DNA of 64,000 nucleotides, taken from NCBI GenBank assembly GCA_964016885.1, contig OZ024740.1, positions 156,116,001-156,180,000 of the forward strand, given 5' to 3'. The notes under the pieces are model-generated. The model was not told the origin of the DNA and made no database searches. It saw nothing but the letters and a program-made list of their open reading frames with translations. This DNA comes from Eledone cirrhosa (taxonomy: Eukaryota). This document shows, one piece after another, positions 1 to 64,000 of the stretch (the first letter of the stretch is position 1; every line of letters starts with the position of its first letter). Both the position numbers and the translations under genes were made by a program.

Positions 1-49
1 AAACTATATATATGTGTTTGTGTCTATATTGTATCTGCATTATTTCTTG

Positions 50-230
50 GATTGGCAGTATCGGTGGAGGGTCGGACGCCATGCTTTCCAGCATAGTTAC
101 GTCCCTTTACGATCTGAGTTCAAATCCCGCCGAGGTTGACTTTGCCTTTCATCCTTACGGGGTCGATAAAATAAAGTACCAGTAATGCACTGGGTAATTG
201 CTGGCCTTGTGCCTAAAGTAGAAACAATTA
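50..230 (+). mobile_element. tRNA-derived SINE (same family as the array-boundary SINE)
   Basis: A-box-like TGGCAGTATCGG, B-box GAGTTCAAATCCC, central GCCTTTCATCCTTACGGGGTCGATAAAATAAAGTACCAG; near-identical copies at ~14.0, 18.7-54.8 and 61.7 kb. Confidence 0.85.
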
Positions 231-234
231 ATTC

Positions 235-388
235 TGACCGTCGGTCAGTCAATGGCAACATTGAGGACCGAGTAAGTTAGATTACCGATATAAAAGACAG
301 CGAGAGGCGAAAACCAACCAAACAGTGAGTGTGTTCTGTTATTAATTCTGGCAATATTACACAAATATGACCCTCCCCAAGTATAACA

Positions 389-390
<2 letters not shown>
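235..390 (+). mobile_element. probable Penelope-like element 3' terminal remnant
   Basis: Ends GACCCTCCCCAAGTATAACAAT directly before (TA)n, matching the terminus GACCCTCCCAAAGTATAACAAT of the Penelope fragment at ~9720-9740. Confidence 0.5.
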
Positions 391-2872
<2,482 letters not shown>

Positions 2873-5800
2873 GTTCACAAAGACACAATTACAACAAATA
2901 CAACAAAAACAACAAAAGAGGGAACTGCAACCCTATCCAATATTGTAACCACAAATCCAATCAAAAATTGCTCATCGAACAAAAAGAAAATCTTTCTTTT
3001 TTAGCCATGAACCTGGCAAGAGAGATAGAGAAAAACATTTTAGCCATCACCCAACACCAGCCTTGCTGTCACTAACACACAATCACAAAACAAGCCCCCT
3101 GCAACAGTCAAAACCAGCCACCACACTAGCCTCCACATTCTTACTCAATACACAAGGTATCAGCCCATTCATCAATGCACAGAAATGGAAGATGCAATTC
3201 ATTGAGGATTGGGTTGGTAACCATCCATTTCACATCCCCTTCTTAATTCTTACTGAGACCCACCTTGACAACTCGCACTTGGAGGCCGAAGTAAGAGTGA
3301 AAAATTTCACAACCATCCATGCGGATCGTGTTGGCAGAAGGGAGGGTTGAACTGCCCTTTTCCTGCATGATTCCTTTACGGCAGATGGCAACACAACATT
3401 CTCTAATGGATACTGTGAATCAATCACTGTGCACAATAAAGCCAATGACCACAAACACCCATAATCTGCTTCAAAGAATGCCTCAACAGTATTAAATGCT
3501 TTATTAAACAGTGCAATTCTAGCAACATACTTTTGATGGGAGACTTTAATCTACCCTGTGTCGATTGGTCTAAATGTAGTTTGAAACCAGGCTCCACAGC
3601 CTCAACCACTGACAAAGAGGCTGTCGAGTCACTTCTTGACTTCACGAATGAGTTTTTCTTGTCTCAACTTGTCCCTGCACCAACGAGGCATCAGAAGAAC
3701 ATTCTGGATCTAGTGTTTAGTAACCACACTAACACTATACATAATATTACAGTGGAAAAATCCCTTCTCTCAGACCATGACATGGTTCTTAGTAACCTGA
3801 GATTCTACCAGCCGAAAGCTAATCCAGGGTCCGCTCTCCAGCCCACCCATTTGATAACATGGATCTCCACAATGCCAACTGGGATGAAATTATGAACGAA
3901 CTATCACATGTCGACTGGTCTTTTACACACGCAAACACTTCCACCAACATCAAAACATCTTGCAGATCTTTGTAGACACTGTCACAAATATATGTACAAA
4001 AAACACCCCACCAAATCCTGTGAACAAAACCAAGTGCAGTATCCCCCAAAATAGAAAAAAAATTATCAGAAAAATAAAAAGAACAAACAAAAAAATTAAC
4101 ACACTAAAATACTGCCAACAGCAACACACACATTCAATGGCTATCACCCTGCTTGAGTAAAAAAAAAATAACCTCCAGCAATGCATGATGACCATCATCA
4201 ATAACCAGAGAATAGCTGAAGAGAGGTGAGCCATTGAGAAAATCAAACTCAACCCCAAAGTGTTCTTCTCATTCGCTAAAAAACACAAGGTCACCGTCTC
4301 CACTGTTGGCCCCCTAGTTGATGAAAATGGCACCCTCCAGGACAATGCCAAAACCATGGGCGAGATACTGCAGAAACAATACTGCTCTATTTTCAGCAAC
4401 CCTGATATGGCCGATCTGGGACGTATCAGTAATATTAACCCCCAACACACTATATCAGACATAACGTTTGGCGCCCCTGATGTCTTAGCGGCAATAAACG
4501 AAATTAAACACAATTCAGCAGTAGGTCCCGACAGGTTCCCTGCTTGCGTCCTGAAGGTGTGTCGACACCAACTTGCAACTCCTCTTGCTAATCTGTGGAG
4601 GAACTCACTGGACACTGGCTATATTCCTGAAAACTTTCTGTCCCAGTCCGTTGTCCCAGTCTTCAAAAAGGGAAATAAGTCCCTTGCAGTGAACTAACGT
4701 CCGATCTCACTCACCTCTCATATTATCAAGGTATTTGAGAGGATGGTGAGATCACGAATAACCCACTTTCTTGAAAGCAACGGCCTGCTGAACTCCAACC
4801 AACATGGGTTCTGTAATGGAAGGGACTGCCTAACGCAGCTCCTGCATCACTTTGACGATGTTTTGAGAGCCTTGAGAGAGGGCTCCAACACTGATGTCAT
4901 CTACCTTGATTTCAGCAAGGCCTTCGACATGGTTGATCATAAGATTCTACTGAAAAAACTATCCAATGTTGGTGTCTCTGGAAGGTTACTACAGTGGATC
5001 AAATGTTTCCTGACAGGCAGAACCCAGCATGTAGTCGAAGGTGTAAAATCAAGCCCTGCCAAAGTCAGCAGTGGCATCCCACAAGGGACTGTGTTGGGCC
5101 CACTTCTTTTCATCATCTACATTAATGACATTACTGACATCATCAAACACAGCAACATTAGAATCTTCACAGATGATTCCAAGCTCCAAAGGGTCATCAA
5201 TGAGGTGGGTGACCGGACTTGCCTTCAGTCGACCTACTGGCTGTTATCCAATGGGCAGAGATGAATAATATGCTGTTGAATGAGGATAAATTTGAACTAA
5301 TCCACTTTGGAAAAAAGGATGCTCTGAAACTACCATACTCTCTTCCCTCGGGTGAAACTCTAGTGGCTTCCAATAACATCAGAGACCTGGGAGTAATTGT
5401 GGACAACAATATAAGCTGGGCCACTCATATAAACAGCAAAGTTGATATGGCCCGCAGAATGTATTCCTGGATTCTCAGAACTTTCCAGTCGAGAGATATC
5501 CACACTGTTGTCCTTCTCTTCTCCACTTTTGCCCGACCTCACCTTAAATACTATTGTCCACTGTGGTCACCCCACACGAAACAAAGTATCATGAAAGTTG
5601 AAGCACCCCAAAGGTCAATTACAAAAAAGATAGTTGACATGACAGGCCTTGACTATTGAGGTCGATTAGAAATGCTCAAACTTTATTCCCTTCAACGTCG
5701 CCGTGAGCGCTACATTATCTGTATGATGTGGAAAATATTCCATCAGCTTAGCCCAAATGATGTTGGCATCACCTTTAGTGTACACCCAAGGCTTGGGCCC

Positions 5801-6130
5801 CGTGCTATCCGCCCACGACAAAAATCTCACTAGCATCACATAACAACAATACGGCACAATTATTTCACCTCAATTGGCCCTGCACTCTTTAACATTAGAC
5901 CAAAACACATCAAAGCAGAGACAGACCCCATCAAGTTCAAGAAGTCTTGGGATAAATTCCTTCAAGAAATCCCGGATAAGCCTCCTACACCAGGGTATGC
6001 CTCCGTAAACAATAACTCTCAGCTCGAGTGGGCCATGGTTCCCAAACACTGATTTGTAAGACTCCGCCAGGTGGTGCTATTAAGTTAGACATGGCCTGGG
6101 CCAATACTGGCCCAAAGTTATCAAAGTAAG

Positions 6131-6131
<1 letters not shown>
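2873..6131 (+). mobile_element. decayed CR1-group non-LTR retrotransposon ORF2 (APE endonuclease + reverse transcriptase)
   Basis: APE motifs LTETHL, GDFN, LDLVFSN, SDH (3063-3895); RT motifs YLDFSKAFD, GIPQGTVLGPLLF, FTDD (4743-5264); several stops and frameshifts; (TA)n on both sides. Confidence 0.9.

Positions 6132-6195
<64 letters not shown>
6131..6195. repeat. (TA)n microsatellite
   Basis: Pure TA run at the LINE 3' end. Confidence 0.95.
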
Positions 6196-6198
<3 letters not shown>

Positions 6199-6496
6199 TT
6201 CAAGAGTAACCAATCTTAAAGAGAGAGATGGAGATAGGAGAGGAGATAGGAGAGGAGAAGAGAGATTGGTGAATTAGTTAGAAGCCAAAGCTTAAAGGCA
6301 TGTGCTCAATGTGCAATATGCAGTGGAAGGCAGATAGGTGGCCGGGTTCCTGCAGAGGTTAGGTGCACAGAGCTGGAAATATTCAAACAAGACCACAAAT
6401 TTCACAAGGAAGACATTATTAAAAGATTGTCAACATATTTTAGTTTGATTTAAGGAATGTAGAGAATAATAATAATAATAATATTAATAATAATAA

Positions 6497-8232
6497 TGTC
6501 CGTTTACAATTGTTTCGCTACTCCATATAATATTTCTGGATCAAATGATTATAGATCATTATTGATCTAGTTCAGTTGAAAATAATTAACTTAGGTATAA
6601 TTAGAGTAGCTCATCGGAACTTCAAAAGGAATATAAATTAAAATAAGGAAAGAATGTTACATGAATGTAATGTTCCATATATTGGTATTTAACTATGGTG
6701 TCCTGGGTATATCTATTGTCTGCCATAGTCGAGTCCATTTAGTGGGCATGCATTAGGGTAACGGCAGTTGCAGTTACTTCTGCGGTTAGTGAGAGTACGG
6801 TTGTTTAAACTAAGCGGTTGGTCCGTGCTAGAAGGATTAGATGGAGGAAGTGTGCTACTAGAGTAAGTATTGGTGTAGTGGCGTGGTGTATTTGATGGGG
6901 GGGGGGGGGTACCGCGGTGTGGGAGTTATACTGTCTTAGTTTATGATGGTTACTGAATGCGATGTGGCTAGCTAGGTTAGGTGTTGTGGAGAATGAGATT
7001 TTAATGTTTTTATTAAAGAGTTTGTAATATCTATGGTTGGGGGGGGGGGGGTGTTTAGATAAGATAGAGAAGAAGCGTTTAGGGATATTAGTGGCTTGAT
7101 TAGATGAGAATGAGGTGGGGGTGAGGGGGGGGGGGTTTAAGCCAAGTGATATTTCTAGGCCTATTCCTTCTAGGGGTTCTAGTGGAGCTGGTAGGGGCCT
7201 TCATAGGGTTATTATTACCTAGGCATTTATTATTTGTCATCCCATTGTTCATTCCTATTCTAGGGTTGATTTTTAGTTTGCTACTTGGAGTGGGAAGTAG
7301 GCCACTGCCACCATTAAGGTTCCCTGTATAGTGCTGTTACTGCTAAAGTTCCGGCGAGTCTGGCTATATGCTAAGGTATTTCTAGTTCTAGTGTTAAATT
7401 TATTATGGTTGTGGTGAAGTGCTGGGTTATGGCATTTAGGTATGTAGTAAATGGACTGTTCATAACCAGATTCAGAAAGAGCCTTATTATAATATGCCGC
7501 ATGGTTTATAAATATCTCCTCATTTTGCTGATAGCATGGAGATCCTATACGAGATAGATTTGATTACTGCTCTGATGACTGCCGGTCCTGGTTTATGATA
7601 AGGGTAATATAGATTATTGTTAAGATCTAGGGTAACGTCTAGGAAGTTTATTAATTTATGGTTCGGCTCGATGGTGATAGAGGGACCGTTATTTTTAAAG
7701 AATCTATGTAATTGTTTTTTGAGCAAGTCAATGCCTCGATTAGTGCAATTGTGGCCTGCAAATAGGGCGTCGTCCCTATATATTCCGCCTTGCAAGGGTT
7801 GGATTTCAGCTCTGATGTTATGTAATAGGTAAATTCCAACTAAATCGGTGATTTGCGCAGAGTCACTTGAGCCCATAGTGATGTCAAAGTTGTCTGTTCT
7901 GTCTTTTCTAGTCCAGAGTGCTCCGTTGAATTCAATGATGGTCTGCCTAGCCATAAGTATGATGTCAATCTCATTATTGGTTATGTCAGAGTTGATGCTG
8001 GCTAGGGTTAATGCTTTGTTGAGCAGTGCCGGGGTTATTGAAGCACAATAGCTGTCAACCACATCCGACTTGGGTCGTATCAGTAAGAACATCCTTGATA
8101 GGATCATCACTGGGCTACGAGATGATATCACCTACAAGCTGTGGTCCAACACCGGCCAAGTCATTAGATGGTTCTCCTATCTAAGGTCCAAGGAATCTAT
8201 GAGGTTCCTCCAATTTGACATTGACAGCTATG
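6497..8232 (-). mobile_element. decayed Penelope-like element (RT, linker, start of GIY-YIG region) with an inverted 5' segment
   Basis: RT motifs FDITMGSSDSAQITDLVG, GIYRDD, INFLDVTLDL, YHKP (ORF 7520-8131); CNCRYPNACPLNG at ~6735-6775; 8058-8232 encodes the preceding RT segment (...RFLQFDIDSY) on the + strand. Confidence 0.88.
6502..6620 (-). ncRNA. type I hammerhead ribozyme with an extended, branched stem II
   Basis: Minus strand reads GTT-CCGATGA-GCTACTC-(long insert with hairpins)-GAGTAGC-GAAAC-AATT-GTA-AAC; stems I, II and III pair; the core has C at the U4 position. Confidence 0.75.
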
Positions 8233-8583
8233 TGGGCTCATCCGGGATCCTGGATAGCAAGGTGTCGAAATGTTTCTTGAAGACATCCACCTCCACACCA
8301 TATATTTTGTGCGTGTGTGTGTGTAGGAAAATGATTCCGTTAGTAGAAATATTTTTGAATGAACATATTTTCCTTATTTATTCGTATTTGTTCTGTTGTA
8401 TTGTCAGCGCAAACGTATGTTAAGGTTTATTTAGTTCGGGTTTTTATTTTCTAAAGTAGAAGGTGTTATGTGTGTGTGTGAGTGTGTGTCTGTTTGGATG
8501 GTTAGCATGTTATGGTATTGACATAATGTATATTAAACTATATTTAATGCTGGTGTATATTTTTATACTTATTCACCAACCAA

Positions 8584-8687
8584 TCAAATTACTTCTCTAA
8601 AAACCTGGCGTTTCAAGCCACTTTTTTCCATATAAAACAAGTAACATTGAAAGACCATCTCAACTCTACTTTTGAAGAGCAGAAGAA
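8584..8687 (-). CDS. putative terminal exon F (diverged C-type exon): VLLLFKSRVEMVFQCYLFYMEKSGLKRQVFREVI*
   Basis: Acceptor ttcctttaccagtttcgcag, phase 1; C-x8-GL spacing identical to C exons (CFAVNGNQMGL); TGA followed by ATTAAA (~8543) and AATAAA (~8430-8448). Confidence 0.6.
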
Positions 8688-10146
8688 CTGCGAAACTGGT
8701 AAAGGAACCAAATAAATATATATATATTTTTTTAAAAATAAGACTCCAGTTGCATTTTCGATTCCATCTTTTTCCCTTATATATATATATATATTATTCA
8801 TTTTTGAATTTGTTTTCCAAAATCTTTTATGTGAAAACGTGTGTTAAAACAGATATTGTTATACTTTGGGAGGGTCTTGCTGCCAATAAAAACACATGCA
8901 TCTGTTGGATTTCCCATAAAAATCTTAATTTGCAAAACATATCCATTTCAAAGATCCTCCTGTGCTGATAGGAAATGCATAGCCTGCAAGCTATGCCCGA
9001 AAGCTAACTGCAAAACTAGGAACGTAGTATATAGCATAATATGTACTGAGGGACAGTGTAGGAATAAGAATATAACATACATAGGTGAAACAACCCGTAA
9101 CATAGGAGAAATGTTAAGTGAACACTGGCGAGAACTCCAGGATGGGAAAAACTCATCAGTACTCCACCAACATGCCAAAATAGAACATAGAGGCACATTA
9201 GAGAACATAGAGATACGAATTATATCCACACACATTTGTTTGCAATACTCAAACAAATCACAGAGGCAACAAATATAAACGAACTCCAACCAAAATTAAA
9301 CAGAAAACATGAGTGGAATAGCAACATCACAGCTAGTAATTAAGGACAAAATGAAGACATACAGAGATACACAGAACACAAAGTAACAAAACAAATCAGA
9401 CACACATAGATAGAACAAACAACCAACTAGTGACAAGTAAATAAACACATAAATAAATAAATAAAAACACAAACACATACCCAGATGTAACACATACGCA
9501 AACTAAACACACAACCAGAAAACAAGATGGTGTAGGGCAGAAAAAGGAGAGGCACACAAAATAAAAACCTAGTCACTGAAGGTCACTGAGGAGGTCACAG
9601 AATGTGTGACGAAAGAGCTTTGAAAATATATAAACAACTTTCCGGTAATCGAAACAGCCGGAAACTTATAACAAATAGAAGTGAAAATAATAGGTGCGTG
9701 TGTTTTTATTGGCAACAGGACCCTCCCAAAGTATAACAATATATATATATATATATACAAATGTAATAAACCTGTAGCTAAACATAAAAAAATGTTTATT
9801 TACATGAAAATTTCGTATATGATACAATATACAACACCAGTCAGATAACAATCATCCTCTATCAGTGCATTAATTAGAGCCGGCCAGCAATTGTTTTGTA
9901 TTCAAATGAGCCTCATTAGTCAATCTTCCTGTGCATAACTACTATAAACTTTTAGCATGCTTTCGCCGTACTATCCAAGTGGATTTACCCTATCATAAGA
10001 CAGTTAAATAACTAAAAACGGCCGGTAGGGTACTCTCCCTTGTTTGCCGAAGTTCAGTGGTGAGATTCACCACTTCCAAACGTCATATCAAGGCTATGAA
10101 AATGTTTATTTACATGAACGTTTCGAATATGATTCAATATACAACC

Positions 10147-10197
<51 letters not shown>

Positions 10198-12924
10198 ATT
10201 ATATATATATCCAGGGGGTGTAACTTGGAGTTACTGCAGGTTCACCCGGGGGTGAGCACTCGATGTTTAGGTTCACTTCAGTGTCGAGGTGTAGAGCTAT
10301 ACAGAGTGTAATATATTTAAAGGATAACAAGGACGATTGGTTACTCCTTCATTACATTTATTGGTAGGTGACGCGCGTTTCGCCACTGATCAGCTCAAGG
10401 TTCGATCTGTATCGATCTTACCCGACTCAATAATCGGCAGCTCGACGGACCCTTTAAAATGCTATAAGAAAATGAATACATGCTATGTGATAAAGTCAGA
10501 AGTTCATAAGTTGTACAATACGAGTTGTTTTGATTGGTGGAAAAGATCATAGGGATGTATTGGCCTGTAGTGTTTGTAGGGGTGGATGTGATGATAAGAT
10601 GTTGGTGACGGTCGCTGGTTGCGATGGGCTGTGGTGTGGGGGTGGCGGATTGACTTTCGTCTGTAGTGTATGTGGGGTGGATGTGATGATAAGATGGTGG
10701 TGATGGTCGCTGGCTGGGATGGGGTGTGGTGTGGGAATAGTGGATTGTCGGTAGACAGGTTGGCGTATATTTGTGGCTGGTTATTGTGTGGGGTGTGGTT
10801 GTGGTGTTCTTTATGGTAGTGGCGTTTGTGGTGGTGTGGTGGATGTGTCAAGTCCATGGGGAGATACATACCTAGATACTCTTAGTCTGACAAATACGTT
10901 GTATACATATACATGCGCATATGTGCTGGCATATATACATACATACACACTTATACACACTTATATACACACACATACACGCGCCCACATATATCCACAC
11001 GTACATATATCTATTTGCACATACACACACACATATGTGCGTGCGCGCGTGTGGATATATATATAGAGAGGGGGGAGTATCGGTTGGGGTGGCGTAGTAC
11101 AAAGATAGAGGGAGGGTGAAAGCCAATGGAGATGGTGTTGTACATATAGACATACACATACATACACACATACACACACACACACATACACGTACACACA
11201 GATATTCATATACATTTACATATATATATGTATGTATATATATATATGCACACATATATAAAAAATACTTACCCACAGACATACACACTTGAGGGAAGGT
11301 ATGTGTTGGCGATGTTAATGAAGTTAATGAATGTTGAAGTATGGAGTTGTGCCTTGTGGTGGCGGTGGTGGAGTTGTGAGCGACAAAAATGAACAGGATC
11401 GAATATTACGATGGGTTACATTTACAGGATCGAATTTTGCGTGGGATTGTAGGTTAGGGTAGACAGAGGGAACATGGGGGAGTAAGGTTGCGGTTGTGGG
11501 ATGGTAGACATATAACGATATGTGCGGTTGTGGTTGTGGTTGTGGCGATGGGGTGATATGATCGACATATTATTTACAGGATCAAATGTTACTATGGTTT
11601 GCAAGGTAAAACCCGACATAGAGGACAGATAGAACACAATGTTGCAAAGATGAGGGGTGTATGGCGATGTGATTTTTGGTGGGGGTGATGTATGCGGCAC
11701 GATATACAAAATACGGGCTTACATGCAATACAATAAAATAGATTCACTGAGATGAGGGATGGTGAGACGGGGCAGAGGTGGTTATTATTATGCTGGTCAT
11801 GGTTAGTGCGCGGCCCTCCCCCAAATGTTTGTGCGGAAAATGTGTTCAGCCTGGTGTCTGCAATTGACAATTATGTCCGACCTATAGTTTATGGCAGATT
11901 TTAATTTAATTATTTCACCCGCCTCAGCCAGGCATAACCTGCAGTGGTTTCTGTCACTGGGGAGTTGCGCCACGCGTCTTTTGACTGACCATGTGACCTG
12001 GGATTCGATGTTCCTCTCCTTGAGGTCCCAGATCAAGTCGGCCAGTCTGATTTGGGATCGTTTCAGCCTATATTTAAAGGAGCTTCTATGGTTATACCAG
12101 CGCTCTTTAAATGTAGTGGAGGTCGCACCTATATATGAGTACTCTTTATTGCCGGCTGTGACATCACACCGGTAAACAATGTTTTTAACGAGGCACTCCC
12201 CGTTTAGTGGGCATTCAGCCCGTTTTTTGCAGTTGCAGTTTGGTGTTACCGGTGTGGTGGCACGTTGCCGGTTGGTGGGGTGTTGTGTGGAGCTGGCATG
12301 TAGTTTGTTGTGTTGTGTTGTGTATGTGGTTTCGTTCTGGGTTGTGATAGTGGTTTGTTGTGGGGCAACCATGTGTTTTCGTATTTTTGTCCTATTGGTG
12401 TGTGCTATTGTGTGGCCTAGATTTGGTGCTCTGGAGGAAGAGAATTTTACAGTGTGTCTATTGAAGAGCTTGTGGTATTTATGTGTGTGTGGAAAAGATT
12501 GTTCAAGAGCCCTGAAGAGGGTTCCCGGTATATTGGTGGCTACGTGACAGGTCTACTTCGGGCGCTGCGGTGTTTAGTGAGGTTTTTGTGGTTAGGTGGT
12601 AGTTTGGGTGCGTTTTGGTCAGGCGTATGTGTCATAGGGGTTCCTAGTAATCTATTGGCGTTATGTCTTTTGTCTTTAGATATATATATATTGGAAAATG
12701 TGTGAGATCCTTGGTACAGTTAGGTATATTTGTAAAAAAAGGAAAAAAATGACTTCACTTGTAGTTCTAAATAATTTGATTTAATTTTATAATATTATGA
12801 GTTGGTAGATCTAGTAAGTTCTTTGTTAACTTCGGTGGGAAGAATTTTAATGATTCCTGGTTAACTTAATGATTCTTGGGGAACTTTCTCGCATTCATCG
12901 GTGGCGATTGTCAAACTGAGATCA

Positions 12925-12970
<46 letters not shown>

Positions 12971-14848
12971 ATACACATATATACACACATATACACATAC
13001 ACTCACATATATAAAGAAAGGGATGTTGAAGACTAAGGAATAAGGAGACCAGAAAGTTGAAATACGATTAAGTTAGTAAGAGGGAGGGGAGGTAAGAATC
13101 TATGTGGCCAGTGAAAGAAGGGAGAGAGGGGGGAGGGGTGAAGCTGGTCAGAAGGTAATTATCTTATGTACTGTGTATAAGGAGAAAAGAAAATTTTGGC
13201 GATGGCGACCAGAAAAGATAAGAAATAATTGAAAAATAAATTATATTGGGCGGCTGGGTGGGGTGACTGAACATTAAAAAAGTCAAAAAGGGGAGTCTAG
13301 TAAGATGCTGTCAGGTGCCGATACAGTTCCGGGCGGTTGGGGATAGGGTAGGAACTATAAATCGAGTGGAAAGAGAGATATAGGATCGAAACTAATGCAA
13401 GTCAGAGGAAACTAATGCTTCATGTAAGCAGTTAAAGGGGCTTAGAGGAAAAGTTATTAGGGTTAGGTTATCTAGATACGGGAAAAGCGAAGGTACGTAA
13501 AGCTTAATGTTGGCAATTAAAAATTCTATCATGGCGAGAGTTCAGCAGACCCGAGCCAGTCATAATCTCCAGTACTTCCATTACACTCAGGTTACAGGAA
13601 CGTCTTTCACTTTGGTATGGGCGAGCGAAACTTAGGAATGAACACGAGAATGTATACTCCGTATTATTTCGTTTCAAGTCCCAGATCCTTTTGGTGAGGG
13701 CAGTTGATTTACTCAGCCCGGAAGTCCTGAATGAATGTGAGTGCACATACCATCTCTTCTTATAAAAGCTAGAAGTTGCACCCACATATATATATGCCCC
13801 CAAGTTTGTTTTGACTACACACTGGTAAATTATGTTCTTATACATGCACTTTCCATTTAAGAGACAATTGTTGGGTTGTCTGCAGTTACAGTGTGTCCGT
13901 GCACAGTGTATGGGGTCATTATTTGTACCTGCATTTGGAGTGGTATACAAGGTGTGAGGAGGCTGTGTTAGGTTCGTATGCGCAATATATGATGGCGGTG
14001 GATTGGCAGAGGGTCGGACGCCATGCTTTGCAGCATAGAGTTACGTCCCTTTATGAACTGAGTTCAAATCCCGCCGAGGTTAACTTTGCCTTTCATCATT
14101 ACGGGGTCGATAAAATAAAGTACCAGTAACGTACTGGGTATTTGCTGGCCTTGTGCCAAATGTAGAAACAATTATATGATCCATCAGAAAGGATGGGCGT
14201 ATCCTTGTTCAATGTGGAGGGTTGGGAAACCATTTGCGTGGTTGTTCCGTTAGTAGGATTACAGATTGGGTTTTGGCTAGGTTGCATGATTCTATCAAAA
14301 TCCCGGAGGCGTTTACTGTTCAAGCCTGTTATGAAACTGCTAAGGTTAGCCGTGGTAGAGTAGGACAGCCGAACTGTTTCCTATTCAAGATCTTATGATA
14401 CATGTGTGCTGGAGGAAAGCTTTCGTCTAGTAGTCTAAAGAAGTGTGTGGCTAATTTAGTGGTAAATCATTATGTGGAGAATTAAATCACAGGTAGGATT
14501 TGGAGCGAGAGTGAGAGTGAGTTTTTTACGGTTGCTTCTGTTCCTAGCGTTTGTATGTCCACATTGCTGCCAATTTTTTGTGAGGTAAAACTTTAGTCGC
14601 CTGCCTGGTAGCTCTATGCTAAATTCGATTTTTTCGTCATAGCCAGCCCTGCCGAGGGCTGCATTATAGTAATCCGCAGGTGCATTGAATATGGATTCAG
14701 AGGTGGACAGCCTGGAGATTCTATGAGACACCTTCCCAACTATGGAGTTGGTGATAGATCTAGGGTGGTTCGAGTGCCTGTTAATATAGTCTAGGTTGTC
14801 ATTGATATATACAGCCAAACGTACAGATATACATAGTTATGTCATCAA

Positions 14849-14884
<36 letters not shown>

Positions 14885-15395
14885 AAAGAATAGAGGTGTA
14901 ACACACAAGTTATTATATAATGGTAAACGGAATAGAAAATGCTGACAAATTGTTCACAGTTGAAAAATGGTTTAATTAGGAATAAAAGAGTATTAGTGAT
15001 TGTATGGGTTAGTATTCAGTTGTGGTTTTAAGTTTTTAAGTTTTTACCGGTTGCGCATTTCTAAATGCTTTTCAAAAATAATTTTGAGATAGAGTGTCCG
15101 TGCTGTTTGCTCTGATCTGATTAGTTTTGGGAATTCTACCTGTTTTTATGTTAAAAAAGTGGCTCCAGCGTTATTTTTGTGTTGCAAAAATGCTTGTGGT
15201 CAAAACAATTTTGATTGGTCGGTAGAGGTCATGTGAATGTAAAAAGTTGATTTTGCGCCAAGACTGTTTTTATGTTAAAAAAGTGGCTCCAGCAAAAATT
15301 CTTGGTCAAAACAATTTTGATTGGTCGGTAGAGGTCATGTGGATAAAAAATTGGTTTTGCGCCAAGATTGAGAAATGACTCTTTCACAACAAATA

Positions 15396-15429
<34 letters not shown>

Positions 15430-15508
15430 TAGTAGTAGTAGTAGTAAGGTGTTCGATGCTGCGACAATGGCCAGCAGCGATGTGTGTCAAATGGCTATTA
15501 AGATACGC

Positions 15509-15604
<96 letters not shown>

Positions 15605-15719
15605 ACCAGTATTTTTTTCCCCCTGGTAAAATGGTGTACATTATTCGATTTTTTTCAGTAAGATCGGTTCTCTTAATAGAACATAAAAAATTTTAACAAT
15701 AAAAGGTGTGAAATGATAT

Positions 15720-15760
<41 letters not shown>

Positions 15761-16820
15761 ATATATTCACTACATATATATATATACATAAATCAACCAA
15801 AACTAAAAGCTCTTCCATACATCTCCACACACAACCCCCTCAACAATGAGGCCTTTGACACCATCCTCCAGAACATCCCTGTATTGAAAAAGGACCATAG
15901 AATGAACCAAATTCTACGAACACACAATATCATAAAGAGCAAAAGACAATCCAAGTCAATGAAAAACATCTTAACACATGCCAAAGTACTGCCAACCACA
16001 ACAACGAAACCCACAGTAAAAAAATGCGATAGACCCAACTGTGGCATTTGCATCAACCTAATAGAGGGTTCGGAATTCTATTTCAAAGATGGACAACGTT
16101 TTATAGTAAAACACAATTTCACATGTGCATCGGAAAATCTAATATATGTATTAACTTGTTCAGGTTGTCGAGAACAATACATAGGCCAGACCAAAAACAG
16201 CCTCCGCCAACGCATGACTGTCCATAGATCCCAAATTAAAATACGGGAATACAGGAAAATACCACTGAGTGAACACATTGATACCTGTGCCGCCCAAAAT
16301 CATCCCAACTTCAGAATCTTTCCCCTCTACAAATTTAAAGATAATGCCACCCACACCCAGCGCATCAGCAAGGAATCTTACTTCATTAACAAATACGGAC
16401 CCCGTCTAAACACTTCTCCCTAAGACGAACCCACAACATACACACGTCAACATACATACCTACATCAGCACACATCTCTACCCACATATAAACACAATGA
16501 CACACGTAAACACACATGCTCTATGGTGCAATACAAAAAATATATGTGCATATATATGTATGTATATATGTATATATATATATATATATATGTAGTGAAT
16601 ATATGTATGTGTGTATATATATATAGTGAATATCATTTCACACCTTTTATTGTTAAGATTTTTTATGTTCTATTAAGAGAACCGATTTTACTGAAAAAAA
16701 TCGAATAATGTACACCATTTTACCAGGGGGAAAAAAATACTGGTCCACACACACACACACACGCACTTCTCCGTATCAGACAAAAGCTGAAAATATCTTT
16801 TGACCTTCGAATGACTCTGC

Positions 16821-16879
<59 letters not shown>

Positions 16880-16948
16880 ATCTTAATAGCCATTTGACAC
16901 ACATCGCTTCTGGCTATTGTCGCAGCATCGAACACCTTACTACTACTA

Positions 16949-16992
<44 letters not shown>

Positions 16993-17462
16993 TTGTTGTG
17001 AAAGAGTCATTTCTCAATCTTGGCGCAAAACCAATTTTTTATCCACATGACCTCTACCGACCAATCAAAATTGTTTTGACCAAGAATTTTTGCTGGAGCC
17101 ACTTTTTTAACATAAAAACAGTCTTGGCGCAAAATCAACTTTTTACATTCACATGACCTCTACCGACCAATCAAAATTGTTTTGACCACAAGCATTTTTG
17201 CAACACAAAAATAACGCTGGAGCCACTTTTTTTAACATAAAAACAGGTAGAATTCCCAAAACTAATCAGATCAGAGCAAACAGCACGGACACTCTATCTC
17301 AAAATTATTTTTGAAAAGCATTTAGAAATGCGCAACCGGTAAAAACTTAAAAACTTAAAACCACAACTGAATACTAACCCATACAATCACTAATACTCTT
17401 TTATTCCTAATTAAACCATTTTTCAACTGTGAACAATTTGTCAGCATTTTCTATTCCGTTTA

Positions 17463-17503
<41 letters not shown>

Positions 17504-20500
17504 GTTAAATGAACCTGATACAAACAAATTATCTCACCTGCATAATGTGCATTTTGAACACTGTACGATACATTTTTATAATGTGAAGGTACCACAGCTA
17601 TATACACATCAGCGTTTGGTACGTTAGCAACGCAGCTGTAATTCACCTCAGAATTGAAATATGCTATATTTTGGGAAATAATGGTGACTTGTGGAATGGA
17701 CGAGAAAGAAAAGTTTCTGCTCCGTTCGGCAATCGATACATTTTGGTAAAGCAATTTGCAAGTTATTTTCACTGCAGAATACAAACATGAAAATATTATA
17801 GATTAGAGAAACAACATTCGGTTGATGCATCATAAGTTTACGTAATTATAGATTAATAATTTCAAATATATGGAATATACCTATATGACCCCAGGAAATG
17901 ATATTAGTAAATTATGTTTAATCGAATTGTTTTAGAATAATATAAATGAGGACACTAATCAATTATCAACAATAATAAATATTTAAAGCTACTAACAACC
18001 CCACCAACTATAACCTAATGAGTACCAACAGAATTGTCACCCGTTTACTGGAACTTTATAACATTATTAAACACATTCCACCCTTCCTTTTACTCTAACC
18101 GAATATATTTCTCAATATTCTCAGTCATTGACTTTAAGAACAACTATAAATACAACGCAACTTCAGATAAAATCTAATTATCTCTGAAGATACATATGTT
18201 AACTTCTATTCGAAATAAATATACCTCTGGAAAATACGTAAAAATAAAATTAACCCCTCTATCTTCTTCGATTTCATGTTGTAATGTATCGCAAGTCGGT
18301 TGGGGTAAACCTCAAATAATTTCTTATCTATGTACCTCTCACTCTATCTACCTACCTATATATAATCGAGAAAAATGATATCTTACCTGGTGATGCCTGT
18401 GTTAAAGTAAGTTCTCCAATTGTTACGTTGGTTAGCTTCCTTATTTTTGGTATTCCGCCTTTTTCAATATCATTCAAATACCATTGGAAAGTGGTTTGTG
18501 GTGGTAATTTGTTCGTATTACAGCTAAATGTTATGTTCTTCATACTATTCATTGTTGTTAACACACCATATAATGAATCATTATAGTCTGTGTATGCGAG
18601 ATATCATAAAAATATTTTAATGTTAATCATAATTTTCAACATTGTAACGTAATAATTGTTTCTACTTTTAGCACGGGGCCAGCAATTATCCCAGTGCATT
18701 ACTGGTACTTTATTTTATCGACCCGGTAAGGATGAAAGGCAAAGTTAACCTCGACGGGATTTGAACTCAGATCATAAAGGGCCGTAACTCTATGCTGCAA
18801 AGCATGGCGTCCGACCCTGTACCATAACTGCCAATCCACAATGATGTATTAATTCTAATATTGTGCAAGTATTAAAAATTAATATTGTGACGAATCGCTT
18901 ACAGAAAATATTATTCGTAAAATCACCATAAATTTTACATTGTTTGTTGTTGTTGCTCTCGCCTTAGTCCGTTTTGAGTTAGTTTACTTATAATCAAATA
19001 TATTCTGTGTCCTTCCGTTTTTTTCCAGATGCAGTGTTTCCAGGACGGCATTCTCGAATATGTTCTATTTTTTAAATTACTTTAGTGAGGCAAGTTTGGT
19101 TGAATAGATTATATCACTCCATCATTACCTCTATTACTCTCCCATAGTTTATATTCTTGTATTGTTTTATTGATTTCAGTCATTACCCCGCGGCCATGCT
19201 GGGGTTTCCCAATCATACTGACCTTAGTAATCACTTTTTCAACTCTGTTACCTATTTTATTGATTTTTAATTTTTATTGAAATTCTCAGAGACGGCACAT
19301 AAACAGAGGCACAAACGTAAACATACACACATACGATGAGCTTCTACAGATTCCATTTGTTTAATTTCACCCATAAGGTATTGGTCATCCCGAGGCTATA
19401 TTACAAGACATTTGCCCAAGATGTCACGCCGTGGGAATGAACCTGAAATCACGTGGTTGCGAAGCAAACTGATTACCTCAATAGTTATTCATGTTTCATT
19501 GCAATTATTTGGATTAATTTCACTCATGGACTGCAGCCATGCAGGTTCAGCACCTTCAATAGTTCAAAGGCTTTATAGTCTACTGTAATGGAACCGTTAC
19601 TCTCGTTTGGTATTTATTTTATTGATGTCAGAGAAATAAGAATTGCAAAGTCATCCGAGTGTAGGCAGAAGCAATCGTGAGGGATACAAATGCGATATAT
19701 TTTTTGTGATTGATGCAGTCATTTTGTTTACTACCTGACGCTAATGAGCACATACAAATGCAGAAAGACAGACACTGTTTAATTTGCCTTGCTTGCTTTG
19801 AGGGTTTAAGTCGGAGGGGCGTCGTCGTGTCTTATGTCCTTGTCATTTAAATCCTGGTAGAGACCACTCCTTTTCATGAATAACCAAAGCCGATTTCTTC
19901 CAGAGAGAGAGAGAGAGATAGATAGATAGAGAGAGAGAGAGGGAAAGGTGGAAAGAAATCGACGCCCAATACTCAACTAGTACTTTTATTACCGACCCAA
20001 AATGATGGGAGGTAAACTTAACCTCTGCGGGATTTGATCCCAGAACACAGAGAACCCGAACAAACATTGCAATGTACTATATTCGATACTGTAACGATTC
20101 TTTCAATTCATGGTTTATACTCTGAATAACAACAGATGTTCATTCAGATAAATTTCAACAGATAATTGAAAGTAAGTAACTATCAATGGCAACAAAGACT
20201 ATGATTTGTTCACTTTAGTGCTTTTAACAGGTTTCAGTCTCTTGCAAGATACGAACCAGACCAACGGTTTGCTCCACGTCCATGTTATTCATGATGATAC
20301 TAACCTGGCGATATTGAAACTAGATATTAGCAACATCAATGTAATCACTACAAAAATGCCTGCAAAAATCGTAGACATGTCTCTTCTATCCTGATTAATT
20401 TATAAAAGAAAAAAAAAATGAATTCATGTAAAAGATACATACCTCCCAGGGAAACTATTTCTTTTATGAGTCCCATTTGGTTTCCATTTACGGCAAAGCA

Positions 20501-23500
20501 TGTAATGTTTGTGACTCCTGATGTTATAGTATTTCCTAATAAATATAGTTATAGATTGGTTTAACCATTTCAATTCTATTAGATTCGAATAGAGTCAAAT
20601 AAACTTACACTTCAAAAAATGAGAAGCAAATGTCATAAAGATATTAGTACAGATTAAAAGAAAAGGTTCTACTTTTTAGTCTTTTGCTTTTTTTAATATC
20701 CAACATCTTTATTTATTCAATATAAAAGAATCTCTTAATGTGATGAAAGGCCATTGACATTATATAAAAATAATAGAGCAGTATCTAATGAAAACAAAAT
20801 ATACTGTTAAATGGAACAGAAAATGAAAAGGAGAAAAAGAAAGAAAGATCAAGCAACCAAAGAAAGGGAGAGGAGCAGGGACTGTCACTACACACCAGTT
20901 TGAGCGGTGCCTCAGCTGTGCTCCGCAAGCGGCCCATCATCTTTCCGACTTTACGGAGGAAATCAGCAGTGCGGGGAACAAGGATGCCAGAGGTCTCGAT
21001 GGAAGCTGGTGCGAAGAAGAAGCGGTTGGTCAACCCCGGTATTTGACTAACCTCGTATCTTTCGTATTGCGGACTGCAGAGTCCAGGTTTGTGGTCGAAG
21101 CGAAGAGGCTGCAGGCGAAGAATTAGTCACAGCTTTTTCTCTCATTACGCAGAGTGGGCAGGTTGATGTAATTGGCTAACACACTTATCACGAAAATAAG
21201 AGATTTGGATTCGATTCCCGCGTATGCTGATTTTACCACTTTTTTATTCTAATCTGGGGTCTTATAAGCCCTGTTATTATCAGATAATTTTGTTTTTATT
21301 TATCTAATTTATTTTCACATCTCGTTTAACTGTTCACCCCCCCCCCTTTGTTTTACATGCGTTATTTCCATACCACACCACTCTCACGCATATACATATA
21401 TTTCTTATAATATACATATATTTCTCATACCACTGAGTCTTACCACCAATGCACGCACACACAACATATACGCTCTAGCGCACATTCAAGACGATTTCAT
21501 TGATTAATTAAAATTCATAAAACATCTAGAAAACCAACAGTCTGGCAGATTAACTTACCTTTATAAAATCCCCTTGCACTGAATGTAGTCACACCCAAAG
21601 TATTTTCCAGAGTTACGTGGACTGTAGCGTTTGATATATTTGCGACGCAGTCGTAATTTAACATAGGAATCACATTAGATACTGATGCATTTAGCTCAAC
21701 ATCTGGAAATTGTTGTAATTCAAAAGTTGTATGCAAACTATCCTGCATATTACCAGAATTTATGGTGCAGTTTACGGGTACTTAATCGAAAATAAAAGAA
21801 AAACAGATTAGAAACATCAGGAGAAAAAGAATGAAAACTTTTAATAGAGAACCGTGACAGAGCTTATCGGCTATCAAAAATATACATTCACTTTTGTATG
21901 TTTTTTTATCTATTACTAGTTTCAGACTATGTTATATTCATCACTTGATTATGGCAGATATCTTATCGAGCATGACAAAATATTTTGTGATATTTAATTT
22001 TCTGAGCGCATATTCTGCATTGTATTAACATAAAAGGTAAATATAACGGTTTGTGCTTTTGAATGATGGCTACTTAAACGTATATCGAGTAACCAGTGAA
22101 ACTATTTATATTTAATAAAAGATATACATAAAATCCTTTGTTATGGCTTAGTCGTTAGGGCACTTGATTAAAAATGCCTCAATATTTGTTCAGGCTTCTG
22201 TCAAGGTCAACTTTGCTTTTCATCCCTTCTAGTTCAATATATATAGTACCATCCATTACTGGAGTCGGTTGTTCTCTTTATTTCTCTGGAAGAAATTCGC
22301 TGTGTTCCGACCTGGTGAGGGATGGACTCTGCCAGATTTAAAATGTCCAAAACACGCCATAATTTTATTGCCGAGTCGTATTCATAAAATATAGAACTCA
22401 GATAGCCTCGATCCTCGGCGAATTTAATAAAATGTTTCGAAAAAAGCATCTAGACATTGCTTTTATATAAATTAACCAGATCTATATTCACATGTCACAT
22501 CATTCAATATATATACAAAGATATTATATAGAAAAAAACATACGTACTTCTATCTCCGGACGTAAATTGATATATATCTTTGACTATAATACTCTCCTGC
22601 GAGCGATTGCTTTGCAATATCTGATTGGTTACCATACCAGTAACGGGTTTTCCAGAAATAAACCACGAATAGTTCAGGTTAGCAATGTTATAATATGTGT
22701 AGCATGTAAAATTTGCACCGCCATTGCCTTCTAACTTCGCTGTTAGTCGTATCATTTGGGAAATAACTGGAAAAAATGGATAAAATACAAATATTCCACA
22801 TAAATAGATGTTTCGGCATCCCACATTTTAACTTTTGACTTTGAATTCACAACTTCCAATAAAAAAACATCAACAGGAACATTAAAAAGCAACACAAAAT
22901 ACAAACTAATCCAATTATTATGATATATTACAAATAATGATGTCTTGCACCATGGCATGTACATTTGTGTGTGTGTATATAGAAAAGAGTTTCATTTCTA
23001 CTCAGAAAATAAATTTTACACTCTATCTGAAGTTATTTACGGCTTTTAACATGCTGGCCTCAATTTCCCCCTCTCCAGAATCTATGTCATATTTAAGTTC
23101 ATTAATTGGTCTCGTGACTGCAACCCCCAAAAGGTTGGTCTTAGCCCATAGATGCATCTCATGTACATTAAAAGATGTGACCGGGTTTAGGAGATCAGCC
23201 AAGTATTCTCTCCCCGTCTCGAGGACGCACCTCACTTCAGAGAGAAGAACCCCAGACAAGTTGTTGACAGCAGGCCTGGAGATGGACTTTTTATTGCAAA
23301 GTTGGTGGATGGTCTGCGACCATACTTTATTTCCAGCTTAACCCCAATGTCCTTCAATGTCTTAACCTTGGACGCCTTTACTGTCTCTGCTACGACACAT
23401 CACGACTGCTTGTACCACGAGTACAAGAAGGAAGACTTATTTCTAATCCAAGCTTTGTAAGCTCCCTTCTTTGATCGGATAGCATTGTTAACTTCCTGAT

Positions 23501-25914
23501 TGGACACGGCGGTGCTGCTGCTAACCACTGCCACATCGAGCCGCTTTCATCCGCAGTATTTAATAGCTGAAGCAGAAATTGCCGAGCTGAACAGTCTCCT
23601 CTCTGTTTCAACGTACTCAATTCTTTCAGGGTGTTCTCTGAATTTGGATGCAATAGTATCCACATATCCAATCATGAAATCTTCATCAGACAACGCTTTC
23701 CTCTTTATTCTGTATGGTGATATGAATTTGTCACAGTTTTAGGTTTTCTTAACTTTAGGTAATTTCGGATTACAGATAACTATATGGTGATCAGTTGACA
23801 GCTCAGCTCTCTCCTAACACGAACATCCAGCACAGAATCGAAGAGCTCAGAGACAATAGAAAAATCACTTACTGATCATTGTCCCCGATTTCTCGAAAAC
23901 CATGAATATTTATAGATGTCTTTGTACTGTAAGAAGATGTTTATAATAGAGAGTTAATTACTAGAATGGAAACCTAATAAGGCCTCTCCATTTGCATTTA
24001 GATCGGGATCGCCGTTCCTTCACATCAATATTTTCGCTGTCAGTTGCTTAGTGTCAGTATGTGCATTGACGTCGCTCATTAGGATATATGACAGAGAACA
24101 AATACCGTTTACACAAGCCACTATAGTTCCATCTGAGAGCAAACTACCGATCCAAGAGATGACTGACGGATGAAGATCGTAAGCGGTTAGTTTTGAGAGG
24201 CGATTCACATGTCAGACACGACCAAAAGCTTAGGTTATGTTGTGGGACAACAACATTGTTTTCAGCAAATTTCTCTAAGTAGGGAGTTCACTGACGTGAC
24301 ATAGAAGAGTAGGTCTTAGGTTGATCAGGTTTTACGGAAAACATGTTGGTAGTCGTTAAGGAAAGAGTGAAACGGGGGAGACGGAAGGAGAGAAAGAAAA
24401 AAATTCAGCTGATAGAGAAATTCATTGATAATTTTATAGTGTATTGTGGATGAATAAACAAACCTACTAGACATTTTGCCAACCTATAGTGTTTTTATGT
24501 TCCAAAGTACATCCGTAGATTCACACTTTGTTTATACTTTTTACATTTGTTGCATTCAACAGTGAACAAGGCACGGTAAGCTGACCAGTTTTTGAGATAA
24601 ACAATTCTTGAAATACACCTTTACAGTCCCTTCCTAGTAATTTGGGTGAGTAGTGCTCTAATTACATAATTGTTTCTACTGTTGGCACAAGGCCAGCAAT
24701 TATCCCAGTGTATTACTGGTACTTTATTTATCGACCCCGTAAGGATGAAAGGCAAAGTTAACCTCGACGGGATTTGAACTCAGATCATAAAGGGCCGTAA
24801 CTCTATGCTGCAAAGCATGGCGTCCGACCCTGTACCATAACTGCCAATCCACAATGATGTATTAATTCTAATATTGTGCAAGTATTAAAAATTAATATTG
24901 TGACGAATCGCTTACAGAAAATATTATTCGTAAAATCACCATAAATTTTACATTGTTTGTTGTTGTTGCTCTCGCCTTAGTCCGTTTTGAGTTAGTTTAC
25001 TTATAATCAAATATATTCTGTGTCCTTCCGTTTTTTTCCAGATGCAGTGTTTCCAGGACGGCATTCTCGAATATGTTCTATTTTTTAAATTACTTTAGTG
25101 AGGCAAGTTTGGTTGAATAGATTATATCACTCCATCATTACCTCTATTACTCTCCCATAGTTTATATTCTTGTATTGTTTTATTGATTTCAGTCATTACC
25201 CCGCGGCCATGCTGGGGTTTCCCAATCATACTGACCTTAGTAATCACTTTTTCAACTCTGTTACCTATTTTATTGATTTTTTAATTTTTATTGAACTTCT
25301 CAGAGACGGCACATAAACAGAGGCACAAACGTAAACATACACACATACGATGAGCTTCTACAGATTCCTTTTGTTTAATTTCACCCATAAGGTATTGGTC
25401 ATCCCGAGGCTATATTACAAGACATTTGCCCAAGATGTCACGCCGTGGGAATGAACCTGAAATCACGTGGTTGCGAAGCAAACTCCTTACCTCAATAGTT
25501 ATTCATGTTTCATTGCAATTATTTGGATTAATTTCTCTCATGGACTGCAGCCATGCAGGTTCAGCACCTTCAATAGTTCAAAGGCTTTATAGTCTACTGT
25601 AATGGAACCGTTACTCTCGTTTGGTATTTATTTTATTGATGTCAGAGAAATAAGAATTGCAAAGTCATCCGAGTGTAGGCAGAAGCAATCGTGAGGGATA
25701 CAAATGCGATATATTTTTTGTGATTGATGCAGTCATTTTGTTTACTACCTGACGCTAATGAGCACATACAAATGCGGAAAGACAGACACTGTTTAATTTG
25801 CCTTGCTTGCTTTGAGAGTTTAAGTCGGAGGGGCGTCGTCGTGTCTTATGTCCTTGTCATTTAAAACCTGGTAGAGACCACTCCTTTTCATGAATAACCA
25901 AAGCCGATTTCTTC

Positions 25915-25949
<35 letters not shown>

Positions 25950-28900
25950 CGGAAAGGTGGAAAGAAATCGACGCCCAATACTCAACTAGTACTTTTATTA
26001 CCGACCCAAAATGATGGGAGGTAAACTTAACCTCTGCGGCATTTGATCCCAGAACACAGAGAACCCGAACAAACATTGCAATGTACTATATTCGATACTG
26101 TAACGATTCTTTCAATTCATGGTTTATACTCTGAATAACAACAGATGTTCATTCAGATAAATTTCAACAGATAATTGAAAGTAGTAACTATCCATGGCAA
26201 CAAAGACTATGATTTGTTCACTTTAGTGCTTTTAACAGGTTTCAGTCTCTTGCAAGATACGAACCAGACCAACGGTTTGCTCCACGTCCATGTTATTCAT
26301 GATGATACTAACCTGGCGATATTGAAACTAGATATTAGCAACATCAATGTAATCACTACAAAAATGCCTGCAAAAATCGTAGACATGTCTCTTCTATCCT
26401 GATTAATTTATAAAAGAAAACAAAAATGAATTCATGTAAAAGATACATACCTCCCGGGGAAACTATTTCTTTTATGAGTCCCATTTGGTCTCCATTTACC
26501 GCAAAGCATGTAATCTTTGTGACTCCTGATGTGTTACTATTTCCTAATAAATATAGTTATAGATTGGTTTAACCATTTCAATTCTATTAGATTCGAATAG
26601 AGTTAAATAAACTTACACTTCATAAAATGAGAAGCAAATGTCATAAAGATATTAGTACAGATTAAAAGAAAAGGTTCTACTTTTTAGTCTTTTGCTTTTT
26701 TTAATATCCAACATCTTTATTTATTCAATATAAAAAAAATCTCTTCATGTGATAAAAGGCCATTGACATTATATAAAAATAATAGAGCAGTATCTAATGA
26801 AAACAAAATATACTGTTAAATGGAACAGAAAATGAAAAGGAGAAAAAGAAAGAAAGATCAAGCAACCAAAGAAAGGGAGAGGAGCAGGGACTGTCACTAC
26901 ACACCAGTTTGAGCGGTGCCTCAGCTGTGCTCCGCAAGCGGCCCATCATCTTTCCGACTTTACGGAGGAAATCAGCAGTGCGGGGAACAAGGATGCCAGA
27001 GGTCTCGATGGAAGCTGGTGCGAAGAAGAAGCGGTTGGTCAACCCCGGTATTTGACTAACCTCCACTCTTTCGTATTGCGGACTGCAGAGTCCAGGTTTG
27101 TGGTCGAAGCGAAGAGGCTGCAGGCGAAGAATTAGTCACAGCTTTTTCTCTCATTACGCAGAGTGGGCAGGTTGATGTAATTGGCTAACACACTTATCAC
27201 GAAAATAAGAGATTTGGATTCGATTCCCGCGTATGCTGATTTTACCACTTTTTTATTCTAATCTGGGGTCTTATAAGCCCTGTTATTATCAGATAATTTT
27301 GTTTTTATTTATCTAATTTATTTTCACATCTCGTTTAACTGTTCACCCCCCCCCCTTTGTTTTACTTGCGTTATTTCCATACCACACCACTCTCACGCAT
27401 ATACATATATTTCTTATAATATACATATATTTCTCATACGACTGAGTCTTACCACCAATGCACGCACACACAACATATACGCTCTAGCGCACATTCAAGA
27501 CGATTTCATTGATTAATTAAAATTCATAAAACATCTAGAAAACCAACAGTCTGGCAGATTAACTTACCTTTATAAAATCCCCTTGCACTGAATGTAGTCA
27601 CACCCAAAGTATTTTCCAGAGTTACGTGGACTGTAGCGTTTGATATATTTGCGACGCAGTCGTAATTTAACATAGGAATCACATTAGATACTGATGCATT
27701 TAGCTCAACATCTGGAAATTGTTGTAATTCAAAAGTTGTATGCAAACTATCCTGCATATTACCAGAATTTATGGTGCAGTTTACGGGTACTTAATCGAAA
27801 ATAAAAGAAAAACAGATTAGAAACATCAGGAGAAAAAGAATGAAAACTTTTAATAGAGAACCGTGACAGAGCTTATCGGCTATCAAAAATATACATTCAC
27901 TTTTGTATGTTTTTTTATCTATTACTAGTTTCAGACTATGTTATATTCATCACTTGATTATGGCAGATATCTTATCGAGCATGACAAAATATTTTGTGAT
28001 ATTTAATTTTCTGAGCGCATATTCTGCATTGTATTAACATAAAAGGTAAATATAACGGTTTGTGCTTTTGAATGATGGCTACTTAAACGTATATCGAGTA
28101 ACCAGTGAAACTATTTATATTTAATAAAAGATATACATAAAATCCTTTGTTATGGCTTAGTCGTTAGGGCACTTGATTAAAAATGCCTCAATATTTGTTC
28201 AGGCTTCTGTCAAGGTCAACTTTGCTTTTCATCCCTTCTAATTCAATATATATAGTACCATCCATTACTGGAGTCGGTTGTTCTCTTTATTTCTCTGGAA
28301 GAAATTCGCTGTGTTCCGACCTGGTGAGGGATGGACTCTGCCAGATTTAAAATGTCCAAAACACGCCATAATTTTATTGCCGAGTCGTATTCATAAAATA
28401 TAGAACTCAGATAGCCTCGATCCTCGGCGAATTTAATAAAATGTTTCGAAAAAAGCATCTAGACATTGCTTTTATATAAATTAACCAGATCTATATTCAC
28501 ATGTCACATCATTCAATATATATACAAAGATATTATATAGAAAAAAACATACGTACTTCTATCTCCGGACGTAAATTGATATATATCTTTGACTATAATA
28601 CTCTCCTGCGAGCGATTGCTTTGCAATATCTGATTGGTTACCATACCAGTAACGGGTTTTCCAGAAATAAACCACGAATAGTTCAGGTTAGCAATGTTAT
28701 AATATGTGTAGCATGTAAAATTTGCACCGCCATTGCCTTCTAACTCCGCTGTTAGTCGTATCATTTGGGAAATAACTGGAAAAAATGGATAAAATACAAA
28801 TATTCCACATAAATAGATGTTTCGGCATCCCACATTTTAACTTTTGACTTTGAATTCACAACTTCCAATAAAAAAACATCAACAGGAACATTAAAAAGCA

Positions 28901-31900
28901 ACACAAAATACAAACTAATCCAATTATTATGATATATTACAAATAATGATGTCTTGCACCATGGCATGTACATTTGTGTGTGTGTATATAGAAAAGAGTT
29001 TCATTTCTACTCAGAAAATAAATTTTACACTCTATCTGAAGTTATTTACGGCTTTTAACATGCTGGCCTCAATTTCCCCCTCTCCAGAATCTATGTCATA
29101 TTTAAGTTCATTAATTGGTCTCGTGACTGCAACCCCCAAAAGGTTGGTCTTAGCCCATAGATGCATCTCATGTACATTAAAAGATGTGACCGGGTTTAGG
29201 AGATCAGCCAAGTATTCTCTCCCCGTCTCGAGGACGCACCTCACTTCAGAGAGAAGAACCCCAGACAAGTTGTTGACAGCAGGCCTGGAGATGGACTTTT
29301 TATTGCAAAGTTGGTAGATGGTCTGCGACCATACTTTATTTCCAGCTTAACCCCAATGTCCTTCAATGTCTTAACCTTGGACGCCTTTACTGTCTCTGCT
29401 ACGACACATCACGACTGCTTGTACCACGAGTACAAGAAGGAAGACTTATTTCTAATCCAAGCTTTGTAAGCTCCCTTCTTTGATCGGATAGCATTGTTAA
29501 CTTCCTGATTGGACACGGCGGTGCTGCTGCTAACCACTGCCACATCGAGCCGCTTTCATCCGCAGTATTTAATAGCTGAAGCAGAAATTGCCGAGCTGAA
29601 CAGTCTCCTCTCTGTTTCAACGTACTCAATTCTTTCAGGGTGTTCTCTGAATTTGGATGCAATAGTATCCACATATCCAATCATGAAATCTTCATCAGAC
29701 AACGCTTTCCTCTTTATTCTGTATGGTGATATGAACTTGTCACAGTTTTAGGTTTTCTTAACTTTAGGTAATTTCGGATTACAGATAACTATATGGTGAT
29801 CAGTTGACAGCTCAGCTCTCTCCTAACACGAACATCCAGCACAGAATCGAAGAGCTCAGAGACAATAGAAAAATCACTTACTGATCATTGTCCCCGATTT
29901 CTCGAAAACCATGAATATTTATAGATGTCTTTGTACTGCAAGAAGATGTTTATAATAGAGAGTTAATTACTAGAATGGAAACCTAATAAGGCCTCTCCAT
30001 TTGCATTTAGATCGGGATCGCCGTTCCTTCACATCAATATTTTCGCTGTCAGTTGCTTAGTGTCAGTATGTGCATTGACGTCGCTCATTAGGATATATGA
30101 CAGAGAACAAATACCGTTTACACAAGCCACTATAGTTCCATCTGAGAGCAAACTACCGATCCAAGAGATGACTGACGGATGAAGATCGTAAGCGGTTAGT
30201 TTTGAGAGGCGATTCACATGTCAGACACGACCAAAAGCTTAGGTTATGTTGTGGGACAACAACATTGTTTTCAGCAAATTTCTCTAAGTAGGGAGTTCAC
30301 TGACGTGACATAGAAGAGTAGGTCTTAGGTTGATCAGGTTTTACGGAAAACATGTTGGTAGTCGTTAAGGAAAGAGTGAAACGGGGGAGACGGAAGGAGA
30401 GAAAGAAAAAAATTCAGCTGATAGAGAAATTCATTGATAATTTTATAGTGTATTGTGGATGAATAAACAAACCTACTAGACATTTTGCCAACCTATAGTG
30501 TTTTTATGTTCCAAAGTACATCCGTAGATTCACACTTTGTTTATACTTTTTACATTTGTTGCATTCAACAGTGAACAAGGCACGGTAAGCTGACCAGTTT
30601 TTGAGATAAACAATTCTTGAAATACACCTTTACAGTCCCTTCCTAGTAATTTGGGTGAGTAGTGCTCTAATTACATAATTGTTTCTACTGTTGGCACAAG
30701 GCCAGCAATTATCCCAGTGTATTACTGGTACTTTATTTATCGACCCCGTAAGGATGAAAGGCAAAGTTAACCTCGACGGGATTTGAACTCAGATCATAAA
30801 GGGCCGTAACTCTATGCTGCAAAGCATGGCGTCCGACCCTGTACCATAACTGCCAATCCACAATGATGTATTAATTCTAATATTGTGCAAGTATTAAAAA
30901 TTAATATTGTGACGAATCGCTTACAGAAAATATTATTCGTAAAATCACCATAAATTTTACATTGTTTGTTGTTGCTCTCGCCTTAGTCCGTTTTGAGTTA
31001 GTTTACTTATAATCAAATATATTCTGTGTCCTTCCGTTTTTTTCCAGATGCAGTGTTTCCAGGACGGCATTCTCGAATATGTTCTATTTTTTAAATTACT
31101 TTAGTGAGGCCAGTTTGGTTGAATAGATTATATCACTCCATCATTACCTCTATTACTCTCCCATAGTTTATATTCTTGTATTGTTTTATTGATTTCAGTC
31201 ATTACCCCGCGGCCATGCTGGGGTTTCCCAATCATACTGACCTTAGTAATCACTTTTTCAACTCTGTTACCTATTTTATTGATTTTTTAATTTTTATTGA
31301 ACTTCTCAGAGACGGCACATAAACAGAGGCACAAACGTAAACATACACACATACGATGAGCTTCTACAGATTCCTTTTGTTTAATTTCACCCATAAGGTA
31401 TTGGTCATCCCGAGGCTATATTACAAGACATTTGCCCAAGATGTCACGCCGTGGGAATGAACCTGAAATCACGTGGTTGCGAAGCAAACTCCTTACCTCA
31501 ATAGTTATTCATGTTTCATTGCAATTATTTGGATTAATTTCTCTCATGGACTGCAGCCATGCAGGTTCAGCACCTTCAATAGTTCAAAGGCTTTATAGTC
31601 TACTGTAATGGAACCGTTACTCTCGTTTGGTATTTATTTTATTGATGTCAGAGAAATAAGAATTGCAAAGTCATCCGAGTGTAGGCAGAAGCAATCGTGA
31701 GGGATACAAATGCGATATATTTTTTGTGATTGATGCAGTCATTTTGTTTACTACCTGACGCTAATGAGCACATACAAATGCGGAAAGACAGACACTGTTT
31801 AATTTGCCTTGCTTGCTTTGAGAGTTTAAGTCGGAGGGGCGTCGTCGTGTCTTATGTCCTTGTCATTTAAAACCTGGTAGAGACCACTCCTTTTCATGAA

Positions 31901-31920
31901 TAACCAAAGCCGATTTCTTC

Positions 31921-31952
<32 letters not shown>

Positions 31953-34900
31953 GCGGAAAGGTGGAAAGAAATCGACGCCCAATACTCAACTAGTACTTTT
32001 ATTACCGACCCAAAATGATGGGAGGTAAACTTAACCTCTGCGGGATTTGATCCCAGAACACAGAGAACCCGAACAAACATTGCAATGTACTATATTCGAT
32101 ACTGTAACGATTCTTTCAATTCATGGTTTATACTCTGAATAACAACAGATGTTCATTCAGATAAATTTCAACAGATAATTGAAAGTAAGTAACTATCCAT
32201 GGCAACAAAGACTATGATTTGTTCACTTTAGTGCTTTTAACAGGTTTCAGTCTCTTGCAAGATACGAACCAGACCAACGGTTTGCTCCACGTCCATGTTA
32301 TTCATGATGATACTAACCTGGCGATATTGAAACTAGATATTAGCAACATCAATGTAATCACTACAAAAATGCCTGCAAAAATCGTAGACATGTCTCTTCT
32401 ATCCTGATTAATTTATAAAAGAAAACAAAAATGAATTCATGTAAAAGATACATACCTCCCACGGAAACTATTTTTTCTTTTATGAGTCCCATTTGGTTTC
32501 CATTTACCGCAAAGCATGTAATCTTTGTGACTCCTGATGTGTTACTATTTCCTAATAAATATAGTTATAGATTGGTTTAACCATTTCAATTCTATTAGAT
32601 TCGAATAGAGTCAAATAAACTTACACTTCATAAAATGAGAAGCAAATGTCATAAAGATATTAGTACAGATTAAAAGAAAAGGTTCTACTTTTTAGTCTTT
32701 TGCTTTTTTTAATATCCAACATCTTTATTTATTCAATATAAAAAAAATCTCTTCATGTGATAAAAGGCCATTGACATTATATAAAAATAATAGAGCAGTA
32801 TCTAATGAAAACAAAATATACTATTAAATGGAACAGAAAATGAAAAGGAGAAAAAGAAAGAAAGATCAAGCAACCAAAGAAAGGGAGAGGAGCAGGGACT
32901 GTCACTACACACCAGTTTGAGCGGTGCCTCAGCTGTGCTCCGCAAGCGGCCCATCATCTTTCCGACTTTACGGAGGTAATCAGCAGTGCGGGGAACAAGG
33001 ATGCCAGAGGTCTCGATGGAAGCTGGTGCGAAGAAGAAGCGGTTGGTCAACCCCGGTATTTTACTAACCTCCACTCTTTCGTATTGCGGACTGCAGAGTC
33101 CAGGTTTGTGGTCGAAGCGAAGAGGCTGCAGGCGAAGAATTAGTCACAGCTTTTTCTCTCATTACGCAGAGTGGGCAGGTTGATGTAATTGGCTAACACA
33201 CTTATCACGAAAATAAGAGATTTGGATTCGATTCCCTCGTATGCTGATTTTACCACTTTTTTTATTCTAATCTGGGGTCTTATAAGCCCTGTTATTATCA
33301 GATAATTTTGTTTTTATTTATCTAATTTATTTTCACATCTCGTTTAACTGTTCACCCCCCCCCTTTGTTTTACTTGCGTTATTTCCATACCACACCACTC
33401 TCACGCATATACATATATTTCTTATAATATACATATATTTCTCATACGACTGAGTCTTACCACCAATGCACGCACACACAACATATACGCTCTAGCGCAC
33501 ATTCAAGACGATTTCATTGATTAATTAAAATTCATAAAACATCTAGAAAACCAACAGTCTGGCAGATTAACTTACCTTTATAAAATCCCCTTGCACTGAA
33601 TGTAGTCACACCCAAAGTATTTTCCAGAGTTACGTGGACTGTAGCGTTTGATATATTTGCGACGCAGTCGTAATTTAACATAGGAATCACATTAGATACT
33701 GATGCATTTAGCTTAACATCTGGAAATTGTTGTAATTCAAAAGTTGTATGCAAACTATCCTGCATAGCACCAGAATTTATGGTGCAGTTTACGGGTACTT
33801 AATCGAAAATAAAAGAAAAAAAGAATAGAAACATCAGGAGAAAAAGAATGAAAACTTTTAATAGAGAACCGTGACAGAGCTTATCGGCTATCAAAAATAT
33901 ACATTCACTTTTGTATGTTTTTTATCTATTACTAGTTTCAGACTATGTTATATTCATCACTTGATTATGGCAGATATCTTATCGAGCATGACAAAATATT
34001 TTGTGATATTTAATTTTCTGAGCGCATATTCTGCATTGTATTAACATAAAAGGTAAATATAACGGTTTATGCTTTTGAATGATGGCTACTTAAACGTATA
34101 TCGAGTAACCAGTGAAACTATTTATATTTAATAAAAGATATACATAAAATCCTTTGTTATGGCTTAGTCGTTAGGGCACTTGATTAAAAATGCCTCAATA
34201 TTTGTTCAGGCTTATGTCAAGGTCAACTTTGCTTTTCATCCCTTCTAGTTCAAAATATATAGTACCATCCATTACTGGAGTCGGTTGTTCTCTTTATTTC
34301 TCTGGAAGAAATTCGCTGTGTTCCGACCTGGTGAGGGATGGACTCTGCAAGATTTAAAATGTCCAAGACACGCCATAATCTTATTGCCGAGTCGTATTCA
34401 TAAAATATAGAACTCAGATAGCCTCGATCCTCGGCGAATTTAATAAAATGTTTCGAAAAAAGAATCGAGACATTGCTTTTATATAAATTAACCAGATCTA
34501 TATTCATATGTCACATCATTCAATATATATACAAAGATATTATATAGAAAACATACGTACTTCTATCTCCGGACGTAAATTGATATATATCTTTGACTAT
34601 AATACTCTCCTGCGAGCGATTGCTTTGCAATATCTGATTGGTTACCATACCAGTAACGGGTTTTCCAGAAATAAACCACAAATAGTTCAGGTTAACCATG
34701 TTAAAATATGTGTAGCATGTAAAATTTGCACCGCCATTGCCTTCTAACTTCGCTGTTAGTCGTATCATTTGGGAAATAACTGGAAAAAATGGATAAAATA
34801 CAAATATTCCACATAAATAGATGTTTCGGCATCCCACATTTTAACTTTGAATTCACAACTTCCAATAAAAAAACATCAACAGGAACATTAAAAAGCAACA

Positions 34901-37900
34901 CAAAATACAAACTAATACAATTATTATGATATATTACAAATAATGATGTCTTGCACCATGGCATGTACATTTGTGTGTGTGTGTGTGTATATAGAAAAGA
35001 GTTTCATTTCTACTCAGAAAATAAATTTTACACTCTATCTGAAGTTATTTACGGCTTTTAACATGCTGGCCTCAATTTCCCCCTCTCCAGAATCCATGTC
35101 ATATTTAAGTTCATTAATTGGTCTCGTGACTGCAACCCCCAAAAGGTTGGTCTTAGCCCATAGATGCATCTCATGTACATTAAAAGATGTGACCGGGTTT
35201 AGGAGATCAGCAAAGTATTCTCTCCCCCTCTCGAGGACGCACCTCACTTCAGAGAGAAGAACCCCAGACAAGTTGTTGACAGCAGGCCTGGAGATGGACT
35301 TTTTATTGCAAAGTTGGTGGATGGTCTGCGACCATACTTTATTTCCAGCTTAACCCCAATGTCCTTCAATGTCTTAACCTTGGACGCCTTTACTGTCTCT
35401 GCTACGACACATCACGACTGCTTGTACCACGAGTACAAGAAGGAAGACTTATTTCTAATCCAAGCTTTGTAAGCTCCCTTCTTTGATCGGATAGCATTGT
35501 TAACTTCCTGATTGGACACGGCGGTGCTGCTGCTAACCACTGCCACATCGAGCCGCTTTCATCCGCTGTATTTAATAGCTGAAGCAGAAATTGCCGAGCT
35601 GAACAGTCTCCACTCTGTTTCAACGTACTCAATTCTTTCAGGGTGTTCTCTGAATTTGGATGCAATAGTATCCACATATCCAATCATGAAATCTTCATCA
35701 GACAACGCTTTCCTCTTTATTCTGTATGGTGATATGAACTTGTCACAGTTTTAGGTTTTCTTAACTTTAGGTAATTTCGGATTACAGATAACTATATGGT
35801 GATCAGTTGACAGCTCAGCTCTCTCCTAACACGAACATCCAGCACAGAATCGAAGAGCTCAGAGACAATAGAAAAATCACTTACTGATCATTGTCCCCGA
35901 TTTCTCGAAAACCATGAATATTTATAGATGTCTTTGTACTGCAAGAAGATGTTTATAATAGAGAGTTAATTACTAGAATGGAAACCTAATAAGGCCTCTC
36001 CATTTGCATTTAGATCGGGATCGCCGTTCCTTCACATCAATATTTTCGCTGTCAGTTGCTTAGTGTCAGTATGTGCATTGACGTCGCTCATTAGGATATA
36101 TGACAGAGAACAAATACCGTTTACACAAGCCACTATAGTTCCATCTGAGAGCAAACTACCGATCCAAGAGATGACTGACGGATGAAGATCGTAAGCGGTT
36201 AGTTTTGAGAGGCGATTCACATGTCAGACACGACCAAAAGCTTAGGTTATGTTGTGGGACAACAACATTGTTTTCAGCAAATTTCTCTAAGTAGGGAGTT
36301 CACTGACGTGACATAGAAGAGTAGGTCTTAGGTTGATCAGGTTTTACGGAAAACATGTTGGTAGTCGTTAAGGAAAGAGTGAAACGGGGGAGACGGAAGG
36401 AGAGAAAGAAAAAAATTCAGCTGATAGAGAAATTCATTGATAATTTTATAGTGTATTGTGGATGAATAAACAAACCTACTAGACATTTTGCCAACCTATA
36501 GTGTTTTTATGTTCCAAAGTACATCCGTAGATTCACACTTTGTTTATACTTTTTACATTTGTTGCATTCAACAGTGAACAAGGCACGGTAAGCTGACCAG
36601 TTTTTGAGATAAACAATTCTTGAAATACACCTTTACAGTCCCTTCCTAGTAATTTGGGTGAGTAGTGCTCTAATTACATAATTGTTTCTACTGTTGGCAC
36701 AAGGCCAGCAATTATCCCAGTGTATTACTGGTACTTTATTTATCGACCCCGTAAGGATGAAAGGCAAAGTTAACCTCGACGGGATTTGAACTCAGATCAT
36801 AAAGGGCCGTAACTCTATGCTGCAAAGCATGGCGTCCGACCCTGTACCATAACTGCCAATCCACAATGATGTATTAATTCTAATATTGTGCAAGTATTAA
36901 AAATTAATATTGTGACGAATCGCTTACAGAAAATATTATTCGTAAAATCACCATAAATTTTACATTGTTTGTTGTTGTTGCTCTCGCCTTAGTCCGTTTT
37001 GAGTTAGTTTACTTATAATCAAATATATTCTGTGTCCTTCCGTTTTTTTCCAGATGCAGTGTTTCCAGGACGGCATTCTCGAATATGTTCTATTTTTTAA
37101 ATTACTTTAGTGAGGCAAGTTTGGTTGAATAGATTATATCACTCCATCATTACCTCTATTACTCTCCCATAGTTTATATTCTTGTATTGTTTTATTGATT
37201 TCAGTCATTACCCCGCGGCCATGCTGGGGTTTCCCAATCATACTGACCTTAGTAATCACTTTTTCAACTCTGTTACCTATTTTATTGATTTTTTAATTTT
37301 TATTGAACTTCTCAGAGACGGCACATAAACAGAGGCACAAACGTAAACATACACACATACGATGAGCTTCTACAGATTCCTTTTGTTTAATTTCACCCAT
37401 AAGGTATTGGTCATCCCGAGGCTATATTACAAGACATTTGCCCAAGATGTCACGCCGTGGGAATGAACCTGAAATCACGTGGTTGCGAAGCAAACTCCTT
37501 ACCTCAATAGTTATTCATGTTTCATTGCAATTATTTGGATTAATTTCTCTCATGGACTGCAGCCATGCAGGTTCAGCACCTTCAATAGTTCAAAGGCTTT
37601 ATAGTCTACTGTAATGGAACCGTTACTCTCGTTTGGTATTTATTTTATTGATGTCAGAGAAAAAAGAATTGCAAAGTCATCCGAGTGTAGGCAGAAGCAA
37701 TCGTGAGGGATACAAATGCGATATATTTTTTGTGATTGATGCAGTCATTTTGTTTACTACCTGACGCTAATGAGCACATACAAATGCGGAAAGACAGACA
37801 CTGTTTAATTTGCCTTGCTTGCTTTGAGAGTTTAAGTCGGAGGGGCGTCGTCGTGTCTTATGTCCTTGTCATTTAAAACCTGGTAGAGACCACTCCTTTT

Positions 37901-37926
37901 CATGAATAACCAAAGCCGATTTCTTC

Positions 37927-37958
<32 letters not shown>

Positions 37959-40900
37959 GCGGAAAGGTGGAAAGAAATCGACGCCCAATACTCAACTAGT
38001 ACTTTTATTACCGACCCAAAATGATGGGAGGTAAACTTAACCTCTGCGGGATTTGATCCCAGAACACAGAGAACCCGAACAAACATTGCAATGTACTATA
38101 TTCGATACTGTAACGATTCTTTCAATTCATGGTTTATACTCTGAATAACAACAGATGTTCATTCAGATAAATTTCAACAGATAATTGAAAGTAAGTAACT
38201 ATCCATGGCAACAAAGACTATGATTTGTTCACTTTAGTGCTTTTAACAGGTTTCAGTCTCTTGCAAGATACGAACCAGACCAACGGTTTGCTCCACGTCC
38301 ATGTTATTCATGATGATACTAACCTGGCGATATTGAAACTAGATATTAGCAACATCAATGTAATCACTACAAAAATGCCTGCAAAAATCGTAGACATGTC
38401 TCTTCTATCCTGATTAATTTATAAAAGAAAACAAAAATGAATTCATGTAAAAGATACATACCTCCCACGGAAACTATTTTTTCTTTTATGAGTCCCATTT
38501 GGTTTCCATTTACCGCAAAGCATGTAATCTTTGTGACTCCTGATGTGTTACTATTTCCTAATAAATATAGTTATAGATTGGTTTAACCATTTCAATTCTA
38601 TTAGATTCGAATAGAGTCAAATAAACTTACACTTCATAAAATGAGAAGCAAATGTCATAAAGATATTAGTACAGATTAAAAGAAAAGGTTCTACTTTTTA
38701 GTCTTTTGCTTTTTTTAATATCCAACATCTTTATTTATTCAATATAAAAAAAATCTCTTCATGTGATAAAAGGCCATTGACATTATATAAAAATAATAGA
38801 GCAGTATCTAATGAAAACAAAATATACTATTAAATGGAACAGAAAATGAAAAGGAGAAAAAGAAAGAAAGATCAAGCAACCAAAGAAAGGGAGAGGAGCA
38901 GGGACTGTCACTACACACCAGTTTGAGCGGTGCCTCAGCTGTGCTCCGCAAGCGGCCCATCATCTTTCCGACTTTACGGAGGTAATCAGCAGTGCGGGGA
39001 ACAAGGATGCCAGAGGTCTCGATGGAAGCTGGTGCGAAGAAGAAGCGGTTGGTCAACCCCGGTATTTGACTAACCTCCACTCTTTCGTATTGCGGACTGC
39101 AGAGTCCAGGTTTGTGGTCGAAGCGAAGAGGCTGCAGGCGAAGAATTAGTCACAGCTTTTTCTCTCATTACGCAGAGTGGGCAGGTTGATGTAATTGGCT
39201 AACACACTTATCACGAAAATAAGAGATTTGGATTCGATTCCCTCGTATGCTGATTTTACCACTTTTTTTATTCTAATCTGGGGTCTTATAAGCCCTGTTA
39301 TTATCAGATAATTTTGTTTTTATTTATCTAATTTATTTTCACATCTCGTTTAACTGTTCACCCCCCCCCTTTGTTTTACTTGCGTTATTTCCATACCACA
39401 CCACTCTCACGCATATACATATATTTCTTATAATATACATATATTTCTCATACGACTGAGTCTTACCACCAATGCACGCACACACAACATATACGCTCTA
39501 GCGCACATTCAAGACGATTTCATTGATTAATTAAAATTCATAAAACATCTAGAAAACCAACAGTCTGGCAGATTAACTTACCTTTATAAAATCCCCTTGC
39601 ACTGAATGTAGTCACACCCAAAGTATTTTCCAGAGTTACGTGGACTGTAGCGTTTGATATATTTGCGACGCAGTCGTAATTTAACATAGGAATCACATTA
39701 GATACTGATGCATTTAGCTTAACATCTGGAAATTGTTGTAATTCAAAAGTTGTATGCAAACTATCCTGCATAGCACCAGAATTTATGGTGCAGTTTACGG
39801 GTACTTAATCGAAAATAAAAGAAAAAAAGAATAGAAACATCAGGAGAAAAAGAATGAAAACTTTTAATAGAGAACCGTGACAGAGCTTATCGGCTATCAA
39901 AAATATACATTCACTTTTGTATGTTTTTTATCTATTACTAGTTTCAGACTATGTTATATTCATCACTTGATTATGGCAGATATCTTATCGAGCATGACAA
40001 AATATTTTGTGATATTTAATTTTCTGAGCGCATATTCTGCATTGTATTAACATAAAAGGTAAATATAACGGTTTATGCTTTTGAATGATGGCTACTTAAA
40101 CGTATATCGAGTAACCAGTGAAACTATTTATATTTAATAAAAGATATACATAAAATCCTTTGTTATGGCTTAGTCGTTAGGGCACTTGATTAAAAATGCC
40201 TCAATATTTGTTCAGGCTTATGTCAAGGTCAACTTTGCTTTTCATCCCTTCTAGTTCAAAATATATAGTACCATCCATTACTGGAGTCGGTTGTTCTCTT
40301 TATTTCTCTGGAAGAAATTCGCTGTGTTCCGACCTGGTGAGGGATGGACTCTGCAAGATTTAAAATGTCCAAGACACGCCATAATCTTATTGCCGAGTCG
40401 TATTCATAAAATATAGAACTCAGATAGCCTCGATCCTCGGCGAATTTAATAAAATGTTTCGAAAAAAGAATCGAGACATTGCTTTTATATAAATTAACCA
40501 GATCTATATTCATATGTCACATCATTCAATATATATACAAAGATATTATATAGAAAACATACGTACTTCTATCTCCGGACGTAAATTGATATATATCTTT
40601 GACTATAATACTCTCCTGCGAGCGATTGCTTTGCAATATCTGATTGGTTACCATACCAGTAACGGGTTTTCCAGAAATAAACCACAAATAGTTCAGGTTA
40701 ACCATGTTAAAATATGTGTAGCATGTAAAATTTGCACCGCCATTGCCTTCTAACTTCGCTGTTAGTCGTATCATTTGGGAAATAACTGGAAAAAATGGAT
40801 AAAATACAAATATTCCACATAAATAGATGTTTCGGCATCCCACATTTTAACTTTGAATTCACAACTTCCAATAAAAAAACATCAACAGGAACATTAAAAA

Positions 40901-43900
40901 GCAACACAAAATACAAACTAATACAATTATTATGATATATTACAAATAATGATGTCTTGCACCATGGCATGTACATTTGTGTGTGTGTGTGTGTATATAG
41001 AAAAGAGTTTCATTTCTACTCAGAAAATAAATTTTACACTCTATCTGAAGTTATTTACGGCTTTTAACATGCTGGCCTCAATTTCCCCCTCTCCAGAATC
41101 CATGTCATATTTAAGTTCATTAATTGGTCTCGTGACTGCAACCCCCAAAAGGTTGGTCTTAGCCCATAGATGCATCTCATGTACATTAAAAGATGTGACC
41201 GGGTTTAGGAGATCAGCAAAGTATTCTCTCCCCCTCTCGAGGACGCACCTCACTTCAGAGAGAAGAACCCCAGACAAGTTGTTGACAGCAGGCCTGGAGA
41301 TGGACTTTTTATTGCAAAGTTGGTGGATGGTCTGCGACCATACTTTATTTCCAGCTTAACCCCAATGTCCTTCAATGTCTTAACCTTGGACGCCTTTACT
41401 GTCTCTGCTACGACACATCACGACTGCTTGTACCACGAGTACAAGAAGGAAGACTTATTTCTAATCCAAGCTTTGTAAGCTCCCTTCTTTGATCGGATAG
41501 CATTGTTAACTTCCTGATTGGACACGGCGGTGCTGCTGCTAACCACTGCCACATCGAGCCGCTTTCATCCGCAGTATTTAATAGCTGAAGCAGAAATTGC
41601 CGAGCTGAACAGTCTCCTCTCTGTTTCAACGTACTCAATTCTTTCAGGGTGTTCTCTGAATTTGGATGCAATAGTATCCACATATCCAATCATGAAATCT
41701 TCATCAGACAACGCTTTCCTCTTTATTCTGTATGGTGATATGAACTTGTCACAGTTTTAGGTTTTCTTAACTTTAGGTAATTTCGGATTACAGATAACTA
41801 TATGGTGATCAGTTGACAGCTCAGCTCTCTCCTAACACGAACATCCAGCACAGAATCGAAGAGCTCAGAGACAATAGAAAAATCACTTACTGATCATTGT
41901 CCCCGATTTCTCGAAAACCATGAATATTTATAGATGTCTTTGTACTGCAAGAAGATGTTTATAATAGAGAGTTAATTACTAGAATGGAAACCTAATAAGG
42001 CCTCTCCATTTGCATTTAGATCGGGATCGCCGTTCCTTCACATCAATATTTTCGCTGTCAGTTGCTTAGTGTCAGTATGTGCATTGACGTCGCTCATTAG
42101 GATATATGACAGAGAACAAATACCGTTTACACAAGCCACTATAGTTCCATCTGAGAGCAAACTACCGATCCAAGAGATGACTGACGGATGAAGATCGTAA
42201 GCGGTTAGTTTTGAGAGGCGATTCACATGTCAGACACGACCAAAAGCTTAGGTTATGTTGTGGGACAACAACATTGTTTTCAGCAAATTTCTCTAAGTAG
42301 GGAGTTCACTGACGTGACATAGAAGAGTAGGTCTTAGGTTGATCAGGTTTTACGGAAAACATGTTGGTAGTCGTTAAGGAAAGAGTGAAACGGGGGAGAC
42401 GGAAGGAGAGAAAGAAAAAAATTCAGCTGATAGAGAAATTCATTGATAATTTTATAGTGTATTGTGGATGAATAAACAAACCTACTAGACATTTTGCCAA
42501 CCTATAGTGTTTTTATGTTCCAAAGTACATCCGTAGATTCACACTTTGTTTATACTTTTTACATTTGTTGCATTCAACAGTGAACAAGGCACGGTAAGCT
42601 GACCAGTTTTTGAGATAAACAATTCTTGAAATACACCTTTACAGTCCCTTCCTAGTAATTTGGGTGAGTAGTGCTCTAATTACATAATTGTTTCTACTGT
42701 TGGCACAAGGCCAGCAATTATCCCAGTGTATTACTGGTACTTTATTTATCGACCCCGTAAGGATGAAAGGCAAAGTTAACCTCGACGGGATTTGAACTCA
42801 GATCATAAAGGGCCGTAACTCTATGCTGCAAAGCATGGCGTCCGACCCTGTACCATAACTGCCAATCCACAATGATGTATTAATTCTAATATTGTGCAAG
42901 TATTAAAAATTAATATTGTGACGAATCGCTTACAGAAAATATTATTCGTAAAATCACCATAAATTTTACATTGTTTGTTGTTGTTGCTCTCGCCTTAGTC
43001 CGTTTTGAGTTAGTTTACTTATAATCAAATATATTCTGTGTCCTTCCGTTTTTTTCCAGATGCAGTGTTTCCAGGACGGCATTCTCGAATATGTTCTATT
43101 TTTTAAATTACTTTAGTGAGGCAAGTTTGGTTGAATAGATTATATCACTCCATCATTACCTCTATTACTCTCCCATAGTTTATATTCTTGTATTGTTTTA
43201 TTGATTTCAGTCATTACCCCGCGGCCATGCTGGGGTTTCCCAATCATACTGACCTTAGTAATCACTTTTTCAACTCTGTTACCTATTTTATTGATTTTTT
43301 AATTTTTATTGAACTTCTCAGAGACGGCACATAAACAGAGGCACAAACGTAAACATACACACATACGATGAGCTTCTACAGATTCCTTTTGTTTAATTTC
43401 ACCCATAAGGTATTGGTCATCCCGAGGCTATATTACAAGACATTTGCCCAAGATGTCACGCCGTGGGAATGAACCTGAAATCACGTGGTTGCGAAGCAAA
43501 CTCCTTACCTCAATAGTTATTCATGTTTCATTGCAATTATTTGGATTAATTTCTCTCATGGACTGCAGCCATGCAGGTTCAGCACCTTCAATAGTTCAAA
43601 GGCTTTATAGTCTACTGTAATGGAACCGTTACTCTCGTTTGGTATTTATTTTATTGATGTCAGAGAAATAAGAATTGCAAAGTCATCCGAGTGTAGGCAG
43701 AAGCAATCGTGAGGGATACAAATGCGATATATTTTTTGTGATTGATGCAGTCATTTTGTTTACTACCTGACGCTAATGAGCACATACAAATGCGGAAAGA
43801 CAGACACTGTTTAATTTGCCTTGCTTGCTTTGAGAGTTTAAGTCGGAGGGGCGTCGTCGTGTCTTATGTCCTTGTCATTTAAAACCTGGTAGAGACCACT

Positions 43901-46900
43901 CCTTTTCATGAATAACCAAAGCCGATTTCTTCCAGAGAGAGAGAGAGAGAGAGAGAGGGGGCGGAAAGGTGGAAAGAAATCGACGCCCAATACTCAACTA
44001 GTACTTTTATTACCGACCCAAAATGATGGGAGGTAAACTTAACCTCTGCGGGATTTGATCCCAGAACACAGAGAACCCGAACAAACATTGCAATGTACTA
44101 TATTCGATACTGTAACGATTCTTTCAATTCATGGTTTATACTCTGAATAACAACAGATGTTCATTCAGATAAATTTCAACAGATAATTGAAAGTAAGTAA
44201 CTATCCATGGCAACAAAGACTATGATTTGTTCACTTTAGTGCTTTTAACAGGTTTCAGTCTCTTGCAAGATACGAACCAGACCAACGGTTTGCTCCACGT
44301 CCATGTTATTCATGATGATACTAACCTGGCGATATTGAAACTAGATATTAGCAACATCAATGTAATCACTACAAAAATGCCTGCAAAAATCGTAGACATG
44401 TCTCTTCTATCCTGATTAATTTATAAAAGAAAACAAAAATGAATTCATGTAAAAGATACATACCTCCCACGGAAACTATTTTTTCTTTTATGAGTCCCAT
44501 TTGGTTTCCATTTACCGCAAAGCATGTAATCTTTGTGACTCCTGATGTGTTACTATTTCCTAATAAATATAGTTATAGATTGGTTTAACCATTTCAATTC
44601 TATTAGATTCGAATAGAGTCAAATAAACTTACACTTCATAAAATGAGAAGCAAATGTCATAAAGATATTAGTACAGATTAAAAGAAAAGGTTCTACTTTT
44701 TAGTCTTTTGCTTTTTTTAATATCCAACATCTTTATTTATTCAATATAAAAAAAATCTCTTCATGTGATAAAAGGCCATTGACATTATATAAAAATAATA
44801 GAGCAGTATCTAATGAAAACAAAATATACTATTAAATGGAACAGAAAATGAAAAGGAGAAAAAGAAAGAAAGATCAAGCAACCAAAGAAAGGGAGAGGAG
44901 CAGGGACTGTCACTACACACCAGTTTGAGCGGTGCCTCAGCTGTGCTCCGCAAGCGGCCCATCATCTTTCCGACTTTACGGAGGTAATCAGCAGTGCGGG
45001 GAACAAGGATGCCAGAGGTCTCGATGGAAGCTGGTGCGAAGAAGAAGCGGTTGGTCAACCCCGGTATTTTACTAACCTCCACTCTTTCGTATTGCGGACT
45101 GCAGAGTCCAGGTTTGTGGTCGAAGCGAAGAGGCTGCAGGCGAAGAATTAGTCACAGCTTTTTCTCTCATTACGCAGAGTGGGCAGGTTGATGTAATTGG
45201 CTAACACACTTATCACGAAAATAAGAGATTTGGATTCGATTCCCTCGTATGCTGATTTTACCACTTTTTTTATTCTAATCTGGGGTCTTATAAGCCCTGT
45301 TATTATCAGATAATTTTGTTTTTATTTATCTAATTTATTTTCACATCTCGTTTAACTGTTCACCCCCCCCCCCCTTTGTTTTACTTGCGTTATTTCCATA
45401 CCACACCACTCTCACGCATATACATATATTTCTTATAATATACATATATTTCTCATACGACTGAGTCTTACCACCAATGCACGCACACACAACATATACG
45501 CTCTAGCGCACATTCAAGACGATTTCATTGATTAATTAAAATTCATAAAACATCTAGAAAACCAACAGTCTGGCAGATTAACTTACCTTTATAAAATCCC
45601 CTTGCACTGAATGTAGTCACACCCAAAGTATTTTCCAGAGTTACGTGGACTGTAGCGTTTGATATATTTGCGACGCAGTCGTAATTTAACATAGGAATCA
45701 CATTAGATACTGATGCATTTAGCTTAACATCTGGAAATTGTTGTAATTCAAAAGTTGTATGCAAACTATCCTGCATAGCACCAGAATTTATGGTGCAGTT
45801 TACGGGTACTTAATCGAAAATAAAAGAAAAAAAGAATAGAAACATCAGGAGAAAAAGAATGAAAACTTTTAATAGAGAACCGTGACAGAGCTTATCGGCT
45901 ATCAAAAATATACATTCACTTTTGTATGTTTTTTATCTATTACTAGTTTCAGACTATGTTATATTCATCACTTGATTATGGCAGATATCTTATCGAGCAT
46001 GACAAAATATTTTGTGATATTTAATTTTCTGAGCGCATATTCTGCATTGTATTAACATAAAAGGTAAATATAACGGTTTATGCTTTTGAATGATGGCTAC
46101 TTAAACGTATATCGAGTAACCAGTGAAACTATTTATATTTAATAAAAGATATACATAAAATCCTTTGTTATGGCTTAGTCGTTAGGGCACTTGATTAAAA
46201 ATGCCTCAATATTTGTTCAGGCTTATGTCAAGGTCAACTTTGCTTTTCATCCCTTCTAGTTCAAAATATATAGTACCATCCATTACTGGAGTCGGTTGTT
46301 CTCTTTATTTCTCTGGAAGAAATTCGCTGTGTTCCGACCTGGTGAGGGATGGACTCTGCAAGATTTAAAATGTCCAAGACACGCCATAATCTTATTGCCG
46401 AGTCGTATTCATAAAATATAGAACTCAGATAGCCTCGATCCTCGGCGAATTTAATAAAATGTTTCGAAAAAAGAATCGAGACATTGCTTTTATATAAATT
46501 AACCAGATCTATATTCATATGTCACATCATTCAATATATATACAAAGATATTATATAGAAAACATACGTACTTCTATCTCCGGACGTAAATTGATATATA
46601 TCTTTGACTATAATACTCTCCTGCGAGCGATTGCTTTGCAATATCTGATTGGTTACCATACCAGTAACGGGTTTTCCAGAAATAAACCACAAATAGTTCA
46701 GGTTAACCATGTTAAAATATGTGTAGCATGTAAAATTTGCACCGCCATTGCCTTCTAACTTCGCTGTTAGTCGTATCATTTGGGAAATAACTGGAAAAAA
46801 TGGATAAAATACAAATATTCCACATAAATAGATGTTTCGGCATCCCACATTTTAACTTTGAATTCACAACTTCCAATAAAAAAACATCAACAGGAACATT

Positions 46901-49900
46901 AAAAAGCAACACAAAATACAAACTAATACAATTATTATGATATATTACAAATAATGATGTCTTGCACCATGGCATGTACATTTGTGTGTGTGTGTGTGTA
47001 TATAGAAAAGAGTTTCATTTCTACTCAGAAAATAAATTTTACACTCTATCTGAAGTTATTTACGGCTTTTAACATGCTGGCCTCAATTTCCCCCTCTCCA
47101 GAATCCATGTCATATTTAAGTTCATTAATTGGTCTCGTGACTGCAACCCCCAAAAGGTTGGTCTTAGCCCATAGATGCATCTCATGTACATTAAAAGATG
47201 TGACCGGGTTTAGGAGATCAGCAAAGTATTCTCTCCCCCTCTCGAGGACGCACCTCACTTCAGAGAGAAGAACCCCAGACAAGTTGTTGACAGCAGGCCT
47301 GGAGATGGACTTTTTATTGCAAAGTTGGTGGATGGTCTGCGACCATACTTTATTTCCAGCTTAACCCCAATGTCCTTCAATGTCTTAACCTTGGACGCCT
47401 TTACTGTCTCTGCTACGACACATCACGACTGCTTGTACCACGAGTACAAGAAGGAAGACTTATTTCTAATCCAAGCTTTGTAAGCTCCCTTCTTTGATCG
47501 GATAGCATTGTTAACTTCCTGATTGGACACGGCGGTGCTGCTGCTAACCACTGCCACATCGAGCCGCTTTCATCCGCTGTATTTAATAGCTGAAGCAGAA
47601 ATTGCCGAGCTGAACAGTCTCCACTCTGTTTCAACGTACTCAATTCTTTCAGGGTGTTCTCTGAATTTGGATGCAATAGTATCCACATATCCAATCATGA
47701 AATCTTCATCAGACAACGCTTTCCTCTTTATTCTGTATGGTGATATGAACTTGTCACAGTTTTAGGTTTTCTTAACTTTAGGTAATTTCGGATTACAGAT
47801 AACTATATGGTGATCAGTTGACAGCTCAGCTCTCTCCTAACACGAACATCCAGCACAGAATCGAAGAGCTCAGAGACAATAGAAAAATCACTTACTGATC
47901 ATTGTCCCCGATTTCTCGAAAACCATGAATATTTATAGATGTCTTTGTACTGCAAGAAGATGTTTATAATAGAGAGTTAATTACTAGAATGGAAACCTAA
48001 TAAGGCCTCTCCATTTGCATTTAGATCGGGATCGCCGTTCCTTCACATCAATATTTTCGCTGTCAGTTGCTTAGTGTCAGTATGTGCATTGACGTCGCTC
48101 ATTAGGATATATGACAGAGAACAAATACCGTTTACACAAGCCACTATAGTTCCATCTGAGAGCAAACTACCGATCCAAGAGATGACTGACGGATGAAGAT
48201 CGTAAGCGGTTAGTTTTGAGAGGCGATTCACATGTCAGACACGACCAAAAGCTTAGGTTATGTTGTGGGACAACAACATTGTTTTCAGCAAATTTCTCTA
48301 AGTAGGGAGTTCACTGACGTGACATAGAAGAGTAGGTCTTAGGTTGATCAGGTTTTACGGAAAACATGTTGGTAGTCGTTAAGGAAAGAGTGAAACGGGG
48401 GAGACGGAAGGAGAGAAAGAAAAAAATTCAGCTGATAGAGAAATTCATTGATAATTTTATAGTGTATTGTGGATGAATAAACAAACCTACTAGACATTTT
48501 GCCAACCTATAGTGTTTTTATGTTCCAAAGTACATCCGTAGATTCACACTTTGTTTATACTTTTTACATTTGTTGCATTCAACAGTGAACAAGGCACGGT
48601 AAGCTGACCAGTTTTTGAGATAAACAATTCTTGAAATACACCTTTACAGTCCCTTCCTAGTAATTTGGGTGAGTAGTGCTCTAATTACATAATTGTTTCT
48701 ACTGTTGGCACAAGGCCAGCAATTATCCCAGTGTATTACTGGTACTTTATTTATCGACCCCGTAAGGATGAAAGGCAAAGTTAACCTCGACGGGATTTGA
48801 ACTCAGATCATAAAGGGCCGTAACTCTATGCTGCAAAGCATGGCGTCCGACCCTGTACCATAACTGCCAATCCACAATGATGTATTAATTCTAATATTGT
48901 GCAAGTATTAAAAATTAATATTGTGACGAATCGCTTACAGAAAATATTATTCGTAAAATCACCATAAATTTTACATTGTTTGTTGTTGTTGCTCTCGCCT
49001 TAGTCCGTTTTGAGTTAGTTTACTTATAATCAAATATATTCTGTGTCCTTCCGTTTTTTTCCAGATGCAGTGTTTCCAGGACGGCATTCTCGAATATGTT
49101 CTATTTTTTAAATTACTTTAGTGAGGCAAGTTTGGTTGAATAGATTATATCACTCCATCATTACCTCTATTACTCTCCCATAGTTTATATTCTTGTATTG
49201 TTTTATTGATTTCAGTCATTACCCCGCGGCCATGCTGGGGTTTCCCAATCATACTGACCTTAGTAATCACTTTTTCAACTCTGTTACCTATTTTATTGAT
49301 TTTTTAATTTTTATTGAACTTCTCAGAGACGGCACATAAACAGAGGCACAAACGTAAACATACACACATACGATGAGCTTCTACAGATTCCTTTTGTTTA
49401 ATTTCACCCATAAGGTATTGGTCATCCCGAGGCTATATTACAAGACATTTGCCCAAGATGTCACGCCGTGGGAATGAACCTGAAATCACGTGGTTGCGAA
49501 GCAAACTCCTTACCTCAATAGTTATTCATGTTTCATTGCAATTATTTGGATTAATTTCTCTCATGGACTGCAGCCATGCAGGTTCAGCACCTTCAATAGT
49601 TCAAAGGCTTTATAGTCTACTGTAATGGAACCGTTACTCTCGTTTGGTATTTATTTTATTGATGTCAGAGAAATAAGAATTGCAAAGTCATCCGAGTGTA
49701 GGCAGAAGCAATCGTGAGGGATACAAATGCGATATATTTTTTGTGATTGATGCAGTCATTTTGTTTACTACCTGACGCTAATGAGCACATACAAATGCGG
49801 AAAGACAGACACTGTTTAATTTGCCTTGCTTGCTTTGAGAGTTTAAGTCGGAGGGGCGTCGTCGTGTCTTATGTCCTTGTCATTTAAAACCTGGTAGAGA

Positions 49901-52900
49901 CCACTCCTTTTCATGAATAACCAAAGCCGATTTCTTCCAGAGAGAGAGAGAGAGAGAGAGAGGGGGCGGAAAGGTGGAAAGAAATCGACGCCCAATACTC
50001 AACTAGTACTTTTATTACCGACCCAAAATGATGGGAGGTAAACTTAACCTCTGCGGGATTTGATCCCAGAACACAGAGAACCCGAACAAACATTGCAATG
50101 TACTATATTCGATACTGTAACGATTCTTTCAATTCATGGTTTATACTCTGAATAACAACAGATGTTCATTCAGATAAATTTCAACAGATAATTGAAAGTA
50201 AGTAACTATCCATGGCAACAAAGACTATGATTTGTTCACTTTAGTGCTTTTAACAGGTTTCAGTCTCTTGCAAGATACGAACCAGACCAACGGTTTGCTC
50301 CACGTCCATGTTATTCATGATGATACTAACCTGGCGATATTGAAACTAGATATTAGCAACATCAATGTAATCACTACAAAAATGCCTGCAAAAATCGTAG
50401 ACATGTCTCTTCTATCCTGATTAATTTATAAAAGAAAACAAAAATGAATTCATGTAAAAGATACATACCTCCCACGGAAACTATTTTTTCTTTTATGAGT
50501 CCCATTTGGTTTCCATTTACCGCAAAGCATGTAATCTTTGTGACTCCTGATGTGTTACTATTTCCTAATAAATATAGTTATAGATTGGTTTAACCATTTC
50601 AATTCTATTAGATTCGAATAGAGTCAAATAAACTTACACTTCATAAAATGAGAAGCAAATGTCATAAAGATATTAGTACAGATTAAAAGAAAAGGTTCTA
50701 CTTTTTAGTCTTTTGCTTTTTTTAATATCCAACATCTTTATTTATTCAATATAAAAAAAATCTCTTCATGTGATAAAAGGCCATTGACATTATATAAAAA
50801 TAATAGAGCAGTATCTAATGAAAACAAAATATACTATTAAATGGAACAGAAAATGAAAAGGAGAAAAAGAAAGAAAGATCAAGCAACCAAAGAAAGGGAG
50901 AGGAGCAGGGACTGTCACTACACACCAGTTTGAGCGGTGCCTCAGCTGTGCTCCGCAAGCGGCCCATCATCTTTCCGACTTTACGGAGGTAATCAGCAGT
51001 GCGGGGAACAAGGATGCCAGAGGTCTCGATGGAAGCTGGTGCGAAGAAGAAGCGGTTGGTCAACCCCGGTATTTTACTAACCTCCACTCTTTCGTATTGC
51101 GGACTGCAGAGTCCAGGTTTGTGGTCGAAGCGAAGAGGCTGCAGGCGAAGAATTAGTCACAGCTTTTTCTCTCATTACGCAGAGTGGGCAGGTTGATGTA
51201 ATTGGCTAACACACTTATCACGAAAATAAGAGATTTGGATTCGATTCCCTCGTATGCTGATTTTACCACTTTTTTTATTCTAATCTGGGGTCTTATAAGC
51301 CCTGTTATTATCAGATAATTTTGTTTTTATTTATCTAATTTATTTTCACATCTCGTTTAACTGTTCACCCCCCCCCCCTTTGTTTTACTTGCGTTATTTC
51401 CATACCACACCACTCTCACGCATATACATATATTTCTTATAATATACATATATTTCTCATACGACTGAGTCTTACCACCAATGCACGCACACACAACATA
51501 TACGCTCTAGCGCACATTCAAGACGATTTCATTGATTAATTAAAATTCATAAAACATCTAGAAAACCAACAGTCTGGCAGATTAACTTACCTTTATAAAA
51601 TCCCCTTGCACTGAATGTAGTCACACCCAAAGTATTTTCCAGAGTTACGTGGACTGTAGCGTTTGATATATTTGCGACGCAGTCGTAATTTAACATAGGA
51701 ATCACATTAGATACTGATGCATTTAGCTTAACATCTGGAAATTGTTGTAATTCAAAAGTTGTATGCAAACTATCCTGCATAGCACCAGAATTTATGGTGC
51801 AGTTTACGGGTACTTAATCGAAAATAAAAGAAAAAAAGAATAGAAACATCAGGAGAAAAAGAATGAAAACTTTTAATAGAGAACCGTGACAGAGCTTATC
51901 GGCTATCAAAAATATACATTCACTTTTGTATGTTTTTTATCTATTACTAGTTTCAGACTATGTTATATTCATCACTTGATTATGGCAGATATCTTATCGA
52001 GCATGACAAAATATTTTGTGATATTTAATTTTCTGAGCGCATATTCTGCATTGTATTAACATAAAAGGTAAATATAACGGTTTATGCTTTTGAATGATGG
52101 CTACTTAAACGTATATCGAGTAACCAGTGAAACTATTTATATTTAATAAAAGATATACATAAAATCCTTTGTTATGGCTTAGTCGTTAGGGCACTTGATT
52201 AAAAATGCCTCAATATTTGTTCAGGCTTATGTCAAGGTCAACTTTGCTTTTCATCCCTTCTAGTTCAAAATATATAGTACCATCCATTACTGGAGTCGGT
52301 TGTTCTCTTTATTTCTCTGGAAGAAATTCGCTGTGTTCCGACCTGGTGAGGGATGGACTCTGCAAGATTTAAAATGTCCAAGACACGCCATAATCTTATT
52401 GCCGAGTCGTATTCATAAAATATAGAACTCAGATAGCCTCGATCCTCGGCGAATTTAATAAAATGTTTCGAAAAAAGAATCGAGACATTGCTTTTATATA
52501 AATTAACCAGATCTATATTCATATGTCACATCATTCAATATATATACAAAGATATTATATAGAAAACATACGTACTTCTATCTCCGGACGTAAATTGATA
52601 TATATCTTTGACTATAATACTCTCCTGCGAGCGATTGCTTTGCAATATCTGATTGGTTACCATACCAGTAACGGGTTTTCCAGAAATAAACCACAAATAG
52701 TTCAGGTTAACCATGTTAAAATATGTGTAGCATGTAAAATTTGCACCGCCATTGCCTTCTAACTTCGCTGTTAGTCGTATCATTTGGGAAATAACTGGAA
52801 AAAATGGATAAAATACAAATATTCCACATAAATAGATGTTTCGGCATCCCACATTTTAACTTTGAATTCACAACTTCCAATAAAAAAACATCAACAGGAA

Positions 52901-55900
52901 CATTAAAAAGCAACACAAAATACAAACTAATACAATTATTATGATATATTACAAATAATGATGTCTTGCACCATGGCATGTACATTTGTGTGTGTGTGTG
53001 TGTATATAGAAAAGAGTTTCATTTCTACTCAGAAAATAAATTTTACACTCTATCTGAAGTTATTTACGGCTTTTAACATGCTGGCCTCAATTTCCCCCTC
53101 TCCAGAATCCATGTCATATTTAAGTTCATTAATTGGTCTCGTGACTGCAACCCCCAAAAGGTTGGTCTTAGCCCATAGATGCATCTCATGTACATTAAAA
53201 GATGTGACCGGGTTTAGGAGATCAGCAAAGTATTCTCTCCCCCTCTCGAGGACGCACCTCACTTCAGAGAGAAGAACCCCAGACAAGTTGTTGACAGCAG
53301 GCCTGGAGATGGACTTTTTATTGCAAAGTTGGTGGATGGTCTGCGACCATACTTTATTTCCAGCTTAACCCCAATGTCCTTCAATGTCTTAACCTTGGAC
53401 GCCTTTACTGTCTCTGCTACGACACATCACGACTGCTTGTACCACGAGTACAAGAAGGAAGACTTATTTCTAATCCAAGCTTTGTAAGCTCCCTTCTTTG
53501 ATCGGATAGCATTGTTAACTTCCTGATTGGACACGGCGGTGCTGCTGCTAACCACTGCCACATCGAGCCGCTTTCATCCGCAGTATTTAATAGCTGAAGC
53601 AGAAATTGCCGAGCTGAACAGTCTCCACTCTGTTTCAACGTACTCAATTCTTTCAGGGTGTTCTCTGAATTTGGATGCAATAGTATCCACATATCCAATC
53701 ATGAAATCTTCATCAGACAACGCTTTCCTCTTTATTCTGTATGGTGATATGAACTTGTCACAGTTTTAGGTTTTCTTAACTTTAGGTAATTTCGGATTAC
53801 AGATAACTATATGGTGATCAGTTGACAGCTCAGCTCTCTCCTAACACGAACATCCAGCACAGAATCGAAGAGCTCAGAGACAATAGAAAAATCACTTACT
53901 GATCATTGTCCCCGATTTCTCGAAAACCATGAATATTTATAGATGTCTTTGTACTGCAAGAAGATGTTTATAATAGAGAGTTAATTACTAGAATGGAAAC
54001 CTAATAAGGCCTCTCCATTTGCATTTAGATCGGGATCGCCGTTCCTTCACATCAATATTTTCGCTGTCAGTTGCTTAGTGTCAGTATGTGCATTGACGTC
54101 GCTCATTAGGATATATGACAGAGAACAAATACCGTTTACACAAGCCACTATAGTTCCTTCTGAGAGCAAACTACCGACCCAAGAGATGACTGACGGATGA
54201 AGATCGTAAGCGGTTAGTTTTGAGAGGCGATTCACATGTCAGACACGACCAAAAGCTTAGGTTATGTTGTGGGACAACAACATTGTTTTCAGCAAATTTC
54301 TCTAAGTAGGGAGTTCACTGACGTGACATAGAAGAGTAGGTCTTAGGTTGATCAGGTTTTACGGAAAACATGTTGGTAGTCGTTAAGGATAGAGTGAAAC
54401 GGGGGAGACGGAAGGAGAGAAAGAAAAAAATTCAGCTGATAGAGAAATTCATTGATAATTTTATAGTGTATTGTGGATGAATAAACAAACCTACTAGACT
54501 TTTTGCCAACCTATAGTGTTTTTATGTTCCAAAGTACATCCGTAGATTCACACTTTGTTTATACTTTTTACATTTGTTGCATTCAACAGTGAACAAGGCA
54601 CGGTAAGCTGACCAGTTTTTGAGATAAACAATTCTTGAAATACACCTTTACAGTCGCTTCCTAGTAATTTGGGTGAGTAGTGCTCTAATTAAATAATTGT
54701 TTATACTTTTGGCACAAGGCCAGCAATTACCCAGTACATTACTGGTACTTTATTTTATCGACCCCGTATGGATGAAAGGCAAAGTTAACCTCGGCGGGAT
54801 TTGAACTCAGATCATAAAGGGACGTAACTATGCTGGAAAGCATGTCCGAGCCTCTACCCATACTGCCAATTCACCGCCCTCATAATTAAATAATTGTTTC
54901 TACGTTAGGCACAAGGCCAGCAATCACCCAGTGCATTACTGGTACTTTATTAATTAAATAATGATATTCAGACACAGGTAGTGTTGCCCATTTCTTTTAA
55001 CTGTCTAGACAAAAAAAAAAGACAAACGTTCAGGTATCTCCCCCACTGCCGCCTGATGTGCAAGTTTGTGGTTGTACATTTCCAACTTTTCAAATCTGAA
55101 TATATCGCAACACATTTATCGCCATGGACTTTGTAAAACTAGCATAGATAATACAAGATATTTTGGTTTGACGGTTATTAGCATTGATACTGTGATGTTA
55201 AATTACTGATGGCAATAAGATACAATGTACTACGGTGTTTCAAAGTAACTGAACGTTGCAGCAATTATAGGGATAAGCACTTGGATAACACGAGTAGCAT
55301 TCTCTGTGTATTAGCTACCATAGTCGTGTGTCTAACCATTCTTCAAATATCAGTGACCCTCTAAAGTATCAGCTATCATGAACCAGTGACAAGAAAACAT
55401 CAATTTTGTTTTCATAATTTTTTAGTCAATTAAAGTACCCCACAAAACAGTATGGCTTTAAATTAGGAGTTTTCTATCTCCAATATGGATGTTACCACTT
55501 TGTTACCTCTGTGCCTTACGCTTATAATGCTTGACATCCGTTGATCTACTGTTTATTTTAATATTATAAACTGTGGTTTAATGTTGAACTAATTTACTCC
55601 TTTACTGTGAAATTGTGCCGCATAGTGCTTATAGCATTAATCACACGACAGTGAGACCATACAATGGTGAGTTCGATCCCACGTTGTGCTCTTGAGCAAA
55701 CTACCTCATTTTATTTTGCTCCAGTTCATTCAGCTGAAAAGAACTACTAGAAACTGTTAGGACAATCTTGCGACATATTAGCGTCCCAAACCAACGAAGA
55801 ATCCTTAACAAATGAAAACGACGGGGCACGCTCCAGTTTCCAAACAGCCAGTGTCGGCATGTAAAAATGAATGTAAAACTCGTGATGATGGTGGTGACGA

Positions 55901-57952
55901 TAATGATGATGACGATGGAAATGTTGATGATGGTGATGATGTTGGTGACGATGACGATGTTAACGACAATGATGATAAGGATTTACTTCTCAGCTTTGCT
56001 AAGTGTTTACGTTGCTGACATCTATATTGAACTGCCAACACTGAACAAGTCAAGGTGAAGAAGCATCTATATTGACACCCGATATGCTCGAAATGTAAGT
56101 TCACACCTTATTATTTCAAAACAGGAAATATAGAAAAGGGAATGAAAATTTAGTGACATTAAAAAAATAAATAAATAGCCACAGGTAGAATATCTTTGAT
56201 CTCTGGATCTTTCCGATTGGAACTGCACCTCCTTATAGTTTCTACCTATAGCTGAAAATAACGTTTCATTCGGGATTTCTAAATTTTAGCCACTGTATCA
56301 TGCTGAGTCACCTCTATGAATGGTGCATTTTCCATTATAGCGACCCACAACAGTATATATTTTATTGACACATATTTTATTTTATCGACTTTGGAAGTCA
56401 CCCAGAGCAGAATTTAAACGTATAGGGACGTAACTAAATACTGCAACAATAAATATTTCCAATAATCTACTCTGATTGTCAATTCGCTGCTTTAACTGGT
56501 TTTTATTAGGAGTACTTTAAAGGGATGAGAATGAGAAATAATTCCACTCTCAATGACAAAGTCGCAATTAATACGACGCAAAGTTTGATATCACGTAAAA
56601 TACGATAAATGAAAAATGAGTTGAATAGTTTTTATGTGTTTTATGAATAGCTAAAATATGATTGCTTCATTTTCATTATACAATCTAAAATCAAGTCATT
56701 CGTCAAAGAATTACAACTTCAAAATTACAAAGGTGACAAAATCGCCGCGGTATGCTGTTATACGTTGGCCAAAGAAGATAATGACGGTGCAACAACTTCA
56801 CTTTATGAGAGGATGGGACATGTTCAGCTAGTAACTTTTCATTTGTCTGTCTATCTCTGTTCTTTTCTTTTTCTCTCTTCCCTCTCTCGCATTGTGTAGT
56901 CATTAAAAACTTGAGAGAGTTTCTATACTGTCGATCAAAATGATTGAAAGAGTATCCAAGTCCCCGTCAAATAACACATTCTCCAGGCTTAAAAGTAAAA
57001 AAGAACCCATTAGATGTACCACTCTTGGAAAAAACCCACTTTTAGAACATCTTTGATTTTGATCTTGGAATGAATACGTTTGCTCCACTAAATTGAATGT
57101 GTGTTGAATATTAACGATGACAACTTACTTGTAGTATTCAACTGGAAATTCCAGCGGGAAATACTTTCATCTACTCCTGAATATTCAGCGCTGAATTGGA
57201 TTACACGATTAACATTAAACTTTTTGATAATATACATTTTTCCATTGGTCACACTAACATGTGCTGTAATATATATATATATAGAGAGAAAAAAAATATA
57301 ACAGTAAATTTTGGAATAGAGATGGGTATATGCAAATACATTCATAGACACGATTCAAAGAGGTAGATTTCTATATGGTTACTATAAGCAAGAGATAGAA
57401 GCCAGATTCCCCTAAATCTACATCCAACTGTTTTAAACAAAGAAAAACAACGTACTTATGTATTCACACACCATATAGAAAGATCGTGACCGGAACGATT
57501 TTGATCGTATGTCTACTGGATCAGAGATGACCTAAGGTTAAGCAACAACAACAAACATATAAACATTCACACATACACGCACACACACACCTTAAATAAA
57601 TAAAACTGCCTGAGCATATATATAGGCTGATATGGTGTTCAATAATAACAATATTAACATATTTCATGGTTTGTGTGTTTTACACTAGCAATTTTATCTT
57701 TATGAGTGCATCTGAATTTATTGAAAATACCTTGGAAATTTATTTATTGAAAATAAAGGAAAAATAGCGTTGTAAAAACTTACAGTCATTGGTTTTGTAA
57801 ATTAGCGCTCTATTGCTTATATTCTTGCAGTCAATGTAGATGATCGGTGTCGTATTGAGCGTTATATTTGTAAATTTGCTGGGAACAACGGCGCATTGAG
57901 TTTTGGGATAGAAATTGAAATCAACTCTTTTGATCACATTATTAGCGGGAAA
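8584..57952 (-). CDS. spliced multi-immunoglobulin-like-domain extracellular glycoprotein gene (5' incomplete; about 24 exons and ~1,385 aa in the window)
   Basis: Chain of exons with canonical AG/GT sites that joins in frame through phase-1 introns; repeated Ig-like Cys(B)/Trp(C)/Cys(F) patterns (NFTC..YSWF..VNC; TFSC..FQWY..ITC); dense N-x-S/T sequons. Confidence 0.8.
8855..9740 (+). mobile_element. 5'-truncated Penelope-like element (GIY-YIG endonuclease + 3' pLTR) with a short inverted 5' terminus
   Basis: ORF 8841-9278 has Cys linker, NVVYSIIC, YIGET, EH; ~8855-8900 is the reverse complement of ~9694-9740; ends in (TA)n. Confidence 0.85.
9584..9625 (+). ncRNA. hammerhead-like motif, probably degenerate
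   Basis: CTGAGGAG-GTCACA-GAATG-TGTGAC-GAAA-GAGCTTT in the Penelope 3' region; stems I and III are weak. Confidence 0.4.
10300..12730 (-). mobile_element. Penelope-like element 3' part (RT C-terminus remnant, GIY-YIG, long 3' region)
   Basis: ORF 11803-12372: CNCKKRAECPLNGECL, NIVYRC, YIGATSTTFKERWYNH, CRLCLAE, CRH. Confidence 0.85.
10365..10445 (-). ncRNA. degenerate extended-stem-II hammerhead motif
   Basis: Minus strand: CTGCCGA-TTATTGA...TCAGTGGC-GAAAC-GCGC-GTC; the 3' half is canonical and the 5' core is mutated. Confidence 0.5.
12780..14818 (-). mobile_element. Penelope-like element 3' part (RT C-terminus + GIY-YIG), interrupted by a SINE
   Basis: ORF 14456-14818 YINRHSNHP...RISRLS; ORF 13504-13950 CNCRQPNNCLLNGKC, NIIYQC, YVGATS; degenerate hammerhead-like motif at ~12822-12903. 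Confidence 0.85.
13995..14175 (+). mobile_element. tRNA-derived SINE inserted in the Penelope element
   Basis: Same sequence family as 50-230. Confidence 0.85.
14921..17465 (+). mobile_element. Penelope-like element: GIY-YIG ORF flanked by an inverted pair of ~800 bp pseudo-LTRs
   Basis: Coding ~15793-16423 (CDRPNCGIC, NLIYVLTC, YIGQT, R..H, E..FI); 14921-~15730 is the reverse complement of ~16620-17465; the 3' end abuts (TA)n. Confidence 0.9.
17538..17771 (-). CDS. exon E (diverged B-type, 234 nt): VKITCKLLYQNVS...IPQVTIISQ...VNYSCVANVPNADVYIAVVPSHYKNVSYSVQNAHYA
   Basis: Acceptor ttctgcag, donor gtgaga, phase 1-1; aligns with exon B (NYDCVANISNATVHV). Confidence 0.85.
18387..18587 (-). CDS. 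exon D (diverged A-type, 201 nt): DYNDSLYG...NITFSCNTNKLPPQTTFQWYLND...LTLTQASP
   Basis: Acceptor acacag, donor gtaaga, phase 1-1; Ig B-strand Cys and C-strand Trp. Confidence 0.85.
18651..18839 (-). mobile_element. SINE at the left array boundary
   Basis: Reverse complement of the SINE at 50-230; its left flank is unique sequence. Confidence 0.85.
19180..19470 (-). mobile_element. second tRNA-derived SINE family, degenerate (repeated in every unit)
   Basis: Minus strand TTTCAGGTTCATTCCCACGGCGTGACATCTTGGGCAAATGTCTT...TAGCCTCGGG resembles a common octopus SINE head and body (from recall). Confidence 0.6.
20443..20535 (-). CDS. exon C, unit 1: GNTITSGVTNITCFAVNGNQMGLIKEIVSLG
   Basis: Acceptor tttattag, donor gtatgt, 93 nt, phase 1-1. 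Confidence 0.82.
20860..21130 (-). mobile_element. fragment of a restriction-like-endonuclease (CRE-type) non-LTR retrotransposon (repeated in every unit)
   Basis: GC-rich island; KY..L(frameshift)TNRFFFAPASIETSG...ADFLRKVG matches the RLE-domain K-Y...F-x-P-x-x-x-E-T-x-G pattern. Confidence 0.6.
21559..21780 (-). CDS. exon B, unit 1: IPVNCTINSGNMQDSLHTTFELQQFPDVELNASVSNVIPMLNYDCVANISNATVHVTLENTLGVTTFSARGFYK
   Basis: Acceptor ttcttttattttcgattaag, donor gtaagt, 222 nt, phase 1-1. Confidence 0.85.
22548..22766 (-). CDS. exon A, unit 1: VISQMIRLTAKLEGNGGANFTCYTYYNIANLNYSWFISGKPV...FTSGDR
   Basis: Acceptor ttttttccag, donor gtacgt, 219 nt, phase 1-1; Ig Cys and Trp. Confidence 0.85.
23040..23730 (-). 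mobile_element. decayed RTE-like LINE fragment (repeated in every unit)
   Basis: Peptides GVLLSE..VLERGREYFADLLNP and LFSSAISASAIKYCG*KRL resemble the RTE endonuclease-RT linker. Confidence 0.55.
24050..24365 (-). mobile_element. decayed CR1/Jockey-type RT fragment (repeated in every unit)
   Basis: KAFGRV*H..LSKLTAYDLHPSVISWIGSLLSDGT resembles KAFDRVWH..LLSKL...WI.SFLS.R. Confidence 0.6.
24665..24852 (-). mobile_element. junction SINE between units 1 and 2 (equivalent copies at ~30674-30861, 36677-36864, 42683-42870, 48688-48875)
   Basis: Left flank matches the right-boundary SINE flank and right flank matches the left-boundary SINE flank. Confidence 0.85.
26451..26543 (-). CDS. exon C, unit 2: GNSNTSGVTKITCFAVNGDQMGLIKEIVSPG
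   Basis: Same splice sites as unit 1, 93 nt, open frame. Confidence 0.82.
27568..27789 (-). CDS. exon B, unit 2
   Basis: 222 nt, intact splice sites, same peptide as unit 1. Confidence 0.85.
28557..28775 (-). CDS. exon A, unit 2 (LTAELEG variant)
   Basis: 219 nt, intact splice sites. Confidence 0.85.
32456..32551 (-). CDS. exon C, unit 3: GNSNTSGVTKITCFAVNGNQMGLIKEKIVSVG
   Basis: 96 nt; in-frame 3-nt indel relative to units 1-2. Confidence 0.82.
33576..33797 (-). CDS. exon B, unit 3 (SGAMQ / DVKL variant)
   Basis: 222 nt, intact splice sites. Confidence 0.85.
34561..34779 (-). CDS. exon A, unit 3 (YFNMVNLNYLW variant)
   Basis: 219 nt, intact splice sites. Confidence 0.85.
38462..38557 (-). 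CDS. exon C, unit 4
   Basis: 96 nt, as unit 3. Confidence 0.82.
39582..39803 (-). CDS. exon B, unit 4
   Basis: 222 nt, as unit 3. Confidence 0.85.
40567..40785 (-). CDS. exon A, unit 4
   Basis: 219 nt, as unit 3. Confidence 0.85.
44464..44559 (-). CDS. exon C, unit 5
   Basis: 96 nt, as unit 3. Confidence 0.82.
45587..45808 (-). CDS. exon B, unit 5
   Basis: 222 nt, as unit 3. Confidence 0.85.
46572..46790 (-). CDS. exon A, unit 5
   Basis: 219 nt, as unit 3. Confidence 0.85.
50469..50564 (-). CDS. exon C, unit 6
   Basis: 96 nt, as unit 3. Confidence 0.82.
51591..51812 (-). CDS. exon B, unit 6
   Basis: 222 nt, as unit 3. Confidence 0.85.
52576..52794 (-). CDS. exon A, unit 6
   Basis: 219 nt, as unit 3. 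Confidence 0.85.
54692..54950 (-). mobile_element. SINE at the right array boundary plus an adjacent partial SINE
   Basis: Same family with its own diagnostic variants (CCTCGGCGG, GGACGTAACTATGC); a second 3' fragment at ~54889-54950; unique sequence follows. Confidence 0.85.
55618..55745 (+). mobile_element. degenerate tRNA-derived SINE
   Basis: B-box GAGTTCGATCCC followed by GTTGTGCTCTTGAGCAAAC...TTGCTCCAGTTCATTCAGCTG. Confidence 0.5.
55884..55976. repeat. degenerate (GAT)n trinucleotide repeat
   Basis: Directly visible. Confidence 0.85.
56011..56106 (-). CDS. candidate exon (96 nt): SVNLHFEHIGCQYRCFFTLTCSVLAVQYRCQQ
   Basis: Pyrimidine tract then taag acceptor; weak donor gtaaac; phase 1-1; same length as C exons. 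Confidence 0.4.
57129..57263 (-). CDS. upstream exon (135 nt): SHVSVTNGKMYIIKKFNVNRVIQFSAEYSGVDESISRWNFQLNTT
   Basis: Acceptor ttacag, donor gtaagt, phase 1-1, open frame. Confidence 0.7.
57784..57952 (-). CDS. upstream exon (169 nt): FPANNVIKRVDFNFYPKTQCAVVPSKFTNITLNTTPIIYIDCKNISNRALIYKTND
   Basis: Acceptor cttactag (phase 0), donor gtaagt (phase 1); AVVPSKFTNITL resembles exon E AVVPSHYKNVSY. Confidence 0.72.
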
Positions 57953-57984
57953 CTAGTAAGTTTAAAACAGATGAATATAAATAA

Positions 57985-58015
<31 letters not shown>

Positions 58016-58029
58016 AACAACAACAATAA

Positions 58030-61000
58030 TGGTTTCTTTATTGGCCACAAGGGCTAACATGAAGAAAAACATTACAGACGGCACAGAACGGTACAGGACG
58101 ATACAAAATGGGTTTTGTAAAAAAGGTTATAACAAGATGATAGAGATATCAAACAAATTCAAACAACAAAAATTCCCCAATAGGGGGGAAACTTCCAAGC
58201 GTCACTCGTGGCGAAAACCACACAAAAGACCACGGCCACCCTGACCACCAGGGAAAGCGCCCTCTCTCAGTTTTACAATCCTCAGTCTACAGGCGCATAC
58301 TCAGAGCGGGCAATTCACTCGGACCAGACTCGCCACTTTCACCCACCTTTCAACAAACTTACTAGAAGACAGCACTTGTCTCTCCACCCTGATTTTCCTC
58401 TTCAAATAAAATGTGAAAAATTTTAATCAGGGATTCGCCGAAGAGGAAAGTGTCCGTCTTCAATCCTTTCAGCCTTGCCCTACATACAATCTCTTTCGCC
58501 ATGGCCACCAGGCAGATGAAAACTGCCCGCCTTCCTCCTCCTTAAAGAAGGAAGATGGGGCTATCTGCACAATGGACTCAGTCGATAACCGGGTCCGTCC
58601 TACACGTAGCATCAAAGTTCGACATAGCTCCACAAGTCAGCAATGCTCGGACACTGAACGGGTGCGTGCACAACGGTTTCGTCGCTCTGTGCGTATCTCG
58701 GACAGGTTCAGCTGACGGCACTTCCGTGCTTGTAGAGCTTATGTCGAACAAGCGTACTCCCCGGTAGCACTGCCAGGCCAGGGATTTCTGGAAGTTGTCC
58801 ATAGACCCCGGGCTGAAAGTTCTCTTGAAGAGAGCGAACAGCTGATCGTCTTCAACGCCCAGGGTCTCTCCGAGAACGTCATCACTCTTCCCCATCCACT
58901 ATTCCTCTATAGAACATCGAAGTGGATGTTCCACCGATACTAGTTCCCAGCTGGTAGAAGGCTGTGAGCGCTTGGAGACATTCCAGTTTCCAAGCGTTAT
59001 CCATCGGTCTTCTCCTGATCCAGGACTACAGCTCCGTTAAATAGACGAGCTGGGGAAAAGCGCGTCTGGCAAACGGTGACCACACCTGTTTACCGTCAAG
59101 GAAACACCAGAGATGTCGCAGCCTCAGCGCGTGTTTGCGCATCATCAGCCACGGCATGCCCAGCCCTCCACGTAACGGGTGTTGACAGCAGATGGATTGT
59201 CTGAACATGGGAGCATGTCCCTTCCATAAAAAGGCGCTCCATTTTTGTCAGAGTTGGGCCGGGACAAGGCACAAGGGTTAGGCGGTAGCAGATGACGGAT
59301 GCGATGAACGCATTCTCCACCTCTTTCAGGGACAGCTTACTCTCGGCCCATTTCTGGTTGAGAGTGGCCACCATGTTCGTCACCTCGCTCCAGTTTTTCT
59401 CCATCTGGAGATCCGGACCGAACCAGTCCCCGAGCAATTTAACCGGTCCTTCCGTCCAGCTCCCCACGACGCTGTCGGGCGGCATGGACTTGCCTCTCCA
59501 GGTGTCGAGCTGCAAGCCCACCGACTTTTACTGGTTTAACTTTGCTCCTGTCACTGCTTCATATTCCTTGAGAGCATATGGACATGTCCGGTGCTTGACA
59601 CCACAACGGTGACGTCGTCGGCGGAAGCCGATACGGATCTCGCACATTCTAGTTCGCGTGGGACGTCTCTCATCGCCTCCAATTTCTGCAGTAACGACTC
59701 TAGGGCCATTACGTACAAGAGTGACGAGAGGGGACAACCCTGACGGATCCAGTGCATGATGCTGAACCGCTGAACCGCTGTGCATCGCAGCAATCCAGCC
59801 CCTGAAAATGGGCCTGAAACCAGCAGCCTCGAGGACCGCCGCCAGGTACCGATGGTCGGCCCTATCAAATGCCTTAGATTGATCTAAGTTGATCAGGGCA
59901 CCACCCATGCCAGGTTCCTTAACCACCCTCTCTATGATGTATCGCATGAGGTGGAGGTTGTCGTGGATGGATCTGTCTGGAATGGCGCATGTCTGCGTCT
60001 CTCCTACCAGATTACCAACGACAAGCGCCAATCTCATTGCTAACACCTCGGCCAAAATCTTGAAATCTGTGTTTAACAGAGTTATAGACCTGAAGTTGTC
60101 TATAACGTCCCCTTTGTTCGGGTCTTTTCTCAACAGCGCCACCGCTCCCCGGCTCACAAAACAGGGAATGTTCCCGTTCTGCTGTCGGTTACAGTTGACG
60201 TCTGCCAATAGGTCACCGAACAAGTCTGGCATGTACGCATAAAGCTCGTAGGGTAGACCATCCAAACCTGGCGATTTACCCCTCGGGCAGTCAGACATTG
60301 CTTCCCGTATTTCACCTGCTGTTATCGGCTTTTCCCAATACTGCACTGCGGTCGTCGAGAGCTGCGACAGCCCCTCGAGGTATGCACTGAAGTTCATACT
60401 CCGATCTGGCCCGCCGCCGCTCCCAAAGAGTCGAGCAAAGTGCTGCTGAAAAGCCTCACACATCTGCTCGGGTTCGAGTAACATGTGCCCGTTTTGGTCA
60501 GGAAAGGATTGAATTGTGGCTTTCTTGCCACGTCGCGCCTCCACCACCCGGGCCCATTGGACAGATATTGTCCCCTCTTGTCTCAGAGCACACGCTCTAG
60601 CTCTGACAACGCAGCCTTCGTGCTTTGAATTGAAGAATTGGTCGAGTGCCAATCTTGCCGCAAGCACGTCGGTTGCGATGCCTGTCCTAAACGCCTCTTC
60701 TAGCTTTCTAACTAGCTCTCCCTCTACTCTATTTTCCTCTATTTTTACTCCTTTGCTAAACCTTATTGATTCTACTCTAATTGCCCTTTTCAGGGTAAAT
60801 CACAAATTTGTGGTCCGTATAGTCGACTACTTTAAATTGTGGACAATCTACGCTAGCCTTATCTGTTTCCCTACAAAATACCCTATCTAAATACGATCTG
60901 GATGATCCGATGCGGTTTGCCCATGTCCACATTGACACATTCGGATAATCCAGTCGATATCTGTCAGACAGTTGAAAATGTCTGAGTAGGTTGGTGAGCT

Positions 61001-61520
61001 TTTTACATCCCCCTCCCTTATTTACTAGTTCCACATAATCCCAGCGTGCATCTAAGATACCGTTACAGTCACCCACTAACACTAAAAAGCGAGACGTTCC
61101 CAGAAAGGTCTCTAGACGTCTGAAGAAATCTGGCCGTCCTGCCCCTGTTGGGGTGTAGAGAGCTACTAGCCTGAAAGCATTGCCTTCACTGCCTGTCACG
61201 TCCAGTACCACCGACTTACCTTCTGGGTCCAGGAAGATGGCCCGTATGTCCCGGACGGTTGGGAGATGCGTATACATCGTAGTCGCCGAAGATCGGTGCG
61301 AAGTCTCGTGCTTCGGAAATTCTGGCCACCACATCTGTTTAATGACCTGAGATCGTTAAGCAAGTGGCCCTGCTTCCAAGATGATCCCAGGCCACGTAGA
61401 TTTTTACTGCCTATTCTAAGTAAGGCCATGTTGGGTGAGGAATAGAGTAAGTGAGAAAGGATCACCTATCCTGATCGTGTGGGAAAGGGACAGTTTGGCT
61501 GGTCATGGGTCTCCAAGATG
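58030..61520 (-). mobile_element. decayed Tx1/L1-group LINE ORF2 (APE + RT + 3' region)
   Basis: NLRGL, LVGDCN, YLDRVF, TDH (APE); KSPGLDGLPYE, ITLLNTDFKIL, LDQSKAFDR, RQGCPLS, ADD (RT); 3' AATAAA plus (ATT)n tail; frameshifts. Confidence 0.9.
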
Positions 61521-61613
61521 ATGTCGGTGTATATCCTCTTGGTAACCGACCCTCTGAAGTCTCCAATCGCTTTGGGGAATTTTTCTTTTAAATATATATA
61601 ATGTTCTTTTTTA

Positions 61614-61798
61614 AATAATTGTTTCTACTTTTGGCACAAGGCCACAATTACCCAGTGCATTACTGGTACTTTATTTTATCGACCCCGTAAGGATGAAAGG
61701 CAAAGTTAACCTCGGCGGGATTTGAACTCAGAATGGCAAGGGCCGTAACTCTATGCGTCAAAGCATGTCGTCTGACCCTCTACCAATACTGCCAATCC
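61614..61798 (-). mobile_element. tRNA-derived SINE
   Basis: Same family as the boundary SINE. Confidence 0.85.
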
Positions 61799-61812
61799 AA
61801 ATAATGATAATA

Positions 61813-64000
61813 ATGGTTTCATTTATTGGCCACAAGGGCCGATATGTAGGGGACATTACAATAGACGGGGACAGTGGGGTTTACATATATATAACGTGTA
61901 AAAATATAAATAACAATAACAAAATAATAACAAAAATACAACAATGAAAAATTCCCCAATAGGGGGGGTGGAGGAGATAACCACCCAAGGTTGACTCAGG
62001 TACCCCATCAATCCTGAACCACCCGACGCTTCGAGAGCATCCGTGAAGGGTACCCCCTCTGCTCGAATTCACCCACCTACAGGCGCATGATCAGAGTAGG
62101 CCCATTCACACGGGCCATTCTCTCCACATTCACCCACCTTTCAGCAACTGTACTGGGAGGCAGCACTTCTCTCTCCACCCTTACCTTCCTTTCCAAGTGA
62201 AACTTGAAAAAGTTGATGAGGGATTGACCGAAGAGAAAGGTGTCTGTCTTCAGTCCTTTCAACCTGGTCTACCATAAACCTCTTTCGTTACTGCCACCAG
62301 ACAGAGGAATTTTGCCTAGCCTTCCTGGAAAAAAGAAGGCTGCGCGTCGATCTTCATTATGAACTCGGTCGTTAGCCGGATCCGTTCTACAGGCGACAAC
62401 AGCTGTTCGACATAACTCTACAAGTCAGTGATGACGGACACTGGACGAGTGTGTGCAGAACGGTTTCGTCGCTTTGCGCGCATCTCGGGCAGGTCCGTCT
62501 GACAGCACTTCCGCGCCTGTAGAGTTTATCTTGAACCAGCAGTGTCCTTTCCAGGAGCCTTTCCGAGTTGGCGAGGCGCGAACGGGGGCAAGGGATGACG
62601 GTAAGGCCGTAGTAGATAACGGACGCGATGTACGCGTTCGCCACCTCCGCCCGACCTTTCAGTGATAGCTTCCACGCAACCCATTTATGGGTGAGACTGG
62701 CTACCCTGCCCGTCACCTCGTCCAAATTCTTATCCAACTGGAGGTCTGGCTCGAACAAACCCCAAGCAACTTTGCCGGTCCGTCTGTCCAGTGCCCAACG
62801 ACGCTGTTGGACGGCATGGACTTGCCTCTCTAGATGCCGAGCTGCAAGCCCACCGACTTTTCCGGGGTAAGTTTTGCTCCCGTCAACCTCTCATATTCCT
62901 CCAATAAGTTGCCGACCATCACGGTGATGTCGTCCGCAAAAGCCGACACAGCCTATCCGCGTCCCGGTTCGAGAGGGATGCCCTGCAACAGCTCCAGCTT
63001 CCGCAGTAAAGGCTCGGGAGTCAGTACATACAGAAGGGAGGAGAGAGGGCACCTATGACGGACCGATCGGGAGATCTGAAACGGTTCCGAGAGGTGGCCA
63101 TTAACTTTGACTACTGAGCAGATGTCGCTGTGCATTGCAGCGATCCAGCTTCTGAAGACGGGGCCGAAGCCAGCTGCCTTGAGGACAGCCTCGAGGTACT
63201 AATGGTCGACCCTAACGAATGCTTTCGATTGATCTAAATTGATCAGAGCCCCACCGAAGCCAGGTTTACCCCAACCCTCTCTATGATGAATCACATGAGG
63301 TGGAGGTTGTCGTGTATGGACCTGGTCGGGATTGCGCAAGTTTGCGCCTCCCCAACCAAATCCTCGACGACAAGCGCCAACATCTTCGCTAACACCTTGT
63401 CCAAAATCTTAAACTTTGTGTTGAGCAGAGGTATGAGCCTGAAATTATCAAATGTGTCCCCTCTTGTTCTCGTCTTTCCTTATCACCGTCACTACGCCTC
63501 GGCTCACAGAACTGGGATTACTCCCGTTCTGCTGCCAGTTGCAGTAGAGCGCTTCGAGGAAATCGGAGAACAAGTCTGGCATATTTACGTAAAGCTCGTA
63601 TGGCAGACCATCCAAACCGGGTGACTTGCGCCTCGTGCAGCCGACAAGGGCATCCTGAATCTCGGCTGAAGTTATCGGCCTTTCGCAGCGCTCAGCGTCG
63701 GCCGTCGAGAGTTGCGGCAAGCCATCGAGGTAGGCACTGAATTCCACCACCGTCGCTGACCCGCCACTTCCTCCGACCAACCGAGGAAAATGTTGGCGAA
63801 AGGCCTCATACATCCGCCTGGAATTGCTCAGCTCGTGTCCGTCTCGGTCCGTCAAAGACCGAATTGTGATTTTATTACAACGCTGCGCCTTCGCTACGTG
63901 GGCCCATCGAACAGCTTTGGTTCCCCCGTTTCTCAGAGCACGTACCTTAGCACTACAAATAGCCTCATCTAATTTATCTACCAGCTCCCCATCCTTTCTA
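61813..64000 (-). mobile_element. second decayed Tx1/L1-group LINE, related to the 58-61.5 kb copy and running off the window
   Basis: KSPGLDGLPYELY, LDQSKAF, CPLSSLLY, LSLKGRAEVAN; shares the 3' end GCCCTTGTGGCCAATAAA...(ATT)n. Confidence 0.88.

Follow-up and report, generated by a model that had tools for sequence, protein, structure and literature searches.

The tandem exon array described here very probably belongs to a single-copy adhesion GPCR gene of octopods, in which it would encode part of the extracellular arm. The window, meaning the whole 64,000-nucleotide stretch of Eledone cirrhosa DNA that was analysed, contains 18 array exons and four unique exons of this gene on the minus strand, and the gene extends ~220 kb beyond the window through more Ig exons, HRM, GAIN, an intact GPS and seven transmembrane helices. 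The architecture predicted from sequence is most likely one of N-terminal domains, 16-18 Ig-type domains, HRM, GAIN with GPS, and seven transmembrane helices. The explanation as a whole, in which the arm of a GPCR was lengthened by SINE-mediated exchange, is considered probable.

Gene Structure Beyond the Window

The gene model comprises 47 exons, all with AG/GT ends and matching phases, and reads through 2,268 codons with no stop. Outside the window, 66-204 kb past its left edge, exons for HRM, GAIN, GPS, and 7TM continue the gene in frame and on the minus strand. The GPS is over the Pfam cut-off (E 1e-8, at G000:C1:155978484), as is 7tm_2 at two exons (C1:155955693 and C1:155914981), and nine exons of the transmembrane region are in frame. 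The HRM halves match Pfam at E 6.6e-5 and 1.1e-3 (HRM exon at G000:C1:156050222, genome assembly coordinate) and one GAIN exon at E 0.005, all under the cut-off; the GAIN region shares 58% and 47% identity with orthologues whose own GAIN match exceeds the cut-off, and the 7TM is 68-69% identical to orthologues scoring 117-148 bits. The predicted cleavage and agonist motif at the GPS, HL|TNFAILM, fits the described consensus of cleavage at H-L/I-S/T and a TxFxxLM tethered agonist (PMC13197933). The GAIN exon has a single match in genome assembly G000.

D2 (listed below) is separated from the next Ig exon by 71 kb of sequence that is mainly AT satellite and includes a 200-N assembly gap; the C- and A-type exons expected after D2 were found neither in this interval nor elsewhere in G000, and a 5' end with signal peptide and a last exon were not found in the gene model. 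Among contigs of the public runs, none was seen to link the array to HRM or 7TM; the in-frame model and the orthologous models speak for a single transcript that would carry both the long adhesive N-terminus and the 7TM. The preliminary description had placed the gene's end at 8584 and had recognised no named family, and neither point survives: the gene continues far past the window, the sequence at 8584-8695 is a dispersed repeat, and the array most likely encodes N-terminal sequence of an adhesion GPCR with HRM, GAIN, GPS, and 7TM downstream and with orthologues in the databases.

Exons of the Window and the Six-Unit Array

All array exons listed here are supported by splice ends, frame, and profile.

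80848-80963 (window coordinate, outside the window), minus: exon upstream of U1, gene model in frame
57784..57952, minus: unique exon U1, phase 0 to 1, AG/GT, in frame
57129..57263, minus: unique exon U2, phase 1 to 1, splice ends and frame
18652..54874, minus: tandem array of six ~6,005-bp units with exons A, B, and C in each, from unit comparison (divergence 0.02-1.3%)
52576..52794, minus: exon A1, Ig domain 1 strands A-E with first Cys and C-strand Trp
51591..51812, minus: exon B1, domain 1 F-G strands and first half of domain 2
50469..50564, minus: exon C1, second half of domain 2
46572..46790, minus: exon A2
45587..45808, minus: exon B2
44464..44559, minus: exon C2
40567..40785, minus: exon A3
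39582..39803, minus: exon B3
38462..38557, minus: exon C3
34561..34779, minus: exon A4
33576..33797, minus: exon B4
32456..32551, minus: exon C4
28557..28775, minus: exon A5
27568..27789, minus: exon B5
26451..26543, minus: exon C5
22548..22766, minus: exon A6; one X4 contig corresponds to exactly this exon, and its joint to B is in X4
21559..21780, minus: exon B6, joints to A and to C in X4
20443..20535, minus: exon C6, joint to B in X4
18387..18587, minus: unique A-type exon D1 of module 7, Pfam Ig_3 E 4e-4 (under cut-off), joint to D2 in X4
17538..17771, minus: unique B-type exon D2 of module 7, joint to D1 in X4

Together with the upstream exon, U1 and U2 encode an N-terminal region distinct from the Ig modules; they align to residues 83-133 (35% identity) and 132-175 (32% identity), respectively, of the Octopus vulgaris orthologue P0004. 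D2 is 59-62% identical to modules of the Octopus orthologues.

The tandem three-exon cassette first proposed from the letters alone is confirmed as six ~6-kb units with intact exons and splice joints in X4. AG/GT ends are present in 18 of 18 array exons, with phase 1 on both sides and lengths of 219 (A), 222 (B), and 96 or 93 nt (C). The absence of stops and frameshifts from these exons, also claimed earlier, is correct, but is weak evidence alone because only 16 exonic sites vary. A profile built without the array, trained only on 20 non-array modules, was searched against 11,969 six-frame fragments; all 18 array exons ranked directly behind seven training exons (E 3e-8 to 0.17), the next match having E 1.6, and with this profile a spliced array module scored 74 bits vs 8.5 for the best of 500 shuffles. 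Each array module carries 7-8 sequons, and the sequence agrees with the earlier view of a cassette of two Ig-type domains encoding a glycoprotein region, predicted to be extracellular and heavily N-glycosylated.

The 22 in-window exons provide 1,318 codons with no stop. The earlier length of ~1,385 residues can be reproduced only by adding 55984-56106 and 8584-8695 (the first stop is then codon 1386), both of which were rejected as exons. The former lacks an equivalent in O. vulgaris, in whose orthologue U2 leads straight into A, and the latter has five other copies in the 414 kb searched. Both 8584-8695 and candidate B8 were further excluded as the exon next after D2, since each starts with T and the next base of the X4 contig is G.

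Splicing Evidence from Public Runs

Contigs of run X4 carry the A to B joint (22548|21780, depth 465), the B to C joint (21559|20535, depth 538), and the D1 to D2 joint (18387|17771, depth 160), each spanning an intron that is GT..AG on the minus strand; all three joints are absent from runs X1-X3. X4 is taken as RNA by inference from these spliced contigs, its library type being without record. Two of the four junctions named in the preliminary description are therefore seen in X4; a third, 20443|18587, is not among the 15 of 491 joints listed, and the fourth, 26451|22766, falls outside the stretch to which the contigs were aligned. The X4 contig of D1 has 28 unplaced letters ahead of that exon, and the X4 transcript contig extends 303 nt beyond D2, where the next base is G, followed by a base other than T; this fits a C-type exon, since all C-type exons begin with GA.

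Predicted Fold of the Module

The module folded with AlphaFold2 was an orthologous stand-in from O. vulgaris, 19-23% identical to the array exons, with the window exons in the alignment. The model (pLDDT 84) consists of two all-beta domains, and its nearest solved folds are tandem IgSF pairs, in line with the fold expected at the outset. Domain 1 is assigned to the immunoglobulin superfamily by the B/F-strand Cys pair and C-strand Trp of the array modules (Cys 22, Trp 35, and Cys 78) and by the two-sheet sandwich of the model. Among solved structures, antibody CH2, IgNAR, and titin Ig domains match residues 1-96 of the model (Z 9-10, rmsd 2.5-2.9, 82-90 residues); paralogous A exons match Pfam Ig_3, and the orthologue passes the Ig_3 cut-off. 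Domain 2 has seven strands and two Cys but no Trp, and its best single-domain matches are of FnIII type (3b83, Z 10.3, rmsd 2.5, 85 aligned; 4lsd and 3teu, Z 9), while language-model neighbours of the whole module fall in C2-set/Ig clusters (0.86-0.88, leads only). The Ig pattern claimed earlier thus stands for domain 1; the Trp-less, two-Cys domain 2 is predicted to be a sandwich that is either C2-set-like or FnIII-like.

Orthologues in Octopods and Relationship to Known Receptors

The suggested search of cephalopods yielded orthologues in O. vulgaris, O. sinensis, and Argonauta, all of them automatic gene models. The O. vulgaris protein CAI9721197.1 (P0004; 2,146 aa; "adhesion GPCR D1-like") is collinear with the window gene from U1 to TM7 in one model, with 57-69% identity over HRM, GAIN, and 7TM, and omits several A exons. 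The partial Argonauta hians model GAB1606681.1 (P0002) joins three Ig modules to HRM-GAIN-GPS-7TM (47-68% identity), and that of O. sinensis (XP_029635561.1/LOC115210917; P0001) ends a few residues into the HRM region, without 7TM. No mention of the three accessions was found in the literature searched. Orthology to proteins of the same architecture, which would have counted against novelty, is thus present in automatic annotation and in no published description found.

The orthologues have the same three-exon, two-Ig module in the same module order as the window gene. Those of Octopus differ in that the module matching the array occurs once and a later one is amplified, whereas the first is amplified six times in the window gene. 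Modules 2-4 of O. sinensis are 88-96% identical to each other, and these sequences suggest that in the O. sinensis/O. vulgaris lineage the arm grew through copies of another module of this gene. Module totals are similar (9-10) in the two Octopus species and the window gene; the partial Argonauta model has three.

Vertebrate ADGRL3, ADGRD1, and ADGRF1 share the HRM-GAIN-GPS-7TM core and are the best sequence matches among solved structures (E 1e-60, 2e-44, and 4e-43, respectively, with the Argonauta orthologue as query). Lectin, olfactomedin, pentraxin, SEA, and LRR domains gave no Pfam match at E up to 1 in P0004 and P0002. ADGRD1 (GPR133) bears a pentraxin domain at its N-terminus; membership of that group was rejected on the lack of a pentraxin match, in models whose 5' ends are incomplete, and on the higher score of ADGRL3. 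The "D1-like" label is a best-hit name, without demonstration of orthology. Ig-bearing vertebrate adhesion GPCRs have one or two Ig domains, ADGRA2/3 being LRR-Ig-HRM-GAIN and ADGRF5 SEA-Ig-Ig-GAIN. Like these receptors, and like sponge adhesion GPCRs that carry Ig and HRM domains (PMC4302439), the window gene places Ig ahead of HRM/GAIN and a class B2 7TM; unlike ADGRA2/3 and ADGRF5, it has 16-18 Ig domains, arranged as pairs that alternate strictly, and gave no match to LRR or SEA. Latrophilins have a rhamnose-binding lectin (and olfactomedin) before HRM (PMC6900090), and membership of ADGRL was rejected as the Ig modules adjoin HRM directly, with no lectin or olfactomedin match. The octopus-expanded "group 3" of Ritschard et al. 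2019 (PMC6408891) is also octopod with GPS and 7TM, but is described there as multi-copy with LRR or Death domains, whereas the window gene is single-copy and grows within the gene; "immunoglobulin" and "Ig-like" have 0 occurrences in three supplementary files of that paper. The single GAIN match in G000 and the missing Ig terms speak against membership of that group.

Origin of the Array

The array is bounded, and its units are joined, by copies of a dispersed repeat.

54692..54874, unstranded: 5' boundary SINE-like repeat, ancestral left copy (unit comparison, alignment)
18652..18839, unstranded: 3' boundary SINE-like repeat, ancestral right copy (alignment)
about 24666, 30675, 36678, 42684, and 48689: five internal SINE-like copies, right/left chimeras (alignment)

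The 5' part of each internal copy corresponds to the right-hand copy, and its 3' end to the left-hand copy with its flank. The boundary repeat is dispersed in G000, where 40 out of 1,135 candidate places were scored, and the name SINE rests on its size, its abundance, and promoter-box motifs. With direct repeats at both ends and a chimeric repeat at every internal junction, the sequence makes SINE-mediated exchange a highly probable origin. An ancestral A-B-C cassette would have been flanked by two SINE-like repeats in the same orientation; unequal crossing-over between them would have given the first duplication and further unequal exchange the six units, with the symmetric phase-1 exons keeping the frame as units multiplied. 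Judged by the divergence of its units, the array is recent.

Alternative Readings

The amplification may instead be close to neutral, a recent side effect of recombination between repeats to which the receptor is tolerant. This possible though doubtful reading draws on the small divergence of the units, on breakpoints within an abundant repeat, and on the fact that two-domain duplication is a common route of repeat growth, Ig repeats included (PMC1553488). It sits less well with a second lineage that amplified a different module to a similar total, and with exonic changes that mostly alter amino acids.

These changes also bear on the possibility that the arm is not a length-tuned tether but a recognition surface (immune or self/non-self) on which selection is diversifying the copies. 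Variation is higher in exons than in introns (16/534 vs 52/5,196 sites across six units; Fisher P 4e-4), the residue is changed in 12 of 13 variable codons, and four of the six changed domain 1 residues map in the model to the B-C loop and F-G turn, which usually bind ligands in Ig domains. When changes within 15 nt are merged, however, 7 vs 42 clusters remain (P 0.22), and the comparison of pN (0.028) with pS (0.013) depends on 1.5 synonymous changes. Protein identity is 99-100% among four of the six copies, and the genome has one gene copy, unlike typical immune receptor families. This reading is unlikely.

That the array encodes a multi-Ig glycoprotein of its own, secreted or membrane-bound and unconnected with the downstream GPCR gene, is improbable. 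The 71-kb interval with its assembly gap and two missing exons would allow it, the O. sinensis RefSeq model is Ig-only, and an Ig-only isoform could coexist with the receptor; yet the O. vulgaris model runs from U1 to TM7, the Argonauta model joins homologous modules to 7TM, module order is collinear with the orthologues, and the last exon proposed for such a protein is the repeat excluded by the contig's next base. A six-copy array that is partly an assembly artefact, over-expanded or of mixed haplotypes, is similarly improbable: units 2-4 are only 1-5 substitutions apart in 6 kb and X1-X3 may be the assembly's own source, hence not independent, but the units have nested diagnostic differences, both the unit 1-4 and unit 5-6 types occur in X4 (356/587 depth at 21750), array contig depth is several-fold that of the unique flank in X1-X3 and 2.4-3.7x that of D1-D2 in X4 (depth being no copy number), and the chimeric SINE junction is the trace expected of real unequal exchange.

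Arm Length and Its Possible Significance

In the length-dependent reading of the receptor arm, which follows what is inferred for the family, self-cleavage of the precursor would take place at the His-Leu|Thr site, and the glycosylated Ig arm would anchor the receptor to matrix or to an adjacent cell. Tension on the arm would uncover the tethered agonist and trigger G protein signalling. Five added modules (ten Ig domains) would then change both reach and force threshold. That adhesion or mechanical signalling is tuned by arm length in this manner has, in our analysis, somewhat less than an even chance. In Drosophila, a triple CD4 Ig spacer used to lengthen the dCIRL ectodomain made the mechanical response flatter (PMC5548486), and octopods seem to offer a natural counterpart to this engineered experiment, in which ectodomain length sets mechanical response.

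More tentatively, the modules may form a paired-Ig "ruler" in an undescribed octopod adhesion GPCR that two lineages independently brought to about nine or ten modules via different cassettes. Selection would in that case act on arm length as the quantity that sets cell spacing or mechanical sensitivity, with copy number still varying by unequal exchange and new copies diversifying at binding loops. Annotation misses or splits such genes, one database model being without the receptor half and another skipping exons. In two octopod lineages the module count seems to have shifted recently, in each independently, with one recombination event traceable, and the natural series, from three modules in the partial Argonauta model to nine or ten in the others, may serve for testing arm length against signalling.

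The cassette and its reading frame

The window (G000:C1:156116001-156180000, where C1 is contig OZ024740.1 of the genome assembly G000) lies within a 3.0-Gb genome, and its nearest protein matches are octopod proteins. Comparison of the window with itself delineates six units of ~6,005 bp each, spanning 18652 to 54874, and every unit carries the same three exons, which together encode one module of two Ig-type domains:

Exon A: 219 nt, minus strand, AG/GT ends, phase 1 on both sides, in each of the six units
Exon B: 222 nt, minus strand, AG/GT ends, phase 1 on both sides, in each of the six units
Exon C: 96 nt in units 1-4 and 93 nt in units 5-6, minus strand, AG/GT ends, phase 1 on both sides

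The canonical, in-frame, stop-free cassette of the preliminary description is thus borne out in all six units. Joined to the unique exons on either side (U1 and U2 on the 5' side; D1 and D2, of A and B type, on the 3' side), the array exons complete a frame of 22 in-window exons with 1,318 stop-free codons and 56 N-glycosylation sequons. When a control profile trained on 20 non-array modules was scored against 11,969 six-frame fragments, 18/18 array exons ranked immediately after its 7 training exons, and a spliced array module reached 74 bits vs 8.5 for the top of 500 shuffles. A word-indexed protein search with exon A returned no match, and Pfam returned no Ig match for array exons alone; the one Ig match among the nine exons scanned was D1, under the cut-off.

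In place of an array module, the D1-D2 orthologue of O. vulgaris was folded, using an alignment of 13 Eledone exon translations and one Argonauta module. The model has two all-beta domains (pLDDT 84, pTM 0.74), and its top Foldseek matches are tandem IgSF pairs (KIR, CD22, NCAM, PTPRK; E 5e-7 to 1e-5), with TM-scores of just 0.3-0.4 because the hinge differs. Domain 1 resembles Ig domains of the constant type and those of titin (Z 9-10, rmsd < 3), and domain 2 resembles seven-stranded FnIII-type sandwiches (Z 9-10), yet retains a Cys pair.

Other elements also occupy the window. LINE-like remnants upstream of U1 (58287-63941) have frames for a reverse transcriptase (E 2e-10) and an endonuclease, in two copies ~70-76% alike, and a further reverse transcriptase frame lies at 4701-5261 (element 4698-5264). 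Broken frames at 6800-8130, 11800-12550, and 13500-14040, with no Pfam match at E 0.01, have Cys-rich motifs reminiscent of Penelope-type elements.

Splicing of the array

Four public sequencing runs (X1-X4), none recorded as RNA, were all mapped over 17505-24600. Contigs of X4 omit exactly the introns A-B (depth 465), B-C (538), and D1-D2 (160), which read GT..AG along the minus strand, whereas X1-X3 cover the introns and contain none of these three joints; X4 is therefore inferred to be RNA. Variants of units 1-4 and of units 5-6 both occur in X4, and the array is real and expressed. Contigs carry neither expression level, strand, nor tissue. Among the junctions predicted at the outset, A-B and B-C are joined in X4, and C-A and C6-D1 are absent among the joints listed (15 of 491). 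One X4 contig (depth 31) spans the entire A-B intron at 21752-22577, which suggests intron retention or pre-mRNA.

A probable adhesion GPCR extending beyond the window

Exons on the same strand continue past the left edge of the window, where the numbering becomes negative, and one further exon lies upstream:

80848-80963: upstream exon, joins U1 in frame
Coordinate -53425, minus strand: exon B8
Coordinate -55670, minus strand: exon C8
Coordinate -58482, minus strand: exon A9
Coordinate -59941, minus strand: exon B9
Coordinate -63872, minus strand: exon C9
Coordinates -65778 and -66511, minus strand: two HRM exons, under the Pfam cut-off
Past the left edge, minus strand: seven GAIN exons, one of them matching Pfam GAIN under the cut-off
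Coordinate -137411, minus strand: GPS exon, over the Pfam cut-off
To coordinate -202657, minus strand: 7TM exons, Pfam 7tm_2 over the cut-off

The resulting model has 47 exons, each with AG/GT ends and in phase with its neighbours, and gives 2,268 stop-free codons over 285 kb; by its 7TM, GAIN, and GPS regions the gene is an adhesion GPCR, to which the array most likely belongs. The GPS sequence, HL|TNFAILM, agrees with the consensus reported for cleavage and a tethered agonist (PMC13197933). Exon-by-exon Pfam searches matched 4/7 exons to HRM, GAIN, or Ig, all under cut-offs; a GAIN exon gave no match in a word-indexed protein search and one match in the genome assembly.

At the 5' end, a first exon with a signal peptide was sought in 250 kb upstream and not found, and the last exon was likewise not found. 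An upstream candidate at G000:C1:156232152-156232307 (window 116152-116307), rich in beta-strand residues and sequons and U1-like in kind, is mismatched in phase to the next known exon. An atlas search with U1 gave no usable match; by eye, the region of the unique 5' exons U0-U2 may be cadherin-like. Another 200-N gap interrupts the intron that separates the TM5 exons, a place at which the exon series is complete. Elsewhere in the assembly, intronless class B 7TM gene clusters at G000:C2:119.8-122.6 Mb and C4:312.3-312.5 Mb, with open frames up to 900 aa, probably represent an octopod-expanded GPCR group.

The gene had been traced to 8584, with ~1,385 aa in the window. It continues past that point, and the length is obtained only when exons 55984-56106 and 8584-8695 are added, both of which are rejected. 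The former has no counterpart in the O. vulgaris orthologue, in which U2 (132-175) runs directly into A (178-224), and the latter belongs to a dispersed repeat and begins with T, whereas the X4 contig continues with G:

8560-8720: short dispersed repeat mimicking a terminal exon, present 5 more times, in either orientation, within the 414 kb searched

The X4 contig with D1 and D2 extends 303 nt further, its next base being G, followed by a base other than T. Direct splicing to B8, which also starts with T, is thereby excluded for this contig; every C-type exon starts with GA. Two expected exons, a C type following D2 and an A type preceding B8, are absent from the intervening 71 kb, which is mostly AT satellite and contains a 200-N gap (-19067 to -18868). 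Neither was found by profile search of 414 kb, by pattern scan, or in all of G000, in which one search used a stricter first pass; in an assembly with a gap, such absence is no proof. Either these exons are unassembled, giving at least 18 Ig domains, or D2 is joined directly to C8, giving 16; the latter, with B8 skipped, predicts 309 nt up to the end of A9 vs the 303 nt observed. The array stays on the receptor under both options. B8 (G000:C1:156062348-156062575) is 33% identical to its O. sinensis positional match, its neighbours C8 and A9 being 67% identical, a pattern consistent with skipping or alternative use of B8.

Several repeats lie near this join. The intron after D2 contains a ~45-kb AT-rich array with the 200-N gap (G000:C1 about 156064400-156109600), and 2.5 kb of AT satellite occupies window 389-2872. 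An inverted repeat of ~900 bp, 92% identical (14914-15793 and 16556-17472), just downstream of D2, may represent a non-autonomous DNA transposon, or else form a hairpin able to affect splicing.

Orthologues and a second amplification

A HMMER search with D2 yielded three matches among 1.84 billion representatives: O. sinensis XP_029635561.1, with eight modules; Argonauta GAB1606681.1, a partial model with three modules plus HRM, GAIN, GPS, and 7TM; and one fish multi-Ig protein (E 4e-5), only a distant Ig look-alike. Searching with the Argonauta protein retrieved O. vulgaris CAI9721197.1, which is collinear with the Eledone locus from U1 through TM7 (identity 34% in U0-U2, 57% in HRM, 58% in GAIN, and 69% in 7TM). 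Cephalopod homologues exist, and those of O. vulgaris and Argonauta carry the 7TM, GAIN, and GPS regions that overturn the earlier view of a protein of no named family. That the array belongs to a separate Ig-only protein is very unlikely: the two exons missing across the gapped 71 kb would allow it, as would the O. sinensis RefSeq model, which breaks off just after entering the HRM region, whether through an error of assembly or because an Ig-only form occurs naturally, but the O. vulgaris model matches the locus in order.

A tree built from 29 modules places all six array modules with the first module of O. vulgaris, which is present once (bootstrap 100), and the near-identical O. sinensis modules 2-4 (88-96%) with Eledone module 7 (bootstrap 91). 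Because of these groupings, and with O. sinensis and O. vulgaris (96% alike) treated as one lineage, each of the two lineages appears to have amplified a different cassette of this gene, reaching nine or ten modules in total. A pair of cases is too few to prove that length is under selection.

Origin of the array and variation among copies

The units differ by 0.02-1.3%, so the array is recent; over-expansion by the assembly is a highly improbable source of it. Each array end lies within a copy of a ~190-bp repeat that is abundant in the assembly (40 scored among 1,135 candidate places), and the five internal copies combine a 5' part matching the right-hand copy and flank with a 3' end matching the left-hand copy and flank. 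Judged from sequence, these chimeric repeats are probably the trace left when two direct repeats around a single A-B-C cassette crossed over unequally. Domain repeats are reported to grow by several domains per step, Ig pairs included (PMC1553488).

Two readings of the expansion concern function and are compatible with the gene structure. Neutral growth of the array is possible, if rather doubtful. A recognition receptor with diversifying loops seems unlikely: exon sites vary more than intron sites (16/534 vs 52/5,196, P 4e-4, SINE and microsatellite columns omitted) and 12/13 variable codons alter the residue, but merging neighbouring changes removes the significance of the exon excess (7 vs 42 clusters, P 0.22). 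On the O. vulgaris module model, 4/6 changed residues of domain 1 map to the B-C loop and F-G turn, and this placement may serve as a lead only.

Place in the family and proposed mechanism

By domain content, the Eledone receptor does not fit ADGRD1 or ADGRL; many invertebrate adhesion GPCRs are reported to fall outside all vertebrate subfamilies (PMC6900090). Sponge adhesion GPCRs with Ig domains have also been described (PMC4302439), and domain shuffling is considered general in the family (PMC12716839). In an octopus GPCR survey (PMC6408891), a term search of three supplementary files found Ig domains unmentioned in the tables, and no description of the gene or its architecture was found in the literature searched, in which subscription journals are poorly covered.

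From knowledge of the family, the receptor would cleave itself, with the fragments staying associated; its arm would bind a partner on a cell or in the matrix, and pulling on the arm would trigger signalling. Since inserted Ig spacers are reported to blunt mechanosensing by Drosophila CIRL (PMC5548486), the ten added Ig domains should, by analogy, matter for the receptor.

What the first reader, a model, noticed from the sequence alone, without database searches (positions are those of the whole stretch)
20443..52794. Copy-to-copy exon differences are almost all amino-acid-changing: possible diversifying selection
Seen (counted by eye): about 16 exonic substitutions among the six units, only one clearly synonymous (GCC/GCG in exon C). 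Exon A: K/E, Y/F, I/M, A/V, S/L. Exon B: N/A, E/K. Exon C: TI/SN, N/K, N/D, L/P/V, plus an in-frame +K. Four of the exon A changes cluster between the B-strand Cys and the C-strand Trp (YYNIANLNYSW vs YFNMVNLNYLW), the BC-loop region that often binds ligand in Ig folds. Long intronic stretches such as ~18.9-19.9 kb differ much less, although the intron just 3' of exon A also has a cluster of differences. Inference: selection for variation, as in recognition proteins. The numbers are small, and even neutral change is mostly non-synonymous.
Basis: partly seen in the sequence, partly recalled or inferred. Interest (0 to 1): 0.75.

Follow-up and report, generated by a model that had tools for sequence, protein, structure and literature searches.

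The report
Octopus adhesion receptor with diverging repeats
Six recently copied three-exon blocks, each predicted to encode two immunoglobulin-like domains, sit in what is likely the outer arm of an octopus adhesion receptor; the copies differ at amino-acid-changing sites about three times as often as in their introns, which likely reflects selection for variety, although only three distinct versions exist and chance is not excluded.

Summary
The counts are right: 16 exonic substitutions, 15 amino-acid-changing, plus a one-codon indel. But four of the six units have identical exons and U2 is a recombinant, so the data are three versions. dN/dS alone is not significant (4.5, CI 0.7-188, p 0.05-0.09). 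The better test does hold: replacement sites differ 3.4 times as often as introns (CI 1.8-6.0; rotation p 0.006-0.014), while synonymous sites match the introns. Downstream exons encode HRM, GPS and 7tm_2 domains, so it is likely an adhesion GPCR with about 18 Ig-like domains (one assembly gap intervenes). RNA contigs confirm splicing and both main versions. Octopus sinensis amplified a different two-Ig unit of this gene, but its variable sites do not match ours (2 of 13, p 0.51), so a fixed binding hot-spot is not shown. Three changes map to the BC loop and one to the neighbouring FG turn; three alter N-glycan sites. Most likely: unequal crossing-over plus selection on a fast-evolving surface (0.45); chance with relaxed constraint 0.3. 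The scan noted a similar pattern before on other DNA (an LRR-type octopus receptor; unchecked).

The parts
18652..54691 (.). Tandem array of six ~6.0-kb units (U1 18652, U2 24666, U3 30675, U4 36678, U5 42684, U6 48689), each starting in a SINE-like repeat
   Evidence: self-BLAST 98.0-99.5% at 6-kb offsets; alignment; DNA contig depth 6.2-7.7 times the single-copy flank
52576..52794 (-). Exon A, U6 (beta type): strands A-E of Ig-like domain 1
   Evidence: RNA contig covers it exactly with 0 differences
51591..51812 (-). Exon B, U6 (beta): F-G of domain 1 and first part of domain 2
   Evidence: A-B and B-C splice joints in RNA contigs
50469..50564 (-). Exon C, U6 (beta, with extra Lys): end of domain 2
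46572..46790 (-). Exon A, U5 (identical to U6)
45587..45808 (-). Exon B, U5 (identical to U6)
44464..44559 (-). Exon C, U5 (identical to U6)
40567..40785 (-). Exon A, U4 (identical to U6)
39582..39803 (-). Exon B, U4 (identical to U6)
38462..38557 (-). Exon C, U4 (identical to U6)
34561..34779 (-). Exon A, U3 (identical to U6)
33576..33797 (-). Exon B, U3 (identical to U6)
32456..32551 (-). Exon C, U3 (identical to U6)
28557..28775 (-). Exon A, U2 (alpha type plus private K11E)
27568..27789 (-). Exon B, U2 (alpha, identical to U1)
26451..26543 (-). Exon C, U2 (mosaic: beta-like first part, no extra Lys, private N166D and P178)
22548..22766 (-). Exon A, U1 (alpha: Y26, I28, A29, S34)
21559..21780 (-). 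Exon B, U1 (alpha: N84, E102)
   Evidence: alpha codon 84 present in an RNA contig
20443..20535 (-). Exon C, U1 (alpha: T150, I151, N157, L178; holds the one synonymous change)
18387..18587 (-). Exon D, single-copy A-type Ig exon after the array
   Evidence: Pfam Ig_3 E 4.5e-4, under the family cut-off; RNA joint to E and to exon C
17538..17771 (-). Exon E, single-copy B-type exon
   Evidence: 59-62% identical to O. sinensis repeats; D-E splice joint
57129..57263 (-). Exon just upstream of the array, spliced to exon A; domain not identified
   Evidence: loose end of an RNA contig at 52794 reads this exon; no Pfam hit
57784..57952 (-). Candidate further upstream exon (phase 0-1); domain not identified
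   Evidence: splice-site scan; no Pfam or PDB sequence hit; not confirmed by RNA

Best explanation
The six units are recent in-frame copies of a three-exon module, predicted to fold as two Ig-like domains, in what is likely the extracellular arm of an octopus adhesion GPCR, and selection has likely favoured amino-acid differences on the exposed surface of that arm. Shown: the units, their splicing, the HRM, GPS and 7tm_2 exons downstream on the same strand, the mosaic pattern, the threefold excess of replacement changes over introns. Inferred: unequal crossing-over and gene conversion built the array and keep U3-U6 identical; U2 is a recombinant; the end unit U1 escapes homogenisation. Alpha and beta types differ by about 1% in introns, so they may be two old alleles brought into tandem. 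Inferred, least sure: the favoured changes alter what the arm binds (a cell-surface or microbial partner), mostly at the BC/FG tip of domain 1, and the receptor signals through the usual GAIN/tethered-agonist route.
For: Replacement sites against introns: ratio 3.35, CI 1.77-5.99, p 2e-4; merged events 2.88, p 0.002; alpha versus beta alone 2.92, p 0.002. Synonymous sites 1 of about 123, ratio 0.75 to introns, so no sign of a raised exon mutation rate, at low power. Excess on three branches: U1-private 5 of 30, alpha/beta 8 of 26, U2-private 3 of 7; combined p 3e-4, or 0.002 merged. No outside donor: 6 of 6 matches in the genome lie in the array for exons A, B and C. Variants are real: alpha codon 84 in RNA, alpha letters in 1-2 raw DNA reads at 5 sites in a run of another study. 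Whole ectodomain evolves fast: Ig 104 of 177 and HRM 19 of 32 identical to O. bimaculoides, against 145 of 205 in 7TM exons. In single-copy exons D and E, two runs read V>A and P>S against the assembly. Y26F, I28M, A29V align to the BC loop, S34L to strand C, N84A to the FG turn of a model of the paralogous unit.
Against: dN/dS against synonymous sites not significant (p 0.09; 0.25 for 14/2). Three versions only; 0 exonic of 10 changes among U3-U6. Exons A+B alone: ratio 2.3, CI 0.87-5.5; the alpha/beta branch alone falls to p 0.18 when adjacent changes are merged. The locus was picked because it looked odd, so the p values are optimistic. Variable sites overlap those of the O. sinensis repeats 2 of 13 (p 0.51) and are not at less conserved columns (p 0.52). 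BC cluster p 0.11 without prior naming. No ligand, tissue or solvent-exposure data; the model is of a 20%-identical paralogous unit.
Confidence: 0.45

Rival explanations
1. No positive selection: the ectodomain is a weakly constrained spacer, nearly all mutations are tolerated, and a chance run of clustered or multi-nucleotide mutations and conversion tracts put more of them in exons.
For: N:S ratio fits neutrality at p 0.05-0.25; several changes are adjacent pairs; intron changes are transversion-rich (20 transitions, 39 transversions); sites look randomly placed against family conservation; post-hoc choice of locus.
Against: Relaxed constraint can raise replacement rates up to the intron rate, not to three times it; only 9 of 5185 non-overlapping mask positions (0.17%) reach 16; excess on three branches; Cys and Trp framework and all splice sites intact in all six units.
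Confidence: 0.3
2. Selection is real but acts on the build of the arm, not on a binding site: glycan placement, domain-to-domain contacts, or avoidance of misfolding between identical repeats in a force-bearing receptor.
For: 3 of 13 variable residues change an N-X-S/T site (S34L loss, I151N gain, N157K loss), expected 8.7%, p 0.10; 6 of 23 in O. sinensis, p 0.06; combined p 0.016, found after the fact. BC/FG loops and the G-strand end (Lys indel, L/P/V178) are where successive Ig domains meet (general knowledge). Higher identity between neighbouring domains favours misfolding (passage in PMC12994066).
Against: Four identical units in a row are tolerated; neighbouring domains in the chain are already unlike; alpha and beta parts on the two sides of a junction do not always travel together (U3 exon C precedes U2 exon A).
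Confidence: 0.17
3. Exon-limited changes are copied from RNA (edited transcripts used as repair templates) or fix A-to-I edits in DNA.
For: An RNA contig reads GAT at codon 84, a state absent from all six assembled copies and one A>G step from alpha AAT; beta has G there. Edited adenines are often replaced by G in coleoids (abstract of PMC7703385).
Against: Only 4 of 16 exonic changes are A/G on the sense strand, against 8 of 59 in introns and 3 C/T in exons; GAT could be an allele of another haplotype.
Confidence: 0.05
4. The differences, or the extra copies, are assembly errors.
For: DNA contigs of three runs show only the beta type, though such contigs drop minor variants.
Against: Alpha letters in RNA contigs and in raw reads of another study; depth ratio 6.2-7.7; no frame or splice damage.
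Confidence: 0.03

Closest known systems
Adhesion GPCRs (GAIN/GPS plus 7tm_2); database label 'adhesion G-protein coupled receptor D1' for the O. bimaculoides 7TM part (P0005), LOC115210917 (O. sinensis) and LOC106882337 (O. bimaculoides) for the Ig part
   Same: HRM, GPS with H-L-T cleavage motif and 7tm_2 exons follow the Ig exons on one strand; same exon types and order as P0001/P0003.
   Different: About nine two-Ig units with a 99% identical six-fold array; the databases hold the gene only in pieces; the A-B-C unit itself (about 20% identical to the others) was not found in any database protein. The D1 label is an automatic name, no orthology test was run.
Abalone VERL (tandem repeats under concerted evolution)
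   Same: Most repeats homogenised by conversion or unequal crossing-over, two at one end diverged, array length variable (passages of PMC2704960).
   Different: VERL's diverged repeats 1-2 are at the N-terminal end and have shown positive selection and a known partner; here they are at the membrane-side end, each repeat has introns, dN/dS>1 is not shown and no partner is known.
EMR2/ADGRE2 with CD97 and EMR3
   Same: Adhesion GPCR ectodomain shaped by gene conversion (cited in PMC2720389, passages).
   Different: Conversion between genes, EGF modules; here within one single-copy gene, Ig modules.
Dscam duplicated Ig exons
   Same: Tandem exons that encode parts of Ig domains; excess replacement variation hard to tell from relaxed constraint (abstract of PMC3236188).
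   Different: Dscam exons are mutually exclusive and show no conversion; here a three-exon chain is repeated, nearly identical and apparently several units per transcript.
Octopus-specific adhesion GPCR expansion, group 3 of Ritschard et al. 2019 (PMC6408891)
   Same: Octopus adhesion GPCRs with branch-level signs of positive selection (passages).
   Different: That paper names LRR and Death domains and never mentions immunoglobulin (0 occurrences); this gene has one distant 7TM relative in its genome at the search's sensitivity.

Membership tests
Adhesion GPCR | GPS motif / GAIN domain before TM1 | tested here: met
   PF01825 E 2.8e-12, 47.4 bits over cut-off 22.5; GAIN-like exons upstream recognised by eye only (no Pfam hit)
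Adhesion GPCR | Secretin-family 7TM (7tm_2) | tested here: met
   PF00002 E 6.4e-8, 32.6 bits over cut-off 20.6; 145 of 205 identical to P0005 over six exons
Adhesion GPCR | Long adhesion-domain ectodomain on the same transcript as GPS/7TM | tested here: inconclusive
   RNA links upstream exon-A-B-C-D-E; O. sinensis P0001 links E-type units to the last Ig unit and O. bimaculoides P0003 links that unit to HRM; but a 200-N gap at C1:156096933 lies between E and the next Ig exon, one C- and one A-type exon are missing there, and no single transcript was seen
Adhesion GPCR | Autoproteolysis and G-protein signalling | not testable with these tools
   H-L-T motif and a typical tethered-agonist start are in the sequence; function needs bench work
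Ig-like domain | B-strand Cys, C-strand Trp, F-strand Cys; beta-sandwich fold (domain 1) | tested here: met
   Spliced units score 69.8-75.0 bits over full length on a profile of 9 paralogous units, best of 1000 shuffles 6.5; paralogue hits Ig_3 at 4.5e-9; model strands pLDDT 66-89. Exons A and B alone hit no Ig family
Ig-like domain | Same for domain 2 | tested here: inconclusive
   Two Cys, no Trp; our model is under pLDDT 60 there; the Atlas model of the paralogue aligns over both domains to two-Ig proteins at TM 0.56-0.70
Dscam-like mutually exclusive exon array | One exon of the array per transcript | tested here: inconclusive
   RNA contig depth 392-587 on repeated exons against 160 on D/E suggests several units per transcript, but contig depth is a poor measure and no C-to-A joint was listed; a beta-type C appears joined to D, which could be skipping or another haplotype
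VERL-like repeat array | Homogenised majority with diverged end repeats | tested here: met
   U3-U6 1-8 differences per 6 kb; U1 65-70 and U2 34-40 from them
VERL-like repeat array | dN/dS significantly above 1 in the diverged repeats | tested here: inconclusive
   4.5 (CI 0.7-188) against synonymous sites; 3.35 (CI 1.8-6.0) against introns
Octopus aGPCR expansion group 3 (PMC6408891) | 7TM falls in that clade | not tested
   No tree built; the paper's sequences were not on hand

The most novel reading that the evidence does not exclude
Octopods carry a concertina receptor: one adhesion GPCR whose lineages independently amplify different two-Ig modules, lock divergent alleles side by side by unequal crossing-over, and vary the same BC/FG tip both in DNA and by A-to-I editing, giving a variable recognition arm for self, mate or microbe on a G-protein signalling base.
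Probability: 0.15. Interest if true: 0.75.

Novelty: new variant of a known kind. Interest (0 to 1): 0.5.

Why it matters
Molluscs have few known variable recognition receptors, and most invertebrate adhesion GPCRs are orphans. A single-copy receptor whose Ig arm changes length and sequence quickly, in at least two octopod lineages on their own, is a concrete candidate for such a role and can be tested with phased haplotypes and domain-binding assays. The repeat's own introns give a built-in neutral clock, which makes the selection question unusually easy to settle with a few more genomes. If the excess is chance, what remains is a useful gene model and an ordinary case of concerted evolution.

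Tried and rejected
Exon B against the protein database: none of 32 candidates scored. Profile search of protein representatives never ran, so an ortholog of the A-B-C unit, needed to root the changes, may exist unseen. Gene conversion from a paralogue elsewhere: no donor among 6 of 6 matches. CpG decay as a cause: 1-2 of 16 changes fit, by eye. Shared hot-spots with O. sinensis: not found. Missing C- and A-type exons after E: not found in 464 kb around the window or by genome search (the latter ran with a stricter first look). A cadherin-like reading of the upstream exons was a recalled resemblance; Pfam and PDB sequence searches gave nothing, so it is not claimed. No run was on record as RNA; X4 is taken as RNA only because its contigs skip introns at CT..AC ends. 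Contigs drop minor variants, so they give no polymorphism table and no McDonald-Kreitman test. The spliced unit itself was not folded; the O. bimaculoides paralogue stood in. Atlas feature search of exon A: best 0.82, a lead only. Literature: no paper for 'LOC115210917', none for adhesion GPCR + immunoglobulin + invertebrate + tandem repeats + mollusc, one general review for cephalopod + ADGRD1; subscription journals and supplements were not searched.
Full report
What is there. The window holds six head-to-tail units of about 6,007 bp (18652-54691), 98.0-99.5% alike at 6-kb offsets. Each has three minus-strand exons with AG/GT ends, all phase 1-1 (A 219, B 222, C 93/96 nt), which give an open frame of 178 or 179 residues. 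One run behaves as RNA: its contigs skip the A-B, B-C and D-E introns at the predicted ends, and loose ends join exon 57129-57263 to A and exon C to D. DNA contig depth in the unit is 6.2-7.7 times that of the single-copy flank, in line with six copies (one flank contig, so rough).

The counts. But U3-U6 are identical in exons; U1 differs from them at 65-70 sites per unit and U2 at 34-40. U2 matches U3-U6 over the first 1790 columns (2 differences against 17 to U1) and U1 over columns 2801-5100 (4 against 25), so it is a recombinant; columns 5101-6028 are homogenised in U1-U5. The data are two types, alpha (U1) and beta (U3-U6), and one mosaic with three private exon changes.

Is it more than chance? 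Against synonymous sites, no: dN/dS 4.5, CI 0.69-188, p 0.09 (0.05-0.06 with mild transition bias; 0.25 if the ATA/AAC codon is read through a silent step). Against the unit's introns, yes: 15 of about 414 replacement sites against 59 of 5460 (31 microsatellite columns left out), ratio 3.35, CI 1.77-5.99; 2.88 with adjacent changes merged; 3.26 against 300-nt flanks; synonymous sites 0.75 of the intron rate. Rotating the exon mask gives p 0.006, or 0.014 for merged events. The excess shows on three branches (5 of 30, 8 of 26, 3 of 7; combined p 3e-4, merged 0.002) but not among U3-U6 (0 of 10). Exons A+B alone give 2.3, CI 0.87-5.5. All p values are after the fact. The variants are real: alpha codon 84 is in an RNA contig and alpha letters stand in 1-2 raw DNA reads at five sites in a run of another study, one of them in exon B. 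No outside donor copy was found.

The gene. In the genome the window is C1:156116001-156180000. On the same strand downstream lie further A-, B- and C-type exons (156052027-156062575), an HRM exon (156050124; PF02793 E 6.6e-5, under its cut-off), GAIN-like exons, a GPS exon (155978472; E 2.8e-12) and 7tm_2 exons (E 6.4e-8). An assembly gap of 200 N lies between exon E and these, and one C- and one A-type exon are missing. Homologues bridge it: O. sinensis P0001 has eight two-Ig units from E-type to the last unit, O. bimaculoides P0003 joins that last unit to HRM, and P0005 is the 7TM part. So the array is likely the ectodomain of an adhesion GPCR with about 18 Ig-like domains. The spliced units score 70-75 bits on a profile of the other units (best shuffle 6.5 of 1000); the paralogue models as Ig-like domains. 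Identity to O. bimaculoides is 59% (Ig), 59% (HRM) and 71% (7TM); the two named Octopus species share 82% over the Ig pair.

A second lineage. O. sinensis has its own young triplet (87-95% identical) of a different unit, the D/E type. Repeat amplification in this gene is therefore recurrent. Its variable columns overlap ours at 2 of 13 (p 0.51), and our variable columns are not less conserved across unit types (p 0.52). This counts against a fixed hypervariable site. No DNA was available for it, so no rate test.

Where the changes sit. On the model of the paralogue (domain 1 pLDDT 66-89), Y26F, I28M and A29V fall in the BC loop, S34L on strand C next to the Trp, N84A in the FG turn. BC and FG loops lie at the same tip of an Ig domain, which is both a common binding site and the contact with the previous domain (general knowledge). 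The BC cluster has p 0.006 if named beforehand, 0.11 otherwise. Three of 13 changes remove or create an N-glycan site, and 6 of 23 do in O. sinensis (combined p 0.016, after the fact).

Extra variation in reads. The RNA run has three contigs at codon 84: beta GCT (depth 356), alpha AAT (140) and GAT (91), the last absent from the assembly and one A>G step from alpha. A-to-I editing is the simplest reading (common in coleoids; abstract of PMC7703385); an allele is not excluded. In single-copy D and E, two runs read V>A and P>S against the assembly and the RNA run also a silent change; the DNA contig has 3 differences over 1170 nt, two of them named. The exon C joined to D looks like beta type (U1 and U6 ends match at 22 of 30), which means skipping or another haplotype; this is inferred from which reference the contig laid on.

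Mechanism and rivals. Most likely (0.45): unequal crossing-over and conversion built and homogenise the array, the end units escape, and selection keeps amino-acid differences on an exposed, fast-evolving arm, probably for binding. The 1% intron distance between alpha and beta would fit two old alleles fixed side by side (inference; background heterozygosity not measured). Rivals: relaxed constraint plus chance (0.3), selection on glycans, junctions or folding (0.17), RNA-templated change (0.05), artefact (0.03).

Known comparisons and papers seen. VERL (PMC2704960, passages); EMR2/CD97 (PMC2720389, passages); Dscam (PMC3236188, abstract); octopus GPCR expansions (PMC6408891, part 2 of 6 and passages); aGPCR definition (PMC6900090, passages); misfolding of tandem domains (PMC12994066, passages). 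No supplements were read; the InterPro table of PMC6408891 could list this gene. Searches found no description of it. One earlier scan note on another genome describes an LRR-type octopus adhesion receptor with a like pattern; it came after my reading was set and was not checked.

Verdict. Observation confirmed; interpretation partly supported. A real but modest signal in an undescribed, repeat-dynamic adhesion GPCR. Interest 0.5.

Noticed in passing
window 21751 (and 27760 region in U2): RNA contig reads GAT (Asp) at codon 84, about 39% of alpha-type depth; likely A-to-I recoding at a site where the beta copies carry a genomic G.
   Followed up: partly
window 17591, 18501, 18565: Reads differ from the assembly in single-copy exons E and D (V>A, P>S, one silent); none named in the intron between them.
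   Followed up: partly
window 50469 / 18587: RNA contig appears to join a beta-type exon C straight to exon D, whereas the assembly has alpha U1 there: unit skipping or a different haplotype.
   Followed up: partly
P0001 (O. sinensis XP_029635561.1), residues about 170-890: Independent young triplication of the D/E-type two-Ig unit, with a chimeric fourth copy; the record lacks both ends of the gene.
   Followed up: yes
G000:C1:156096933-156097132 (L010): 200-N scaffold gap inside AT/TA-rich satellite in the intron after exon E; probably hides at least two exons.
   Followed up: partly
window 14911-17476: Inverted repeat arms (651 bp, 98%) around a 247-codon frame that resembles a GIY-YIG endonuclease of Penelope-type elements (recalled resemblance); more such frames at 11806-12552 and 13507-14040.
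   Followed up: no
window 389-2872: 2.5-kb (AT)n satellite with a 22-bp higher-order period.
   Followed up: no
window 2949-6049 and 58100-64000: Decayed LINE-like reverse transcriptase frames; two related copies at 58.3-60.4 and 62.1-63.7 kb (77% alike).
   Followed up: no
G000:C1:156181798-156185390 (L023) and 156010465-156012444 (L019): Frames that look like Helitron Rep/helicase pieces (recalled resemblance) in introns of the same gene region.
   Followed up: no
G000:C1:156232106-156232321 and 156196844-156196963: Candidate upstream phase 1-1 exons that may belong to the N-terminus of the gene; no domain assigned.
   Followed up: no
window 18652-54691 introns: Intronic differences between units show no transition bias (20 transitions, 39 transversions).
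   Followed up: no

Follow-up and report, generated by a model that had tools for sequence, protein, structure and literature searches.

The window analysed here, 64,000 nucleotides of the Eledone cirrhosa genome (contig OZ024740.1), carries a tandem array of six units of 6003-6014 bp (unit starts at 18652, 24666, 30675, 36678, 42684, and 48689), which together with both outer SINEs spans 18652..54880 (no strand assigned). Seven ~188-bp SINE copies in one orientation (S1 to S7 from left to right, reading on the minus strand) bracket the six units, an arrangement that a preliminary description of this DNA had reported and that self-BLAST, motif counts, and unit coordinates all confirmed. Homology within the window by self-BLAST covered 18652-54874; AGTGCTCTAATTA occurred six times in the window, before S2-S7, and CCTCGACGGG and CCACAATGATGTATT occurred six times each, at S1-S6, with no occurrence of any of the three on the opposite strand. 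The 3 kb left of S1 had no match to unit 6, nor did the 3 kb right of S7 to unit 1 (BLASTN, word 7, E<=0.01). Thus, each outer SINE has one unique flank, as had been claimed, and unit homology does not run well past either of them. Five ORFs within the unit gave no Pfam match. The U1, U2, and U3-6 unit types were 34-71 substitutions apart, and among units 3-5 there were only 1-5 substitutions, with units 3 and 5 differing by 1 substitution plus indels. Such close copies could mean that misassembly accounts for part of the copy number, which we judge quite improbable since distinct, structured variants separate units 1, 2, 3-5, and 6 from one another, so that at least four copies are real.

Each unit contains three phase-1 exons on the minus strand that are open in all six units and together form one two-Ig module. 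In unit 1, exon A (22548..22766, 219 nt) encodes the first part of Ig domain 1, exon B (21559..21780, 222 nt) the end of domain 1 and the start of domain 2, and exon C (20443..20535, 93 nt; 96 nt in units 3-6) the end of domain 2. The copies in units 2-6 lie at 28557-28775, 34561-34779, 40567-40785, 46572-46790, and 52576-52794 for exon A, at 27568-27789, 33576-33797, 39582-39803, 45587-45808, and 51591-51812 for exon B, and at 26451-26543, 32456-32551, 38462-38557, 44464-44559, and 50469-50564 for exon C. Against an independent profile built solely from the sequences of two octopod relatives (P0001 and P0003, see below), exons A, B, and C scored 23.4, 27.1, and 11.6 bits, respectively, and 0/500 shuffles scored as high in each case. 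The next, older module is single-copy and is represented by exon A' (18387..18587, minus strand; Pfam Ig_3 at E 4e-4, below the curated cut-off; profile 48 bits) and exon B' (17538..17771, minus strand; at most 62% identity to O. sinensis P0001; profile 88 bits). When joined, the exons had AG/GT ends in 20 of 20 cases and gave a single frame of 1216 codons with 0 stops, every exon being divisible by three in length and of phase 1-1. Any intron-to-intron duplication would therefore stay in frame, and the earlier suggestion that two intronic SINEs happened to flank a frame-neutral cassette stands as far as the in-frame coding exons are concerned, while the element of coincidence falls away. The informative point, as read from the sequence, is that the cassette is exactly one ancient two-Ig module, which is also duplicated in a relative.

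One weak, probably dead B-type exon per unit, exon X (first copy 24484..24633, minus strand, 150 nt between AG and GT; last copy 54511-54660), has an in-frame TGA in 6/6 units; its acceptor and the SINE tail lie 32 bp apart, and its profile score was matched by 1/500 protein shuffles and 5/500 DNA shuffles. A dead A-type exon suspected by eye near 55.3 kb was rejected because 342/500 DNA shuffles scored as well, and an exon C' candidate near 8.6 kb was dropped at 0.8 bits against the profile. Two candidate upstream exons, 57129-57263 and 57784-57952, were equalled on the module profile by 388/500 and 75/500 shuffles, respectively; neither had a Pfam match, and the second also gave no usable Atlas match. 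The window yielded neither a start exon nor an exon C'.

Protein searches returned only two credible relatives, both of them octopod proteins made of this module: O. sinensis LOC115210917 (XP_029635561.1; P0001) and Argonauta hians GAB1606681.1 (P0003). P0002, a fish AHNAK repeat protein, had no module match and was set aside as spurious. The window's own protein was absent from the protein-sequence search results, and no homologue was found for exon A among longer proteins or for exon B' among proteins of similar length. P0003 consists of three modules followed by HRM, GAIN, GPS, and 7tm_2 domains, all above curated cut-offs, and the end of P0001, a protein of eight modules of which three are mutually 88-96% identical, can be aligned with P0003 as far as the point where the HRM region begins. 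The O. sinensis relative has, to judge from its sequence, expanded its own module independently. The window shares the ~180-residue two-Ig module with both proteins, its single-copy older module being 49-51% identical to four P0001 modules, whereas the amplified module is a diverged type with only 20-25% identity. The HRM-GAIN-7TM end of P0003 had no counterpart in the window, where HRM, GAIN, and 7TM exons gave no match, and the GAIN/7TM end of the gene would be expected beyond the left end of the window.

The Ig hallmark comprises B- and F-strand cysteines and a C-strand tryptophan, the second domain being without the tryptophan; the amplified exons alone gave no Pfam Ig match. Modelled with AlphaFold, the P0001 module (pLDDT 71.6) showed two beta-sandwiches and had NCAM Ig5-FN1 and CD22 Ig domains among its top PDB matches, although the model represents O. 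sinensis rather than the window and is of moderate quality, with several exon ends misplaced in the folding alignment. From the Cys/Trp pattern and the predicted fold of the homologous module, the module can be assigned to the immunoglobulin superfamily. The homology between exons A and A' rests on the profile, because direct BLASTP was not significant (E 0.14). The gene in the window would encode a long Ig-domain surface protein, most likely an adhesion GPCR.

Exon substitutions between units were nonsynonymous in 15 of 16 cases, with no sign of purifying selection, and 5/13 changed codons were placed by eye in a BC or FG loop of the modelled module. Nonsynonymous sites differed more than neighbouring introns (3.6% vs 1.3%, p 0.002, a post hoc comparison); nonsynonymous against synonymous change gave p 0.11, and change in exons A and B was not enriched relative to their own flanks (p 0.36 and 1.0, respectively). 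The mostly amino-acid-changing differences may be taken as a weak hint of diversifying selection. They also bear on whether the whole gene or just the array is a pseudogene that was amplified neutrally, a reading in keeping with the lack of a synonymous excess, the stop in every copy of exon X, the large TE load downstream of exon B' together with the missing exon C', the missing start exon, and the lack of a matching database record. Against it, frames are open and splice sites canonical in all of five distinct exon types (~324 codons), with a 3-nt indel as the only exonic one, and the nonsynonymous excess over introns, post hoc as it is, is not predicted by neutrality. We consider a pseudogene unlikely and continue to read the locus as an octopod Ig gene.

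The SINEs of the array belong to a family of short dispersed copies with AT-rich tails and target-site duplications (TSDs), features that characterise tRNA-derived SINEs. A B box was found in 6/6 copies examined and a strict A box in 1/6; ARAGORN and Rfam gave no match, and the head of the SINE folded no better than shuffles (z -0.37). The element may resemble the named octopus families OK, OR1, and OR2 (Ohshima and Okada 1994). Three more full copies lie outside the array (~91-94% identity). An 8-nt TSD was present at the 14.0-kb copy and a TSD-like pair at S7, and no clear TSD was seen at S1 or at the copies at 48 and 61615. Two older SINE relatives also occur within each unit, not at the observed switch points.

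The left-boundary parent, S1 (18652..18839, minus strand), is intronic and lies 64 bp upstream of the exon A' acceptor. The right-boundary parent, S7 (54693..54880, minus strand), has A- and B-box matches, and its flanks hold a matching pair, roughly TAATTA(T)GAG, that is partly confounded by the tail of an adjoining 5'-truncated copy of the same family (54890..54951, minus strand). Between them, S2 (24666..24852), S3 (30675..30861), S4 (36678..36864), S5 (42684..42870), and S6 (48689..48875), all on the minus strand, combine an S7-type flank with an S1-type body and flank; their five bodies are identical, and four changes (three in the body and one in the flank) are private to them and absent from both parents. 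Only one half of the S7 pair is present at the internal copies, as a split TSD. The two internal copies tested for a TSD of their own, S2 and S6, had none (best flank match 6 nt). S1 and S7 are 90.7% identical, much like other family pairs (90.4-93.6%), and their outer flanks are unrelated; on these grounds they are read as independent insertions. No S7-unique base occurs inside the internal bodies, and at the four sites where these agree with S7, the base in S7 is that of the family and S1 is the one that deviates. Thus, the contribution of S7 is proven by the flank and not by the body, and to that extent the proposed S7/S1 chimerism holds. As in Alu/Alu-type events, the junction element is full-length and chimeric, its two flanks are mismatched, and it lacks its own TSD; both breakpoints fall in register in same-family, same-orientation elements, for which the rough chance is ~7e-5 under a uniform-breakpoint approximation. 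The chimeric flanks, the boundaries, and the split TSD support an origin of the array by exchange between two independent same-orientation SINEs.

Aligning the SINEs, as had been proposed for locating the crossover, identified a 12-bp identity near the tail as the most parsimonious tract (24691..24702 as in S2, no strand assigned; alignment columns 27-38), with 2 conflicts there and at least 3 elsewhere, but the position is bounded only to the tail-side ~80 bp because the internal bodies hold no S7-specific base. The first 76 bp of the junction require 6 later changes where ~1 is expected (Poisson p 2e-4 to 7e-4), and the next 537 bp hold 0 unit-1-private changes (p 7e-4), a pattern that is not explained by one clean crossover. 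Nor can non-allelic homologous recombination (NAHR) be called established, as it had been: the parents are ~91% identical and share at most 28 bp without a mismatch, so that classical NAHR is indistinguishable from microhomology-based repair. The mammalian threshold for classical NAHR quoted in PMC9675761, more than ~100 bp of perfect identity, exceeds what was available to the founding event and is reached by the later unit-to-unit exchanges, and that paper argues that human short-homology events mostly follow SSA, MMBIR, or MMEJ-like routes. The founding junction may have been made by error-prone template switching or end joining at SINE-tail microhomology, or patched from a third copy, with the later history unchanged. 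Such an origin would suit the clustering of junction-private changes within 76 bp, the low parental identity, and the ~16 bp median microhomology of human Alu events, reported as largely non-NAHR (PMC9675761, PMC6071635); the cluster could also be old divergence kept at the array edge beyond the reach of conversion, or allelic differences between two parent chromosomes. We regard such an origin as a serious contender, if not quite the likelier one.

The SINE at every unit junction might suggest that each gain of a copy was a fresh SINE-to-SINE crossover. Independent S1 x S7 events, however, predict varied switch points and no shared private changes, whereas all five internal copies are identical with four private changes in common, and the later switch points that were observed fall within unique sequence of the units, ~2.8-3 kb away from the nearest junction; we hold repeated fresh crossovers to be very improbable. 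Because the internal SINEs are identical and share these private changes, we read all five as descending from one junction, and only the founding duplication as SINE-to-SINE. The later exchanges are visible in unit 2, a mosaic in which 62 informative sites fell into 11 runs (0/100,000 permutations gave as few) and which switches from unit-3-like to unit-1-like ancestry at 27440..27706 (no strand assigned; converted from alignment columns 2788-3054), outside the junction SINEs. In columns 2801-4600, 25/27 events placed U1 and U2 together against U3-6, and the 6 private changes of U6 were all confined to its last 550 bp. The view of the SINEs as mediators of the amplification was therefore not upheld: one junction was copied five times.

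The account that we think probable as a whole is of an octopod Ig gene with a SINE-founded duplication and later unit-to-unit growth to six. A ~180-residue, three-exon, two-Ig module would have served as the building block of an octopod surface-protein gene, and two copies of one tRNA-type SINE family would have inserted independently, in the same orientation and one module apart. The sequence shows that one exchange over short homology, close to the 3' tails of the two, then produced a tandem duplication and one chimeric SINE. The resulting 6-kb direct repeats could mispair anywhere along their length, and unequal crossover and gene conversion carried the array to six units, as the mosaic units and identical junctions show. 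Each unit would add two intact Ig domains, giving twelve amplified domains besides the older ones in the window; the open reading frame of such an ectodomain is observed, and its expression and 7TM end are presumed. A far broader scenario, which we offer as speculation and think unlikely to hold in full, is an adhesion GPCR family, specific to octopods, whose Ig ectodomain is accordion-like, in which module arrays are seeded time and again by SINE pairs and vary in copy number between individuals, copies are positively selected (including shifts of N-glycan sites), the stop exon and phase-1 exons allow receptors of graded length or secreted fragments, and recognition varies in skin, sucker, nerve, or immune cells.

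The mechanism is not new, being well known from human Alu repeats, and the window is a clean new example of it. The LPA kringle IV-2 macrosatellite likewise has a ~5-6 kb unit of whole-domain exons whose copy number shifts by unequal exchange; it involves another domain, and in the window a chimeric SINE still marks the founding breakpoint. The TE-flanked multi-copy CNVs of Balachandran et al. 2022 (PMC9675761), among them a 6-kb AluS-flanked multi-copy event (their Fig. 4), resemble the window in same-orientation repeats, one chimeric junction element, short microhomology (median 16 bp for Alu), and additional copies acquired once the initial event had occurred, whereas in the window the SINE is from an invertebrate and ~188 bp long, there are six copies, and the unit is a whole protein module within a gene. 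The Alu/Alu intragenic exon duplications of Song et al. 2018 (PMC6071635) share the intronic same-orientation SINE pair and the chimeric junction; they are reported as mostly single and often pathogenic, whereas the window array expanded further and its copies are diverging. Ritschard et al. 2019 (PMC6408891) described an octopus-specific expansion of adhesion GPCRs (group 3), with tandem clustering and positive selection reported; in the main text of that paper, LRR and Death domains are reported and the word 'immunoglobulin' appears nowhere. The locus points to a barely annotated octopod family of Ig-module receptors with recurrent module expansion, and since SINEs are reported to account for 11.6% of the O. 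vulgaris genome (PMC13282606), seeding of this kind may commonly give rise to long receptor ectodomains in octopods. The window offers an unusually clear record of the beginnings of a protein-domain repeat, with the parent SINEs, the chimeric junction, and the later exchange points all kept.

Self-BLAST resolved a single tandem array spanning 18652-54874 and repeating every ~6.0 kb, its six units (U1 to U6) measuring 6014, 6009, 6003, 6006, 6005, and 6004 bp, respectively, and its unit edges being occupied by seven copies (S1 to S7) of a ~188-bp repeat, all in the same orientation. The array is a real feature that the preliminary description saw correctly: six units are bracketed by seven same-orientation SINEs, its three marker strings are present exactly where it placed them, six times each, and comparison of flanks with units detected no unit homology beyond the outer copies; such homology, had it extended well past them, is what the description named as evidence against its reading. 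Under a rough uniform-breakpoint estimate, same-orientation copies would hold the two array ends in register by chance with a probability of ~7e-5. On the minus strand, the repeat reads as a tRNA-type SINE with an AT-rich tail and may belong to a named octopus SINE family; a B box was present in all six copies examined and a strict A box in one of the six, and ARAGORN and Rfam returned no match to it. Three further full copies (~91-94% identity) lie in the window outside the array, and a clear target-site duplication of 8 nt flanks one of them. In gene orientation, a splice acceptor follows S1 after 64 bp and S7 (54693-54880) after 32 bp (gaps 18588-18651 and 54661-54692, respectively), and a truncated SINE at 54890-54951 has the same AT-rich target as S7, forming a tandem pair with it.

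S1 and S7 share 90.7% identity, which makes them as distant as unrelated copies of the family, and their outer flanks are unrelated; they are therefore independent insertions. The five internal copies (S2-S6), which show no differences from one another, have the tail-side flank of S7, in which half of its TSD-like pair is retained; they show the S1 state at every site from column 79 on and also at column 39, where S1 has a derived insertion of one base. This bears out the proposal that they are S7/S1 chimeras. An exchange between S1 and S7 would have made one chimeric junction and so founded the array through SINE homology. When the SINEs were aligned to locate the crossover interval, parsimony over 17 grouped sites favoured a switch within 12 identical bp (S2 24691-24702; 2 conflicts), compared with 3 conflicts for neighbouring intervals and columns 75-79 and 4 for the extreme tail. 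The internal copies side with S7 at four sites, where S7 merely has the family state, and the switch position is therefore soft within the tail-side 80 bp. In addition, S2-S6 carry three body changes and one flank change absent from both S1 and S7; with the two conflicts, these make six changes in the first 76 bp of the junction against ~1 expected (p = 2e-4 to 7e-4), and the next 537 bp contain zero unit-1-private changes (p = 7e-4). This cluster, which spans 18652-18727 and the matching 76 bp in S2-S6 and adjoins the change-free stretch, could have arisen from error-prone repair at the junction, could be an old edge that conversion spared, or could stem from allelic differences.

The private changes are common to S2-S6, so a single event made the junction and its other instances are copies. 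With gaps excluded and the AG microsatellite included, substitution counts are 46-71 between U1 and the other units, 34-41 between U2 and U3-6, and 1-5 within U3-5. With the 36 microsatellite columns omitted, U2 is a mosaic, U3-like in its left part and U1-like from ~27.44-27.71 kb on (11 runs from 62 informative sites; as few in 0 of 100,000 permutations); of 27 events in columns 2801-4600, 25 grouped U1 and U2 against U3-6, and every one of the six private changes of U6 fell within its last 550 bp. The later switch points fall in unique sequence, which together with the single copied junction argues that SINE homology founded the array and that 6-kb unit-to-unit homology drove its growth, probably through unequal crossover and conversion as these are established to behave. 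The proposed SINE-mediated amplification thus stands for the founding step and not for the later growth.

The minus strand of each unit carries three exons whose frames are open in all six units: A of 219 nt, B of 222 nt, and C of 93 or 96 nt. Joined with the two following single-copy exons (A' and B', of an older module), they yield 1216 codons with no stop and AG/GT ends in 20 of 20 cases. An exon B profile search led to the O. sinensis protein LOC115210917 (XP_029635561.1), one of three matches among 1.84 billion representatives, the others being an Argonauta hians protein (GAB1606681.1) and a fish AHNAK, which was discarded as spurious. LOC115210917 consists of eight ~181-residue modules, three of them at 88-96% mutual identity and therefore the product of its own recent, independent expansion; in the A. 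hians protein, HRM, GAIN, GPS, and 7tm_2 come after three modules. Both ends of the O. sinensis record are abrupt, and it breaks off at the point where the HRM domain starts in the A. hians protein; it is probably an incomplete adhesion-GPCR gene model. A profile built on these two proteins alone recognises A, B, and C (0/500 shuffles as high for each), and in the predicted model of one O. sinensis module, two beta-sandwiches are seen that match tandems of Ig and FN3 domains; the array unit is thus exactly one two-Ig module, at just 20-25% identity to the O. sinensis modules. These relatives point to an octopod origin and an adhesion-GPCR identity of the gene; the 7TM part was not found in the window. 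Each unit also has a B-type exon that is probably dead, interrupted by an in-frame stop and lying 32 bp from the tail of the SINE; it resembles the module weakly (1/500 and 5/500 shuffles as high), and since the exon beside S7 is the dead one, the S7 insertion may have disabled it. Open minus-strand stretches at 57129-57263 and 57784-57952, with strong splice-site scores and no family match, may be upstream exons belonging to this gene.

The interval past exon B' is filled by a broken plus-strand LINE (2949-6195), which has matches to endonuclease and reverse transcriptase and stops short of a (TA)32 run, and by several Penelope-like fragments (7500-14050). The latter gave weak GIY-YIG matches at 8835-9275 (plus) and 13507-14040 (minus), with none in an ORF of similar appearance at 11806-12552. 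No exon C' was detected in this interval. An AT microsatellite array of 2.5 kb, almost pure and with GC near 0, occupies 389-2872. A 900-bp inverted repeat pair (14914-15793 and 16556-17472; 92% identity) encloses ~760 bp, holds internal ~120-bp subrepeats, ends 65 bp from exon B', and resembles a foldback element or a non-autonomous DNA element. A SINE copy at 61615-61799 lies between two decayed minus-strand LINE copies (58000-64000; ~70-76% identity; RT and endonuclease matches). A GC-richer stretch recurring in every unit (~23100-24330) looks like a decayed RTE-type LINE fragment; Pfam returned no match for four of its ORFs.

In post hoc tests, 16 of 76 substitution columns were exonic (537 of 6028 columns; odds ratio 2.8, p = 0.0009), 15 of the 16 changing the amino acid; when events were counted over the comparable region, the figure was 14/42 (p = 0.02). 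The excess was due to exon C (7 events/93 bp vs 10/1000 bp of flank), with no enrichment in exons A and B, and three changes gained or lost N-glycosylation sequons. The nonsynonymous versus synonymous comparison gave p = 0.11. These figures are a hint of diversifying selection and not a result, and conversion by a paralogue would give the excess the same appearance.

Octopus adhesion GPCR expansions with positive selection have been reported (PMC6408891), in a paper whose main text makes no mention of Ig domains. No published work on the Ig-module gene family or on cephalopod SINE-seeded exon arrays was found in a search lying mostly outside subscription literature and supplements. The attribution to NAHR is not established in its classical sense, as the founding step of the Eledone array, unlike classical NAHR, lacks long perfect homology. 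The mechanism matches that of human Alu/Alu-mediated duplication and TE-flanked multi-copy CNVs (PMC9675761, PMC6071635); it is already known, and the Eledone array is a further case.
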